NCBI GenBank assembly: GCA_023920165.1
Contig: CP089275.1
Span: forward strand, 992,001 to 1,056,000
Origin: Curvularia clavata
Lineage: Eukaryota
Length of the DNA: 64,000 nucleotides
Direction: 5' to 3'
Part shown: one piece after another, positions 1 through 64,000 of the stretch
Position numbering within the stretch: position 1 is the stretch's first letter
Layout: the number at the start of each line of letters is the position of its first letter
Made by a program: the position numbers and the translations under genes
Notes under the pieces: model-generated
Databases searched by the model: none
Seen by the model: the letters and a program-made list of their open reading frames with translations, nothing else
What the model was told of the DNA's origin: nothing

Positions 1-648
1 GTGCTCCACAACCAATCTTACTTGGGCCTTTACGCTAGCTTGCATGCCGATGCCGCGTTTTGCGAAATGGGGTTCGGTGCTTCTTTTCCACCGAAAAACT
101 GGACAGAAGAAGAAACACGCAAAGTCATTTTAACACGAGACATTGCTCGATGTTGGCAACCTAGGAATATGGGAGACTTTGCAGTGGGCTTGCGATCAAC
201 AGCACAACTCGACCAGTTTACCGCGCGACCAATCAGTGGAACTGAGGATCAACTGCATGTTATCGAAGGACATGATTCAGAAGCGTTATCCCAGTCCTAC
301 AGTCACGTGGAGTGGATAGGGTACGCAGGCGTACGCGACGCAACTACAACATCTATGCCACCACGCACAGATAGCGACCCTCCACTTCCACACTGGTTGG
401 AAATGATAGAGCTTCGTTACGGAGTTGCGCCAGCATACTGGGGTAAAGGACTGGCTCGCGAGGCTGCGGAAGCAGTTATCCAGTGGGCTGGTAGAGAAAG
501 AGGTGTTAGGAGGTTCATCGCTGAAACAGAGAGGGAAAACACGAGAAGTGGTAGGGTGCTTGAGAAGATGGGATTTAGTAAAACCGAAGGGACGAACTAT
601 TGGAAAGATGAAAATGAAATAGAGTGGGAGAGAAAGTTCGTTGTATGA
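1..648 (+). CDS. GNAT-family (RimJ/RimL-like) N-acetyltransferase, 5' end outside the window
   Basis: Open frame from base 1 to TGA at 646-648. Contains the acetyl-CoA motif ELRYGVAPAYWGKGLAREAA and C-terminal NTRSGRVLEKMGF, typical of RimJ/RimL GNATs. Confidence 0.85.
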   Translation: MLHNQSYLGLYASLHADAAFCEMGFGASFPPKNWTEEETRKVILTRDIARCWQPRNMGDFAVGLRSTAQLDQFTARPISGTEDQLHVIEGHDSEALSQSYSHVEWIGYAGVRDATTTSMPPRTDSDPPLPHWLEMIELRYGVAPAYWGKGLAREAAEAVIQWAGRERGVRRFIAETERENTRSGRVLEKMGFSKTEGTNYWKDENEIEWERKFVV

Positions 649-2508
649 GAATGCTGATTCCAGTTGAATGGATCCTGTTTCGCCAGCCGAAGAAACAACG
701 CGAAAAATTCGCTCGGAGCTACTAAAATGCTGGAACGATTTGCAGAGCATGCTTGAGGTCTGCGTCTTGACATCATTATATTGTCGTCGTATTCGTTGAA
801 GACTGTGAAGCCAAGGCTGTGGACTCTCGGATGGAGAAGGTTACCAGTAATCGCACTTGCCACCATTTAAAGCTTTTAAAAAGCTACATTAGATTCAAAT
901 ATGCATCTCTCCGTTGCGCAGTGACATATACGCAAATGTTCGAATAAGATAGAGGACAAATTCGTCAGCCTGCCACGTCCGGCACTGAGAATCGTTTTGA
1001 ACATGCTATTGAGTAAGCGCGAATACGATCGCAGAGGAATGGGTATATAAGAAACCGTTTAGTTACAAGAACGAAGAAGCGGTGAGCAAACAATGGATTA
1101 ATTGGTGCGGCTCGAGGGACTTCAAGACGAAAACAAGCAAACGGAAAAAATCGGAAGACGGTTCATAGTGTGATAGCCTTTCCTTTCGATAGTGGTCGCA
1201 GAATAAACCATGATGAACCCTGCGTTTCTTGGTGGGGACCTGCAGATACTGCCCAGGTGCCGATGATGAGGCTTAAAAGTCGGAGGTCGGTGAATTGCCG
1301 AAGCATGTGGACGGGAAGCTTCCTCTGAAGAGTAACGAGGCGCTTAAAAATCCAAATCAAGAGCTGCCGTGTTGTTAGCATACTTCGTTAAAATTGGGTC
1401 TTCATCTCGGAAATGCATGTCCGCGGACCGAAGACAAGTGCAAAGCAGGGCAATTGGACCTATGCGAAAAATTCTCAACCCTGTTTGCGGCCTAGAGTAC
1501 TCTATGTGGTAGCGCAACCTTCGAGAGACCTTTTATCCGTAGCCTGCACCTTTGAGAACGCGTCTCAAGATGGGTAGAGATGGCTCTTCGCCGTGCGGTC
1601 ATCCGTTAGAAGCAACCAAACTGTTCTGCATTCAGCGTGACATCACGTGGCACGTACCGTCAGGAAATCAACATGCGCATCGGATCCGGGGCAAAAAGCC
1701 GGAGGTGGATCGAGAAAAGTTGTTGCAACGGGGCGGTGGAGTGCAATGGAGACCCCGATAGAGTGCTGATCGTGCCATGGGGGAGAGGATATAATATGAC
1801 GTCACCAAAGGCGTCCTCGAAAAACGCCATCAAAACTAAGATTCGTGGCGTAACTTGGCCGCATCGATCGACGCTATTTAGGCGGCCTAATTCAGATGCT
1901 TGAACGGCAGACAAGGTCTTGTGTATGAGGCTTGAAAGCGTATTTCGGGTGACGGCTGGTCCCTTGGTCCATCTTGCAAGGCTGTGGGCAGAGACGTACT
2001 TCCATCGTGATTCCTTGTCTGCTTGTGTTCATGGCCTTGGACAGCGACCCCTTCGAACTTTGGCATGACGATTACACGCATCTTCACTGTGCCGCATCCG
2101 CTTCGGCCGACATCCGTGTTGCATTTGCCCCATATTTACTGCTACATCGCCTGGTCTGAGAGGCTGTGGGGTAAGCCTGGAAACAAACGGCCCCTAATTT
2201 GGACGCGCCATAGCGCCACAGCTTTGTCTGTGCAAGAATGTAGTATGACGTCCTCAGCACTGACTTTGTGCCTTGTGATGCGCACAGAATGCAGCGTGCT
2301 GCCTGTTTCGCCCTGTGTATGCCATCAACGTCACATCCGCCATTTTTATAAGACTTGCTCTTCCCCATGCAATCATGACGCAAAAAAATCTCGCTTTCAT
2401 AGCTCAACCTTTCATCTCCCCAGGCTGAGCACTGGTAATCCTGGGCCTGGAAAGTAAACCCAGCACCCAATCACCAATTACTGCCTGAACGCCTAGTGTG
2501 TCGGCACC

Positions 2509-4378
2509 ATGGCGTCCGCCGCGGAAGTAAATCCTAACATTCACGACGCCGATACAGTTCGTAAGGACGAGACTGGCGATGCCGAGAAAAAGTCTGCCTC
2601 GGATGGCGACCACTCTCATACAGAAAACCCAACCGATCATGCCATCTCCGCCGCTGACAAGGAGCACTACGAGAAATACGGCACTTATGACCGCTACGAA
2701 ATCACTGAAGAGGATTGCTACGATGAGCTTGGGTTTTCATTCCCCAAATGGAAGAAATGGATGATCTTGAGCATCGTCTTCATGGTGCAGGTTAGCATGA
2801 ACTTCAACACATCGCTATACTCCAATGCTGTAGGAGGAATTTCCGAGGAATTTGGCGTTAGCGCACAGGCCGCACGCGTTGGTGCAGCTGTTTTCCTGAT
2901 CACTTACGCATTCGGATGTGAGCTTTGGGCGCCCTGGAGCGAAGAGCTGGGACGGTGGCCTATCCTCCAGCTCAGTTTGTTCCTTGTCAACATTTGGCAG
3001 ATCCCGGTGGGCATTGCACCCAATTATGGAACTATCATTGGCTTCCGTGCTCTTGGTGGTCTCTCTACTGCCGGTGGCTCTGTTACATTGGCCATGGTGG
3101 CTGATATGTGGGAAGCGTAAGTGTCTTCTTTTTTAACCTCCGAACCCGACTAACGTTTGTAGTGACAACCAGCAGTATGCTGTTGCGTTCATCGTCTTTT
3201 CATCCGTGGGTGGTAGCGTTCTCGGCCCAATTGTGGGTGGATTTGTTGAACAGTTTCTCCCCTGGAGATGGAATATCTGGATCCAATTAATCTTTGGTGG
3301 CGCTGTTCAAATCGCTCACGCCATATTTGTTCCTGAAACCCGTACCACGGTCCTCATGGATCGTATCGCTAAGAAGCGCCGTCAGGAAGGCGACAAAAAC
3401 GGCAAGCCGAATAACATCTGGGGACCAAACGAGCTGAAGACATTCAAGGAACGCTTCAGTGTGCACGAGATTCTTGTTACATGGATGCGCCCCTTCCGCA
3501 TGTTTCTCACTGAGCCGATTGTACTTGTCTTGTCCCTGCTATCCGGTTTCTCCGATGCCATCATTTTTATGTTTCTCCAGTCGTATGCTCTCGTATACGC
3601 GCAATGGGACTTTGCTACCTTTGCCGTCGGATTGACTTTTATTGCCATTGGTATCGGCTACTTCCTTGCGTGGTTCTCGTTCTTCCCGGCTATCAAGCGC
3701 AACAAACGCCTTCGGGAGGAGAAGCCTGACGATGAGCGTGCTCAATACGAGGCTCGCCTTTGGTGGTTGCTATACACTGCCCCTTGCTTGCCGATTGGCC
3801 TGATTATATTCGCATGGACGTCGACTGGGCCACCAATTCACTGGATTGGGTCTCTAATTGGGTCCGCCATCATCGGCATCGCCAACTACGCCATATATAT
3901 GGCGACGATCGACTACATGATATGCGCTTATGGACCGTATTCTGCGTCTGCAACTGGTGGTAATGGGTGGGCGCGTGATTTTCTCGCCGGTGTTTTGACC
4001 ATTCCAGCAACCCCTTTCTTCCAGAACATTGGTGGCGACCTGCATCTTGCATACGCCTCTACAATCCTTTTCGCCATTTCCCTGCTTCTTGTTATTTCGG
4101 TTTACATTATCTACTGGAAGGGCCCTGTGCTTCGCAAGCGCAGTCCATTCGCTCAGCAGCTGAGTGCCGCCCGCGACGAGACTGGCGGCCGTCGCGTCAG
4201 CAGTCTACCTGGCCTCTATGGCAGCAGAGCAAACTCGTTTGCGCAACAAGGAGGGTCAATGCCAAACTCGCGCAGAGGCAGTGTTGTGCGTGGTGTCCCA
4301 GGAGGCGAGAACAGGTATGCGGAAGCCCAGCGAAGGAGAATGGAGCGCAGGCAGAGCGCGAATCGCAGCACGGCGTAA
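2509..4378 (+). CDS. MFS transporter, DHA1 (drug:H+ antiporter 1)-like; 2 exons (intron 3117-3162)
   Basis: Motifs FPKWKKWMI, WAPWSEELGRWP, RALGGLSTAGG, PETR, RPFRMFLTEPIV and YEARL, with about 12 hydrophobic segments. A GTAAGT...CTAAC...TAG intron joins the two ORFs in frame (WEA|DNQQYAVAF). Confidence 0.93.
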
Positions 4379-4815
4379 ATAATGGTAGCGAAGAGTCTAG
4401 AAGCCATTTCAAACTAATGAGTATGTAATATAGCATGATATTGTAATTTTTCCTTAAGAGAAATCATCGGAAGCTCTGTGATGAACTGTGATATGATTGC
4501 ATCCAGCCATGACTGGTTAGAAAACTAATCGCAGATGAGCTCCGTTTAACAAATCATACATTGAAATGGAACAGAGACGGACGAAAACGGGTTCCAAACG
4601 CCGTCCAGTTCTTGTCTTATTTCTGTAATATTCGGGAAACATAACACCCTCACTGTGTTGATCCGTGCTAAGCTCTGTGGAATTCAACGATACGCATACG
4701 TGAGGATATAGTTCCTAGATGCCGTCGTGGGTACTATGCTCCAATTGAAATATTGGGCATAATATGTTAGTCTCGAAACTAAGATAGTGAAGACATTTAC
4801 CAAAGATGTTGACGT

Positions 4816-5805
4816 TTATACAACACCGTTCGGAACTGTCTTTGGTGTTACCTCTTCGGTTTTCGGAAGTGCTTCAGTATCATCAATAGCAACACGTGCT
4901 TCTCCTCTTGCTCCGGTCCGCGCAGTGAACATGTCCTTGAGCAATCTTCCAACATCAATGCCCTTGGCCTGCCATTCAATGCCCTCCTCAAACTCGTCGA
5001 ACGTCTTACCAGCCTCTTTTGCACGGTTTCGGATACCACGTGTTCGGAGCAACCAAACCAGATGCGAAACAACCATACTCATCTCGATGACGCAACTGCT
5101 AATTGTCAGTCTGGAAGATATATTGGAAGGTTGCATGTCACTTACCACAAGGCATACATAGTTCCAAACAGCGCGTCGAACTCGTTCTGAGCCACCAAAG
5201 CCATAAGTGAGAAAAATGCGCCGTTCCAATCAATAGCTAGGAAAATAAAATCAATCCCAACGACCCTGCCACGTCTTTTGAGAAGCTCAAATGGAATTGG
5301 TAAGTAACCAGAGATGAGCGTCAAGAAGGCAATGATACCAATCAGTAAGACTGGCCACTCAATTCCTCTCGAGTACGGCGGCCGAATCGCATACACAAGA
5401 CCGACCTCTACTCCCGCAAAGGCAACAAGCAGGCCTATCAATAAAGCGGATGCAGTCCGGGTTCGCCATTTGCTGATAATTCATCAGTATGCTTCGAAGA
5501 TGACTTTGGATTGCCTCAAGAACGTACCGGCCGTAGATCAGGCATTGTGCCCAGCTGACGCCACAAAGTACACCAAAGCACTGAGGCTGTACAATAAGAG
5601 GAATATTGAACTGTTGAGCTATAGCATACGCGCCAAATGGTACACCACTTATTGACCAGAGCAGCATCATGGACTCTGGCAATCCTTCGGTGCTCTTAGT
5701 CCGGTAGTTGCGCCATATCTGAGGAACCAGCTGTATGCACCAGAACACGGTTCCCAGTGTTCCAAGCACGTTTGCCGCTAATGGTATCGATGTTTGAGGC
5801 GCCAT
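4816..5805 (-). CDS. PQ-loop repeat membrane protein (vacuolar/lysosomal transporter-like); 3 exons (introns 5473-5527 and 5096/5099-5145)
   Basis: N-terminal PQ-loop CIQLVPQIWRNYRTKSTEGL and second repeat GYLPIPFELLKRRGRVVGIDF. Introns with GTACGT/GTAAGT donors and CTGA(T/C) branch sites restore one frame (YGR|KWRT; YALC|CVIE). Confidence 0.9.
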
Positions 5806-8120
5806 TGAAGTTCAAGGGAGGAAAGTTTGGGCCAAGAAGCTGTGTTGACCGCGCACAGAGCTTTACGCTCAACAAATTCAATGCCAAGGGTTAGAGTTTG
5901 GGACGCTTGAAATGTTGTATCATGTTCGAGAACGGTCTGTGGCAACGTCCATGGCCGAGTTGTTTTCCAAAGGCTCCATGTGGGCTACTTATCTTTTGCA
6001 TGTATACTACAGCGGGGCCGCGGAGCAAATTCGCATCTGAGTTGAGCTGAGGTGTCATTCGAACTAGACCATTGAGAAATCATCGTGATAGGTCTTGACT
6101 TTCTGTTTGAGGCTTAGGTAGGAAGCAAATTGTCGACGTTTCGGCGTGGATTGATCCTTCGAGTTTTGTTCGGTGCGTACATCTGAGCACGCGAGGCAAA
6201 GACCGGTAGTGAATCAGCATACCGTGCATTAGGCGTCGATCCATTTCTCCGCCCGTTCTCTTATCGGTTGAACCAGTGATTGAACCGCCAGTAAGATTGT
6301 CCCTAAGACTGAGACCGTTGGTATCCCGATATCTCCGATACAGCACGTTGTGTCAAGTGAACCATCCAAATATCGACACACACAAGTATATTGCCCAGTC
6401 GAAAAAGCTCAGTAATAACACTTACAGCGTACCCTCACTTTTCTAGTTATTCACAGATTGGTCAAAAGTTTGACGTGGCTGAACTCAAGAGATTCCAATG
6501 GAAGTGGCTCGGTCAGGGCTTTAACGGATCGGATGGTACTCCTTTTTCACATATATGCGGAGTCAATAATCGGACTATGGAGCTGATTGTCAACTCAAAA
6601 GGGGAGTTGAAAGAATTATAAGGAACTATTAGGCCTTCTGGATTTCATCCCGCGGCTTTCAGCAGTTATTTTTTGCTGACTGATCATCTAAGAGTTGGAG
6701 ACACACGCCCTCGCTCTAATAAAGGCCGCATTTGCAGCAAATTGCTTGTATAATCAATTCTGTAAGCCTGGTCTAAGACCCGTACCTACTGACCGCCGGA
6801 TACACCAACTAGGAGTCCGAGCAAGTGTCTTGCGTACTTAAAAGGAGGATATGCACATGCACAGTCAGTCTCAGTGGCCATGCAGTATTTCAATTGTTTC
6901 TAAATCAGAACAGTGCTAAGGTTCTCCGATGGATCTATGCAAATGCTGGGCTGTTAAAAGCCTTCTAATGCTAAGTTCAAGCTCTCGGTGAAGTTGCTAC
7001 ACTTCGCGACTACAACAGCCGTCCTGCTAGGCACATATATGGAGAGTTACATGCAAACGTTCAATGATGCTCGCGATTAAATACTCTGTTATGACTTTAG
7101 GACTCATATCGATTCTAAATTTTGATTCGGGAAGAACCAAGTCAGAGATTAGGAACAAAAAAAAGGGCACCTGTCTTCTGAGATCGAGTTGATTGAGTCC
7201 TGTGGTGTGCTGAGGTGGGATGCAACCCAATATTCACATTGAACGTCAATATTCAATAGATATAGATTCAAAAAGATTTACAGTAATGGAGGTTAGGTTG
7301 ACGATACTAAATGTGTTGTGTGTTGGACATTCAGCTACAGTGAACCAGCACGGGTAAGGTCTTGGCATACGTCACGATCAATCCACCCTTACAGCTGGAG
7401 CACCTGCTTTCGCCTAGCATGCGGCCAATCGTCCTATAGCAGCGAAAATACTGATAAAAAAACTCTCCCCCTCTTCGTCATGATACAACAGCTGATATTG
7501 ACCTGAGAGGGCCGCTTCATGGCAAACGCGATACGCATCTCTCGACGTCCGACAAGGTGGAGACCAGTAGCTGTGTTCATGTTTGTAGGCAGGCATATAA
7601 TTCCCCATGGTATTCAGTAACGCTGAATGAACTTTCTGATTACCAGACAGAAATTCGATAATCACTTTTGTGGAGGAGCGACACTAAAGCCACTACGTTG
7701 TTTTTGCGGAGCGACCAATTACGATGGGCGGACGTCTCAGCCCTCACCAACGATTGACACGATCTTCGGGATCATGCGAGTGGCTTGCAGCGATGACCGC
7801 GTACCCTCCGCCCTCCGCTAACATATATTTCAAAGTCACCTGGATCCACTACGGTTCTGCTACCTCACTAGCTATCCCACTTGCAAACTTGGTATGCATT
7901 TGTACTACGCACGGGCCTTGACCCATATCGGAGATTTTTGTTCCACTCTACGGGGATAGTGGCTTCGGCCCCGCATCCTTTAACTATTAAGGCAAACTAC
8001 TGGATGCAGTGAAAATCAGGCTTTGCTGCCAAAACCGTCTTCTTGGCCGTCTCTGGTATGGCCTCACCATCGGCTATGAGCCACGCCTAGACTGACTTAC
8101 ATGCGATACCAGTCAACTAT

Positions 8121-9488
8121 ATGGGCCGCGAGATTCCCGCACCCCCAGGCTATACTGCTTGGGGCCCATTCGTTCGTGACGACTACAAGATCCTGCGAAC
8201 GACCCAAGCAGACATCATTGTAGCGGGCATAGTTTTCGGTCTTGCCAACGTCTTCGGTCTCTCTGCGGCTTTCATTGCTGTCAGACAGACAAGAATTTCC
8301 CGGCGGCCATGGAGGAGTGCGTACATCTGGATGATATGGCTGGAGTTGATTACCTCAGTGGTCCTGTCTATTATTTGTTTGCTGTTCCTGCTGAAGAAGA
8401 TCCGACCGAGCTTTTATATTTACATGGGCATCTGCAAGTATGGCAAAGCTCTAGTATTGGATAGGGCTAACATGTATAGTGATTTGCTGGGTTATCCAGA
8501 TCCAGTTATTGCCTCAGATTATCGTTAACCGGATTCGTGTAATCCTCATGGACCGAAAACGAGCACGGCGTCTTAGTATAGGAACAGCAGTTGTCATCAC
8601 GTTGATCAACATCAGCGTGTTCATCATATGGGTACCTGCGCGTCTACAGATAAGTGAAAGGTAATTTCTGCATACCCTCAATCGTAATTCTTGCTAAGTA
8701 CTTCGAAGATGGATACGGATCAACACCGTCTGGGATCGAACAGAAAAAGTGCTTTTCCTGCTGTTAGACGGGTATTTGAACTGGTACTTCATCCGAACGG
8801 TGCAGCGAGAACTTATTAGAAACGGCCTGAGCAAGTATAATCGCTTGGTTCGCTTCAATAAGCGCATCATTGTGGTCTCACTCTTGTGCGATGTCTTAAT
8901 CATTGGAGCAATGAGTATTCCTAATGGATTTGTGTAAGTTGTAACTGTGACTCACGGTAACTGAGTTTGACCAATGCTTGTAGCTATGCTATATTTCATC
9001 CGCTAGCATACCTGATCAAGCTCAACATTGAGATGTCGATGGCCCATCTCATCAGGGCGATTGCTCTCGCTAATCCAAACACCAACAGCAACCGCACCTT
9101 ATCAGCAGCGTCGAAATCTTCACCCGAAGAGAATCCATTCAATACAGATATCTTCGCCGAGGTCGCGATGCCAAGGCGAACACTTTTTCTGGGCCTTTTC
9201 AGTAACGACAACCATGACTTCTCGCATCAAACCGAAGCGGGAAATCTGCAACGCGACTCTGCACATAGCACGGCTACGCCGGAATCTGGGGCAGAGACTT
9301 TAGAGCTCCAGTCCATTAAGAAAAGCGACAGTGGCACTGGCGATGAACTGTACGAACATCAAGTCAGTATTGCTGATGTTATTAGCGGTGGAGATCTTCG
9401 CGAAGAATCCGAGATGTCAAATAGCGTGCATCATATCAGAATACCAGAGCCCGTTGCTTCACCTTCTCGAATGAGAGATAGAGGGTGA
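8121..9488 (+). CDS. Uncharacterised multi-pass (about 6-7 TM) fungal integral membrane protein with acidic cytosolic tail; 4 exons (introns 8434-8479 GC-AG, 8661-8708, 8934-8983)
   Basis: Four consecutive hydrophobic ORF pieces join in frame through short introns (MGI|LICWVIQ; ISE|RWIRIN; NGF|VYAIFHPLAYLIKLNIEMSMA). Confidence 0.82.
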
Positions 9489-10342
9489 AAGCTGCAATCA
9501 AACTTGAAATAACTACAACCAGCTTTAAACAGCTCTCATCTTTTAATGTTCTAAAAAAGCGTGTTTTCACTATAAGCTAATAGAGTTGAGCATGAATTGG
9601 GACCGGGTAAAAGTGTCATGAAGGTTATGGATATATCAGGGGTTTGCAACATTTGACACCAGGTCAGAAGTACAAATTTCCCATGTACAATGTAGCAGGT
9701 CTGGGAGTGCTTGTCGCACTCAGTGAAGACGAATCATGCCTTGTTCATACGTGTGCTTCCTTGGGAGGCGAAATCGCCACTCCATATCTCGCTATTTAAT
9801 GTTTGAGTATCACCAAGTATGCTGAGCTCCGCTGCAGCTATGAATTCGAACTACAGCTCCAGTTTATGCTCGACAACTCAGGGGCACACACTTCAACGTC
9901 CCACTAGAAAAGTCTTGTGATTTAATTTAGGACACTATGGGTAACACAAGCTTCATATGTGCTACAATCTCATGTTCGTCTAGCCTTCCCTTGAGCAATT
10001 GTGTTTCCATCAGGGCTTGCGTAGGCCCTGCTGCGTAAGTGTGCATATCGCAGCTATCACATCCGAATCAACCCTCGAGGATGCCTCGAATCAAAGGGTA
10101 GCTGACGGCCTGGTACATCCGTGATTTGGTAGAAATAGTACATCATTTGTCACACATGCACTACAAGGCAATCAATGCTGTGGAACCAATGTATTCCAAT
10201 TTGCATACTTAGTAGCGAATAAGAAGAAAAGAAGAGAATTCAATGTCTACTTTGTAGAATAGGTGTGACCTTACTCATCTCTGAAAGGGGGCGAGTTGCA
10301 CGTGAAATAACATAACAGAGAGAAGCATACTACAATAGCAAA

Positions 10343-10348
10343 TATAAA
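10343..10348 (+). promoter_or_regulatory. Putative TATA box of the GPI-protein gene
   Basis: TATAAA about 105 nt upstream of the ATG at 10453, followed by a C/A-rich leader. Confidence 0.45.
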
Positions 10349-10452
10349 CCACATCGCCCGCCCAACGCACTCTCTACGCCAGTGTCTTCATATCAAAAGG
10401 CGAATAGCGACCGCGTAGCATCTCCACCATTCACTCGCTCACATCAAGCACG

Positions 10453-11260
10453 ATGAGGTCCAGTATCCTCATCCCAGGCCTCCTCGCCCTCGTCGCCGCA
10501 AGCGACACCGGTATGTCAATGACCTACTTACACCCCCTTCCACCTTTATCCGTACATACTGAAACAAAGTGTAGAACTACCTAGCATTCCCCCGCCACCC
10601 GCCTACCCTCCCGTGGCCCCATCTTCCCTTCCAGAAGCAAGCGACAACATGCACGCCAGCAGCTCATCCAAATGCACCTTTACCACCACGTTAACACTGA
10701 CACTCACGAAAACCATCCCTGTGATACCAGTCACACGGTCTCATACCGCCAGTGAGACGGGTATTCCTGAACCAAGTTCCTACTCCTCGATACCGCTTCC
10801 ACCACCGCAGTCACCGCAGTCGTCGCTACTACTCTCGTATATGCCACCCAGCGCGAAGAGCAAGGAGAGTCCTGCTCCCACCACGCCCATTCCTTCAGTC
10901 ACGACGGCGATACCAGTGGAAGAGACGAGTGCAGCAAGTAGTGCCTCAGCTGAAAGTAGCCGCAGCTCCGCTTCTGCCACTCCGTCTAGTAAGAGCAGTG
11001 CCGTGAATAGTGGTGGGAGCAATACCCACGTATCGCATATCCCGGTGCAGAGTGCTAGTAGCAAGCCTCTTGGTGGTAGCGCTACTACCGTGACGACATC
11101 TGTGTTTTCTGGAACGTGGACTGCAACGAGGACGGGGACGGGGACAGGCACTGGATCGCATGTTCCCTCTTCAACGTTACCGTTTTCAGACGCGGCGGAT
11201 GTGGTTGGTGTGCCAGGGGTATTTGCGGGCGTGATGGGGTGGGCGGTGCTGATGTTGTAG
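10453..11260 (+). CDS. Secreted Ser/Thr/Pro-rich, probably GPI-anchored cell-surface protein; 2 exons (intron 10511-10574)
   Basis: Signal peptide MRSSILIPGLLALVAA in a short first exon not shown in the ORF track. GTATGT...CTGAA...TAG intron is in frame. S/T/P-rich body; C-terminal small residues plus hydrophobic tail (SDAADVVGVPGVFAGVMGWAVLML). Confidence 0.85.
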
Positions 11261-11560
11261 GGAGGGAGAAGCAATGGGTAGGTGTGTTAAGGTTGTAATG
11301 GTTCTTTAGAGGAGGGCCTAATCGCAAGACAGTACTTGGTTGTAATAAGGATAGTACTTCGTAATATGTTCTGATAATACTTGGACTGATATAGCGAATT
11401 CAACTGCAAAAATATCTAGGTAGTAGGTGAGGTGATGGTGGATACAGTGCACATCCCTTCTCGATGTCTGCCCTGCGCATGGTCATGGTCCCGGTCATAC
11501 TGCTCCTAGCATTCTCCAAAACGCCAACGAGCCTGCCCCAAAATATCACATACACGACAC

Positions 11561-12248
11561 CTAGTGGCGGTCTTGAGCCTCAAGGTCCCGTGCAAGTGCC
11601 TCGTCATCGAGATTATCAGTGTCAACACCAAGGCGTGCCTCGTCGCCGGCAAGGGCAATAGCACCCTGCTTGTTACCCGTCATGCAGCAGGAGTAGAACA
11701 AGCTGGCCCAGAGGAAGACCCTGCAGACAGTAGTCAGTATAAGCGGACAAAGCTAAACCTAGAGGCAGAAAGAGACTGAAAAAAAAATACACATACCAGT
11801 TGAAGAAGTTGAGCCAGAGTAACGCACTCTGCCACCTTCCAATCTTGACTCCATTCAGCCACATTCCTTGCTCACCGGAGTAGTGTTTGTCTTGATCAGC
11901 CTCGGCAGGGGCGCTGGCAATGTACCCGATGAATCCTATAATGGACATGCCGATTGCAGCCACCATCTTAAGCGCCTGGTATTTTGCATATCTTCGCTTT
12001 GATAGAGTCCCGGCTTCTGCATGCTTTCGCTCGCGGACGAGGAAGAAGACAGTGGTGATGGAAGTAAGAAGCGGAGTGTAGAGGAGACTGAGCGTGAAGA
12101 GCTTATGGCGGAATGGGAGGAGAACGGTGACGAAGCAGGCGAAGATGGCTTGGCCCGCGATGGCGACTTGGGCGGATTGTAGGATGCGGAGGCCGCGTGG
12201 CGCATTCGCTGAAGAGGACACTGTGAATGGCATTCTCATGGTAGGCAT
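11561..12248 (-). CDS. Hypothetical membrane protein (about 4 TM); 2 exons (intron 11721-11796)
   Basis: Hydrophobic segments. A GTATGT...CTGAC...CAG intron gives LNFFNW|VFLWASLFYSCCMTG...AQDRH-stop (TAG at 11561-11563). Confidence 0.75.
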
Positions 12249-12574
12249 GTTATTCTTGAGATCAATATTCTAAAAAGTCGTCTGTCTACTGACGACTCAA
12301 GGAGTGCTGCGCTGGTTGTGCCACGATGCGGGATGGCAGACGAGCTTTATGGATAAGTTAGCACCTTGACCGGTCGCGCCGCAAGAGGGATCTGGGATGC
12401 ACGTCCCTAGGGTCGCCTCCACTCCTGGGACGTGTTCACGTTGTGGCTTATATGGGTTTTGTTGCGATCACCATCCTATTGGTTGGGGTGCCTGAAAATG
12501 GGGCGCGCGTTACCGTATGAGCTCCATCGTGGTAAGGCGGTCAGTATAGGGTAGGCGGAAGCGTATGGGTGGCG

Positions 12575-13372
12575 TCAATACGAAACGGGCAATCTGTCGA
12601 GCGATGCAATGAGCTCATAGGTGTTGGTATGCCTGATACGAAGCCCTGGTAGCCTTGTGGCATCACTGAAGTGTTTGCTGACAATATCGTTGTTGGCTGT
12701 CAAACCACGTGTGGTATTGCTGCGGAATCCGTACAAGGCAATAAATGCATCGGCCACCACGGGCTCTGCCTCGTTGACGTCCGCGGACTTGAAACGCACG
12801 CCGTCGTAGGACTTGCTGGCACTACCAATATTCGTGACTTGTTCATCGACTTTGGCTAATTGGGTGTGTGTTATGGCTACTGAGATGCCGTTCCGCGCTG
12901 CATCGATGTGTTCACCGATCGCCCGAAATAGGTCATGTTCCAGCCCTGGAGTAGCAACCTGGTAGACAACCATAAATAGCATGTCACGTACATTGGCTGG
13001 TTCATCTGATGACGGGGCTGATAGGCTCCTGGCCGAGATGCTCTCACAAGCGAAGCGACTCATCTTTGCAAGCAACGGCATAAACTGCGCCGTTCTCCGC
13101 GTTGGGTGGTTGAGCGCGTGCAGATAGTCGGTCGATGCCAGATGGCGCAGATTTGATGTTTGATACAAGGCAAGGTATTCATTCTGACCATTTTGCGGTT
13201 GGAGCGCGCGGTATCGACGCGCTCGCTGAAAGCCTGGGAGGCTTAGACGCTCGGGGAGATGCTCGTTGGTCCACCAGTCATTTAAAGCGCCTTCGTCGAC
13301 GGCCTTAGGGTCGATAGATGCCCATAGAATAAGCAAGCCCTCGGCTTCGGTTAGCGCTGGAGAAGCACCCAT
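12575..13372 (-). CDS. EthD-like / dimeric alpha-beta barrel protein, intronless
   Basis: GLLILWASID...LNDWWTNEHLPERLSLPGFQRARRY...YLALY...Y pattern matches the 'FNxWYxxEHxPERLxxPGFxxARRY' barrel family. Likely ATG at 13372 (MGASPALTEAEG). Confidence 0.75.
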   Translation of the reverse strand: MGASPALTEAEGLLILWASIDPKAVDEGALNDWWTNEHLPERLSLPGFQRARRYRALQPQNGQNEYLALYQTSNLRHLASTDYLHALNHPTRRTAQFMPLLAKMSRFACESISARSLSAPSSDEPANVRDMLFMVVYQVATPGLEHDLFRAIGEHIDAARNGISVAITHTQLAKVDEQVTNIGSASKSYDGVRFKSADVNEAEPVVADAFIALYGFRSNTTRGLTANNDIVSKHFSDATRLPGLRIRHTNTYELIASLDRLPVSY

Positions 13373-14143
13373 GAGCCGGGGCAGAGCAAGGCGAACAGCT
13401 TCCAATGCGGGGCTGGTTTTGCAGGGCAAAGACGTGGTGTCGTTGAATACAAACTGGTGTTTGGAGGCAGTGCCGGTATGCCGCGGGCATGATGGCCAAA
13501 AAGTGGGGTGTTGTCCACGTGACATTTCAGGCTTGGCAGAAGCCGGCTTTCGGCTCGCGTATCAGGCACATCGCGTGGTCGACTAGGCTGGCGTTTCAAG
13601 CCCATGGCGGTATGTCTGACAAGACTCGACAACACACCCGTCTGGTGCCTCGCCTGTTGTCGACGGACTCTGCTCATTCCGGCCCTACATACGCTGCTAG
13701 CCTGACTCACGCCTATCGTGACCAATTCGCTTGGGGCCCGAGGCCGACCCACCTGTCAATTTGGCCAAGCTTGATGTCAATTTTGCTAGGCTTGGTGTTA
13801 ATCTTCCTACAGTCACAGCCGGGCTGTGGATCTCATGCAGATCGCCGCTAATTGCATGTTTCCAGCTGCAGCTAGCAGGACAAGCCTTGCTGTCCACGCT
13901 CAGGGGGCATGGCCGTACAATCAAATGGCGCCTCATATAACGCCAGCCAGCGCCCGTACCCGCAAGCCTCGCCTTTTGCTTCGCCGCATCTGCCCACTCG
14001 TTCTGCCCTTGCAGCCTTGCTCTCATTAACGCCACACAAACCATAGTCGCTCATTTAATCCTACTCAAGATACAATAATACCCTTACAAACATCCTAATC
14101 CCTGCCTTCGTATTCCAGACCCACCCTTAAACTTACACACAAC

Positions 14144-14928
14144 ATGCGTCAACCAACCGCCATCCTGTCCCTTCTAGCGAGCTCCGTTTGCGCCGCTGAC
14201 ATCGTTAGCTTCTACTTCCCCGGCGGTTCGTCACTCGTATTTTATTTCAATGCACCTTGCTGCCGTGGTTGAGCCTCTCTAACACTGTCACCTTACCAGG
14301 CTACGAGGGCGTTGATCCTGTCGCGACCATCAACACAGTCAACCCAACACTGACCGAATTCCACATCGCATGTCCCACCGGTGTCGACTCCTCAGACTGC
14401 GGCTGGGGTCCCGGCCTCGATGCGACCATCCTTTCGCAAACACGCTACCAGGCCACCATGGCTGCCGACACTGTCTCCATGAGCTTGGGCTGCGACTACG
14501 ACAAGAAAAAGGTCGAGATGACATGCACGGTGAACCAGGAGGGTGGAAACGACGACACGGGCGGTGAACCCGTTACGGCAGTCTTCTCTGGTCAAGATGT
14601 CCAGTTCCTGTCTCTCACCGTCGTTGAGGGTAACAGCTTGTTGAGGCCGAAGACAAGCGCAACACCGAGCGCGACCACTACCAAGACAAGCGCCCAGCCT
14701 ACAGCCGTTGCTACATCTGCTATGAGCGCGAGCACAGGACTGATGACGGCTAGCGACACGGTCAGCACAACTGCTAGTCCAGCCTCCACTTCTGATGCCC
14801 AGGCTGCACCCACATCGAGCAAGTCGTCTGTAGCGCCTCCTGAGAGCACTGGTGCCGCCGCCAAATTTGGCATTGAGGGCTCTGCGCTGCTTATGCTTGC
14901 TGGTGCCGCCGCCTTGAACGTGTGGTAA
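14144..14928 (+). CDS. GPI-anchored cell-wall glycoprotein with 4-Cys N-terminal domain and S/T-rich stalk; 2 exons (intron 14226-14299)
   Basis: Signal peptide MRQPTAILSLLASSVCA. GTTCGT...CTAAC...CAG intron is in frame (FPG|GYEGVDP). Domain contains CPTGVDSSDCG...C...C, followed by an S/T/A stalk and C-terminal STGAAAKFGIEGSALLMLAGAAALNVW. Confidence 0.88.
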
Positions 14929-16222
14929 GCATGCTTGATAGACGTATTGACTTGGTTGTCATTTACCAAATCGCAAAACACTATTGATACCCAAGTATAC
15001 ATAAAGTCATACCTGCATTGAGTCATTGTCAATACGCCGCATCAATGACCATATACACCCGTGGTGGTTGCTTGGTTTCCTGTTCATCGCTATCGTCAGT
15101 CCCTACCGCATTACATAATCTGTCGTGGTCGCGGTACGTCTGACATAGAAGTCCCGATCCTTCCGACTGAGATGCGATGGAATGGAATATCACCCTTATA
15201 ATACATATTCAAATCCCTAAAAACGAGCTCACGATTACGACTGATTGATCCAATCACCTCGATCCAATTTCACCATGACCTTGTGCCTGAATTTGCTATA
15301 GTGATGCTCTTTACCAAGCAGCTCAGGCTCGCGAGCATTGCTGAAACCAAGGAGCTCAAATTCTCTGTCTCAATTGACGTTATCTCAAAGTAATCGCAGG
15401 AGAGCTCACTTGAAAAGCCACTGCCCCTTCAAAGTGGGCGCAGTGTCAGATCACAGCCTGAGTGCAACAAAACGAAAACGCGGCGTAGAACTGGTAATTC
15501 AATGTTGGATGAGTCTTAGCCTTTTAACACATCACGCTCGTTGGCGGCATCATATATGTGCCTTGGTCTAGCCCCTCTGCACAGCATGCATATCAGGGTC
15601 CAAGAAGTTCAGGGTCTTGTACGCATGACATCATCCGGCTTCCCCGCGCTCCTCTCTCCGCAACCTCTTCCTTTCCAGCCCACGCCTGAGAGATCTAGGC
15701 CTTTGTTTCCTACACGCCCTTACTGCCTTGAACCCCACGGCTCCCACCTGCTACCCGCAAAAGAACGCAGTCGGCCCTGAAGTTGACGTCATGTTCGCGG
15801 TGCTGCGCACGAGGCTGTGCGTTTCAGCTGCGCGAACACCACGTTACCGAGTCGAGGCCGACACCACGCCCTGTCTAAAATCTTGGATCTGCGCGCCACA
15901 GATCTTCCTGTGACGTTATTGTCGACCCACAGAATCACGAGAACACAGGGACAGCATGTTGTAGCTGCGGCAGCTTACCTATCTTAGGTCTACGGCTCAC
16001 CCTGAGATGCCCTGACGGTCTAGCCCCCCTCCAGCCGTTACCGACGTTGAGAGATATGATGTCTTTATGGGGTGTTTTGGTGACGATCCGGGCATTTGCA
16101 CAGAAGGCAGCCATGAGCTGGTCACACTAGAGAGGGGCGGGTGAAGACTGTGGAGAGTTTGAGATCTCGATGGGATAGTTCTGGATTCCACACAGAACTC
16201 CTGCTACTTGATTGTCTATATT

Positions 16223-16862
16223 ATGGTACAACCTAGAGAGCTTGAATGGTAAGTATAAAGGTAATGGTGCTGCGATGACTTGAAATAGGCCATCACAATA
16301 TCCAGAAGGCATTTCATCGTCCCTAGTTCCAAGCCAACTACAGTCCTCTACTTTCCATTCACCTATGCGGGTACTACAAGACGCTTACTTTACTGTCCGC
16401 GATGTTCGGGACAGTGCAAATGCACCTTTGGACAAAGGTCAAACAAAACCCAAACGACGACCGAAAAAGTATCGCGCGGTTGAACGTCCCGACGGCATAA
16501 TCGTTGAACGCCCTCGATACCACCCAACAACTCTACCCCAGAACGTAACACCGAAGCCGATACATATCGAGGTTGATCTTAGGATACCCATAAAGCAGAC
16601 CGGAAGGGTGAACTCAAACAGAATGACGTATGAGCTGCTGGGTATTGGGGTTTCTGAGACCAACTCCCGCAGTGAGAATCATGGCAAAAGTACTGAAGAC
16701 GCAAGAGGAGAAGGTCAAGCATCTATACAATATCAACACATCCATATTGAGATTGAGAAATACACGGTTGAAGGGAAGAATCACATCGAAAGGAACACAA
16801 TTGATCGTTTTCTTCACGACGGAGGGCCTTGGAGTTCATACTCCCAACGAAATGCAGACTAA
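16223..16862 (+). CDS. Possible orphan hypothetical protein (about 200 aa; possible 40-nt intron 16249-16288)
   Basis: The 165-aa ORF can be extended upstream via GTAAGT...TAG to an ATG at 16223. No recognisable domain; the intron is short with a weak branch site. Confidence 0.3.
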
Positions 16863-17482
16863 TATTTTGGATGGTTGTGTGTTGCTGCAGTACGCAGTGA
16901 CAGCAAATGCAACTAATCATCAAATACATGTTTCTCCATCCGCGTGACCTGTCTCCTTGCCCTAGTGCCTTCGTGTTTGCTCCACATAGTATACCAGGCG
17001 AGAAGTTGGTTACTTTCTCGCCTATCTATGCATTACGTCCTGAACAAGATAAGAATGCTTCGCGTCTGCTGCCTTGATCCATCACGTGGACGTATCAGGC
17101 AGCAATGACGAATCATGCAATCGGACACTAGCGTCTTGGCGTGAACGTGTCACACCTCCCACGACAGTGAACGAGCACAGCAAGCAGCAACTTTGCAAGG
17201 CAACCATTCCTCGCCGAATCCTCTGGGTACTCCCAAATAGCATACTTGAAGGCTTTAGCGACAGAATCAAACTTATTCTTCCCTGCGTTCCCCTCCTGGC
17301 GTCCCTATCGTGTTTGCCAGCTGCGTATAGCGCCGTTACCCGCAGGTGTGACTACCCCACGAGACTAAAATGTCCACGTCGGTTTCCACCAGCGCATGAG
17401 CACATAGAAGCCCGACAAAGGACAACCCAAACTCAACTGTCCGTTAACCATCTCACTCTAGACATCCCCGCCAGATCCTGTC

Positions 17483-19628
17483 ATGGCACCATCCACACCA
17501 TCTAACTCGAGAAGTCGAAAGAGACGAGTACCTAGCCCTAACCATGCGTCCACAACACCACCCCTTCCACGCGAGATCACGATGCGCGATGCTCCTCCTC
17601 TCTGTGAGAACCGGGGTCTTGACCATTTTACAAACGCTGCTCTAGGCCTCGACGTTGAAACGTCCAGGCACCGCGCGACATGTCTTCTTGACCTACCGTC
17701 TGAATTGATTGACTTAATAGCCTCCAAGCTCCGTAAAGACAGCTCTGTCTTCAGCCTTGCATATGTAAACAAACGGCTCTACGGCATCGTGCAAGAAACC
17801 ATTGTCCGAGAGCTAGTGCTTGGACGCCAACACATCAAAGGTTTCCTTGAGCTGCTTGGGCATCACCCTGACCTTATACAAAAAGTTGCCCACGTCGACC
17901 TTGGCGATTTTGGTTGTTCTCATCATGATGACTGCCACTGCCTAGATAGTCCCAATCTGGACGATGACATGAAGAAAACCATTGGCCGAATGATCACCGC
18001 AAACACTCAAGGACGGGTGAACTGGAGCCACATACGGAAAACCAAGTACATGTTGGGTCCAGTTTGGGGCAAGGATCAGGCTTTCTTCTTGAACGTACTA
18101 GCAGCATTGTGCACGAACATTAAATCCATGACCGTCGAGCTCCCTGAAGCTAGACGTTTCCAATCAGGCCGGCCACCGCAGCCACTCCATCTGGCACCTG
18201 ATAACTTTCCTTCCTTGAATCCCGAGCTGTTCCCAGTTACGCCATTTGGTGGTGTTGCTCTTGAAATATTCCGCCGCTCCCTCCACACGCTTACAATTGC
18301 CGAAGACACCAGATGGAAAGGGCCAGCGACACTCGAAGTACTCCATTCCCGCGATCTCCAATGGAGAAACATGGGAAAACACACCATTACACTGGTCGGT
18401 TTCTCTGGTCTGAGACGCCTAGATGTTCCGATGGAGGCCCTCGGTTGCCCGCAGAACATAGTCTTTTCGAACGAGATGCCTGACGTCACACAACAAAAGG
18501 ATGACAAACAGAAAAGCAGGCTTGTGTTCAAAGAAGGAAGAATGGAGACACTGGAAGAAGCGCGTTTGAAGGTTCTGCCTCTCTCCATCACACACCTGCA
18601 CTTGCGATCATGCAACAAATGGGCATTCGCCTTCCTGAAGACGATCAATGAAGTCCCTAGTAAAGATCTCAAGCTGAGATATGTCGAACTCTTTTTCAAC
18701 AGCGCATCACAAGAAGCGATCATCCAGTGTGATGCATCAGACGAGGGAAAATTCAGCTATCTGGATCTCTTAACGGATCTTGAACACAAGAATATCGAAG
18801 TACGGTTCTTTTGTGGGGACAAAGAAACACCGGTCGATATGCGCCGCGAGTTGGAGGCGCTATGCTTCTTAACACCCTATGAAGCTTGGCAGTTCTCCAT
18901 TTCCCGCAGGCCATTTTCCGATCTGGATTCAGAAGCCAGCAGGAATAGGCAGTCATCAATGATAGGTAGCCGTCTGTTTTTGCGTCATGCTGGCAGCCAT
19001 CTTTCACTTTTGAACAGCGCAACATTTGACTCAAAGTCTTGGGCACACAGCGCGTTCTTCCGTGGGACCAAACCTGCAACAAAGACCAATTCTACGAAAG
19101 ACCAAAAATCCAAAGGAAGTAAGAGTGACGATACGAGCTGCAGCGATCGGGGTTGCGAGAAATGGAAAATCAAGCGACGGCTACCTGCTTTGCTCAGTAA
19201 GCTTATAACATACCTGTTTTTGCTTACACTAAGAAAACGCAGATTTAAACAACTTCGAATTCAACTTCCATGTTGATCAAACACTTTCCTCGGTACCGAA
19301 AGAAGCCGTATTCCAGGGTGTCGTGTTGCCTATTTCAAGCGACGCTCATACGACGTGCAGCGAAGATGACGGAAGCTCGAAGAAGACAATGGGCACGGGG
19401 AAAGAAGAGGCGAGCCGCATAAAGATTAGCCGCAGGTCGAAACGGGCAGATTCGCATTCTAGTGAAGTCAAGACACTAGAGAACAACATGATCGAGCTGG
19501 AGATAGGATTTGACTGTGGCATGACCTCTTGCGGGGAAGCTGCCCTCAAAACCTCCACATTCAATATCGCTGCCTGGCTTGGTATTGACTGGAAAGCTTC
19601 CCTAAAGCCACCAAAAACAGACAACTAG
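17483..19628 (+). CDS. F-box-like domain protein with LRR-like region; 2 exons (intron 19197-19242)
   Basis: LLDLPSELIDLIASKL...FSLAYVNKRLYGIV is F-box-like, followed by LxxLxL-type segments (LHTLTI, LRRLDV, ITHLHL, LRYVEL). A GTAAGC...CTAAG...CAG intron joins the 597-aa ORF to the 19323-19628 ORF. Confidence 0.75.
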
Positions 19629-21627
19629 GCGACTGCGCCAGCTCAGAGCAGCAGGTTGTGCAGCCAAGGTTGCGGTAACAACAGAAGAATATGGTGAGAA
19701 GGAGTGGACTATGATCGTTATCCTCCGAGCAGCAGTTGGGTAGCCGTATATCATAGGTGGTCAAGCGTGAACCGGGTCTGACGCAGAAGCTGTGGACAAA
19801 CTACGACGAGAAGACTACTATGGGGTCATTTGATGGGAAATAGAGGATTAGCCACGGGTGGGGAATGAATCAGGATGCAGACATATGTATATTTATTCTG
19901 GGAAGAGTAGTGGAGGCACACTGGGTCGAAGGTTTGCAATACAGCAGGCCTGGTTTAGGTCGCTGAATCGGCGTTTATGGAGCTCGATAGTCTAATAGAC
20001 TGTATTTGTACTTCCGCTATGTCTTGGGACGGGATGATTCCGCACGTTTGTCTTTTGAAAATGAGCTAAAGCAAGCCACGGCATAGTTGTAGATTGCCAA
20101 GGTTTTTAGGCTGGATCTCAGCTGACTTGGTGCAGTTGGTGGTTGTCTTGTTCTCGTTACGTTAGTTAAAACACAACATTGTAGCTCTGAAAAACGTACT
20201 GCCTAAGGTCGAAACTTGTACACTGTTTCCTGGTATACAAAATGTCATTGCGCATAGTCATCATCGCACATAGACATTGTCGCACTACAATGTGCTGACG
20301 ACAGTTATGTGACATGTGAATACGACCGTCAACGCATTGTGGTACGCTGAGCGACATCAAAGTAAGTATTGATGGCACGTTCTGACAACCAGGCTCGTAC
20401 CGGAGAGTTACCTAAGTGTATATCATATAATGCGCTTGGTATACCCAAAATCAGGATCTGGAGACTTCTATTAATAACTAAACAATGGGTTGGCCCTCAG
20501 TACCTTGAGACAATATTTCCGGTCAAAAGCTCCAGCTCACAGAGTGCTCGAATCAAGCTAGTCATGAAGCGAAGCATTTTTCCAATGAGCTGATGCATGA
20601 GACGAAAGATTCACGACAGCGAATCAGGAAGATGACAGGCGTCACAATACGAAGTCGCGTGAGTGCGACGACACCAAGGACGGCAAAAGACGATGTGGAA
20701 ATTCAGAAAAACCAACACGTACCTCAGGCCCAAGTGTTCTGTGTTCACGACCAAGGAATCCTGTCTTGCTCAAACAGTAATATCCCAATGTAACCTTGCG
20801 TCTCCGTTCCTGGGGCCCTATATGCAGGGCAAACAGCATGTCGCATTGCATTTGCACTATCGGCAGTGCAACAACATCACCTTGTCCAAATAGCCGCAAG
20901 ATAGCAAGAATGAAAAAAAAATCTCTTCACCCTATATCACATTTCACCCCTCGCAATACAGTGTATGATGCAACAAGGGATAAAAATAAACCCAGCTGTA
21001 CCCATACACCGCTCCTGTAGCCTTTTCCTCTTTCTCTCTTTCAGCCACAACTTCGTATCTCGCCCATCCAGATCTTTGCCCCCTCACCAACCATCCCGTG
21101 CAACCAACCCAAACCGCGCAAAACTCAATAAAGAAAATCTAGCACATTCTCGTATCAAAGTATATTCTTGCGCATGTGCGCGCGCCTCCCAGGGACCAGA
21201 AGCCCACCAACGCTGGACCTGACCCAATACGCTGTCTAGTCTCGTGTTAGGATCTGTGGTACCGAGGAGGGGAACGGAAAAGGGAGCGTGAAACTAGCGT
21301 GCGTTACCTGCATGTCACGCACGCGACGGGGGGGATGAGGGGCGCGGGATCATTTGGGGCTGAGAGCAGAGGTGTGGCCAATGAGGGGCTCTGGGGGGTA
21401 AAGGCTCGTCGGGCAGAGGCTTGGGGGGTTTTCGTCTACTTTGCGAGCGTGGATGGGGTGCGAGTGGGGTGATTGGGGGGCTTAGAGTAAGTGGATGGTT
21501 AATTTGGGAATTATGGTTTAGAGTGGCTGTCTGTGTATGACGGGGTGGATTGATTGATGTGCTGGCAGATGATGGGGGGGAAAGAAGGGCTGATGACCTA
21601 CCTAGGCTGCTGTGTTGCTGTGTTATG

Positions 21628-21635
21628 TATAAAAA
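21628..21635 (+). promoter_or_regulatory. Putative TATA box of the bys1-like gene
   Basis: TATAAAAA about 95 nt upstream of the ATG at 21731. Confidence 0.5.
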
Positions 21636-21730
21636 GGAGGGCGCAGAAGGACTTTTTTTTTGCTTTTGGGATATTTGGATAGTCAATCGCTCAGATTTGT
21701 AGATTAATCAAAGGGACATTGGAGAATAAG

Positions 21731-22377
21731 ATGCTTTTCCCGTCGTTTGCACTCGCTACCGCCCTCTCCTCTTTATTCTTCCCTACAGTCCACGCTGTGG
21801 GTCGTGCCATCGTTAGCAATCAATGCCCGGAACCTATCTACCTGTGGTCGGTCGGTGGAAGCATCAGTCCACAATATACTGTTGCCCCTTCCACCTCCTA
21901 TAGCGAGACCTTTAGGCGCGACCCTGCATCTGGTGGCATTGCGATCAAGATCTCACCAGTTGCCAACGGCATCTTCCAACCCAACGTGAGCCAGACTATC
22001 TTTGCGTACAACCTCGATGGCAACAAGGTCTGGTATGACATGAGCGATATTTTCGGCGATGGCTTTGCAGGACGCACCATGTCGCTGAAGCCGAGTGATA
22101 AGACGTGTCAGGAGATTGTTTGGGCGTATGGAAAGCAGCCAGCTGGAAGCTCGGTGAGAGTGTGTGGTGCTAATGGCGACTTGACGCTGTCGTTTTGCAC
22201 GGGAGGTTGCTTGCCAAGTTGGTGTAAGTCCAAAATCTTTACTTAGAGCTGGTCGTGTGGGTAGAAGTCTGTTTGCTAATGTGCGTCTTAGATCCTTGCG
22301 GGAACAACGCGCCTGGTGATAATAGGATTTGCTGCACGCACTGTATTGGAAGTCACCACTGTGTTGCAGCGCCTTGA
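21731..22377 (+). CDS. bys1: Secreted Bys1-domain protein with C-terminal 6-Cys extension; 2 exons (intron 22224-22291)
   Basis: Signal peptide, then VGRAIVSNQCPEPIYLWSVG...GGIAIKI...QTIFAYNLDGNKVWYDMSDIFGD...DLTLSFC, the Bys1 family pattern. A GTAAGT...CTAAT...TAG intron adds YPCGNNAPGDNRICCTHCIGSHHCVAAP-stop. Confidence 0.85.
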
Positions 22378-22729
22378 TAGGAGTTAGGGCAGTGATTAGG
22401 TGGTTGCTGTATTAAAGACATGGAAAATGCCGTACAGTCTGGACCTGATCTTTTTTGAATATTCTTCATCAGCATACAGCGAACACAGAGATTGAGGTCG
22501 TGGATTGCGGGTTCATGTCTATAATGAATTTTAATAATTATGCTGTGGCATCGTTTTGTTCAAAGCCTGAATCCACAAGATCTTTGACTATAGACAAGCA
22601 CACATGCCATCTCCGTATTTAGAGTCCTATTTAAGCAAGATCCGTTCTCAGTGAATTACCTGTCGATATTGAGGTTAGCACCCATTTGAAGAGCGTCCAG
22701 CTCTTTACAGTTGCTCGCCTTTTTTTCAA

Positions 22730-22754
22730 AAAAGAAAAGAAAAGAAAAGAAAAG
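22730..22754 (+). repeat. (AAAAG)5 microsatellite
   Basis: Read directly from the sequence, between the convergent 3' ends of the bys1-like and hypothetical genes. Confidence 0.9.
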
Positions 22755-22861
22755 GAAGAAACGAAAACATACAAAGAACATCAGTCACTTTCTAAACTTT
22801 TGATCAATTAGAGTGTTGCAACGAGGTCTGCAGAGGTAAAACTGCAATTGCTGATGACTAT

Positions 22862-24383
22862 CTATGATGAAATATCGACCCACTCCGCTTCCTCTGCTTC
22901 TCTCCTTCTACCCAACAGCCTCTTGTCACCCCTAGCCAGCCTCTTTCCCATCCCTTTCGATAGACCCGTTCTCCTCCGCTTTCGCTTGCTAAATTCTCTC
23001 GCAATCATCTTTTGCGATTTCAGTCTCTTCAAAGTATGAATTTCATGATGCAACTCTGACAATTGCTCATTAATGTTATCACTCAATGCCCGCTTTTCTT
23101 CCCTGCACCTCGTGAACAGATCTTCGAGTTCGCTTCCAAGATCTTTTATAGTATCTTGTTTCAATAGCGACATGTCAGCCTTGTACTCTTCCATCTCGTT
23201 CATCAATTCTGCCGTCTCATGGGCTCGTGCATCATATGCATCGTTCCAGAGCTCATTCAGCCTTTTGTCAACAATTTTTTCGAATTGCTGCAACTGGTGA
23301 GCCTGGTATTGCTGAAACTGTTGGGCGAGGTGGATGCGGAGGTGGGGGATCCATGCTTTACCCAGAGACGTCAAGGGTGGTAGCTTTGGATATTTGTTAC
23401 CAAGGTAATCACCGGAGGTGAAGGACGGAGAGCTAGAACGAGAGCTGGGCACGCCGGCGAGCAAACTCTGGACGACGCCGGGGAGAGCTTTCTCAAGATA
23501 CGCAGGTAGCTGTTTGCTGACCGCAGCGTTGATGGCCTCAGTCTGGTAGTCGATACCGGGTGACGCATATATGAAATCTTTTGCCAAAGCCTCAGCCGCA
23601 GCTGGGCTTAATGGCACAGTCGTTTCAGAGGTGTGAGATTTGGCCGGCGATTGGGGCGCGAATCGTTTTGGTGAATGACTCGGTGAGCTTAGGCTTGCTG
23701 CGCGTCTTAGCCACTTGTATTTGCCAGAGGTAATGACAACCCTCACCTTGCCTCGACCGCTTACGGCAACTGTCGTAAGCAGGCGGCGCCTCGATAGTGT
23801 CGATGGGGTAAAAGACCTCCCAACTTGCTCTTCTCAGCCCTTGTTTGGCTAGTGATCCATCGACGGGGTAGCCGACCAGGCCCCTCGCTGCTTTGCTGAA
23901 TGCCTTAAACATGCCCTGGCGTTCCTTGCGCACATGCTTATAGTCAAAGACGATGTGGATTGTGGATGCTTTAGTGAGCTCTACAAACTGACGGAAAGCA
24001 GACTCACAACCAGGTTTGGGACCAAAAGACCTGGCATCCGGGCACCAGAGGGGACATGAGTCGTCAACACTTAGGGCAAGAGTCTTAACGTCCCAGTGTT
24101 TGTTATCCTTGTTTCGCAGGAGCTCATCCAGCTGTGGTCGCGGGATATAGCTGTTGCCACTAGTGAGACTGACAGTGCCAGACAGTAGCTTGTCAGCATC
24201 GTACTGCAGAACAAAAAGCTGTATGTCATGAGTTGTGGGGATCCTCAATACAAGCAAGACAGTCGCCTGCTTAGAGGCGTCGTCACATCTAAAAATTAGT
24301 GAACACTGGCACGGCGATACAGGATCCAAGACGTTCGGCGCAGGATAGGCGAGGGCCTTGAAACCAAGGTTGAAAAAGGTCAT
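22862..24383 (-). CDS. Hypothetical protein: N-terminal globular region, PPAY motif, S/P-rich linker, C-terminal coiled coil with basic KRKRRR patch; 2 exons (intron 23698-23746)
   Basis: Two overlapping long ORFs are joined in frame by GTGAGG...CTAAG...CAG (RKRSRQ|ASLSSP). Confidence 0.8.
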
Positions 24384-25511
24384 ATTATCAGCTATCCAAA
24401 GAGTACGCTCAACTCACCGAGCCCCCCTTGAGACAAGGGAACCCACCCTCCCAGGCTTTGAAGCAGCCTTGACTTTGTGTGCGCCACGTCCACCGCCAAC
24501 ACCTGGTACACGACCCTAGTGCTTGATCGAAAGCCCACCCCGCTAATGGTAGCCGATGGACGAACAGTGCGAGGCAGAGTCGCCCACCTTTGCCACCAGC
24601 GGCCTTGTGAAGTTCGCAAGGATGATGGGCCTAAGTCGAGCACTCGATACGTGCAACAAATGGGAGCGGAGACGGAGAGGCGTGCGGGTTGTCGAGTAAG
24701 CGCGTAGGTACTGTTGAGTTGTGATGGGTAGGACGCGTTCAGAGATGGACTGTTGGTGGTGAGGTGAAGTGACGGTGGCCGGAGAGCACGTGGACGCGCG
24801 TTGGCTTGGCATGACACTTCGCGTTTGATTGGCCCAACCCCACCAACCCAAAGTGGCCCGTGCTCTGCGGTCTGCTGCTCACTGTTAAGAGACGAAGCAA
24901 TAAAGTACTTTGTAACTGTAGGCACAGAAGATAGAAAGATCACGTGACGCTTCCGGGTGAAGTGCATGCGGTGGCTGCGGCTATTTCGGGGCTGGAAGGG
25001 AGGGGGCGAGGGAAAGAGGTATCGTGCCAAGTGTCTTTCCGTGCGTCTACCAGAACACCGTGCTAGATATCGGAGGAAGAAGATCGTTAACGCAAGCGCA
25101 TCTAGAATCCATGCCGCGCTTCCATAACCAGCCTCCTGGAATATACGAATATGTGCATTGGGACCCCTTCTAGGTAGTGCTGACGTACTAACCGCGGCTC
25201 CACTGCTCCGCTGTCGGTCGCGACACACGGCGTTCGAAGTATGCACGCCGAGATTCGTTAATACTAGGCGGGTTTCACGGCCCTAATGTCAACATGTCAG
25301 ACATGTCGTGCTCGCTGCGCAGGTCTCGCTGCTGCAATCACTTCAACTAACGACTTTAGCTAATTCAACAGGCCAGATACTGCGCAGCGTCTTCACCGTG
25401 CTTTTTGGTGACAGCCCTCCTTTTATACCTGGCCTTGAGCCCATGCTTTCGTCTTACGTATCTTCTTTCTGCCAGTCAATCGTTTCCCTCAAATACGCAT
25501 AGTCTGTGGAA

Positions 25512-27173
25512 ATGGCCGTGGGACCAGACGCGTTGAGGAGCTCGATAGAGGAAGAAGAGGTGTTCCTAGCACCTATTGACACGCTCGACAGCACCGTGTC
25601 CGCGACAGAAGAGAAACCATGGCTTTTCCTCGTCTGTCTCCTTTTCAGCATCATCGCCCTCATCGATGTCGGCGCCTACCTGGCCGACGCGCCCCAAACA
25701 CGCTTATTCGAAGCCAATCTGTGCTACAAATATTACCTCCAGGAGGATCCGTCGGTGATACGCGGTGACGGGACGATACCAGAGGAGCTGTGCAAGGTGG
25801 ACGTAGTGCAGCAGGGGCTGGCCAGCATCTTTGGGTGGCAGGAGATGTTCAACGCGCTGCCTGGCCTTTTACTGGCAGTCCCTTTTGGAACGTTGGCTGA
25901 TAAAGTAGGCAGAAAATGGATTTTTGTTGCGGGTCTGTTTGGCATTGTGCTCAGCTTTGCTTGGACGCTTCTGATATGTAAGTTACTACTATCTGCCAAA
26001 AAAAAAAGGCGTCGGACATTGGTTGACGAGTACACAGGCTATTTCAAATCGCTTCCTTTACAGTTGACTTGGTTCTCGAGCGCTTTTTTGGTGATCGGCG
26101 GCGGGGCCTTCGTCGCCATGGCCATCGGGCTCACTATGATATCTGACGTTGCGCCGGCGGAAAAGCGTACTACCCTCTTTCTATACTTGACCGCATGTGT
26201 TCTGGTTGCAGAAATGGTAGCACCCATGATTGCCTCGAAGTTGATGGATAACGGAGACTGGCTGCCACTCTTACTGGCTCTGGCAGCCCAGATTGTCGGC
26301 TTCGTCGCAACCCTCTTCATCCCAGAGACTCTGCATATGCGCAATATGGAAGAACCCAAGGCAAGCGACAATCAGCATGCTGAGGTCCAACCCGTGACAA
26401 GTGGCTTCTCGGCGCAGTCACAATTGCGCAACTTCCGGGCTGCAGTCAGCTTTCTGAGCAATGACTGGACGCTTGCAATGGTTGTCTTTACCTTTTTAGC
26501 CAACAGACTTGGCAGACAGTCCATTGCCCTCTTAGTCCGCTATGCTTCCAAGCGATATAGCTGGGAGATCAAGAAAGCGGCATATTTGCTATCATTCCGA
26601 GCAGCTGCTAACCTTGTTGCGATCAGTGTCGTCCTGCCTCTTATCAACTATGTTCTATTGAAAAAGCTGCGCTTTCCAGCATACCGGGCTGATATGTGGA
26701 TTGCATGCAGCTCCATCACTCTTACAGTCATATCCTTTTTCGCTATGGGCATCTCTGCATATCCTGCGATGTTGGTCTTTGGTCTTCTTGTATACAACAT
26801 GGGTACAGGCTACACTGCCGCTATGCGTTCCATCTCTATCCATGTTGTCGGCGGCCAATCGAGTCCGAACCTAGGCAAGCTCATGAGCACAATCGCCATG
26901 GCAGAGAGTTTTGGTGCAATGATTGGAGGGCCTTTGCTGAACGAGCTGTTTCAGTTGGGCATAGGTCTTGGAGGGGCATGGCTGGGTCTGCCTTTCCTGG
27001 GGTCTGCCATCATGTTTTTCTTCATGAGTTTGGTCACGTTCTCTATTAACGTGAAAGAGAACAAACCGCTTTATACCGAACTGAGTACTGAGGATGACGA
27101 ACTCTCTTGTAGCGAGAGGCGAAGCTCCTCATCGGAACGTGAGGATGCAGTCAGACTCCGAGAGACGATGTGA
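25512..27173 (+). CDS. MFS transporter (SLC46/PCFT-like fungal efflux subfamily); probable in-frame intron 25978-26037
   Basis: APQTRLFEANLC...EELCK loop after TM1, motif A PFGTLADKVGRK, MISDVAPAEKRT and PETL, with about 12 TM segments. ATG at 25512. Confidence 0.9.
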   Translation: MAVGPDALRSSIEEEEVFLAPIDTLDSTVSATEEKPWLFLVCLLFSIIALIDVGAYLADAPQTRLFEANLCYKYYLQEDPSVIRGDGTIPEELCKVDVVQQGLASIFGWQEMFNALPGLLLAVPFGTLADKVGRKWIFVAGLFGIVLSFAWTLLICKLLLSAKKKRRRTLVDEYTGYFKSLPLQLTWFSSAFLVIGGGAFVAMAIGLTMISDVAPAEKRTTLFLYLTACVLVAEMVAPMIASKLMDNGDWLPLLLALAAQIVGFVATLFIPETLHMRNMEEPKASDNQHAEVQPVTSGFSAQSQLRNFRAAVSFLSNDWTLAMVVFTFLANRLGRQSIALLVRYASKRYSWEIKKAAYLLSFRAAANLVAISVVLPLINYVLLKKLRFPAYRADMWIACSSITLTVISFFAMGISAYPAMLVFGLLVYNMGTGYTAAMRSISIHVVGGQSSPNLGKLMSTIAMAESFGAMIGGPLLNELFQLGIGLGGAWLGLPFLGSAIMFFFMSLVTFSINVKENKPLYTELSTEDDELSCSERRSSSSEREDAVRLRETM

Positions 27174-27607
27174 GGAAGATATATGAATTTATTGTTTAGA
27201 TTACAGCTCAATTAACCTCGCTTCAAGTGATGTGTTGTCCAGAGAAGCCTTGGTATCAGTGTGTATATGCCCAACCGAGCAAGAGCGAATGCGGCAATGA
27301 TGCTGAGCAAAGATCCCTTCCAACTGTACTGCATGCTTCCTGCCACCTTGGACATGACAAAGCCTTGCCCTTGCCACAATGACAAACAACCTACACTAAT
27401 CAAACAGTCATCACAGGCAGTGGGTGAGTTGCCGTGTCTATCCCCCCCTATCACGACATACATGGTCGTCAACAACATCCACCAGTGCGCTTTATTACCG
27501 CTGTCTACGCTACATGTTGCCAACACGTCCTTAGTACTGCTTCACTAGCTTGAGTTCGCCATATCCCCCCTTCGTTCAGTACCTGGTAGATCTATCCCGT
27601 CACCATC

Positions 27608-30600
27608 ATGCTTGCCCGCGTCAACAGCGACGCTGCAGCCCGACTTCGCCGTTCCAAGTCATCCTCAACAGTCCACAAACGTCCTACGTCTATTGCAGAA
27701 CCTATTGACTTGGACACCGTCAGACAACAAGCTTTGGCTGCTGCGACCACGGCTTTTGCACGAGCACAGGCCCAAGATGCTGTCGAACATCATACCAGAC
27801 GCAGCTCAGATTTATCAAAATCCAAGAGCGATGCCAGCCGCAAATCTCTGACGACTCAGGGTAACCATTTCCCTGCGCGTGGCTCCAGCTTTCGATCCTT
27901 GCAAGCACCAAGTGCGGAACAGGGTAAAGGCAGTCAACGCAAGTCGCATAATTCTACATCGCATACAGAGCAGACCGCAGAACAGCCTTCACGTTTCCAT
28001 ATAACACCAGCTAGCGATGAATCACGTACAGTGCCACACCAGTTATCACAACAGGCTTCGTTCACTTTAGCTAAAAACGCCAAACCAAATTTCCAGCAAA
28101 AGACTGTCCGACCGAGCGGTGCGTCTTCAGTAGCATCGCAACAAATCAGAAAAGCACGCTCCATGTACTATGCAAGCAGCATACAAACTGGGTCACCCAT
28201 AGCGAGACCCCCAGCAAAATATTTAACTCTAACATCTTCAGACGGCAGAAGCCCAGGATCAGAGTCTTCATCTATGCAACCACCAATCCGAACGTTAGGA
28301 CGGTCACCGTTGACTGAACCACGTATACCAGTTACTGTAGCACCCGGCACGACGCTTAACGAAGCGCGAGACGAATACTTACATGAATTCCAAAAAAGTT
28401 CTATGAAGCACAAGCCGTCCGTATTCTTGGCACCGTTCAAGAAGAGACAGGATAAAGCCAAAGACAAAGCGAAGAGCAGTTCCTTAGAGATGCACTCGTT
28501 CTCTTTGTCGAGGAATGGCACGCCCATTGAGCCGGTCCTTGATGCTATGCTCAACGATTTTATGCCGCAGCAAGAACTGAAAGAGAAGAGATCTTTTTCT
28601 GGTTCTTTGAAGCATAGGATCAAAAAAGCTTTTCGGCGAACCTCAACCAAACCTATCGACCTTCCCGTGCAGCACATCAAAGCGAGTCGCCAATACTTCG
28701 ACGCCCCCCACTCAAGTCCGTCAAGCATCAGTGATACAACCTCCATACCATGCCCAGACGAAACAACATTAGAGCGAGTGCGGGGCCGCACCTCTTCGCT
28801 TGAAAAGGCTCGTCCGGCGTACCTTCGATCTGAGCATCGAAGTGACAGCACTGGAAGCGGGCGCAGTGCTCGGAGTCTTCATAGCGAAGTCAACGCTCCG
28901 CATATGCCAGCATCTCGTGTGACGAGTTGGGGCACAACCTCGACCAGTGATACACCTACGCAACGCAGCATCAAACGCATGACTGTCATCCATGAATGCA
29001 AAGACAACATTGGATGTGAAGCGGAGCATGTATCTTCTGTGACGGCGTCAAGGAGAAAGTCCCTGCCTCTTCCACCACTCTCATCCTTCCGCGATCCTAT
29101 GCCTATATATAGCCTCCCGGAGGAGGAGTCCAGTCCTATAGATCTCAAGAGAGTTTTTTCGGCATCGATGAAGGAGATGGGAGCCACAAAACCTGCACAA
29201 GAGTCGTCAGTTCCGGTCAAGTCGACATCAGGTGACGAGAATAGTGTATTTGAATCGAGCATGGTCATAGTTCAAGATCAGAGTTCGTTGTCTTCTATCA
29301 ACCACAGTATTCGTACTGGCATTGAAGCTGATCAGCGAGCATTTTTGCGACAACCGGCGGTAGCGCATAGTGTTCGGAGCAAAACCAGCACTGTCAAAGC
29401 GTTTGGAAAGGCGATGCGATCAACAATACGTGCGGTAACGCCTGCTGGACAACACTTGTCATCGAATCCTGAACCCGTGACGATCGCTCCACCTGCAAGT
29501 ATGCATGGAATAGAACATAGATTCGAATCAGCTACCATAGTCGGGACTGAAGGCAGTCTGGGGAGCAGCAGCACTACAAAGCCGCAACATGCGTCCTCTC
29601 CATATATCCCATCGGCTTCTCAGATCGCAAAGCGTATGGAGAAGTCTAGAGACCGCTGGAAGGCTCATCTTGCAGATCCTGAGAGCTTTCAGTTCCCACG
29701 TGAGACCGACAAAACCTATGATGTTACAGCATTTGTTCGCCAGACCTGCGTAACCCCTAGCGATAGCACCAAATCGAGCAAGAAGTCAGAGCCGCAAGGA
29801 TGCAGGCTAATAGAGGAAGATAGCCTTAACTCACAACCCTCATTGGAAGTCCCCAGATCAACATACATGAACATGCCAATGTCTCCTAGTATCTATTCTC
29901 GGAACACTGATGGTATCAGCATCAACACAAACGACAGTGCCACATCTTTCCATCGGCCTGGTCAATCGGGGCAATTCCACAATGCTGGCTCGGCTGTTGT
30001 TCTTACCTCGCAATCTGTGAGGTCCTATGTAGTAGGCACGCCATCACCACGACGCCAGGAAGTGGCTCACACCAGTCGTGATTGGAGGGCTTGGTTAGCA
30101 CACGAAATTTCGAGTATGGAGTTGAGCAGTTGTGAAGATCTTGCCATCAACGAAAGATATGGTAAATCTTCGCAGGGAGATCGGTCAGACGCTACCCACG
30201 TGTCGAGCGCTGAAAACAAGGATATGATGGGATTTGTGCAGGACTATCGCGATGCTACTACCTCACCAGTGGACACAAACACATCAGCGGCCGCGGATGT
30301 ATCTCCTAGGGTTGAAGACTCAGGCAACGCGAGCGGAAGCGTGAACAATAACACAAGCATGGGTGCGGCATTTCCTGAAGAGCACAATTTATTTCTCAGA
30401 ACCCCCAACACTGGCGATGTCAATGCTAGCGGTCAGGTGCACAACCATTCGCAGCCAGGATCTGCTCCCCTTTCAATTAGACCTCGTCAGATTTCGACAG
30501 CCGACATTCATGTACCATATCATGCAGGCATCGATACTCCCAAACATATTTCAAGGAGCGGGCAGGGCGCTTCAATCGCCAGTACTCGATGCTCCAGCAG

Positions 30601-31405
30601 CAACAGCTTAGCTTCACGATACTCAATGTCACCAGCTAATGTCATGGCCCCGTCGAAGTTTTTGAAGTCGCCAAAGTCGACGCCTGAAGGAATTTGTTGT
30701 TCTAGCCTCTCTGCTCGATCAACAAACGAGATTTCACAACACATAGCGGCGACCACGCCACTCAAGAGCCATGACACGCAGATCAGAAGGAAGGAGAACT
30801 TGACTCCCAAATCTCTCTATGCCCATAATCAACGTACTCCTTCAGCGCTGAGCTCACTACCCCGGCCGAGATCCCACCAGCTACTGAACCCATCAACATC
30901 GAACAGGAACTCTCCCAACCCTGACCAGTCAAGCGTAGCGGCGACGCCCGGAATTGCGTCTGCCAAATCACCAGATAGTCCCACAACAACACCTCTCCGT
31001 CCCCGCATCCGCGTCTTAGCGCGCCCCATATCTCCTGAAAAGCGTGCCCATCGACCGAAAAGCGCAGTGAACCTCCAAACAACAGCCAATCTCGAAAGCC
31101 CGAACCAAATCACTGACTTCGTCACGGCCTCCTCCCCTCCTCGCCCCGGATTGTATGTTCGCGATACAACTCTTTACAACACACCGTCAACTAGCTCTCT
31201 TTCTCTGTATAGAGAACCAAGTCCCGCACGACCCGATAGCACCGCGTTCACCAGCGAGTACTACACCCGTAGTGCTACCCCAGGACATCGTATGGCGGAC
31301 GAATTCCTCAAACAACGGAACAGTAAGATTGCATGCGAGGAGCGTGCTGGGAGGAGGAAGGGAAGTAAATTCTTGGTTAGAGAGGATACGCCAGCGTTTT
31401 TGTAA
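27608..31405 (+). CDS. Large low-complexity Ser/Thr/Pro/Arg-rich hypothetical protein (1265 aa), largely disordered
   Basis: Single uninterrupted 3.8-kb ORF with ATG in a good context (CACCATCATG). No catalytic domain recognised. Confidence 0.8.
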   Translation: MLARVNSDAAARLRRSKSSSTVHKRPTSIAEPIDLDTVRQQALAAATTAFARAQAQDAVEHHTRRSSDLSKSKSDASRKSLTTQGNHFPARGSSFRSLQAPSAEQGKGSQRKSHNSTSHTEQTAEQPSRFHITPASDESRTVPHQLSQQASFTLAKNAKPNFQQKTVRPSGASSVASQQIRKARSMYYASSIQTGSPIARPPAKYLTLTSSDGRSPGSESSSMQPPIRTLGRSPLTEPRIPVTVAPGTTLNEARDEYLHEFQKSSMKHKPSVFLAPFKKRQDKAKDKAKSSSLEMHSFSLSRNGTPIEPVLDAMLNDFMPQQELKEKRSFSGSLKHRIKKAFRRTSTKPIDLPVQHIKASRQYFDAPHSSPSSISDTTSIPCPDETTLERVRGRTSSLEKARPAYLRSEHRSDSTGSGRSARSLHSEVNAPHMPASRVTSWGTTSTSDTPTQRSIKRMTVIHECKDNIGCEAEHVSSVTASRRKSLPLPPLSSFRDPMPIYSLPEEESSPIDLKRVFSASMKEMGATKPAQESSVPVKSTSGDENSVFESSMVIVQDQSSLSSINHSIRTGIEADQRAFLRQPAVAHSVRSKTSTVKAFGKAMRSTIRAVTPAGQHLSSNPEPVTIAPPASMHGIEHRFESATIVGTEGSLGSSSTTKPQHASSPYIPSASQIAKRMEKSRDRWKAHLADPESFQFPRETDKTYDVTAFVRQTCVTPSDSTKSSKKSEPQGCRLIEEDSLNSQPSLEVPRSTYMNMPMSPSIYSRNTDGISINTNDSATSFHRPGQSGQFHNAGSAVVLTSQSVRSYVVGTPSPRRQEVAHTSRDWRAWLAHEISSMELSSCEDLAINERYGKSSQGDRSDATHVSSAENKDMMGFVQDYRDATTSPVDTNTSAAADVSPRVEDSGNASGSVNNNTSMGAAFPEEHNLFLRTPNTGDVNASGQVHNHSQPGSAPLSIRPRQISTADIHVPYHAGIDTPKHISRSGQGASIASTRCSSSNSLASRYSMSPANVMAPSKFLKSPKSTPEGICCSSLSARSTNEISQHIAATTPLKSHDTQIRRKENLTPKSLYAHNQRTPSALSSLPRPRSHQLLNPSTSNRNSPNPDQSSVAATPGIASAKSPDSPTTTPLRPRIRVLARPISPEKRAHRPKSAVNLQTTANLESPNQITDFVTASSPPRPGLYVRDTTLYNTPSTSSLSLYREPSPARPDSTAFTSEYYTRSATPGHRMADEFLKQRNSKIACEERAGRRKGSKFLVREDTPAFL

Positions 31406-33310
31406 GTCTTGGGTACAACCTCCCAATTTTTGTATATGGGAAGGGAAATGGGGTGGGGAGAGGAGTTTGAATGTCGAATATACATATTAGGATATTGTAG
31501 TATTGGATCAGTGTCGTATAGGTGGGAGTGGCAGAAGAGAAGGGTTTTCAATTGTCTGGATGGCTAGTTGATATAATATGTAGAATTCATTGTAAGTATA
31601 GTATGATTAAATACAAATAACATGTAACTATTCGTGCGGCTGCTCTTATTGGAGTTTGATTTTCCAATCGGAGAGAGGTGAATAAAATGGCTTCCCGGGC
31701 TGGTGACGGACGATACGACTGTGATATCTAGATCCTCGAATATTTTGAGAGGATTGGACGAAGATTGTCTAGTAATGGCTCATTATCTGCACACACTATG
31801 CCTCAACGACTCTAGCATAGCGTAACTTCAATTTCTACAAGCCTACTTCAACATAGACACTCCACGCTTGCTTCTTGATAGAAGACGCATCTCAAAAACG
31901 GGTATCATATGTTTCATCTACAGTGATTCTTTTCACCAGTGAGGCCGCAGAGCCGTCAAGCATTACACACAAAATTTATTCCAACAAAGAAGCACTGCTT
32001 TCATTGAAATCATGAGAGAATATGTATCTGTTGAGCGATTACTTCGCTGATGGATGTAAAAACTGGATCTCCAAGTTCAACCAGTTATCTGATTGGGCCA
32101 TACTATTGAACTGGATCAATAGTTCATCATATCAGCATAGACCCGATTACGCGGCTTTGACATTCAACAATGCAGGCAACAATATCAACTAGCTGGTTCC
32201 TGGCTCCAAGGTCCTGCAGGTACAGGAGTGAACTATATCAAAATTACTGTTCAACAATACTCCGACTTCGAAGACACAGCATTCACAACACAAATGTTTT
32301 CCTAATTAGGCAATGACATGACCTCCAAGCTTCGACCCAGCGCTTGCGATTGGAGAATGTCACATGATCAAAAGCATGCAGGCAGCGCGTTGTCACATGC
32401 GACAAGCGTCAATTCCATTCGGCTCTCTTCTCCATTCGTAGTCCTCTCTTTTCCGCCATCAAACACTTCACTAAGAAAATGCTCTAGCTCTCCCACATGA
32501 TACAAGAAAAAGACACCCAATATATTTGTAAAAGGGCGCAGCACCTAGCAGTAATACCAAGGAGCCTGGAACGCCCACTGTGCCACACCGTTTCTTTGCT
32601 TCTTTGCCGGTCTCCTTGTGCCGATTTTAGTGCCGACCTTGCATATGGCCCGAGCTCGCCTATGCGCAGCGACTTTTCTTTTTTGCTTGTGGATGCTCGT
32701 AATTGGTTTTTGCTCTATCGTCTGATATCGGTAACCGGAAGCGCGGCTCTGCGTAGCCGCGCACGTACGTTGCACAGGATGCACCAGTGAACCCTTGACC
32801 CCTTACACCCAACCTCCCTTAAACTTGAAAGCTAAACCTGCGCCAAACTTTAGATCTTGAGGCGCAAAAAGGAAAAGAGCAAGAAAAGAATTTGTCCCGT
32901 AAGCCCCTTTTATCCACACCCGTGTCCTCCCTTGAGCTCCAGTCTTGCTTCAGGTGACAAAAGGAAAGGGTCAATGAGATGTGGTGGACGTGGTCACGTC
33001 GAGTGCCACAAGCGAGGTACATAGGAGAGGTATTTGTGATGCCCATCGGCGATGCCTTACCAAGCGCCCAAACGCATGACTGCCCTAAGGTCTCCTGAAT
33101 ATCATCCCGGCCATCTGGTCATCCACCAGGACGGGAAAAAAACGAAGGGCGTATATATGTGTTTTTACATAATCGCTCTTGCAGTTTGGGTTTCGGGTGT
33201 GGCTCAGTTGCTTGCAGGGGAAGTCCTAGACTGACGGGTACACTCCAGATGGCTGTGTCACAAGGTGAAGCTTGGCAAGTAGAATATGAGTAGAAGGTAA
33301 ATGGGTTTTT

Positions 33311-33332
33311 GGCACGATCACGTGATTGTGCC
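33311..33332. other. Near-perfect 22-bp palindrome centred on an ATCACGTGAT E-box
   Basis: GGCACGATCACGTGATTGTGCC is self-complementary except for one pair. Confidence 0.6.
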
Positions 33333-34810
33333 TGACGACATGTGCAAAAATGCCAGCTAGTCGACGTCTCTTAATCATAAAATCTTGTGTTGTGGCTATG
33401 AGATAGGAAGTTCATATCATTAGATGCCTTGTGAACGCTCCAATGTAATCTGTTCACATAAAGGCAGCTTGCGCGTTCCAAGTGCTACGGTAGCTAAACA
33501 AAACGCCGTTCATGATTGCAATAGAAATTGGTGAGCGTCTACCACGCATAATAGAAAAAGAATTAGAGTGTCGATATCATTTTGACTAAGAGAATCGCTT
33601 ACAATTGACTGCGGGTCGTTAATGCGCCGACTTGGTTGTGTATGAATTTCTCGACTGTTACGTCTATTACCTTAAAGATATTTGTCAACTAAATAACAAC
33701 ATCGCACAGTCAAGCCTGAAAATGGAATCAAATAAAAGAATCTGAATTTGTCATATGCACGTAAACCAGTCATGTTTTTCTTGTTCATATACCTGCAAAT
33801 ACTAAGAGTTCATTGTTAGGTTCAATATAAACTTATAAGCAACAAAGACCAAGGTAGCAAACTACACCTGATCCGTTGTACCCTTACCAGTATAATTAAG
33901 TCCCTAGGAGGATACCATCAATAGCATACTTTCCTTCTAAGCCTAATCTGAAATTTGATTTTAATTGATGTTGTACTGCTGAAAACACCGTCCCGCCATG
34001 AGCAAGAAGTGCTTCTCTACCGCATGAACGTCTCTGGAAACATGCCGGGTATTCCAAGCAACCGCTCTGCCGGTAAATCCCCAAGATCCGAATCAATCTA
34101 TTTCACGACCCACAGTCACATCTCACAATGCTAAGGTTACACTGCATCGTTCCCCTGTACCACCACACTAGACACAAACTGACTCCGCTATCGCTCCCGC
34201 AAAAGTGGGAATAGGGCCGTGAATCCGCAGTTCATCCTAGATCTAAACTTACCGCTACCATGGGACACTAGATCTACACTGCATGCAATCATAACGGCGA
34301 CTTTAATCCAAATGCCGCATGCAAGTGTTCTATCCAAGACAAGAAGAACCAGAAAGCTTCCACGCATTGCAAGTAGGTCTTATTTAACCGAGATCGGCAT
34401 TGCGTATACTGAAAGTTCACATATACCCGTTGATTAGCCTTTGATTTGGGACATAGGAAAATGTTTGATTCGTAGGTGGCAGATAGCCGATTAATCTATC
34501 TGAGATCTACATGAACAGAAGATGAAATGAAAAGAATTCAGACCGTGTTAACGCCGATTGGCAATTTCACCTTTGAAAACCCAAAGAAAAAGGAAAAAGG
34601 TTGTGTGGTATGGCTTTCAGAGCCTGATCGTGCCACTTGTAATTAAAGAAAAAAAAAAGGGAGAGGAAGGAGTGACATATGAATTATGTGGATTGAGTCA
34701 AGGTGGACAAGAAGAGAAGGGATGAAGATGCCAATCTAGATGATGGTTGTGAGCAACAATGCTTTTTTTTTTCCACCTGCCTTACATCAAAACATGAAAG
34801 AAAAAGCGTC

Positions 34811-37800
34811 TTAACAAACAATGTCAAGACCGTCATCCACATCCTCTCTCATGGCCACCTCCTCATATAAGCTCTTGAACCAGCTGCCCTGGCGCTCCAA
34901 CAGCTTGTGTGGACGCCCATATTCGACAAGCTGGCCCTTGTTCATGACGACGACCTTGTCGAAGTCAAGTATAGTGTCCAGTTTGTGGGCGACTGAAATG
35001 AGGGTGTGGTGAGGGAAGGTAGAGCGAAGGAGGCGTTGGACATGAGCGTCCGTTGCTGCGTCAAGGCTAGGAGCGTACTGTTAGCAACTCGTGCGTTTTA
35101 GAAAGGGGATGGAATAAGACGTACTTGCTAGTGGCTTCATCCATAATCACCACGCTTGCTTTGTCCTTTCTCAGCATAGCGCGGGCCAAGCAGAACAACT
35201 GACGCTGACCGTGGGAGAAGTGCAGGTCGTCGACTTCGACGTCTAGTGGATGAGCATACTTCTCAACATCTCCCTTGGCCACGATAATGTCCCACAGCTG
35301 GACGTCCTTCATCACGGCCATGATAGCCTTGTCATTTGATTCGCCTAGAGGATCAGCGTTGAGTCGAATGGAACCAGGGAGCAGGTATGCGTCTTGTGGA
35401 AGGCCGATGAGCCGACTGCGGATGGTCTGGCGCGGGATCTCAGTGAGGGGTAGTGAGTCGATAGTGATGCTGCCGGAAGAAAGCTCAATCATGCGGAAGA
35501 GAGAGAGGACCAATGATGATTTGCCGCTGCCGGTTCGGCCAACGATTGCTACCTTCTCACCAGGCTTGATCGAAAGAGAGAAGTCTGAGATTACAGGTTC
35601 GCCAGGACTACATTATTAGCCTACGCTTCTGTAATAGAAAGAGGGAACTTACCGGTGGCATGCTTCGACGTTGTTGAATTCGATCTTACCGGAACTGGGC
35701 CAGTTGGGTGGGGGAACCCGATCCTCGCCCTCCTTATCCTCTGTGATGGCGTCGGTGGTGAAGCTCTTGACCCTGGCTACACTACCAATATGCGTTTCCA
35801 GTTGTGTCCAGAATGAGATCAGTAGCTTAATACTCTGAGAAAAGAGTACAACATTGAGAAGGGCAACGCCCACATACCCAGCGCTGAGCTTTCCTTTCAA
35901 TGTTACGACAAGAACAATGAGAATAGTTGCTACTCCCGCGACCACGAGATCCAGAACAAGAGTCAGCCAACGTTGAATCGCGAAGAGCAGGTAGAAAGGC
36001 CGTTGGCTACGGTCAAGTAAAGTCTTGGCCTTCTTCTCGACATACTCCTGCCATCCGAACGCGCGAATAGTTGGGAGCCCCTCGAGGATCTCGCTGAATT
36101 GGGTGTAGAGCGGAGACTTCGCTTCCAAATCGAGGAAACGAAGCTGGCGAGATGTGCGGAGGTAGAATTTCTGAATGAAGTAGACGCTTATGGCTACAAC
36201 TGGAAAAGCGATAGTGGCATAAGGGGCTGCCACGGCGATAAGGGCCATTTGGCCGACACAAAGAACGAATGTAGCAAAAGTATTCAATGCGGCAAGCGGC
36301 AGTTCCATGTCAATCAACATGAGATCTTGGCTGAAGCGGTTGAGCGTGACACCTGAATCAGTAGTAGAGAAGAATGACATGGGCGAGCTATGATCCGTTA
36401 GCCTATTGCGGTATTTATTTTAGAACATTGAACTTACCCAAGCACTGTGTCCAAGAGTTTCTTGTGGAACGCAACACCGGAACGGGGAACCATAGTGATA
36501 ATGAGCTGCCAGCAACTGACGATGAGGAAGATCATAGCCAGGCCACCGAACGTAGCATAGATACCCAGCCAGTATCCCAGACGCTGATTAGGATGTTCTT
36601 GGTTGTATTCAGCCCACATCTTAACCCAAACTGTAGGGAAAGAGATTCCAAAAATGAAGACTATGATCGAAAAGATGAACACCATAGTTGGTGCCCAGCC
36701 CACTGAGCCAATATAGTAGAAGTAGATGGCGGTATCTCCAGTGCGACGGTTGGTCTCGGCTTGGATTTCCTCTTCAGTGAGTTTGGTATTGTCAACCTGA
36801 CGCTCGGTATATCTGGGTGGAGCTTCGTAGGTATGCTTCTCTGGGGCAAAGTTCCAGTCTGGCTTTGGAAGATTGAAGCCTGATACATAACCGCCAGACT
36901 TATTCAGCTTGTCAAAAGATCCTTGTTCAGAAATCTTTCCGTCTTGGCTGAGAGAAACAACGTGATCGCAGTAAGGCAAGCGTTTTTCTAGAGAGGGTGT
37001 TAATGAGAAGATGTTTCGTGTAAGGGAAAGATAATCACAAACCGGATGATGAAGAGATTAGAACAGTCGTCCTACAACGCCTCAGTAGCCCTTTTCTGCC
37101 AAAAAGACTGTGGAAGATACGGTTCTCTGTCTGCCCGTCAAGACCGCTAAGACAATCATCAAGGATAATAATATCCTTTTGTGCATATACCGCTCTTGCA
37201 AGTGCCTATCCGGTCAAAGAGTCAGTGCAGCTCTAACATGAACGTGGGGGAAAAGTGGGGGGAATCTCACAATGCGCTGGCTTTGACCGCCACTTAGTGC
37301 GATACCCTTGCTGCCGATCTGCGTCTGGTCGCCCTGGGGCAGTTGTCCAAGGTCCTCATCCAAAGCACAGGCCCGGACAACCGACGAATACCAACGCTGG
37401 TCAAAATCTGATATACCGATGATACTTTCCTGCACAGTTCCATTCGTTTGCCACGAAGTTTGGTCACATAATGCGATGCGCAGGGAGGACACCTGCAGGG
37501 AGCCACCCATGACCGGCAATTCTCCTAGCACTGCTTTGAGCAGGGTAGATTTGCCACAGCCTACAGGTCCCACAACCATGGTAATCTTGCCTCGTGGAAC
37601 AATCATGTCGATTTGCTGCAAGATGCCGTCAGGCTGCTTCTCCGCGTCCCACCCAAAATAGCCACCTTCTATGACGATAGCTTGAGAAGTGTTGCACTCT
37701 TTGACTTCGACAGAAAAACGGCTCTTTTGGGAGACAATGGAGCTCTTCTCAGACACACTGCCACTTTCTGGAAGCCACGTGACACTACCTGCGTGCGTAC

Positions 37801-39825
37801 CTGTAAACCTGCGGCTGTCCGTTCGCGGAGCCTGTGCAATGAACTCTTGAATTCGCTGAAACGACCCAACGCCACCCATGAGCGACGAGAGTGCCATAAT
37901 CATCGAACCAAGGGGTTCAGTGAGCAAGGTGAACAAGGAGAGAGAGGTAAAGACAGTAGCGGTATCAAGTGCGCTTTTGCCGTCGCTGTTTCGTGCAATG
38001 ACGGAGAAAACCGCGAATGCTAGGATTGGTGATGCGATGGGCGAGATGTACGCTATCTGGGGTTAGTGTGTGACGGAAGTGATGCAGTAGCGGTTATCTT
38101 ACTGAAACCCATGGTCCAAATCAGCAGCTTACGAAATTTCTTCGAGATGTTGAGCTCGTCAATTCTCAGCTTGTGCAGATCTTCGCGCAGTACTTCTGTT
38201 AGGCCACCCATCTTCACTCCCTTCATGGAGCTAAGCATGGCGCTCGTGGCAGCTATGCGCCGCTCGATGCCCTCGAGCCAAAGTGCTTGTCGCTGCATCA
38301 CCATGCTGGTGGCAGCTATGGAACCGAGCAAGGAAAGGACTGCGATACCAATAGGAATAGCGCATGCCGCGCCCAACTGTCGCTGAAGCAGGTACATCGC
38401 AAGAGCAATTTCTAGTGCATTGGACCAGATCTAGAGGGAAAGAAGATGTTAGTGGATTTTGTGCAAAGTAGATGATATCCCAAATATAGTTACCTCATGA
38501 CTAGTTTCCATTCCGGTCACAATACGTTCAACATCTGCACTCATTAGTGTGATGGAAGAAGCGGTGTCAACATTAGTCAATGCGACTTCGGTGGCTTTGT
38601 TGTATAGCATTGAAATCAGTCCACCTCGCATCTGTGTGATGAAGCGAAACGTCAAATGCATATACTGGCCTGTAGAGACCTGAATGTAATGTCAGTCAAA
38701 ATCCGATGCACCATGGTCTGCTTGGGCGACGAACCGCAATACCAACAAACACAATGACATATGCTCCAATCAGTCCGTAACCAATATTTTTGGCTTGAGG
38801 ATTTTGAGCCTCTTGGGAAAACTTCACAGCCCTGTTGATGAGGAATGGCTGACAAAAGTTGAAGCCAATCAGACAAAGCCGAGGTGGGACGACTGCCAAG
38901 ATAGACCACTTCAACCTTCCCACAGTTGTCGTAAACAGAGCATTCGGGGTAGGATTTGACACTGCAACAGCACCGATGGTTAATAGGCTGATCAAAGTCA
39001 TCAGCTTGAATTTGGACTTACCTCGCGCCCATGCGGAACCGAGCACATGATGTACGTAGTCTGCACGGAGATATTTATCCAACTGAAAGAGATCATCCAC
39101 AGTCAAAGCCTTAGAAAACCCTTTCCTGAAAAGCTCATTGAGCCACCAGAATGAAGCGCGCTTGTAGATGCCACTTGTGGCCTCTGGGGGGCAATCGGCA
39201 TACTCTGGAAGTAGATGCTTCCGTTTGTCCCGACACTCGACTATAGCCAAAAACAACTTGACGGCAAGCCGAGTAGCGAACACGGCAGCCACAAGGCTTA
39301 GATTAGGGCCCAAAGCATAACTACGCGATCTTTCCAGGTCGAAAAAAAAGCTGAAGAAAAGGTATATGTTGAGCAGAAGCGAGGGTCGGATAGAACGCAT
39401 ATGTTCCACGTAAGAGAAGAAGCCTAGCAGTGAGGCACCGACGAAGTTGACAGCCGCAGAAGGTATCTCAACTGGGCTCAAAGATACATTCCGGTTTGTC
39501 CAAAGGACGAGAAGGGCTAGCTCGAAGCCGGCGAAGATGGCCCATCCTATCTGTCATGCCCAGGTTAGCCATGATCATGCTGCGTAAACATAAGACATAC
39601 TAGCTTTGTGTAGAGTAATGTTGACCTTGTAACCTTGGTCTTTCTTCGCCAGAGATAGACGGCTCTGAATGGGACGATAGAGATGATGATGGACAAAGGT
39701 ACAATGGAAAGAAAGATCTCAGAGAAGAGCAGAGTGAAATCGAAACCTCCACGACAGTTAGGCCCAGCATAGGGACCAAAAGTGTCGTCCACTGAGGTGC
39801 AGTTCACATCTCGTCTCGACGCCAT
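34811..39825 (-). CDS. ABCC/MRP-type ABC exporter (TMD0-TMD1-NBD1-TMD2-NBD2); 11 exons (introns 39551-39600, 38962-39021, 38680-38734, 38431-38493, 38053-38102, 37206-37270, 36988-37042, 36388-36437, 35608-35652, 35067-35124)
   Basis: N-terminal DDTFGP...CRGGFDFTLLF motif of fungal ABCC proteins. NBD1 has GPVGCGKS, LSGGQ and IIILDD. TMD2 has FYLRTSRQLRFLDLEAKSPLY. NBD2 has GRTGSGKS, FSHGQRQLFCLARA, VIMDEATS and ISVAHKL. All ten introns have GT..AG ends and keep the frame. Confidence 0.95.
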
Positions 39826-42800
39826 GGCGAGTGTGAATGGACTGGCTGGAGTCGCTCAGTTACCACAAAGATGCATCAAGCAAAGTATGTAGGAAAGAAT
39901 GGGACGTGGGGATTGATAATCTAACGCCCCCCTTATGCTTCAAGGAGTTCTCGCCGATACGATGATCGAGGGAGCCGGTGGCAGAATGGTGCTTTCCTTG
40001 TTTACCTTCTCAGTGGCGCCTATGTGTCTGCACACCAGCACAGGAGGCTTGGACTTCACAGTAGTGTGTGCATGCGGCCCTACAAGCCCAAAGCTCTGCA
40101 ATGCCACAACATCAGTGTTCCACTGGCGCACAGACGCCACAGTTCGCATTTACGAGACAGCCGGTAGGTCTTACATGGTTCCAGTATGTCTAGAATGTCT
40201 CCGTATTTCCGTGTTGATAGCAAAGGATCAGCACAACTCACGGTGATCGACTCTGTACAGTACAAAGGCGGATACGATGTAAGACCCACAGAGAAATTAC
40301 GCGGAGCTGCTATGTTCCCTTTGGTAGACGTAGGCATGAACGGGCCTTTCGAAACCTGGTCTCGGGCCTATGCATGCTTGTTGCATCGGTTGGTAAGACA
40401 TAGAAATTTGACAAGGAACGTGCATGGGCATTCGCATCTGGTTTAGCCGTGTCTTTTGTCCGAGTTTGTGGTAGGGATCGGCGCCACCCCATCGCCCTGC
40501 GTTCCAACATTTGTTAATAGCGGCCCGGGAAGGGGATCCTCAACCTTAATTGCGGGACTACACTGTGACCTTGGCAAGCTGTGGTGGGCGCTTACGGCTT
40601 GTGGCTGTTCGACCACTGCCGTTCGAATGACGATCATGCTCAGTCCGTATAGACATCTAGGCAGGTCGACAGACTTGCCTGTTCCCGTTGGCGTGTACGC
40701 ATGTTGATATCGTTCGTAGGAGAGACTCGAGCCAAGCAATCCGCGTTTGTCTATTACCGAGACCAGGCTAAACATAGCGCCATACCGTCAAAATCAATCA
40801 AAACAATGCTGGAGGCGCTTCTTCGGCCTAAAGTGTACCTGGATGACAATTGCTAATGTGACCACGCGAATGTCAACGGCGAGTATGTGGACGAGAATGT
40901 GCTCGAGGACTTTGATGGATCCTTCGCCTGGACAAGGAAGAAAATTCGCTTTCCCCGGTCTCAACACTACTCATGCTGTACCACCACAGCTAGCTTGAGA
41001 TCCTGAGTAATGGTATAGCCCATGTTTACCTGACCACGTGTCCCGCAAATGTGATTGTTAAAATTTTTTTCCTCAGTCCGTTGGACACTGCATCGGGATC
41101 TGCAATCCCATACATCCACAACAGGACCTGACCTGCAGATCGAAATGCTGATGAGACGACAAGAAGGTGTTAGCGTACGTTTGGTACCAGGATTGAGACG
41201 GCTCAATTTAGAAAATAGCCTAATTCTGGTGTTGTTGGTGCGTGTATGTTTGGAGTGGTAGAAGAAACGCGTTAGTGCTACAAATGTTTTTCTTCTAGAA
41301 GCTTGTTATGTTTGACAACACTTGGAGCTGTTTCAGACGACACAACAAACCAAACGTCGAGCACAGAAAGGGCCAGGGGAAATGACCATTGCACACTGGA
41401 GCCAGTCATCAACAGAATGCCCGAGGCTGTGAAAGGCAAGGGGTTGGGAAGCCGGTGAGCATCGGGCCAAGAAATCTTGTGTGCATTCGAGACCCACAGA
41501 ATTGAGCTGAGTGATTCCAACACAAACTTCGCAGACCGAGAAGACTCTTTGCTGGAGACTTGGTCATGGGCTTGCAATGTGGCCCCGTGTGTAGCAGTGA
41601 TTAATGCAATGACGATCGTAGCAACTTCGATTCATGTGCGGGACAGGTCGGCCACTCCGGGCAGATGGTCCATGATGTCGTGATTAATTTGACTTTGCTG
41701 CCATTGTGCGTATGAGGAGTGTGGCTTGCGTAGCCCGTATGGGTAATGTCAACAGGCTGGGGCTCCTGCAGGCAAATTCTTAGGTGCTTGAAAGGGCCGC
41801 CAGGTCCAAAATCATGCACTGATTCGGCGACCACGCCTTCCAGATTTGACAGCCCAGGCTTGAGACACCTGGTTAGCGGGGCGAAGGATGGGCAACCATG
41901 TTGGGGCGAGATCCAGAATCGATTCACGGAAGCCGGAGCAAGACACAGGCGATACGTCAGCGGTTCTAGGCGTCACGTTATTTTGAGCCCACCATGCCGA
42001 GAGAGCTGGAACTTTTGCGTGACCTGTGCTGACAGTCCACAGCAGACACGAGGAAGGGGGGTCGCAGAGAGACGGGCGCTTAGACTACGGACCGGGGTGG
42101 AGAAGACTAGGAGCAAACAGGCGGCCGGGTCTCTGGGACGCAGCGGATGGAGCCGGCAGATGGTCTGCACTCTATTTCCGTTGCCATGAAGACAGGGGAA
42201 TGAGGGTGACTGGGCAGGCTAGTGGGAGGTGGAGCCCTGAGGGTGCCGTAGCCGTTTTGTGGGCACTAGGGCGAAAATAGGTGTAGCCGTGTCCCCCTCT
42301 CCACCGGACAGCGAAGCCGTTCCCTGTCAAAGCCGTAGGGGCGCTGGTAGCGGGAAGGGAGCATGTAGCCTGTGGGTTCGGGGCACCATTGTGCAGCGGT
42401 ACGAGCAGATGAGCAAAGTGGCGTGCGAGGACGCCACGGAGAAAGCCCTCCGCGAGCGTGAGCGGAAGCGGCTGCGGCAGTGTGAGCGGGGTACGATGGA
42501 GCAGCCCCAGTGTCGCGACATGGCGGACAATGGCGGACAAGGGCGACTGGCTGGCGGGCGGCTGGCTGGCTGGCAGGCAGATGAAATGGCCCCCAAGGCT
42601 CGTTCCCGCATGCGCATCGTCGACTGTGGAGAAGCAATATGATGGACACCATCCCAGTCGATACTAGCAGGCATATGACAATCGCATCTGTCGATCTTCT
42701 CGTGATCTGGGCCAGGCGTTGGTCTATTCCGGCGACGCGACACGACAGATCCCTTACCTGAGCGTCTTGTTGTTTTTCCTGCGCCTTGGCACGCTAGGCC

Positions 42801-43851
42801 CAAAGTGATACACCAGTGACGCGCCTGCAAACCTCACCTTCTCTCCTTTGCCTCTCTTCCCCACCGCCAACACCATCTCTCATCTCCAGCATGTCGCAAT
42901 ACATGAGCGCCACAATATGGATGAAATCCGTCCTCTCAGATTGCCGTAGTGCCTCCGTTGCCGGCATGATGCCGACTTCCTGCCTCTGCATCCAGCCGGC
43001 ATCGCGCCCGTGGCGTCCCTGCTGCTCGACCAGTTGGTAGCCTTTTGCTTTTCTGTGTTGGGAGATTGGCCCCCGGACCACCCTACACTTGGTGCACTAT
43101 GTTTCCCCAGAAGGAATGTCCATGACTTACCACGAGATAATCCAACGACCGATACCGCAATGCTGCTCTCGCTACCACCTGTGCTGTCGATCTCCTAAAC
43201 CCTACATGTCCTTGACCGCCAGAGGGTCCTTGCTGCCCGTCTGCCTGCAAGTACCGGTTGTTTGCCCTCGCATCCCATGCTTCACAAGCGTGTGTGTGTG
43301 GCTGATGATAGACAAAGTACACAGCAGTCGTTCCATCCCAGTCGTGCAGGCTGGGACGTGGCGGCTCAGGAGTCACAAGCTCCGTGTACGTCGCACCACT
43401 CGTTTAGCCTTTTCGAGACAAAATAGCAAGCTCTAAAAAGCGCTGCTCCAACTGGGCGTCCTGCCTCAGGCTATCGCATAATTCCCGTCTCTGACCTTTC
43501 GACGTGAATGATTCTAGTTCCTGCTCATTGTTTCTTGGACTGCCTTGTTCGCCCTTCAGACCACGCCTGCACCCTGCCTGCCCCTCCACTGACCCCTCAT
43601 CTCATCTCTTCTGGTAAGGAACTGTAAATTCGAGATTTTGCTAACCTACAGCATTGCCACATACTATACCACTGGCCTTGGTACGTTCATTCTCCTCCTA
43701 GCAACTGTCGTGTTGAGCGGTCCCAAATGCGATTCGTGCAAAGTTTTCCTCAGTCCGGTTCCCCGCGCTTTTGTTTGCTTCTCTTCAGTCTTGAAGTTAT
43801 TGTTCAACGTAACTCATTGCGTTGCAGGCATTCCATAATCACATCTCGCAA

Positions 43852-46800
43852 ATGGCGTCTAATCACAACCACCAAATGGAGCAATGCCTCCAATCAATTT
43901 GGGCTCATGTCCTCAACTTACCTCACGTACCCCTCGACCAGTCATTTCTATCCTTGGGTGGAGACTCCATCTCTGCGATGCAAGTAGTTGGCCAATGCCG
44001 CAAGGATGGGTTGAGTCTTGGCGTTCAAGAGGTTCTTCGAAGTCGATCCATCACTCAGTTGGCGACTGCAGTAAAAGAAGTAGAGAGCTCTTCATACGAT
44101 CACGAGGAATATTTTGATGAGGAATTCAACCTTTCGCCTATCCAGTCTCTCTACTTCCAACGACCCAACACGGACGGCCATTTTAACCAATCCTTTTATC
44201 TCCGAGTCGCTCGAAAAACCAGTGCAAACGAGTTTCATGCCGCGGTCAATCAGATCGTCACACGTCATTCGATGTTGCGTGCGCGATTCTCCTACTCAGA
44301 GGAACGTGGATGGCAACAGCGTCTCACAAGTAAGATACCCCACGTGACCTCACTTTATTCAAAGCATTCGCCTAGCTCTGCGTTTTATCTATCCTATGTT
44401 CTAGTGCGCAATACTGACCACTATTCAGACGATGTTGAAGGATCTTATCGCTTTCGCCATTCCTCTGTAACTACTCAAGCCACAATTGACGCCTCAATTG
44501 AGGACACACAGCAATGTCTCAATTTTGCCACAGGACCCCTCTTTGCTGCCGACTTCTTCGATTACGGAACTCAGCAATTCGCATTTCTTACTGGCCACCA
44601 TCTAGTTGTTGACCTAGTCACATGGCGACTTTTGTTGGAGGAACTAGAGGAGATATTGAAGGGTGGACAGCTGTTGGCGCCAGCACTTCCGTTCCAGAAA
44701 TGGGCGGAACTCCAACAAGAGCACGCTGAGTCTTTGGAGCTCAGCGATGTGCTTCCAGAAGTAAACGTTCCTCCCATGGATTTTACATACTGGGGAATCC
44801 AACATCAGGATAACACCTATGGCAATGCAAGTCATGCCAGCTTTGAGCTTGACAACGAGCTCAGCTCAGCATTTCTCACCACGTGCCACAATGCTTACAA
44901 GACGGAGCCGGTTGAAGTCTTGCTCGCATCTCTAATACAGTCTTGGTCTCAAGTGTTTACCGACAGACCAATTCCTGCGATATTCAACGAAGGTCATGGT
45001 CGCGAGCCATGGGACTCAACTATCGATATCACCCGTACCGTAGGGTGGTTTACTGCGCTGTCACCCATCCTCGTGACGCCATCTGTAAAATCTACAGACA
45101 CCGTTCGAAAGACAAAGGACTTCAAACGCCGCATTCCGGGGAATGGCCGGCCATACTTTGCTCGACGATGTCTCACACCAGATGGCCGTGAAACCTTCAA
45201 GTCACATTGGCCAATGGAAATATTGTTCAATTATCTTGGCCAATATCAGGTATGTTGACATTTAACTCGGCAGCTGCGAGCTTTTTACTGATACGTTTTC
45301 TAGCAACTAGAGAGGGCGGACGCCCTTCTTCAGCCCTTGGGTACTATGGCAGGTGAGACTGGCAAGGCCGGTGGAACTTCCGACTTTGGACACAGCACTT
45401 GCAGATGGGGTCTTTTCGAGATCTCTGCTTTTGTGTTCAAAGGCCGTCTCAAAGTCGCCTTTACATTCAATCGGGACATGCTTCATCAGGCAAACATCTT
45501 GCGATGGGTCTCCGAGTGCGAGGCCACCATCTCGAATATGATACGCGGGCTGAATGCATTGGATCCAAAGCCAACTCTCAGCGACTTTCCCTTATTGTCC
45601 CTGACAGAGGCTAGTTTCAACTCCATCCTGGACCGGCTGTCAGCTATGGGTATTCCCGACGCCAACATCGAGGATATTTATCCCTGTTCCAGTATGCAAG
45701 AGGGCTTATTACTGTCGCAGACCAAGAATGCTGGGTATTATGCTGCAGCTACACTCCACGAGGTCATAGCGCCAGCGTCTGGAATGTCTTTTGAGGCTAT
45801 TGCCAAAGCTTGGTTGCAAGTTGTGAAGCGGCATCCAGCGCTACGGACTATCTTTGCCGAGAATGTGGGCGCCAAGGGCCTCTACAACCAGATTGTTCTC
45901 AAGGAAATCGAAGCCAATATCATTCGCCTTGAGGCAGCTGACGAAAATGATGCCATCAAGCTCATTGAGCAACAGCGATCCGTTTCTTACAACCACGGTC
46001 AATGCCCAAACCATCGATTCACAATCTGTACCACAGTTGAAGGAAGATTCTATTGCTCCCTAGACATCAGCCACGCGATTATGGATGGGCATTCCATGAG
46101 TTTGATCGCTAGCGAGCTGAGAGACGCATGCAACGGGCAATTGACACTCGACTGCACTCCGCTCAGCGCGTACGTCGCATGGCTTGCCCGTCAGCCAGCG
46201 GAAGCCAGTCTTGACTTTTGGAAGTCATATCTACATGGCTGTGAGATTTCCTCATTTCCTGTCCTTGACGACGGCCTGGGTCAGCTCCGCGAAAAAGAGC
46301 TAGTAACCATCCGTATGGACCTGACCAGTATCAGCTTGACTGACTTTCAGCATTTCTGCAACGCCAATGGAATTACATTGTCAAACGTATTTCATACTGC
46401 ATGGGCAATTACTCTTAGTTGCTATATTGGCAGTCAGGACGTCACTTTCGGATATCTTACGTCTGCACGTGATTCCGACGAGATCGAAGACGTCCAAAGC
46501 ATCCTTGGACCTTTGATCAATACGCTCGTCTGCCGGGTCAACCTCTCCGATGGGTCGCGTTGCCTTCTCGATGTACTGCAGGATGTACAGAGAGATTACA
46601 TGGAGGCTCTTCCACATCGACATACAGCCTTGGCTGACATTCAGCATGCTCTTGAGCTATCGGGTGCCAGTTTGTTTAACACTGCATTGTCCTACCGTCG
46701 CTTGCCTCAAGAGCAAGTAGTTGACGAAATGGGTGTTCGCTTGCGAGAAGTTCGCCCAATCTATGACCCTACCGAGTAAGTCGCAGGACTCAAAGTACCA

Positions 46801-49800
46801 GCGTTGAAAGTATGCTCTTCGGAATTTTCTAACCTTTTCCCTAGGTATCCAGTCGGCATCAACATTGAAGTCGGTGACGAGAGTGCAGCCATTGATCTCG
46901 ATTATTGGACGGACCATCTTACTACGGCTCAAGCCACGAATGTCGCCAACACATTTATTCGGGCCCTGGAGAATATTGTGTTCAACTCCAAGCGACGAAT
47001 TTCCACTCTGGATCACATCAGCGCGCATCATTTACAACAGATCAATGGTTGGAATGTGATGCCAGCAACCATCAACGAATGTGTTCACGACAGGTTTTCG
47101 CAGTGGGCTACGCGCCAACCTGACGCTCCGGCAATATGTGGACACGATGGTGAATACACATACGCAGAGCTGGAAGCAGTGACCGATCGGCTTGCACATT
47201 ATCTAGTTGGGCTGGGTGTCCAGCCTGAAACGTTCGTTCCCACATGCTTCGACAAAAGTGTGTTTGCCGTCGTTTCCATGCTATCCGTTCTGAAAGCAGG
47301 TGGTGCCGCGGTTCCACTTGACGCTGCACATCCCACGTCTGCACTTCAAACGCGTCTTGAGGACGCTAGCGCAAACCTTGTGTTGACCACAGCCGTACGT
47401 GTACACAAATTCGAAGGGCTTGTAGACAACGTGATAGTAGTAGACGATTCACTGTTGCAAAGCTTACCATCAGTACATGGCCCGGCCTGCACAAGCATAC
47501 AACCACACCATCCTGTGTTTGTCATTTTCACGAGTGGGAGTACTGGAAGACCAAAGGGCGTCGTCCTTGAACATTCAGCTATCGTTACCAGTGCGGAAGC
47601 TCACGGATCGAAGATTGGACTTGATCAGAACTCGCGAATGCTGCAGTTTGCCTCCTATACGTTTGACAATTCCCTAGAGGAGATGTTTACTACCCTCCAG
47701 AGGGGAGGTTGTGTGTGCGTTCCCTCTGAGGCTGACCGCGTCAACGACATTCCTGGAGCTATCAGTAAGCTGAATGTCAACATCGTGGATCTCACGCCCA
47801 CAGTGGCATCACTACTGATGCCTGAGGAGGTTCCTACACTCAAACGCTTATGCCTTGGCGCAGAACCATTGACTAAAGCGTTGATTGACCTGTGGAGTCA
47901 GCACATCTCTGTTATCGGACAGTACGGACCCAGCGAAGCTTCCATCAACTCGGCATTCAAGGATTTCAGTGATGGCCAAGGTGAAGCCACCAACATCGGC
48001 AAAGCTGTCGGCTGCGTTACATGGGTTGTTGACCCTGAAAATCGGGATCGTTTGATGCCGATTGGGTGTAAAGGAGAGCTACTTCTTGAGGGTCCCATCC
48101 TCAGCCGTGGATATCTTAACGATCCTGAGAAGACACAGGCTGCGTTCATCAACGACCCCGAGTGGGCTCGCGCTACAGGGCGAACTGGACGTCGCTTCTA
48201 CTGTACCGGAGATTTAGTCCAATATACTTCCGACGGTGAGATGATGTATTTGGGCCGAAAAGACTCGCAAGTCAAACTCCACGGACAGCGCATCGAGTTG
48301 GGCGAGATCGAACACCACCTTAAACTCAACCTCCCTGCCGGAGCCAAGTCAGCGGTAGAACTGGTCAAATTCAACGACAGCAACGGTACCAAAGCGCTGG
48401 TTGCATTCCTGTGTCTATCCGAAGTCGAAGAAATGCCAGCCATCGGTGATATGAATGAGTCGTTGCGAGCCGTGGCAAAGAACGTCGAAATGGCGCTTGC
48501 CAATGCGCTTCCCGTCTACTATGTACCCTCAGTCTTCATGCCAGTCACACGCATGCCCATGACCACATCGGGAAAACTCGACCGGAAAGTGCTACGGGCC
48601 CTCGCGGCGGCGGTCCCAGAGTCGCAACTCACGTCCTTCCGCCTGGCAGGAAAGAGCGGTCGAGCACCCCAGGGACATGTAGAAGTGGCGTTGGCGAATG
48701 CCTGGGCTTCAGTGCTGAAGCTTAGCGGTGGTGCAAGTGCGATTGGCGCTGAAGACTCCTTTTTTCGCCTGGGTGGAGACTCAATCACCGCCATGAAGCT
48801 AGTAACCGCAGCGAAAAAGGACGGAATCCTGCTGAATGTGGCTAATGTTTTCTCGCATCCGAAACTGATCGACTTGGCGGCGACCGCCGTCGTGTCGTCA
48901 TCAGAGGAGATTGTCATCAACGATGCGTACCCATTTGAGATGATTTCTGCAGCCAGTCGCCCCAAGCTCTCGGAACTCGCAGCTTCAGAATGCGGAGTTC
49001 CATTGAATGCGATCGAAGACATCTATCCTTGCAGCAAGCTCCAGGAAGGTCTCATCATGTTGACCAATAAGGATCCTGGTACATACGTAGTTCAGCCCAT
49101 CTACAGTCTGCCATCCGACATCGACCTTGCCCGATTCAAAGCCGCCTGGAAAGCTATCTTTGCTGCTGAATCCATACTTCGTACTCGTATCGTATACTCC
49201 GAACAATATGGCTTTGTCCAGGTCGTTCTGCGGGAAGAACTTCCCTGGTTCTCCCTTCCCGACATTCAGCACATCAACGAAAGTACCAGAATGCTTCCTG
49301 CTAAGAACGGTGCACCCCTGACCACGTTCACGCTTGTAGGAGAGAATACTGCGAGACCTATGTTCGTTTGGACGGCTCACCACGCCCTGTACGATGGTTG
49401 GAGCTGGGCATCTCTGTTTCGCAAAGTTGAGATGCACTATCGCAATGACGTGCAAGACATCCCACCCACTGTACCCTACTCACGCTTCGTCAAATACCTT
49501 CGTTCCTTGGACCAGAAGAAGTCTGACGAGTTCTGGCTCTCGCAGCTTGACAATGTTACGGTGGCTCAATTTCCGCAGCTTCCATCCCCTGACCATCATG
49601 TGGAAACCAATGGACAGTTGGTTCATCGCGTACAGCTGCAGAAAAATCAAAATCTGGAAGTCACAGTACCTTCGATAATCCGCGCTGCATGGGGCCTTCT
49701 ACTGGCAACTTATTCTGGATCCGACGACGTCGTTTGGATGGAAACCAATAGTGGGAGGGAAGCTGCTGTTCCTGGTATCGAGGCCATCATCGGACCTACC

Positions 49801-52800
49801 ATTACGACTGCACCTGTTCGTTTGAGGCTTAACCGCGGCATGACTGTCCATGAGTATCTGAAAGAAACCCAGACACAATCCTCTATGTCTCTGCCCTATC
49901 AGTTCGCCGGCCTGCAACACATCCGCAAGCTTAACTCAGAGACAGCAGCAGCTTGCGAGTCGCAGAGCTTTCTAGGTATTGAGGCTGCCGAAGACGACGA
50001 TGCGGAAGGTCAACTTTGGCACATGGAGAGTAGCAACACAGTCGGCACGGATTTCCTCAACTACGCCTTTGCTTTTAACTGCAAAGTTGACTCGACAGGT
50101 ATTCGTGTAGAAGCACTTTTTGATGATCGTGTCGTTGAAAAATGGCTCGTCGAGCGCATTGTTCAACAATTCGAGTTTCTGCTGTATCAACTCAACAGCA
50201 ACAGCAATATCGAGACGAAGCTGGACAATGTGGAACTGCTAAATCCTACTGACCAGGATATGATCAGCGCATGGAACAGCCAGCCCGTACGCATCATTCC
50301 TAGATGCATCCACAACGTCATACAAGAAGATCAGTCTCTGTCAAGGCCCATAGCACCTGCGATCGAGGCTTGGGACACTGGAGTCATGAGCTACCAAGAG
50401 CTCGAAGAGAGGTCCACTGCGCTTGCGTACCGGCTGACTGCTTTGGGTGTAAAGCCTAGACAGTTTGTCCCTCTTTGCTTTGACAAGTCTGGTTGGACCA
50501 TCGTTGCTATACTCGCCGTTCTCAAAGCGGGTGCCGCCTTTGTTCCACTGGACTTTGAAGCACCTGTTCTTCGACTTCGAGAGATCGTGGGTGATGTAGG
50601 CGCAGAATTGCTGCTTTGCGCACCTCAGTATGAAGAGCTTTGCGAGTCGATACCTTGCAGGGCTCAGGTGGTGGATCGTGAGACAACTATTTACAAGAAA
50701 CCGCGCTTTCCACCGCTTCCTTTGGCCCACTTCGACGATCCGGCTTACGCATTCTATACGTCTGGATCGACCGGAAAGCCTAAGGGCGCTGTAGTGAACC
50801 ATGTCCATTGGGTCACCAGTTCCACTGCATTTGCCCCTGGCTGGAAGATCACGAACACTTCAAGGGTCCTTCAATTTGCTTCTTATACTTTCGACGCCTG
50901 CTTGATTGAGATATTCACTACCCTCATGAATGGTGGTACCGTTTGTGTCCCTGATCAAGCCGCTCGGACGAACGACCTCGCAGGAGCCATTAATCAGTTC
51001 AATGTGAATTGGGCCGCTCTGACCCCTTCAGTCGTCCGCACGATGAATCCTTCCCAAGTCCCGAAACTAGAAACCCTGTTTTTGGTTGGAGAGGCGATGT
51101 CCCAGCAAGATCTGACCACTTGGGCAAATAAGGTCACCCTCGGCAATGGGTATGGGCCTACTGAATGCGCCTGTGTCGCTACGTGCAACATCATGACCCC
51201 CACCACAAAGCCAAACAATCTCGGAGATGTCGTTACCGCGAGAGGTTGGATTGTGTCACGCAACAACCACAATATGCTTGCGCCCGTCGGAGCTGTTGGC
51301 GAGTTGTTGTTGGAGGGTGGCGCGGTCGGAGCTGGGTATCTCAATAACCCAGAAAAAACAGCTGAAGCGTTCCTCACTGCAGTCAATTGGCCTGCAAGGC
51401 TCTTGGGTACCGAAGGGCAAGTGCCTCTGCGCATATACAAGACTGGAGATCTCGTCAAGTACAACGAAGACGGCACTATGCTCTACCTTGGTCGCAAGGA
51501 CTTCCAGGCCAAGGTTCGGGGGCAACGTTTGGAATTGTCCGAAGTCGAGCACAAGCTCCTCGATGACCATATGGTGCAAAGTGCCCTTGCCTCGGTGCCC
51601 ACAAAGGGTCCTTGTGCCAAACGACTAGTCGCAATCATCTCACTCCAAAACATGCCGGCTACTCGACTGAATGTTGCAGGGCCATTGCAGATTCTTGCTC
51701 CAGAAACCGCTTCAACCAATATCGACAGCATCCGAGACAGTCTTTGTGAGCGCTTGCCAGCATACATGATACCATCTTTGTGGGTAGCCATCAATCGCTT
51801 CCCGTTAATGCCATCCGGGAAATTAGATCGAAGGCGTGCAGTACAGTGGTTGGAGCAAATGGACCAAGCCACCTACAGAGTGATCTCTACCATGGGTGTG
51901 GAGGCTTCTGACACCCAAGGTGGATCTTCTGTTGAACAAAAGCTCCAGGAGATCTTCGCGAAGACACTGAACTTACCTGTGAGCGATGTTCGGCTCAACC
52001 AGTCATTCTTACACCTTGGCGGCGACTCCATCGCGGCTATGCAGGTTTCTTCGCAATGTCGAGCGCAGGGTTTACCCGTCAGCGTGAAAGACATCATTCG
52101 TGCAAAATCCATCACTGCTTTGGCTGCTACAGTCGATCTTTCGCAAAACTCTGAGCCTGCTCCTGAGCTTACGGAATACTCTCTGCCATTTGGTCTTTCC
52201 CCGATCCAGAAGGTGTTTTTCGAAACTGTTGGCGACTCATACAATCATTTCAACCAGGCAGAGGTGTTGCGCCTCTCCCGAAATGTAGAAGAGAATGAAC
52301 TTCGGAATGCGCTGTTAGCCCTGGTCAAGATCCACCCTATGCTTCGTGGGCGCTTTACTAGGAATGAGATTGGAACCTGGAAGCAACGCGTCGAGCAGAA
52401 TGCCGAACGTTCGTTCAGATTGCGACATCATCGCGTGCAGAAAATTGGAGACCCAGCGCTCCAAAGTGCATTCAACGACAGCCAGGCTAGTCTAGACATT
52501 ACCAACGGTCCTACATTCGCCATCGATCTCTTTGAGATTGAGGAGAGTTTCTCTCAGGTTCTGACACTCGTTGCCCACCACCTAATCATCGACATCGTTT
52601 CGTGGGGTATTCTTCTTGAAGACCTCCAAGGGCTATTGAACGGTGTTCAGCCGCTTCCTCAAAGCCTGCCGTATCACACATGGCTGCAACAGCAGTTTCT
52701 GCAAGTCAAACAGGAAAACCTCAGGGCAATCTTCCCCACTGTGGAAATTCCACCAGCAAACCTTGATTACTGGGGCATGGAAGGACAGCCCAACTTCAAT

Positions 52801-55800
52801 GGTGACTGTATTGGTGAAGATGTGCAGCTGTCAACTCGCGACACCATGCTGCTCCTTGGAGCTCAGGATGCCTTGGCCACCGAGATTGTCGATATCTTGG
52901 TAGCTGGACTTTTGGAATCTTTCCGCCACACGTTCCCCGATCGGTCCACGGTGGCAATACACAATGAAGGCCACGGTAGAGAAACATTCAATTCTCGCCA
53001 GGATTTGTCTCGAACAATCGGCTGGTTTTCGACCGCAACACCAATCTATCTTCCTGTACCCGCAAACGAGAACACTGATATCGTCAGCACGATTCAGTGG
53101 GTCAGAGACTTCAGACAGCGAACCCCAGACAAAGGACGACCTTATTTCGCTTATCGTAATCTAACTGAAGCGGGTCAAACACGGCTCGCTAGCCACTGGC
53201 CTGCCGAAGTCTTGTTCAACTATGTCGGAAGGCTGCAACATCAAGATCGCAAAGATGGCATGTTCGCTACCTTGACTGGGTTGGAATCGAAGGATATTGG
53301 AGATCGAGTCCCTCGTCTTGCTCTCTTCGACGTGACCGCTGCCATCTCCAAAGGCGCCATCAAAATATCTTTCGAATGGAACCGTAACATGAATCGACAA
53401 CAAGAGATCCGCAATTGGGTGAAAAACTGTCGACAGACCCTTGTTGATGCTATCGATGAACTTCTGCAAGTTCGCGAAAACCAGAGCCTCAAAGGCTTCC
53501 GAAGCTTACCGCTGCTCTACAATGGCCTTGACAAGATCACGAAGGCTCTACCCGCTGGGTTGACTCTTACTGAAATCGAAGACATCTACCCCACGTCCCC
53601 GATGCAGCAAGGCCTTCTCTTCACGCAATCACGCAATCCGGATCTATACACCTATGAAACCATCTGTCAAGTGAAGTCGACCAATCACAGTGGGGTTGAC
53701 CCTCATCGGCTTGCTGAAGCATGGCAAGTAGTGGTACATCGCCATCAAGCGCTGCGCACCATCTTCATCGACGGTCTTGCTAAAGATGGTTCCAAGGACC
53801 AGATTGTTGTCAAGGAAAAGCCTGGAAGAGTTCAGCTATTCGCTGGCTGCGAGGACAATCGTGTGACGAGTATGCTTCGCGAGCAATCCCTGATTGATTG
53901 CCGCGAAGCGGCGCCACCACATAGAATGACAATCTCAACGACAAAATCTGGAAAGGTGTGGATCAAGCTTGAGATCAGCCATGTGATCAATGACGGCACT
54001 TCAGTCTCCAACATGTTGGCTGACCTCGCACATGCCTATGCTGGGAAACTCTCGCGCGCAGATGCTGGACCACTTTATTCCGATTACATTGAACATGTTC
54101 TCTCCATGCCGCGAGATGCTGATCTGGCCTACTGGAAGACGTACCTTGCAGGAATGGAGCCCTGCTTCTTTCCAACTTTGAACGATGGTCAACCACTTGA
54201 AAGCAAGCCTGCTTCGGTCGTTGTTGAGCTACGTAACATGGACCCGATTCAAGCGTTCTGCAAAAAGAATGGAGTTACTCTCTCCAATGTTCTCCAACTA
54301 ACTTGGGCTTTGACACTGCACTGCTACGTCGGAGCTTCAGACGTATCTTTCGGCCTGGTTGCATCAGGTCGTGATATACCCGTGGCCAACATTGGTTCTG
54401 CCGTGGGATGCTTCATTACCATGCTTTGCGCCCGCTTGGTATTTTCAGATAACACAACCATTGCCGAATTGCTCGAATCCCTTCAGACAAGCTCAACCGA
54501 GGCGCTTTCCCATCAAAACTGTTCCCTCGCTGATGTCCAGCACGAGTTGCAGCTCCCATCTCTCTTCAACACCGCATTCACATTCCAACGCCGAAGCCTC
54601 TCTCGTGATCCCGATCAAATGGCTCTCGTATACGAGGACATGGAAGCTGATGATGCAGGAGAGTACATCGTCACTGTCAACGCAGATGTTCTGGATGACA
54701 GCATCACTGTGGACTTTGGTTACTCGCAAGACAAGATTATTCCTGCCCAAGCGCAGAACATGGCGGACACGTATGAGAAGATATTGCACGTCATTTTGGG
54801 CAACGCTGCCAGCCAGCTTACCGTTGGTAATGTGGATGCATCGACGGAAGGCAGCCTTCGCCAGATTTTGGGATGGAACTCGGAACTTCCTCCTCCTATC
54901 AATCGATGTGTGCACAGGGTCATTCACGATCAAGCTCTCACACGACCCCGCATGACGAAGGCAGTTGAGGGATGGGACGGCTCTTTCACATATCAAGAGT
55001 TTGACAGAGTTACCGACCAGTTGGCAGCTCATCTTCAGTCCATTGGCGTCACAACCGAGACCTTCGTTCCGATCCTGTTCGAGAAGTCGTCATGGGCAAT
55101 TGTCAGCATGATCGCCATCATGAAAGCTGGAGGCGCCTACGTTCCCCTCGATCCCAAGCATCCACAGTCACGACTTCTTGAGCTTATCGGTGACGTTGGT
55201 GCGGAGGTGGTCTTATGCTCCCGTCTGTATCAAGCTACAGCGGCTAAGGTGGCCAAGACTCCCCTTCTAGTGGACCAGCGGTCAATTCGGAAGCTCGCGA
55301 TGCCTGCCACGGGTGAGCTAAGGGCTGCTTCAACTCCAGACAATGCCGCCTACTGCTTGTTCACTTCCGGAACAACTGGAAAGCCGAAGGGAACTATCAT
55401 TTCTCATCGAGCGTTTTGCACCAGTGCGGCTGCCTTCACGCGTCGTATGAACATTAACGCTACGTCACGTACTTTCCAGTTCGCCTCGTATACATTTGAC
55501 GCCAGCTGTATCGAAATCCTTTCTGCACTAACAGTTGGTGCAACGGTGTGTGTGCCTTCGGAAGATGACAGGATGAACAATTTGCCTGGAGCAATCAGAA
55601 AGTTGAAAGCAAACTGGTCGCTGTTGACTCCTTCAGTTCTTGGTACCGTCGATCCAGAGCGTGTTCCTTCCTTGAAGACTCTGGTGTCGGGAGGAGAGGC
55701 TCTCCCTGGACATATTCTCAAGAAATGGGGTAGTAGCACGTACTTCATCAACGGTAGGTACCCGGAAATCTATTAACAAGATTCACTTAATGACGTGGTA

Positions 55801-58800
55801 TTTAGCATATGGACCTACGGAATGTTCGGTTGTGGCAGCTACTGCCTACAAGTCTACGCTAGACCACAAACTTCTCCCATCGGAGCCTGCCACCATTGGT
55901 ACGGGAAGTGGATGTCGATTGTGGATCGTTCACCCGCGCAACCATGACAAGCTTATGCCTGTAGGCTCTGTAGGCGAATTAGTCATCGAGGGGCCTACTG
56001 TTGCTCGCGGGTATCTTAACGAGGAAGAAAAGACTAGGAAGGCTTTCATCACCAATCCTGGATGGGCAGCAACCATTGCTGCGCAACATGGCGCATTCGA
56101 GACTGTTCGCATGTACAAGACCGGCGACTTGGTCCGCTACAATAGCGATGGCTCCGTGAGTTATATTGGACGTAAAGACACGCAAATCAAGCTCAATGGG
56201 CAGCGCGTTGAGTTGGGCGAGATCGAGTATCACGTGAGCCAGAAACTTCCGGACAATGTGCAATCAGCAGTTGAGTTGATTGCACCAAACAAAGGCTCTA
56301 TCAAGGCGTTAGCTGTGTTCTTTGCAGTTGTGCAGCCTACTCCCATCGACGAGGACCAACATGCACAAGCAACGGTGGGCATTGCATCATCCAACGATTT
56401 GCTCCTTCCTCTGGATGACCAGCTCCGCGATATATGCAAAAATGCAGAAAACGGACTCGCTGGTGCATTGCCATCCTACATGATACCTTCCATCTTCATT
56501 CCCGTGAAGAAGATGCCGTGGACATCGGCTGGAAAGTTGGACCGCAACTGTCTACGAGCCTCTATCCAGGATCTCAGTCGGCAAGAACTGGCGATGTATC
56601 GACTCAGCAGCATGGCAACCAAGAAGCAGCCCACCACCGACGCAGAAAAGAAAATTCACAAAGCTGTCTGCTCAGTGCTCAACCTTCCCCCGTCCTCTGT
56701 CGGTATCGATGACAGCTTTGTTGTAAGTGCACACTTTTCCAAAATACTTGTTGAACATTACTAATTAACGATAGCGTCTTGGTGGGGATTCTATCTCTTC
56801 TATGCGTCTCATCACCATGGTGCAGGCTGAACAAATGCAACTATCCTTCGTTGATATCTTCAAATCTCCTAAGCTCTCCGATCTAGCCAAGATCGCCTCG
56901 CCAAACAGCACTACTAGCCAAGTAGAAAAGGTCATACAGCCATTCGAGCTTCTCCACGCTCCTCTCAAAGCAACGGATGTTATTGCTCAGGTTACACAGC
57001 AGTGTCGATTGTCTGAATCAGAAATTCAGGATGTGTATCCGACAAGCCCGCTGCAGGATGCCCTCATCACGCTCACCATCAAGCAACCAGGCGCATATGT
57101 TGGGCAACATGTTTTCGCGCTGCCACAGTCTGTGGACTTGGCCAAGTTCAAGGCATCATGGGAGCAGGCTATCAGAGACATTGATATTCTTCGTACTCGT
57201 ATCATGCAGCTTCCATCCGGGACATTCATGCAGGCTGTACTGAAAGAGGACAAGGTCGACTGGAAGAGCGCCGCTTCACTTCAGGATGCCCAGGCCGAAG
57301 TTTTCAGGACCCCATCACAGATTGGAGGACGCCTGGCAGCCTACACGATTGTCGCAGCCGATTCCAGCCAGCGGTACTTTGTATGGACATTGCACCATGC
57401 TCTTTATGACGGTTGGGGAATTCATTTGATGATACAACGCGTACAGCAAATTTATGCGAAGGGCGCATCCAACATGCCGCAGAGCCCTTACGTTCAATTC
57501 ATCAAATACTTATCCAACGTCGACGACAGCATTTCAAAGGCATATTGGAAAACAAATTTGAGTGGGACAGACGCCTACCAGTTTCCTAGACCGCCATCGA
57601 CCAAGTCAAAGAACACACCAAATGGGCAGACACTGCAACATCGAATGAAGCTCGCCCCCCACAAACATGTCGACGTCACCCCGACCAACGTTCTTCGAGC
57701 TGCTTGGGCTTTGGTACTTGCCGCATACACGAACTGCAATGATGTGGTCTTCGGGGAAACCCTTACAGGTCGAGACGTTGCTGTGAATGGCATCATGGAC
57801 ACCTGTGGACCAGTCTTAACAACCATTCCAACTCGAATAATGATCAACAGAGAAGCAAGCGTTCGTGAACTCCTTCTTGCAATAGCCTCCAACGCCACCG
57901 AGCGGGTACCTCATCAACACTACGGCATTTCTGCTATCAAGGCAATTGGTGACGACGTTGCAGCTGCATGCCAATTTCAGAACCTTCTCGTTGCTCAAAC
58001 TGACCAAGAGGCACTGAACGACTCAATGTGGTCACCCCACGACAATGGTAACCAAAGCAATTTCTTCACTTACCCTTTGGTTGTCGAATGCAAGATTGGA
58101 AAGTCCAGTACCGAGGTTTTCTGGCATTTCGATGCGGACGTCATATCTCCTTGGCACGTCCAGCAACTCGCCTACCAGTTTGAGTCCGTGTTGAACCAAC
58201 TCCAAAACGCGACTCGAGTCAGTGAAGTCAGTGTTTTCAGCGAACAAGACAAACAACTCATCGGAAAATGGAATGCTCGCAAACCAGACCTCGTCGATGA
58301 AACTATACCGGCCTTATTTTACAAGCAGGTTGCTGCTCAACCCGATGCAATCGCAGTTTCGGCATTCGATGGTGAGCTCACGTACGCTGAACTCGCTAAA
58401 CATGCAACGAATTTGGCACATGAACTTGTGGGTCTCGGTGTTGGTCCTGAAACCCTCGTTTTGATATGTCTGGATAAATCTCTTTGGACAATTGTTGCCA
58501 TGTTGAGTATCCTTATGGCAGGCGGCGCCTACGTACCTTTGTCACCAGAACATCCTGCCTCACGGCACAAGCAGATCATGGAAACTTGCAAGTCTTCCAT
58601 CATACTTTGTTCGTTGCCTTACAGATCGCGTTTCGAAAGTCTGGTACAACACGTTCTCAGTATCAACGAGGACAACATACGTCAACTACCCACCTGGAAA
58701 GAACCACTTCCGCACCATATCAAGAGTAGCAACGCCTGCTATGTTCTCTTTACCTCAGGAAGTACGGGAGTGCCCAAGGGTGCGGTCGTAGAGCACAAGA

Positions 58801-61800
58801 ATGTGACTTCGAATGCGATGGCGATTAGCGAAGCAGCTCACATGAGTTCTTCTTCGCGAGTGATGCAATTTGGTGCATTGGTTTTCGATATCTCTGTACT
58901 TGAGATCTTCATCACCCTCATCATTGGAGCCACCGTGTGCGTCCCGTCCGACGAGCAACGCACTACCAATCTTGCGTTGTCATTGAATTCATTGAAGGCC
59001 GATTGGGCCTTTGTCACTCCATCGGTAGCCAGCACGCTTGATGGCCCCCAGTCTGTCCCTACTTTGAAAACCTTGACTGTTGGAGGTGAGGCAATCACTT
59101 CTGAAGTCATCAACAAGTGGGGACATGGAATCCAGTTGATGAATGTTTACGGGCCGACCGAGTGTTGCATTTTCGCTCTCACGAATGACAAGGTCCCGGA
59201 ACAACGCTCCACTACGAACATTGGAAATGTGCTAAAGAGTGGACGCGGATGGCTGACAAACCCTGATAATCCCCACCAGCTTGCGCCTGTTGGTGCGACA
59301 GCCGAGCTGTGCTTGGAAGGGTCATTTGTTGTACGAGAGTATTTGAACGATCCTACAAAAACAGCGGAGGCATTCATTGTAGACCCCGAATTTCTCAAGG
59401 GCTTCTCTCCAGCCGGCGAAAACCGAATCTATCGCACAGGAGATCTTGTGCAATATGATCCCGATGGCTCCATCCATTACAAGGGACGGAGAGACCACCA
59501 GATTAAGCTTGCTGGGCAGCGCATGGAGCTCGGCGAGGTTGAACACAATCTACAATCTGATGACATCGTCCACCAGGTTGCGGTACAGCTGCCGAAAAAT
59601 GGCCCATGTGCCAAGAAGCTTACCGCCGTTGTCAGCTTCACTGCCAGTACTCGAACCGATGCCAGTGCTGAGTGGAATACGCCACTGTTGGATGCAGAGA
59701 GTCTTTCACTGCTGAATCGCGCAAGAGAAACGCTAATGGATCGGGTTCCTCCATACATGGTTCCCATTATCTGGATAGCCGTGCCTCGAATACCGTCACT
59801 TGTATCTACCAAACTTGACAAGAAGCAGGTCGGATCCTGGCTGGAGAGTCTAGACGATGCAACGTACCAGAAGATCATGCAAACGGACGTAAGTGGAGAC
59901 ACGGCTGGAGAAATGAGTGATATTGTTGTTATGCTTCGAGAAATCTGGGCGAAAGCGCTGAATGTGCCAATTGAGAAGGTCCAGCCAAACCGATCGTGGC
60001 TTTGTAAGTGCCTCAAGTGCAGGAATACTGCATTTTATATCGCTAACTGAGACCAGCACTGGGTGGCGACTCCATCGACGCTATGAAACTGCTTGCAAGA
60101 TGCAGAAGTCAAGGCATCAATCTTACCTTGAACCAAGTGCTTGGTGCGAAGTCGCTTGCACACCTTGCTGAGAGGGTCACGTTCTCGGCCACCACAGACC
60201 ACAGCGAGGAGCGACTGGATCAACCTTTCCAGTTGGGACCTATTCAGCGGTTTTATTTTGATACACAGACCACAGAGCCCAATGCTCACTTCAATCAGTC
60301 CTCAACACTACTTCTAACTTCATACGTAGAGCATGAAGCTGTGAAGGGCGCCCTCGACGCTGTTGTTGGATGCCATGGTATGCTCCGCGCTCGGTACTCA
60401 AAGAATTCCGCAGGAGAGTGGCAGCAGCATATCCGCCCCACTGACAAATCCTACGCATTTGAAGTCCACGAAGTCTCTACTGCTTCGTCGGCTATCTCAC
60501 TTGTGGCCAATACCCAGAAAAGTCTCGATATCCAGCAAGGACCGGTTTTCGCTGCCAACATGCTTTTCATCAAAAACAAACAGATACTCTTTTTGGCAGC
60601 TCATCATCTTGTTGTCGATCTTGTAAGTTGGGGGATAATCATACAAGATCTGGAGGACGTTTTAGGATCGATTCATTCAACTCCAACCCTACAAAAAGGA
60701 ATTTCCTTCCAGAATTGGTGCGAGAAGCAAAACGCACATGCGCTGGAGCCCAGCGAACAATCGGCTGTACGAAAGCAACCTATCTCAGTACAGCCAGCAA
60801 ATGTCTCATTTTGGGGCATGGACAAGCGACCTAATCTGTACGGGGATGTCGAAAGAGACGATTTTACTATCTCCAAAGATGTCACTGCTGTTATCAACGG
60901 CCATCATCATGTCTTCAGAACAGAGCTTGTGGACATCTTCCTTTCAGCCATCATACATTCGTTCTCGCGCGTTTTCATCAATCGCAAAACACCAACAGTG
61001 TTCAATGAGTCTCATGGTCGACAAGTCTGGGAATCAAGCAACATTGACCTCTCTCGCACTGTGGGATGGTTTACTACGATGTACCCAGTCACCATCTCTA
61101 TCGGTGATGATGAAGATGAAGTTCTTCACACTATCCGCCAAGTCAAGGATACTCGTGGAAAGATCGCCGATAGTGGAAGGCCATATTTTGCCCATCGCTT
61201 CCTTACAGAACACGGAAAGGAAGAGTTCGCACACCATGCGCCTGTGGAAGTCCTTTTCAACTACCTCGGTCAGCAAGGAAAGTCCGGCAAAGGAAAGTCA
61301 TTGCTAAAACCTACCCAACTTGAGGGAGATGATGACGAGGAGACTGCCGATGTCGGCAAGAAGACCATTCGCATGGCGCTTTTCGAAATTTCGGCAGTAG
61401 TTACTGATGATCAGATTCAGTTCAGCTTCTTGTACAACCGTCACTCGAAGAACCAAAAAGGCATTCGCAGGTGGATTGCTGAATGCCAGCGCACTCTGGA
61501 GGAGATTGCCACTGAACTAGCTGAGCTCAACAAACCTCAGCCTACAATGGCGGATCTGCCTCTTCTGCCCCTAGAGTCATACAGTCGCCTTGACCGTGTA
61601 CTCAAATCCCTACCAAGTGTTGGTATCTCGTCATTCGACCTGGTCGAAAACATCTATCCCTGTTCGCCAATCCAAGAGGGAATGATTCTCAGCCAGATCA
61701 AAGCTCCTGAATCATACTGGTCTTCAACAGTCTTCGAGGTCAAGTCGCAGCGCGGACCAGTCGATGCGAAAAAGCTAGTCAATGGCTGGAGGCAGGTTGT

Positions 61801-64000
61801 CGCTCGCCATCCTGCTTTGCGCACTGTTTTCGTTGACAGTGTTTGCAAGGGTGGTGTGTTTGACCAGATCGTGCTGAAGAACCCAGACTCTGGAATTGTT
61901 ACTTGCACATGCAGCGAGGCTGAACTGTCTACGATGCTGCAGTCGATCAAGCACACTTCACTCAACGGCAAGAAGAAACCGGTTCTTCCGCATCAATCCG
62001 CTGTTATTCAGACCGCTTCTGGGCGTATCATCATGAAGCTCATCTTCAACCACTCTGTGATCGATGGAGGATCCCTTTCAATCATCGAAAACGATCTTCA
62101 AGAAGCCTACGAAGGCCGTCTTTCTACTGAAAGTCCACTTTACAGCGACTATATCAAGTACCTGCGTGAGCTGTCTGCAGATGAGGCCATCGGATACTGG
62201 AAAGCCAAACTTCGTGGTGTCACTCCATGCAATTTCCCTACAATGACACCAGGGGCAAAGAAGCAGAGACAACTAAGGTCGCTAGACATGCGGTTCAGTC
62301 GCTTCGACGAGCTCCATGGACTTGCGGAGAGCTGCAGCGTTACATTTGCCAACATTTTCTTGGCTGCCTGGGCAATCATACTGCGTAAATACACCAAATC
62401 TTCCGACGTATGCTACGGCTACCTTACTTCCGGGAGGGACGTGCCAGTCCAAAATGTCGCTAACGCCGTTGGGGCTTTCCTCAACATATTGGTGTCGCGT
62501 GTCGAAGTCAGTCCGTTCAACCAAGTTCTTCAGATCGTCCAAAAGGTGCAGTCCGACTTCATCGATTCTGCACCCCATCAACATTGCTCTCTCGCCCAGT
62601 TCCAACATGACTTGGGATTGTCCAACAAGGCTCTTTTCAATACTGCTGTTTCCATTCAAAAGCGCAGTGACCTGGATGATGAGGCACCATCAAGATCATC
62701 TATTGAGTTTGAGCAACTGGATGGTCATGATCCCAGCGAATTCGCCATCACAGTCAATATCGATGCTACCCGGAATGATGAGGGCGTGCGATTCACTTAC
62801 TGGGATGATGCCGTGACAGAAGAAGAGATAAAGAACGTCTCAAAGCTGATGTCGACAATCCTTGTTCAAGCTCTGAGCGATATCAAGCAGAGTGTTGGAA
62901 TCTTGGACGGTGTTATCAATGAACCCCTGGTGAACGAAACTAGAGCCCGCCTGGTGCCCCCAACATTACCTGCAGCCAATCCCCAGTCTGCTACGAACCT
63001 TGGGAGCCCGCCGACATCGCCTCTTACACCTCGAATAGCTCTCCCGGATATCTCTGCAACATCTCCTCCACCAGCCCAGACACCAGATTGGAATAACCTC
63101 ATTCGTTCCATTGTCAGCGAGATGGTGCCTCAGATCGTCAATCAGATCGTCGCTCAGAACAAACTTACTGTAGAAACGACATCTTCTACTATCGATCAAA
63201 TGACCACGCAGATGACGGGCCTGCTTAGTAGGAAAGCATCCACATATCATCATCGTGTTCGTGCCAGTCTTGACGGTCAGATCCCTCCCCCAGGCTCCAA
63301 TCGAGCAGAGTCTATTCGTTCTCGGCGCATGAGCCTCGTCAGCAACTCGGAAACCCGAATTCAAACAGCTGCCGACATGGTTGCTACTCTGGGCGCATAC
63401 GCCACCGAGAAATCACCCAAGGTGGCCCCAGACTTTGTAGAGAAGAAACTCCTCACCTTGTGGAGTGAGTTGCTGGAAATGGTAGAAGAGTCTATTGAGC
63501 AAGATCACAGCTTCTTCCAACTGGGAGGCGACAGTATTATTGCTATGCGGCTCGTTGGAGCTGCAAGGGAGGAAGGGCTGTCAATGACTGTCGCTGACGT
63601 GTTCAAGAACCCTACATTTTCCGACATGGCTCGCGTAGTACGTGTCGCGGGTGAAGTTATTGATGAGGTGATGTCCCGAGCTGGTGGCGAATCAGTGATG
63701 GGTGATGGAGATGTCGGAGAGCAGTCTAAGCATCGAGCTCGGGGATCTCGCGGAAGAGCAGCATCTATTTGGAGTGACATGCAGTCCGTTGCATCGGAGC
63801 TCCGAATCGACTTACAAGGACTAGTTCCCAACGATCAAATATCCCAGGATGGATCCGAAGTCGTAAGGAACGACACGAACTTCAGCAAGTGGCAAGGCTT
63901 CTCATCCCCAACTCACGAACGGCCATCATCGCCACGCAAAGCAACATACAAGACGACCCCAATACCCCAAACTGTTCACGAAGGAGTTGAAAGCTCTAAC
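43852..64000 (+). CDS. NPS4: Multimodular non-ribosomal peptide synthetase, NPS4/AbNPS2-like, running off the window; visible domains T-E-C-A-T-C-A-T-E-C-A-T-C-A-T-E-C-linker-T; introns 44330-44428, 45250-45303, 46776-46844, 55754-55805, 56723-56774, 60004-60056
   Basis: Six LGGDS carrier motifs (43954, 48769, 52015, 56778, 60059, 63521). Four A domains (TSG(S/T)TGxPKG, YGPxE, YxTGDL, A10 K-LD). Three E domains (HHLxxD, ExHGRx, RTxGWF, FNY). Five C domains (xHxxxDG). The last exon (60057-64000) is open to the window end and absent from the ORF track. The NPS4 assignment rests on recalled architecture and the divergent ABC gene, not on a search. Confidence 0.95.

Follow-up and report, generated by a model that had tools for sequence, protein, structure and literature searches.

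A Pleosporaceae NPS4 (WARP) cluster in Curvularia clavata whose synthetase appears to lack the first A domain of fusahexin-type enzymes

Clusters for water-repellent peptides (WARPs) pair an NRPS gene with an ABC transporter gene and are marked by alternating epimerization (E) domains; their members include Cochliobolus NPS4 and Alternaria NPS2, and the Fusarium member yields fusahexin, a cyclic hexapeptide with alternating D and L residues (bioRxiv 10.64898/2026.07.13.738209). According to the same preprint, WARP synthetases yield mixtures of sizes and stereoisomers. ChNPS4 is tetramodular in the accessible part of PMC2823734, and the accessible part of PMC12675215 cites NPS4 loss as leading to wettable B. 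maydis colonies. The wettability phenotype of Pleosporales NPS4, which is conserved in major crop-associated genera, has been known for more than 15 years, with no product in the literature searched. Our searches returned neither a product structure for the Pleosporales subtype with four A domains nor any mention of its product or architecture, and the gene is not mentioned in PMC12278603 or PMC9731300; as far as these searches go, the product is undescribed, as a preliminary description of the DNA had held. The same description had ranked the locus as the best candidate for an undescribed system, which does not stand: the two-gene WARP cluster has already been described and named (bioRxiv 10.64898/2026.07.13.738209). 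The cluster itself is ordinary for this fungal group.

Gene structure and transcription

The window, a 64,000-nucleotide stretch of C. clavata DNA, holds an NRPS gene and, on the opposite strand, a gene for an ABCC exporter (Table 1). By sequence and RNA contigs, the exporter gene is divergent, as noted before, intact and spliced: its 10 GT–AG joints occur in RNA contigs (4 of 4 runs), and the frame, open once joined there, encodes two Walker A and two signature motifs (both NBD sets). The NRPS stop codon lies 1.8 kb past the window edge. NRPS RNA contigs of 22.5–22.7 kb, starting at about 42870, agree with the predicted 22,441-nt leader and coding sequence, and the spliced leader has in-frame stops ahead of the ATG. 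The public NRPS model begins at an internal methionine (43978); close orthologues begin at the equivalent of 43852. As hints at transcript starts, NRPS contigs begin at 42866–42873 (4 of 4 runs) and the ABC contig extends to about 42724 (2 runs).

The locus shows the WARP pairing, an ABC transporter gene lying upstream of the NRPS gene. A minus-strand ABC gene lies upstream of the NRPS in 43 of 74 related loci, a set with many near-duplicates in which short contigs or internal modules make up most of the loci without it. Small intergenic open reading frames were considered as genes and dropped; the conserved patches look non-coding because stops and indels lie inside them. Downstream neighbours are a SLAC1-family transporter, an expansin-like gene and an alpha/beta hydrolase, and no tailoring gene adjoins the pair, consistent with the first reading of the DNA.

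Table 1 Features of the NRPS–ABC locus (window numbering; L002:n, positions on a sequence that reaches past the window edge)
Feature	Position	Strand	Details
ABCC (MRP-type) exporter gene	34811..39825	-	11 exons, 1,487 aa; Pfam ABC_tran + ABC_membrane
Intergenic region between divergent ABCC and NRPS	39826..43851	.	4.0 kb, long transcribed leaders
5'-UTR intron of NRPS	43681..43827	+	joint in 4/4 RNA runs
NPS4-type NRPS	43852..64000, on to stop at L002:5836	+	7,201 aa, six coding-region introns
NRPS introns	44330-44428, 45250-45303, 46776-46844	+	seen in RNA
NRPS introns	55754-55805, 56723-56774, 60004-60056	+	from model P0242 and GT-AG ends
T0, N-terminal carrier without A domain	43873..44067	+	Ser codon 43966
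E0 epimerization domain	44101..45510	+	HHLVVDL, EGHGRE
C1	45682..47022	+	SHAIMDG
A1-T1	47080..48882	+	pocket code DNEDCGQIN (acidic)
C2-A2-T2-E2	49027..53421	+	C2 HHALYDG; A2 pocket DAIAFVGCV
C3-A3-T3	53590..56891	+	C3 SHVINDG; A3 pocket DAILVGAVV (Leu-like)
C4-A4-T4-E4	57039..61477	+	C4 HHALYDG; A4 pocket DILFTGVIF
C5	61658..62917	+	NHSVIDG
T5 carrier without A domain	63437..63634	+	flanked by two linkers of about 150-175 aa
CT domain	about L002:4091-5335	+	SHAQYDG
T6*, serine-less carrier-like domain	about L002:5450-5660	+	GGDIMG; past window

Family identity

The NRPS is 83% identical to B. zeicola COCCADRAFT_6918 over its whole length, 78% identical to a protein from Stemphylium called NRPS 4 and 72% identical to Alternaria proteins that likewise begin T-E-C. 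Each of its four A domains has a matching domain in NPS4 proteins: A2, A3 and A4 are each sister to that of B. zeicola P0240 (local support 0.99–1.0), and A1 falls in a trio with the domains of P0240 and Stemphylium P0233 (local support 0.99). These comparisons identify the locus as a Pleosporaceae NPS4 (WARP) cluster and its NRPS as an NPS4 orthologue, bearing out the group assignment made at first sight. Because C. heterostrophus NPS4 (AAX09986), like AbNPS2, is outside our set, orthology to it is drawn from the B. zeicola protein and the accessible part of PMC3554632.

Domain architecture

Translation and a Pfam scan give the complete NRPS as T0-E-C-A1-T1-C-A2-T2-E-C-A3-T3-C-A4-T4-E-C-T5-CT-T6*. 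The complete gene retains the proposed excess of carriers, with the GGDS serine in all six (T0–T5) for four A domains. E domains (motifs HHLxxD, E[G/S]HGR, RTxGWF and FNYxG) follow T0, T2 and T4 only, as the suggested alternation of D and L residues has it; with four A domains, this is the WARP arrangement of three to six modules and an E domain in every other one. This architecture is not a product of chance, being common to 43 of 124 long homologues (a count that includes our own model of the NRPS). In the window, the three C domains that follow an E domain carry SH or NH motifs and the other two HHALYDG, as first reported; the SH type is not exclusive to the former, because the terminal CT has SHAQYDG.

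The downstream sequence adds to the gene this TqaA-like CT, predicted to cyclize, and the serine-less T6*; a scan of the 18 kb past the window found no further A domain that would account for the extra carriers. In the PDB, the CT matches TqaA best (E = 4.5e-31; next protein, 2.5e-17), and TqaA chains make up the top 4 of its 14 matches there. SHAQYDG is present, and T6* serine-less, in 43 of 43 four-A proteins. The CT has the features of fungal macrocyclization domains (a terminal C-like domain, SHxxxDG and relation to the TqaA CT), and a cyclic, hydrophobic, D/L-alternating product is predicted from the CT and the pocket codes.

Over 18 orthologues, T0 and T5 have mean identities of 79% and 91%. 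Of the three E domains, E0 is conserved best (80% versus 66% and 61%), and its HH[LI]V[VI]DL form occurs in at least 41 of the 43 four-A proteins. Both T0 and E0 combine low non-synonymous with saturated synonymous divergence; we set dN/dS aside and used pN alone, because 26 of 28 comparisons showed saturation at synonymous sites. The conservation of T0–E0 argues that the pair is in use and is silent on the residue loaded.

Absence of the first A domain

In A-domain trees, A1–A4 group with the NPS4 group and with positions 2–5 of five-A fusahexin-type enzymes, and no A domain of the window groups with their first, A0; a fusahexin synthetase has five A domains and starts with A0, so the NRPS here would work in a similar manner but belongs to another enzyme type. 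Searched with N-terminal parts of 53 five-A proteins, the stretch from 31.5 to 43.9 kb yielded nothing better than E 0.04, an HMM scan upstream gave no match, and neither did tblastn and HMM searches of the intergenic region for an A-domain remnant. A hidden upstream A0 exon is out, with no sequence match and the spliced leader shut by stops, and the spliced RNA of the locus has no A0. None of 15 other A domains of the same genome groups with A0, and genome searches, among them one for A0-T0-E0, found no separate A0 gene among the best candidates, which alone were scored, with four A-bearing loci outside the comparison. In eight close loci that extend as far as the ABC gene, no A-domain gene lies between it and T0.

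A true loss of A0 in every one of the 43 four-A proteins is a reading that we rejected, because 14 of them begin inside the A0–T0 linker and loci at 55–64% identity have an A domain upstream in four of four cases, often in several pieces; true loss is supported in the closer group only. Within the limits of these searches, the NRPS appears to be a fusahexin-type five-A synthetase minus its first A domain. A0 is absent, yet conservation of T0 and E0 is strong; two carriers must therefore depart from linear loading, and the A domains of the NRPS itself probably serve them.

Predicted product and carrier loading

Our main reading, to which we assign a probability of about 0.65, is that this WARP synthetase, having lost A0, would build a six-residue chain on T0–T5, with the residues on T0, T2 and T4 epimerized and its own A domains loading T0 and T5 out of order. 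By head-to-tail closure, the CT would turn the chain into a cyclic D-L-D-L-D-L hexapeptide that the divergent ABCC is predicted to export and that would make aerial hyphae and spores water-repellent. The preliminary description had credited the D/L geometry itself with favouring stacking and surface activity. The latter claim is weakened, because all-L and alternating heptapeptides were similarly surface-active in simulations, although the authors still speculate on stacking (bioRxiv 10.64898/2026.07.13.738209).

Our best guess is that A2 also loads T0 and that A4 or A3 also loads T5. Among the carriers T0 is closest to T2 (55%), and the suggested role of A2 draws on paralogy and on one pocket position shared by 25 of 25 related proteins, which are not independent of one another. 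The acidic pocket of A1, conserved across the NPS4 family, hints at a residue of the Lys/Orn/Glu type. Pocket codes are poor predictors of fungal substrates, and against the literature codes tried, matches reach at most 3 (A1), 3 (A2) and 5 (A4) of 9 positions. The peptide is predicted to have six residues, three of them D; residue 2 would be polar or basic, residue 4 Leu and the remaining ones hydrophobic. The orphan A domain of Pes1/HcpA was considered as an ancestral T5 loader, an idea that is unsupported because this domain is a degenerate A1.

More tentatively, and on balance doubtfully, we combine a non-linear start on T0 with an aminal residue from A1 and a shifted fusahexin order. NPS4 enzymes without A0, as in Alternaria, Bipolaris, Pyrenophora, Parastagonospora and their relatives, would then start on an A-less carrier; two of six residues would be non-linear, with A2 serving both T0 and T2, giving an undescribed D/L cyclic hexapeptide; and the A1 residue, of the Lys/Orn/Glu type, would end in a ring-fused aminal, as in fusahexin and apiosporin. 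The published fusahexin assignment would shift two places, to Thr for A0, a Pro precursor for A1, Leu for both A2 and A3, and Ala for A4, with T5 loaded by a non-adjacent A domain. The pocket comparison raises doubt about the published module order of fusahexin.

Alternative explanations

Having no dedicated A domain, T0 might carry no amino acid at all, with T0-E0-C1 kept for folding or docking and a ring of five (L-D-L-D-L) or four residues. The family does keep inactive-looking parts, namely T6* and the degenerate A1 of Pes1/HcpA-shaped proteins; however, such truly idle parts are without catalytic residues, whereas T0 retains its serine and E0, the best conserved E domain, its catalytic motifs, and we consider an idle T0 unlikely. 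A free N-terminal carrier is the usual sign of loading in trans, and the genome has many other adenylating enzymes; T0 could receive its residue, possibly a non-standard starter, from the A domain of another NRPS or from an acyl or aminoacyl ligase. That 0 of the 15 other A domains group with A0, and that no such gene lies beside the pair or between ABC and T0 in the eight close loci, make this improbable.

An iterative or dimeric NRPS could give rings of other sizes, as in the hexa- and heptapeptide apiosporins. The mixtures known for WARP synthetases and the position of T5 between long linkers would suit this, but six carriers, a single CT and strict alternation of the E domains correspond to the ring size of fusahexin, the sequence bears no sign of a second cycle, and we give the idea little credence. 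Destruxin B is N-methylated at two residues and includes a hydroxy acid, and its synthetase has N-methyltransferase domains in two modules; the NRPS here has no methyltransferase match and no inter-domain gap longer than 174 aa, an architecture that contradicts this product and leaves it a negligible chance. The proposal concerns A. brassicae AbrePsy1, which we take to be the orthologue of the NRPS here. The accessible part of PMC13665613 states destruxin B for AbrePsy1 and its ABC neighbour but fails to confirm synteny with the destruxin genes; orthologue P0225 carries the database name 'dtxS1', AbrePsy1 orthology fits the A. brassicae 'AbNPS1' of PMC2823734 (accessible part), and PMC4999850 terms AbrePsy1 uncharacterized. 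Out-of-order loading by the NRPS's own A domains is the reading that we prefer, and the locus would offer a compact case of an NRPS that starts on an A-less carrier, useful for the study of such loading.

Comparison with known systems

Cochliobolus/Bipolaris NPS4 and Alternaria AbNPS2 and AbNPS1 (AbrePsy1) have four A domains, as here (accessible parts of PMC2823734 and PMC3554632), and AbrePsy1 has a reported ABC neighbour, as at this locus (accessible part of PMC13665613). The C. clavata enzyme departs from them in details alone: its A4 pocket differs from those of B. zeicola (DALFCGVIF) and Alternaria (DVGFVGGVF), so one residue may differ among these relatives. Fusarium graminearum NRPS4, for which a partial F. 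poae NRPS4 stood in, is likewise part of a two-gene NRPS and ABC cluster, with E domains at alternate carriers, a terminal C-T-C and six residues from fewer A domains; it combines five A domains with a single A-less carrier, compared with four and two here, and Fusarium-type proteins (P0133, P0327) end at the CT, whereas the NRPS here has T6*. Penicillium HcpA and Aspergillus Pes1 (fungisporins), also WARP members, share an A-less last carrier, a terminal C-PCP and a proposed non-linear loading (accessible part of PMC4041764), but are tetrapeptide enzymes that kept A0 and lost middle modules, and A1 is degenerate in proteins of their shape. Apiospora arundinis NRPS4 (apiosporins) belongs to a WARP cluster with iterative module use and Lys tied into a heterocycle (bioRxiv 10.64898/2026.07.13.738209); unlike the NRPS here, it has six modules and makes a heptapeptide.

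Architecture and transcription

The NPS4-type non-ribosomal peptide synthetase (NRPS) and the divergent ABCC exporter gene in the window (G000:C2:992001-1056000) are both intact and transcribed and belong to a cluster family that is already described. Translation shows that the NRPS is encoded on the plus strand by six long frames, which start at 43813 and run to the window edge and in which Pfam matched condensation (C), AMP-binding (adenylation, A) and PP-binding (carrier, T) domains and no methyltransferase domain. With the DNA past the edge, which the preliminary description had proposed obtaining, the full architecture is T0-E0-C1-A1-T1-C2-A2-T2-E2-C3-A3-T3-C4-A4-T4-E4-C5-T5-CT-T6*, where E denotes epimerisation, CT a terminal cyclising C-like domain and T6* a carrier-like domain; no further A domain lies downstream of T5. 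That description had observed the NRPS locus correctly, and the C-domain motifs it quoted held on re-reading of the translation. GGDS is present in all six carriers T0–T5. The final C domain has the motif SHAQYDG, and TqaA chains, which we take to be TqaA CT structures, fill the top four places among its 14 PDB matches. The NRPS is followed by genes for a SLAC1-family transporter, then an expansin-like protein and a hydrolase. Further on (L003 and L004, DNA 8–24 kb past the window) are several short open reading frames without a Pfam match that resemble genes for small, secreted, cysteine-rich proteins, followed by genes for an MFS-like transporter, a fungal transcription factor and a protein with a metallo-beta-lactamase fold.

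The public model of this NRPS (P0242, 7,159 aa) matches the window exon by exon but takes as its start an internal Met that lies downstream of the T0 serine, and thereby hides the first carrier. Close orthologues begin at the equivalent of ATG 43852, giving 7,201 aa. Transcript contigs from four public runs in two studies, spliced and presumed to be RNA, were examined over 33000–52900. For the NRPS they reveal three introns in the coding region and one in the leader; for the ABC gene they reveal ten, and its exons, joined at the RNA joints, form an open frame of 1,487 aa. The NRPS contigs (22,515–22,690 nt, 5′ end at 42866–42873) approach the 22,441 nt of predicted leader plus coding sequence; a single transcript thus plausibly covers the whole gene, and an upstream A domain would not fit. 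Leaders predicted from contig ends are about 2.9 kb with 44 ATGs (ABC) and 835 nt with 14 ATGs (NRPS). These ends, which cannot prove transcription starts, imply a compact two-way promoter. Conserved intergenic patches, with an invariant 14-base core near 40550, are probably regulatory.

Features of the locus and other sequences noted (window coordinates unless prefixed)
Feature	Position	Detail
Serine-rich open frame	27590-31405	1,271 codons, no Pfam match
ABCC exporter gene	34811-39825	minus strand
Conserved non-coding patches	40431-40606, 41722-41774, 43241-43296	conserved at 75-86%, in at most 3 of 7 close loci
GC-rich patch	42724-42870	ABC and NRPS contig ends ~150 bp apart
Start omitted from P0242	43852-43977	plus strand
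T4 motif	60071-60079	GGDSID; GGDSIA in B. zeicola
T6*	L002:5450-5660 (beyond window)	GGDIMG, without serine
Very large NRPS	G000:C4:4308914-4345585	open frame of 13,064 codons, 10 A-domain matches
NRPS pocket codes		A1 DNEDCGQIN; A2 DAIAFVGCV; A3 DAILVGAVV; A4 DILFTGVIF

Distribution of the four-A subtype

A search with the Pyrenophora homologue as query listed 120 of 567 matches. The window architecture occurs in 43 of the 124 long proteins analysed, and 49 have the same architecture with one additional A domain in front (A0); three more five-A patterns came from a separate analysis, among them the unrelated P0345, excluded from later comparisons. The closest relative among the matches listed is B. 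zeicola COCCADRAFT_6918 (83% identity); a Stemphylium protein named NRPS 4 shares 78% and Alternaria proteins 72–73%. In FastTree trees (147 A domains of 33 selected proteins, and a second, smaller set), each A-domain position forms a separate group; window A1–A4 group with positions 2–5 of the five-A enzymes, beside B. zeicola, and A0 has no window counterpart. Judged by these homologues, the source fungus is probably a member of the Pleosporaceae close to Bipolaris. Anthostomella pinea is a Sordariomycete; a protein so labelled (P0269) nests within the Pleosporales group at every A-domain position, through mislabelling, contamination or transfer.

No A-like sequence was found upstream of T0 at the locus, and 15 further A domains or fragments of them, drawn from nine loci of the genome, were all placed outside the A0 group. 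A genome search with an A0-T0-E0 protein returned only the window NRPS and known paralogues; these genome searches scored only the best candidates, leaving aside four A-bearing loci and the greater part of a very long NRPS. Among 74 metagenome loci, none of the 15 at ≥67% identity shows an A domain before T0; in eight of these, two of which are probably duplicates, the sequence extends to the divergent ABC gene, 3.5–4.0 kb upstream. An A domain precedes T0 in all four loci at 55–64% identity, 14 of the 43 four-A models start within the A0–T0 linker, probably because their annotation is truncated, and in the larger tree four five-A proteins are interspersed among those models. For these reasons, the sequences support A0 loss for a closer group only, comprising 24 proteins and the window NRPS, presumably of mostly Pleosporineae genera. 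Mean identity to B. zeicola across 18 orthologues is 79% for T0, 80% for E0, 66% for E2, 61% for E4 and 91% for T5. Non-synonymous divergence from four metagenome loci, with synonymous sites mostly saturated, is 0.08–0.15 (T0), 0.09–0.21 (E0) and 0.18–0.25 (E2). By its sequence, T0 is no relic.

Proposed carrier loading and predicted product

Six carriers, three epimerases and CT would yield a D-L-D-L-D-L ring. As the enzyme has four A domains and the searches turned up no partner, the simplest view is that A domains of the enzyme itself would load T0 and T5. Our preferred loader of T0 is A2, since A0 and A2 group as sisters (support 0.96–0.99 in both trees), T2 is the carrier nearest to T0 (55% identity) and an A0-type Gly occupies one A2 pocket position in 25 of 25 A0-less versus 14 of 51 five-A proteins, weak evidence as the proteins are related.

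For T5 the evidence is split. Fungisporin ends in D-Val, L-Val, which, with the degenerate A1 that is the spare A domain of Pes1/HcpA-shaped proteins, suggests the last A as loader. The accessible text of PMC10967133 likewise has the last A loading the final carrier of fusahexin, the D/L-alternating cyclic hexapeptide of Fusarium NRPS4. Against this stand the last three pockets of partial F. poae NRPS4 (P0133): DAMLVGAVV and DAMLVGAVI each match the tentoxin Leu code at 7/9 positions, and DIGFVGGVF the HcpA Val code at 7/9. Read as Leu, Leu and a small aliphatic residue, they would agree better with D-Leu, Leu, D-Ala than with Thr, Pro, Leu as published, in conflict with the published module order; the odds that this order is shifted seem a little better than even. 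In the available part of PMC7256872, fragments from Neonectria and Alternaria are listed with identical pocket strings; this backs our extraction of codes, not substrates.

Window A3 is Leu-like (7/9 positions). All 43 four-A proteins have an acidic A1 pocket, and in the majority of five-A proteins this pocket is of DNED or DNAD type; acidic A-domain pockets are known to bind basic residues. This would fit the Lys heterocycle of apiosporin (bioRxiv 10.64898/2026.07.13.738209) and the Glu-aldehyde route favoured for the fusahexin bicyclic unit in the accessible part of PMC12340964.

Relation to known systems

The preliminary description had predicted a new system; the prediction mostly restates fusahexin chemistry, and the cluster family is already described. 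Water-repellent peptide (WARP) clusters combine an NRPS having E in every other module with an upstream ABC transporter and include C. heterostrophus NPS4 and A. brassicicola NPS2, with products reported in the main text for Penicillium, Aspergillus, Fusarium and Apiospora only (bioRxiv 10.64898/2026.07.13.738209). In the accessible portions of other sources, the Fusarium locus is termed a two-gene cluster (PMC11677700), NPS4 has four A domains and occurs in all Cochliobolus genomes compared (PMC2823734, PMC3554632), and B. maydis colony hydrophobicity is ascribed to Nps4, not hydrophobins (PMC12675215). Destruxin B, to which the available text of PMC13665613 ascribes the A. brassicae AbrePsy1 locus, is contradicted as product by the lack of methyltransferases. 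The accessible literature, which excludes most papers behind subscription and with them the first descriptions of fusahexin, AbNPS2 and NPS4, yielded no structure for a product of the four-A subtype. What remains of interest is the product of this widespread subtype and its initiation without A0. T6* carries the serine-less GGDIMG in all 43 four-A proteins and is also serine-less in most five-A proteins, whereas Fusarium and Stachybotrys proteins lack such a terminal domain.

What the first reader, a model, noticed from the sequence alone, without database searches (positions are those of the whole stretch)
43852..47050. NRPS begins with an adenylation-less T-E-C starter module
Seen: the first domain after the ATG is a carrier (LGGDSI at 43954), followed by a full epimerase (HHLVVD, EGHGRE, RTVGWF) and a C domain (SHAIMDG). 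There is no A domain upstream in the gene, and none is recognisable in the 4-kb intergenic region. Known: canonical initiation modules are A-T, and the related Fusarium NRPS4 (fusahexin synthetase) is recalled to have an N-terminal A domain. Inference: T0 is loaded non-linearly by one of A1-A4, or in trans by a separate protein, and the first residue becomes D.
Basis: partly seen in the sequence, partly recalled or inferred. Interest (0 to 1): 0.8.

Follow-up and report, generated by a model that had tools for sequence, protein, structure and literature searches.

The report
Fungal water-repellent peptide synthetase, carrier-first start
This fungal peptide-building enzyme really does start without its first amino-acid-activating unit, but that layout is already published for its close relatives; how the first carrier gets loaded is still untested.

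Summary
The gene encodes a 7,201-aa NRPS, T-E-C-A-T-C-A-T-E-C-A-T-C-A-T-E-C-T-C-T. Spliced RNA contigs of 22.5-22.7 kb (3 of 4 runs, two studies) begin about 1 kb upstream, with a stop codon in frame 21 codons before the ATG, so there is no upstream A exon. No A-domain remnant lies in the 43.9 kb upstream. The layout is not new: the gene is the orthologue of Cochliobolus heterostrophus NPS4 (the surface-hydrophobicity 'WARP' family, with Fusarium NRPS4), and the T-E-C start was tabulated for ChNPS4 in 2010. New here: the T-first forms make one clade (15 rows) nested among relatives that still carry an A domain before the same T-E. The missing domain is the family's A1, and I found no free copy among 19 other A domains of the genome. 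T0 remains under purifying selection with its serine intact. The best reading is that T0 is loaded by one of the enzyme's own A domains, giving a D-L-D-L-D-L cyclic hexapeptide (about 0.5). Trans loading and an unloaded T0 remain open. I found no product or loading experiment for a T-first enzyme in the papers searched.

The parts
34811..39825 (-). ABC transporter gene (1,487 aa, 10 introns), divergent from the NRPS; the usual partner in this cluster family
   Evidence: Pfam ABC_tran and ABC_membrane; 10 splice joints in 4 of 4 runs; model assembled; the end coordinate is calculated from that model
42825..43851 (+). 5' leader of the NRPS mRNA, about 880 nt after splicing, 14 upstream ATGs, none opening a frame into the NRPS
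   Evidence: RNA contig ends at 42825, 42866, 42873
43681..43827 (+). 5'-UTR intron, GT..AG, 147 nt
   Evidence: joint in 4 of 4 runs
43852..64000 (+). NRPS coding region, NPS4/WARP orthologue, 7,201 aa; continues beyond the window to a stop at window-equivalent 65836
   Evidence: six-intron model with one terminal stop (extension); the first three coding introns confirmed by RNA joints, and contig lengths fit the whole model
43879..44079 (+). T0, carrier domain without its own A domain; serine codon 43966-43968
   Evidence: conservation
44119..45564 (+). E0 epimerase (HHLVVD, EGHGRE, RTVGWF), split by introns 44330-44428 and 45250-45303
   Evidence: aligns to solved E domains of TycA, GrsA and PvdL
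45667..47028 (+). C0 condensation domain (SHAIMDG, the same motif as in A-bearing orthologues), intron 46776-46844
   Evidence: Pfam Condensation E 7e-49
47086..48894 (+). A1-T1; A1 corresponds to family A2; pocket code DNEDCGQIN (acidic)
50311..53493 (+). A2-T2-E; A2 corresponds to family A3 (code DAIAFVGCV); T2 is the internal carrier most like T0
54916..56903 (+). A3-T3; A3 corresponds to family A4 (code DAILVGAVV); introns 55754-55805 and 56723-56774
58305..61600 (+). A4-T4-E; A4 corresponds to family A5 (code DILFTGVIF); E motif reads ESHGRQ; intron 60004-60056
63446..63646 (+). T5, second carrier without its own A domain (shared by the whole family); beyond the window follow a terminal C and a T6 lacking the serine (GGDI)

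Best explanation
The gene is the Pleosporales-type NPS4 (WARP) synthetase, paired with an ABC exporter, and probably makes a hydrophobic cyclic peptide for the cell surface. Its ancestor had five A domains (A-T-E-C-A-T-C-A-T-E-C-A-T-C-A-T-E-C-T-C-T). This lineage deleted the first A domain and kept T-E-C. Shown here: the layout, the transcript, orthology, loss of family A1, and continued selection on T0. Inferred: T0 is pantetheinylated and charged out of order by one of the enzyme's own A domains, as the family is thought to do for its other A-less carrier (T5). A2 is my weak favourite. E0 then makes the residue D, C0 joins it to A1's residue, and six loaded carriers give an alternating D-L-D-L-D-L hexapeptide that the last C domain cyclises. 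Family membership is about 0.95 certain; the confidence given is for cis loading.
For: The layout matches the published ChNPS4 string apart from a terminal T not listed there, and A1-A4 closely resemble ChNPS4 A1-A4 in the paper's alignment (read by eye). Window A1-A4 fall in the family A2-A5 clades and none in the A1 clade. 15 T-first rows form one clade (support 100, FastTree) nested among 31 A-bearing rows. T0: 79-90% identity to 11 loci, pN 0.046-0.125 against pS 0.57-0.83; more conserved than E0 (0.85 against 0.78 in 11 T-first rows), as in 21 A-bearing rows (0.77 against 0.72). No A-family hit in the 43.9 kb upstream; three of the six minus-strand frames over 150 aa in the 16 kb after the gene were scanned and are a SLAC1-family transporter, an expansin-like protein and a hydrolase. 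None of 19 other A domains of the genome falls in the family-A1 clade. Family precedents, all proposals from product structures: HcpA's A-less PCP4 served by a distant A, fusahexin's six residues from five A domains, and a Leu on the upstream T of the Apiospora 'TCATE' start. T0 scores highest with T2 among the own carriers (30 of 67 identical).
Against: No product or loading assay for a T-first enzyme was found. The likeness of T0 to T2 is largely shared ancestry of carriers that precede an E domain: first-T against T2 and T4 is similar in the A-bearing enzymes, so it does not identify the loader. The one characterised fungal T-E-C starter that I found, EasA, takes a polyketide in trans. The genome holds unlinked AMP-binding enzymes, and the A-domain survey was not exhaustive (48 of 64 candidates scored, 30 loci fetched). 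Conservation of T0 could be structural.
Confidence: 0.5

Rival explanations
1. T0 is loaded in trans by an unlinked enzyme (an acyl-CoA or acyl-AMP ligase, an acyltransferase or a free A domain) with a fatty acyl, hydroxy-acid or amino-acid starter, giving a lipopeptide or depsipeptide.
For: EasA (AN2545) starts T-E-C and is proposed to accept a polyketide through EasD and EasC. Chooi et al. raised the lipopeptide idea for the T-first SNOG_14834. Acuminatum lipopeptides have been hypothesised as products of NRPS4 homologues. The T-first clade has its own changes in T0, a 2-residue deletion in loop 1 and Met-to-Val in helix 2 (15 of 15, seen in none of 31 A-bearing rows), which could reflect a new partner. 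Other AMP-binding enzymes exist in the genome.
Against: No adenylating enzyme in the 43.9 kb upstream and no ligase, acyltransferase or PKS among the neighbouring frames scanned, whereas the easA cluster carries them. T0-E0-C0 descends from an ordinary amino-acid A-T-E-C module and C0 keeps the motif of its A-bearing orthologues. No family-A1 domain among 19 other A domains.
Confidence: 0.25
2. T0 is not loaded. Synthesis starts at A1 and gives a pentapeptide or shorter; T0-E0-C0 is kept for folding or architecture.
For: No loader is identified. The family keeps another carrier that cannot be loaded, T6 (no serine in the window or in 5 of 5 relatives inspected), which is still 34-40 of 67 identical in three relatives, so conservation need not mean loading.
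Against: T0 keeps its serine in 16 of 16 T-first rows, unlike T6. E0 and C0 keep their catalytic motifs. There is no sign of relaxed selection after the loss of A1.
Confidence: 0.2
3. Gene-model artefact: an A domain is encoded by a distant upstream exon or by an adjacent gene.
For: RNA contigs cannot fix a start site exactly.
Against: Three full-length spliced contigs end within 48 nt of each other about 1 kb upstream, with an in-frame stop before the ATG. 14 of 14 related loci have an in-frame stop within 60 codons and no A hit upstream; 6 of the 7 with more than 4 kb upstream show the divergent ABC gene instead.
Confidence: 0.02

Closest known systems
Cochliobolus heterostrophus NPS4 (AAX09986), with C. 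miyabeanus CM_10529, Alternaria brassicae AAP78735 (AbrePsy1), A. brassicicola AbNPS2 and Pyrenophora PTRG_01800
   Same: Published layout T-E-C-A-T-C-A-T-E-C-A-T-C-A-T-E-C-T-C; CM_10529 is 7,224 aa and starts TC-C; a P. tritici-repentis protein starts the same way, 85% identical over T0-E0; A domains match one to one (by eye). Mutants are reported to lose surface hydrophobicity.
   Different: Sequence divergence only; the 2010 table omits the terminal serine-less T. No product found in print for any of them in my searches.
Fusarium graminearum NRPS4 (FGSG_02315, fusahexin synthetase)
   Same: Same module order from the first T on, ABC transporter neighbour, A-less penultimate T; orthologous A domains.
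   Different: Keeps the first A domain: five A domains for six residues, against four A domains for six loadable carriers here. Pocket codes differ, so the peptide will differ.
Apiospora arundinis NRPS4 (apiosporin synthetase)
   Same: WARP family; a 'TCATE' module whose upstream T is proposed to carry L-Leu, giving seven residues from six modules.
   Different: T-C, not T-E-C; six A domains. The figure and supplement were not visible to me.
Penicillium HcpA and Aspergillus Pes1 (fungisporin synthetases)
   Same: WARP family; an A-less carrier proposed to be loaded by a non-adjacent A domain.
   Different: Start with A-T-E; make tetrapeptides.
Aspergillus nidulans EasA (emericellamide synthetase, AN2545)
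   Same: Also starts T-E-C.
   Different: Its T0 is proposed to take a polyketide from cluster-encoded PKS, ligase and acyltransferase, none of which was found next to this gene. Not listed among the WARP orthologues.

Membership tests
WARP / NPS4 synthetases | Multimodular NRPS with an epimerase in every other module | tested here: met
   E after T0, T2 and T4; none after T1, T3, T5
WARP / NPS4 synthetases | ABC transporter gene directly upstream | tested here: met
   1,487-aa ABC transporter, divergent, 4 kb away
WARP / NPS4 synthetases | A domains orthologous to those of ChNPS4 and FgNRPS4 | tested here: met
   tree with unnamed full-length family members (quick IQ-TREE, FastTree); comparison with the published ChNPS4 and FgNPS4 sequences was by eye only
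WARP / NPS4 synthetases | C-terminal C-T-C(-T) end | tested here: met
   C-T5-C-T6 with T6 lacking the serine, as in relatives
WARP / NPS4 synthetases | Makes a hydrophobic cyclic D/L-alternating peptide; deletion makes the surface wettable | not testable with these tools
   needs knockout and LC-MS
ChNPS4-type T-first subgroup | Protein starts at T-E-C with no A domain upstream | tested here: met
Lipo-initiating T-first NRPS (EasA type) | N-terminal T domain | tested here: met
Lipo-initiating T-first NRPS (EasA type) | PKS, acyl-CoA ligase or acyltransferase in the cluster | tested here: not met
   no A-family hit in 43.9 kb upstream; none among the neighbouring frames scanned, which were a chosen subset of the longer frames
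Lipo-initiating T-first NRPS (EasA type) | Acyl starter in the product | not testable with these tools
   product unknown

The most novel reading that the evidence does not exclude
After deleting its first A domain, the enzyme builds a D-L-D-L-D-L cyclic hexapeptide with only four A domains. An internal A domain reaches back about 1,000-5,000 residues to charge the N-terminal carrier T0, whose loop 1 was shortened at the same evolutionary step, and another charges T5. Initiation would then be non-linear and include epimerisation. The loss may have occurred twice (P0368). As a corollary, pocket codes suggest that the fusahexin register given in a review is shifted (A1 Thr, A2 the modified Pro, A3 and A4 Leu, A5 Ala, T5 Leu), which would make loading of T5 by a non-adjacent A domain a family trait that prepared the loss of A1.
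Probability: 0.4. Interest if true: 0.55.

Novelty: new member of a known kind. Interest (0 to 1): 0.27.

Why it matters
The layout is conserved in many plant-associated Pleosporales, where mutants are reported to lose surface hydrophobicity and, in Alternaria, conidial wall integrity and virulence. Yet I found no product or starting mechanism in print. Closely related natural pairs with and without the first A domain offer a clean test of how an A-less starter carrier is loaded, which bears on product prediction and NRPS engineering. The observation itself is not new.

Tried and rejected
Upstream A exon or remnant: none. A second candidate 5'-UTR intron that I read from the sequence (43614-43651) is not among the joints listed, and the long contigs run through it. 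A split-off copy of the lost A domain: the best hit of an A-bearing relative in the genome is this gene's own A2-T2-E (42%), and no other A falls in the family-A1 clade. T0/T2 similarity as proof of the loader: rejected, the A-bearing enzymes show the same pattern. pN/pS for the E0 part was unusable in 4 of 11 loci because an indel broke the ungapped register. The protein search reached only 5,000 residues and gave no full-length orthologues; these came. P0396 also begins T-E-C (residue 122), but its N-terminus looks like the end of an A domain, so I treated it as a truncated model. Runs X9-X14 with small word shares were not used. Three look-ups of earlier scan findings returned nothing. No structure or complex prediction was run, because an A-domain/carrier pairing would not discriminate between A1-A4. 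Cluster members and accession numbers of the hit proteins could not be looked up, so most relatives remain unnamed. Lee et al. 2005 was not available to read.
Full report
Observation. With 18 kb of genome beyond the window, a six-intron model gives one open frame of 7,201 aa from 43852 to window-equivalent 65836, with domains T-E-C-A-T-C-A-T-E-C-A-T-C-A-T-E-C-T-C-T. Pfam confirms T, condensation-family and A domains at the start. The first epimerase aligns with solved E domains.

Transcript. I laid 4 of the 16 listed runs on 29000-48999. They are listed only as 'RNA?', but their contigs skip the introns, so they are spliced transcripts. In 3 of 4 runs, from two studies, a single contig of 22.5-22.7 kb starts at 42825-42873. 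That length fits the 21.6-kb coding sequence plus an 880-nt leader. All four runs show one 5'-UTR intron (43681-43827) and the first three coding introns; the last three introns lay outside the stretch and rest on the gene model. In the spliced leader the NRPS frame has a stop 21 codons before the ATG, and none of 14 upstream ATGs opens into it. tblastn with the four own A domains finds nothing credible upstream (best E 0.038 in the 4.2-kb gap).

What it is. An ABC transporter gene lies divergent, 4 kb upstream. A 2026 preprint (10.64898/2026.07.13.738209; whole main text read; supplement closed, and its Fig. S1 and Table S1 may well show this layout) defines the WARP cluster as an NRPS with an epimerase in every other module plus an upstream ABC transporter. 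It lists ChNPS4, AbNPS2, FgNRPS4, HcpA and Pes1 as orthologues. Additional file 2 of Bushley and Turgeon 2010 (PMC2823734; part 1 of 2 read) gives ChNPS4 as T-E-C-A-T-C-A-T-E-C-A-T-C-A-T-E-C-T-C and FgNPS4 as the same string preceded by A. [quoted passage not shown] Chooi et al. 2014 remarked on the N-terminal T of P. nodorum SNOG_14834, probably the orthologue (not tested here), and suggested a lipopeptide (PMC4205913, passages). The window's A domains closely match ChNPS4 A1-A4 in the paper's alignment (by eye). The architecture is therefore already published.

How it arose. Of 240 proteins from two searches, 61 match T0-E0 at 50% identity or more and better than the two internal T-E units. 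Of these, 25 begin too late to be informative, 3 start at T0 (including a P. tritici-repentis protein), 31 carry the end of an A domain directly before T0, and 2 more carry a variant motif or the linker. In 14 of 14 metagenome loci (three of them near-duplicates) there is an in-frame stop within 60 codons and no A hit upstream; 6 of the 7 with more than 4 kb of upstream DNA show the divergent ABC gene. Among 36 of the top-ranked long representatives examined (150 listed), five have the five-A layout and one (P0368) has exactly the window's layout. In an A-domain tree the window's A1-A4 join the family's A2-A5 clades and none joins the A1 clade (quick IQ-TREE). In a T0-E0 tree, 15 T-first rows form a clade with support 100, nested among 31 A-bearing rows; P0368 lies outside it, either a second loss or a truncated model (FastTree only). 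None of 19 other A domains recovered from the genome falls in the family-A1 clade (not exhaustive).

Is T0 used? Against 11 non-duplicate loci T0 is 79-90% identical, with pN 0.046-0.125 and pS 0.57-0.83. It is more conserved than E0 in T-first enzymes (0.85 against 0.78, 11 rows), as it is in close A-bearing ones (0.77 against 0.72, 21 rows). The serine is kept in 16 of 16 T-first rows. E0 and C0 keep the motifs of A-bearing orthologues, whereas the terminal T6 lacks its serine in the window and in five relatives. The 15-row clade shares a two-residue deletion in T0 loop 1 and a Met-to-Val change in helix 2 seen in none of 31 A-bearing rows (helix and loop names from general knowledge of carrier folds). 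This argues for a working carrier but does not prove loading, since the unloadable T6 is also fairly conserved.

Mechanism. Six carriers can be loaded and four A domains exist, so two carriers (T0, T5) lack a partner. The family is thought to handle T5-type carriers in cis: HcpA's PCP4 is proposed to be served by a distant A (PMC4041764, passages), fusahexin has six residues from five A domains, and apiosporin has seven from six modules with a Leu proposed on an upstream T. These are proposals from product structures, not loading assays. I put cis loading of T0 at 0.5, trans loading at 0.25, an unloaded T0 at 0.2, and an artefact at 0.02. The precedent for trans loading is EasA, which also starts T-E-C and takes a polyketide through clustered enzymes (PMC3901194, passages) that were not found here. 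A2 is the weak favourite as loader: it belongs with family A1 to the group of A domains from E-bearing modules, and T2 is closest to T0, but that likeness is ancestral. Pocket codes, anchored on recalled motif positions, are A1 DNEDCGQIN, A2 DAIAFVGCV, A3 DAILVGAVV and A4 DILFTGVIF; fungal codes predict substrates poorly.

A side inference. P0366, whose A domains resemble the published FgNPS4 ones by eye, has identical codes in A3 and A4 (DAMLVGAVI) and an acidic code in A2. The only repeated neighbours in fusahexin are D-Leu and L-Leu. This suggests the register Thr (A1), modified Pro (A2), D-Leu (A3), Leu (A4), D-Ala (A5), Leu (T5), rather than the one in a review (PMC10967133, passages). 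If so, T5 is loaded by a non-adjacent A domain, and T0 here occupies the D-allo-Thr position. I have not seen the primary fusahexin paper, so this remains a lead.

Literature limits. Nine searches turned up no product and no loading experiment for a T-first NPS4. Lee 2005, Kim 2007, Guillemette 2004 and Westphal 2021 were not seen. Passages only were also read from PMC3538342, PMC3554632, PMC4999850, PMC10455296 and PMC13665613.

Verdict. A real feature, correctly read, in a new member of a known family whose T-E-C start has been in print since 2010. The remaining value is the open question of how T0 is loaded, for which the A-bearing and T-first relatives give a natural comparison. Interest 0.27.

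Noticed in passing
window 39826-42726: Unstranded RNA contigs of the ABC transporter extend far upstream of its ATG (to 40437, 40982, 41674 and 42726 in the four runs). In one run only about 150 bp separate it from the NRPS contig start. Both genes may have very long leaders or a shared two-way promoter near 42,730-42,870.
   Followed up: partly
window 43241-43296, 41722-41774, 40431-40606: Short non-coding blocks conserved at 75-86% in some related loci (L007-L010, L016) at similar distances from the ATG; the first lies in the NRPS 5' leader. Possible regulatory elements.
   Followed up: partly
window 42825-43851: The 880-nt spliced leader holds 14 upstream ATGs, one opening a frame of 106 codons; translation may be under uORF control.
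   Followed up: no
L002:3525-3578 (window-equivalent about 65525): The terminal T6 has GGDI in place of GGDS, so it cannot carry pantetheine; five full-length relatives also lack the serine.
   Followed up: partly
window 60998-61030: The third epimerase has ESHGRQ in place of EGHGRE; effect on activity unknown.
   Followed up: no
protein P0366 and PMC2823734 supplement: Pocket codes suggest a shifted module-to-residue register for fusahexin compared with a review.
   Followed up: partly
PMC13665613: That paper calls AbrePsy1, which belongs to this family (its link to AAP78735 is recalled), a destruxin B synthetase. This looks doubtful: destruxins contain N-methylated residues (recalled), and the published ChNPS4 layout has no methyltransferase domain.
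   Followed up: no
G000:C4:4307711-4347115: A single open frame of 13,064 aa with many A domains: a very large multimodular NRPS elsewhere in the genome.
   Followed up: no
window 27590-31405 (+): A 1,271-aa open frame with no Pfam match at E 0.1.
   Followed up: no
protein P0368: A 7,174-aa T-first enzyme outside the main T-first clade and without its loop deletion: a second loss of the first A domain or a truncated gene model.
   Followed up: partly
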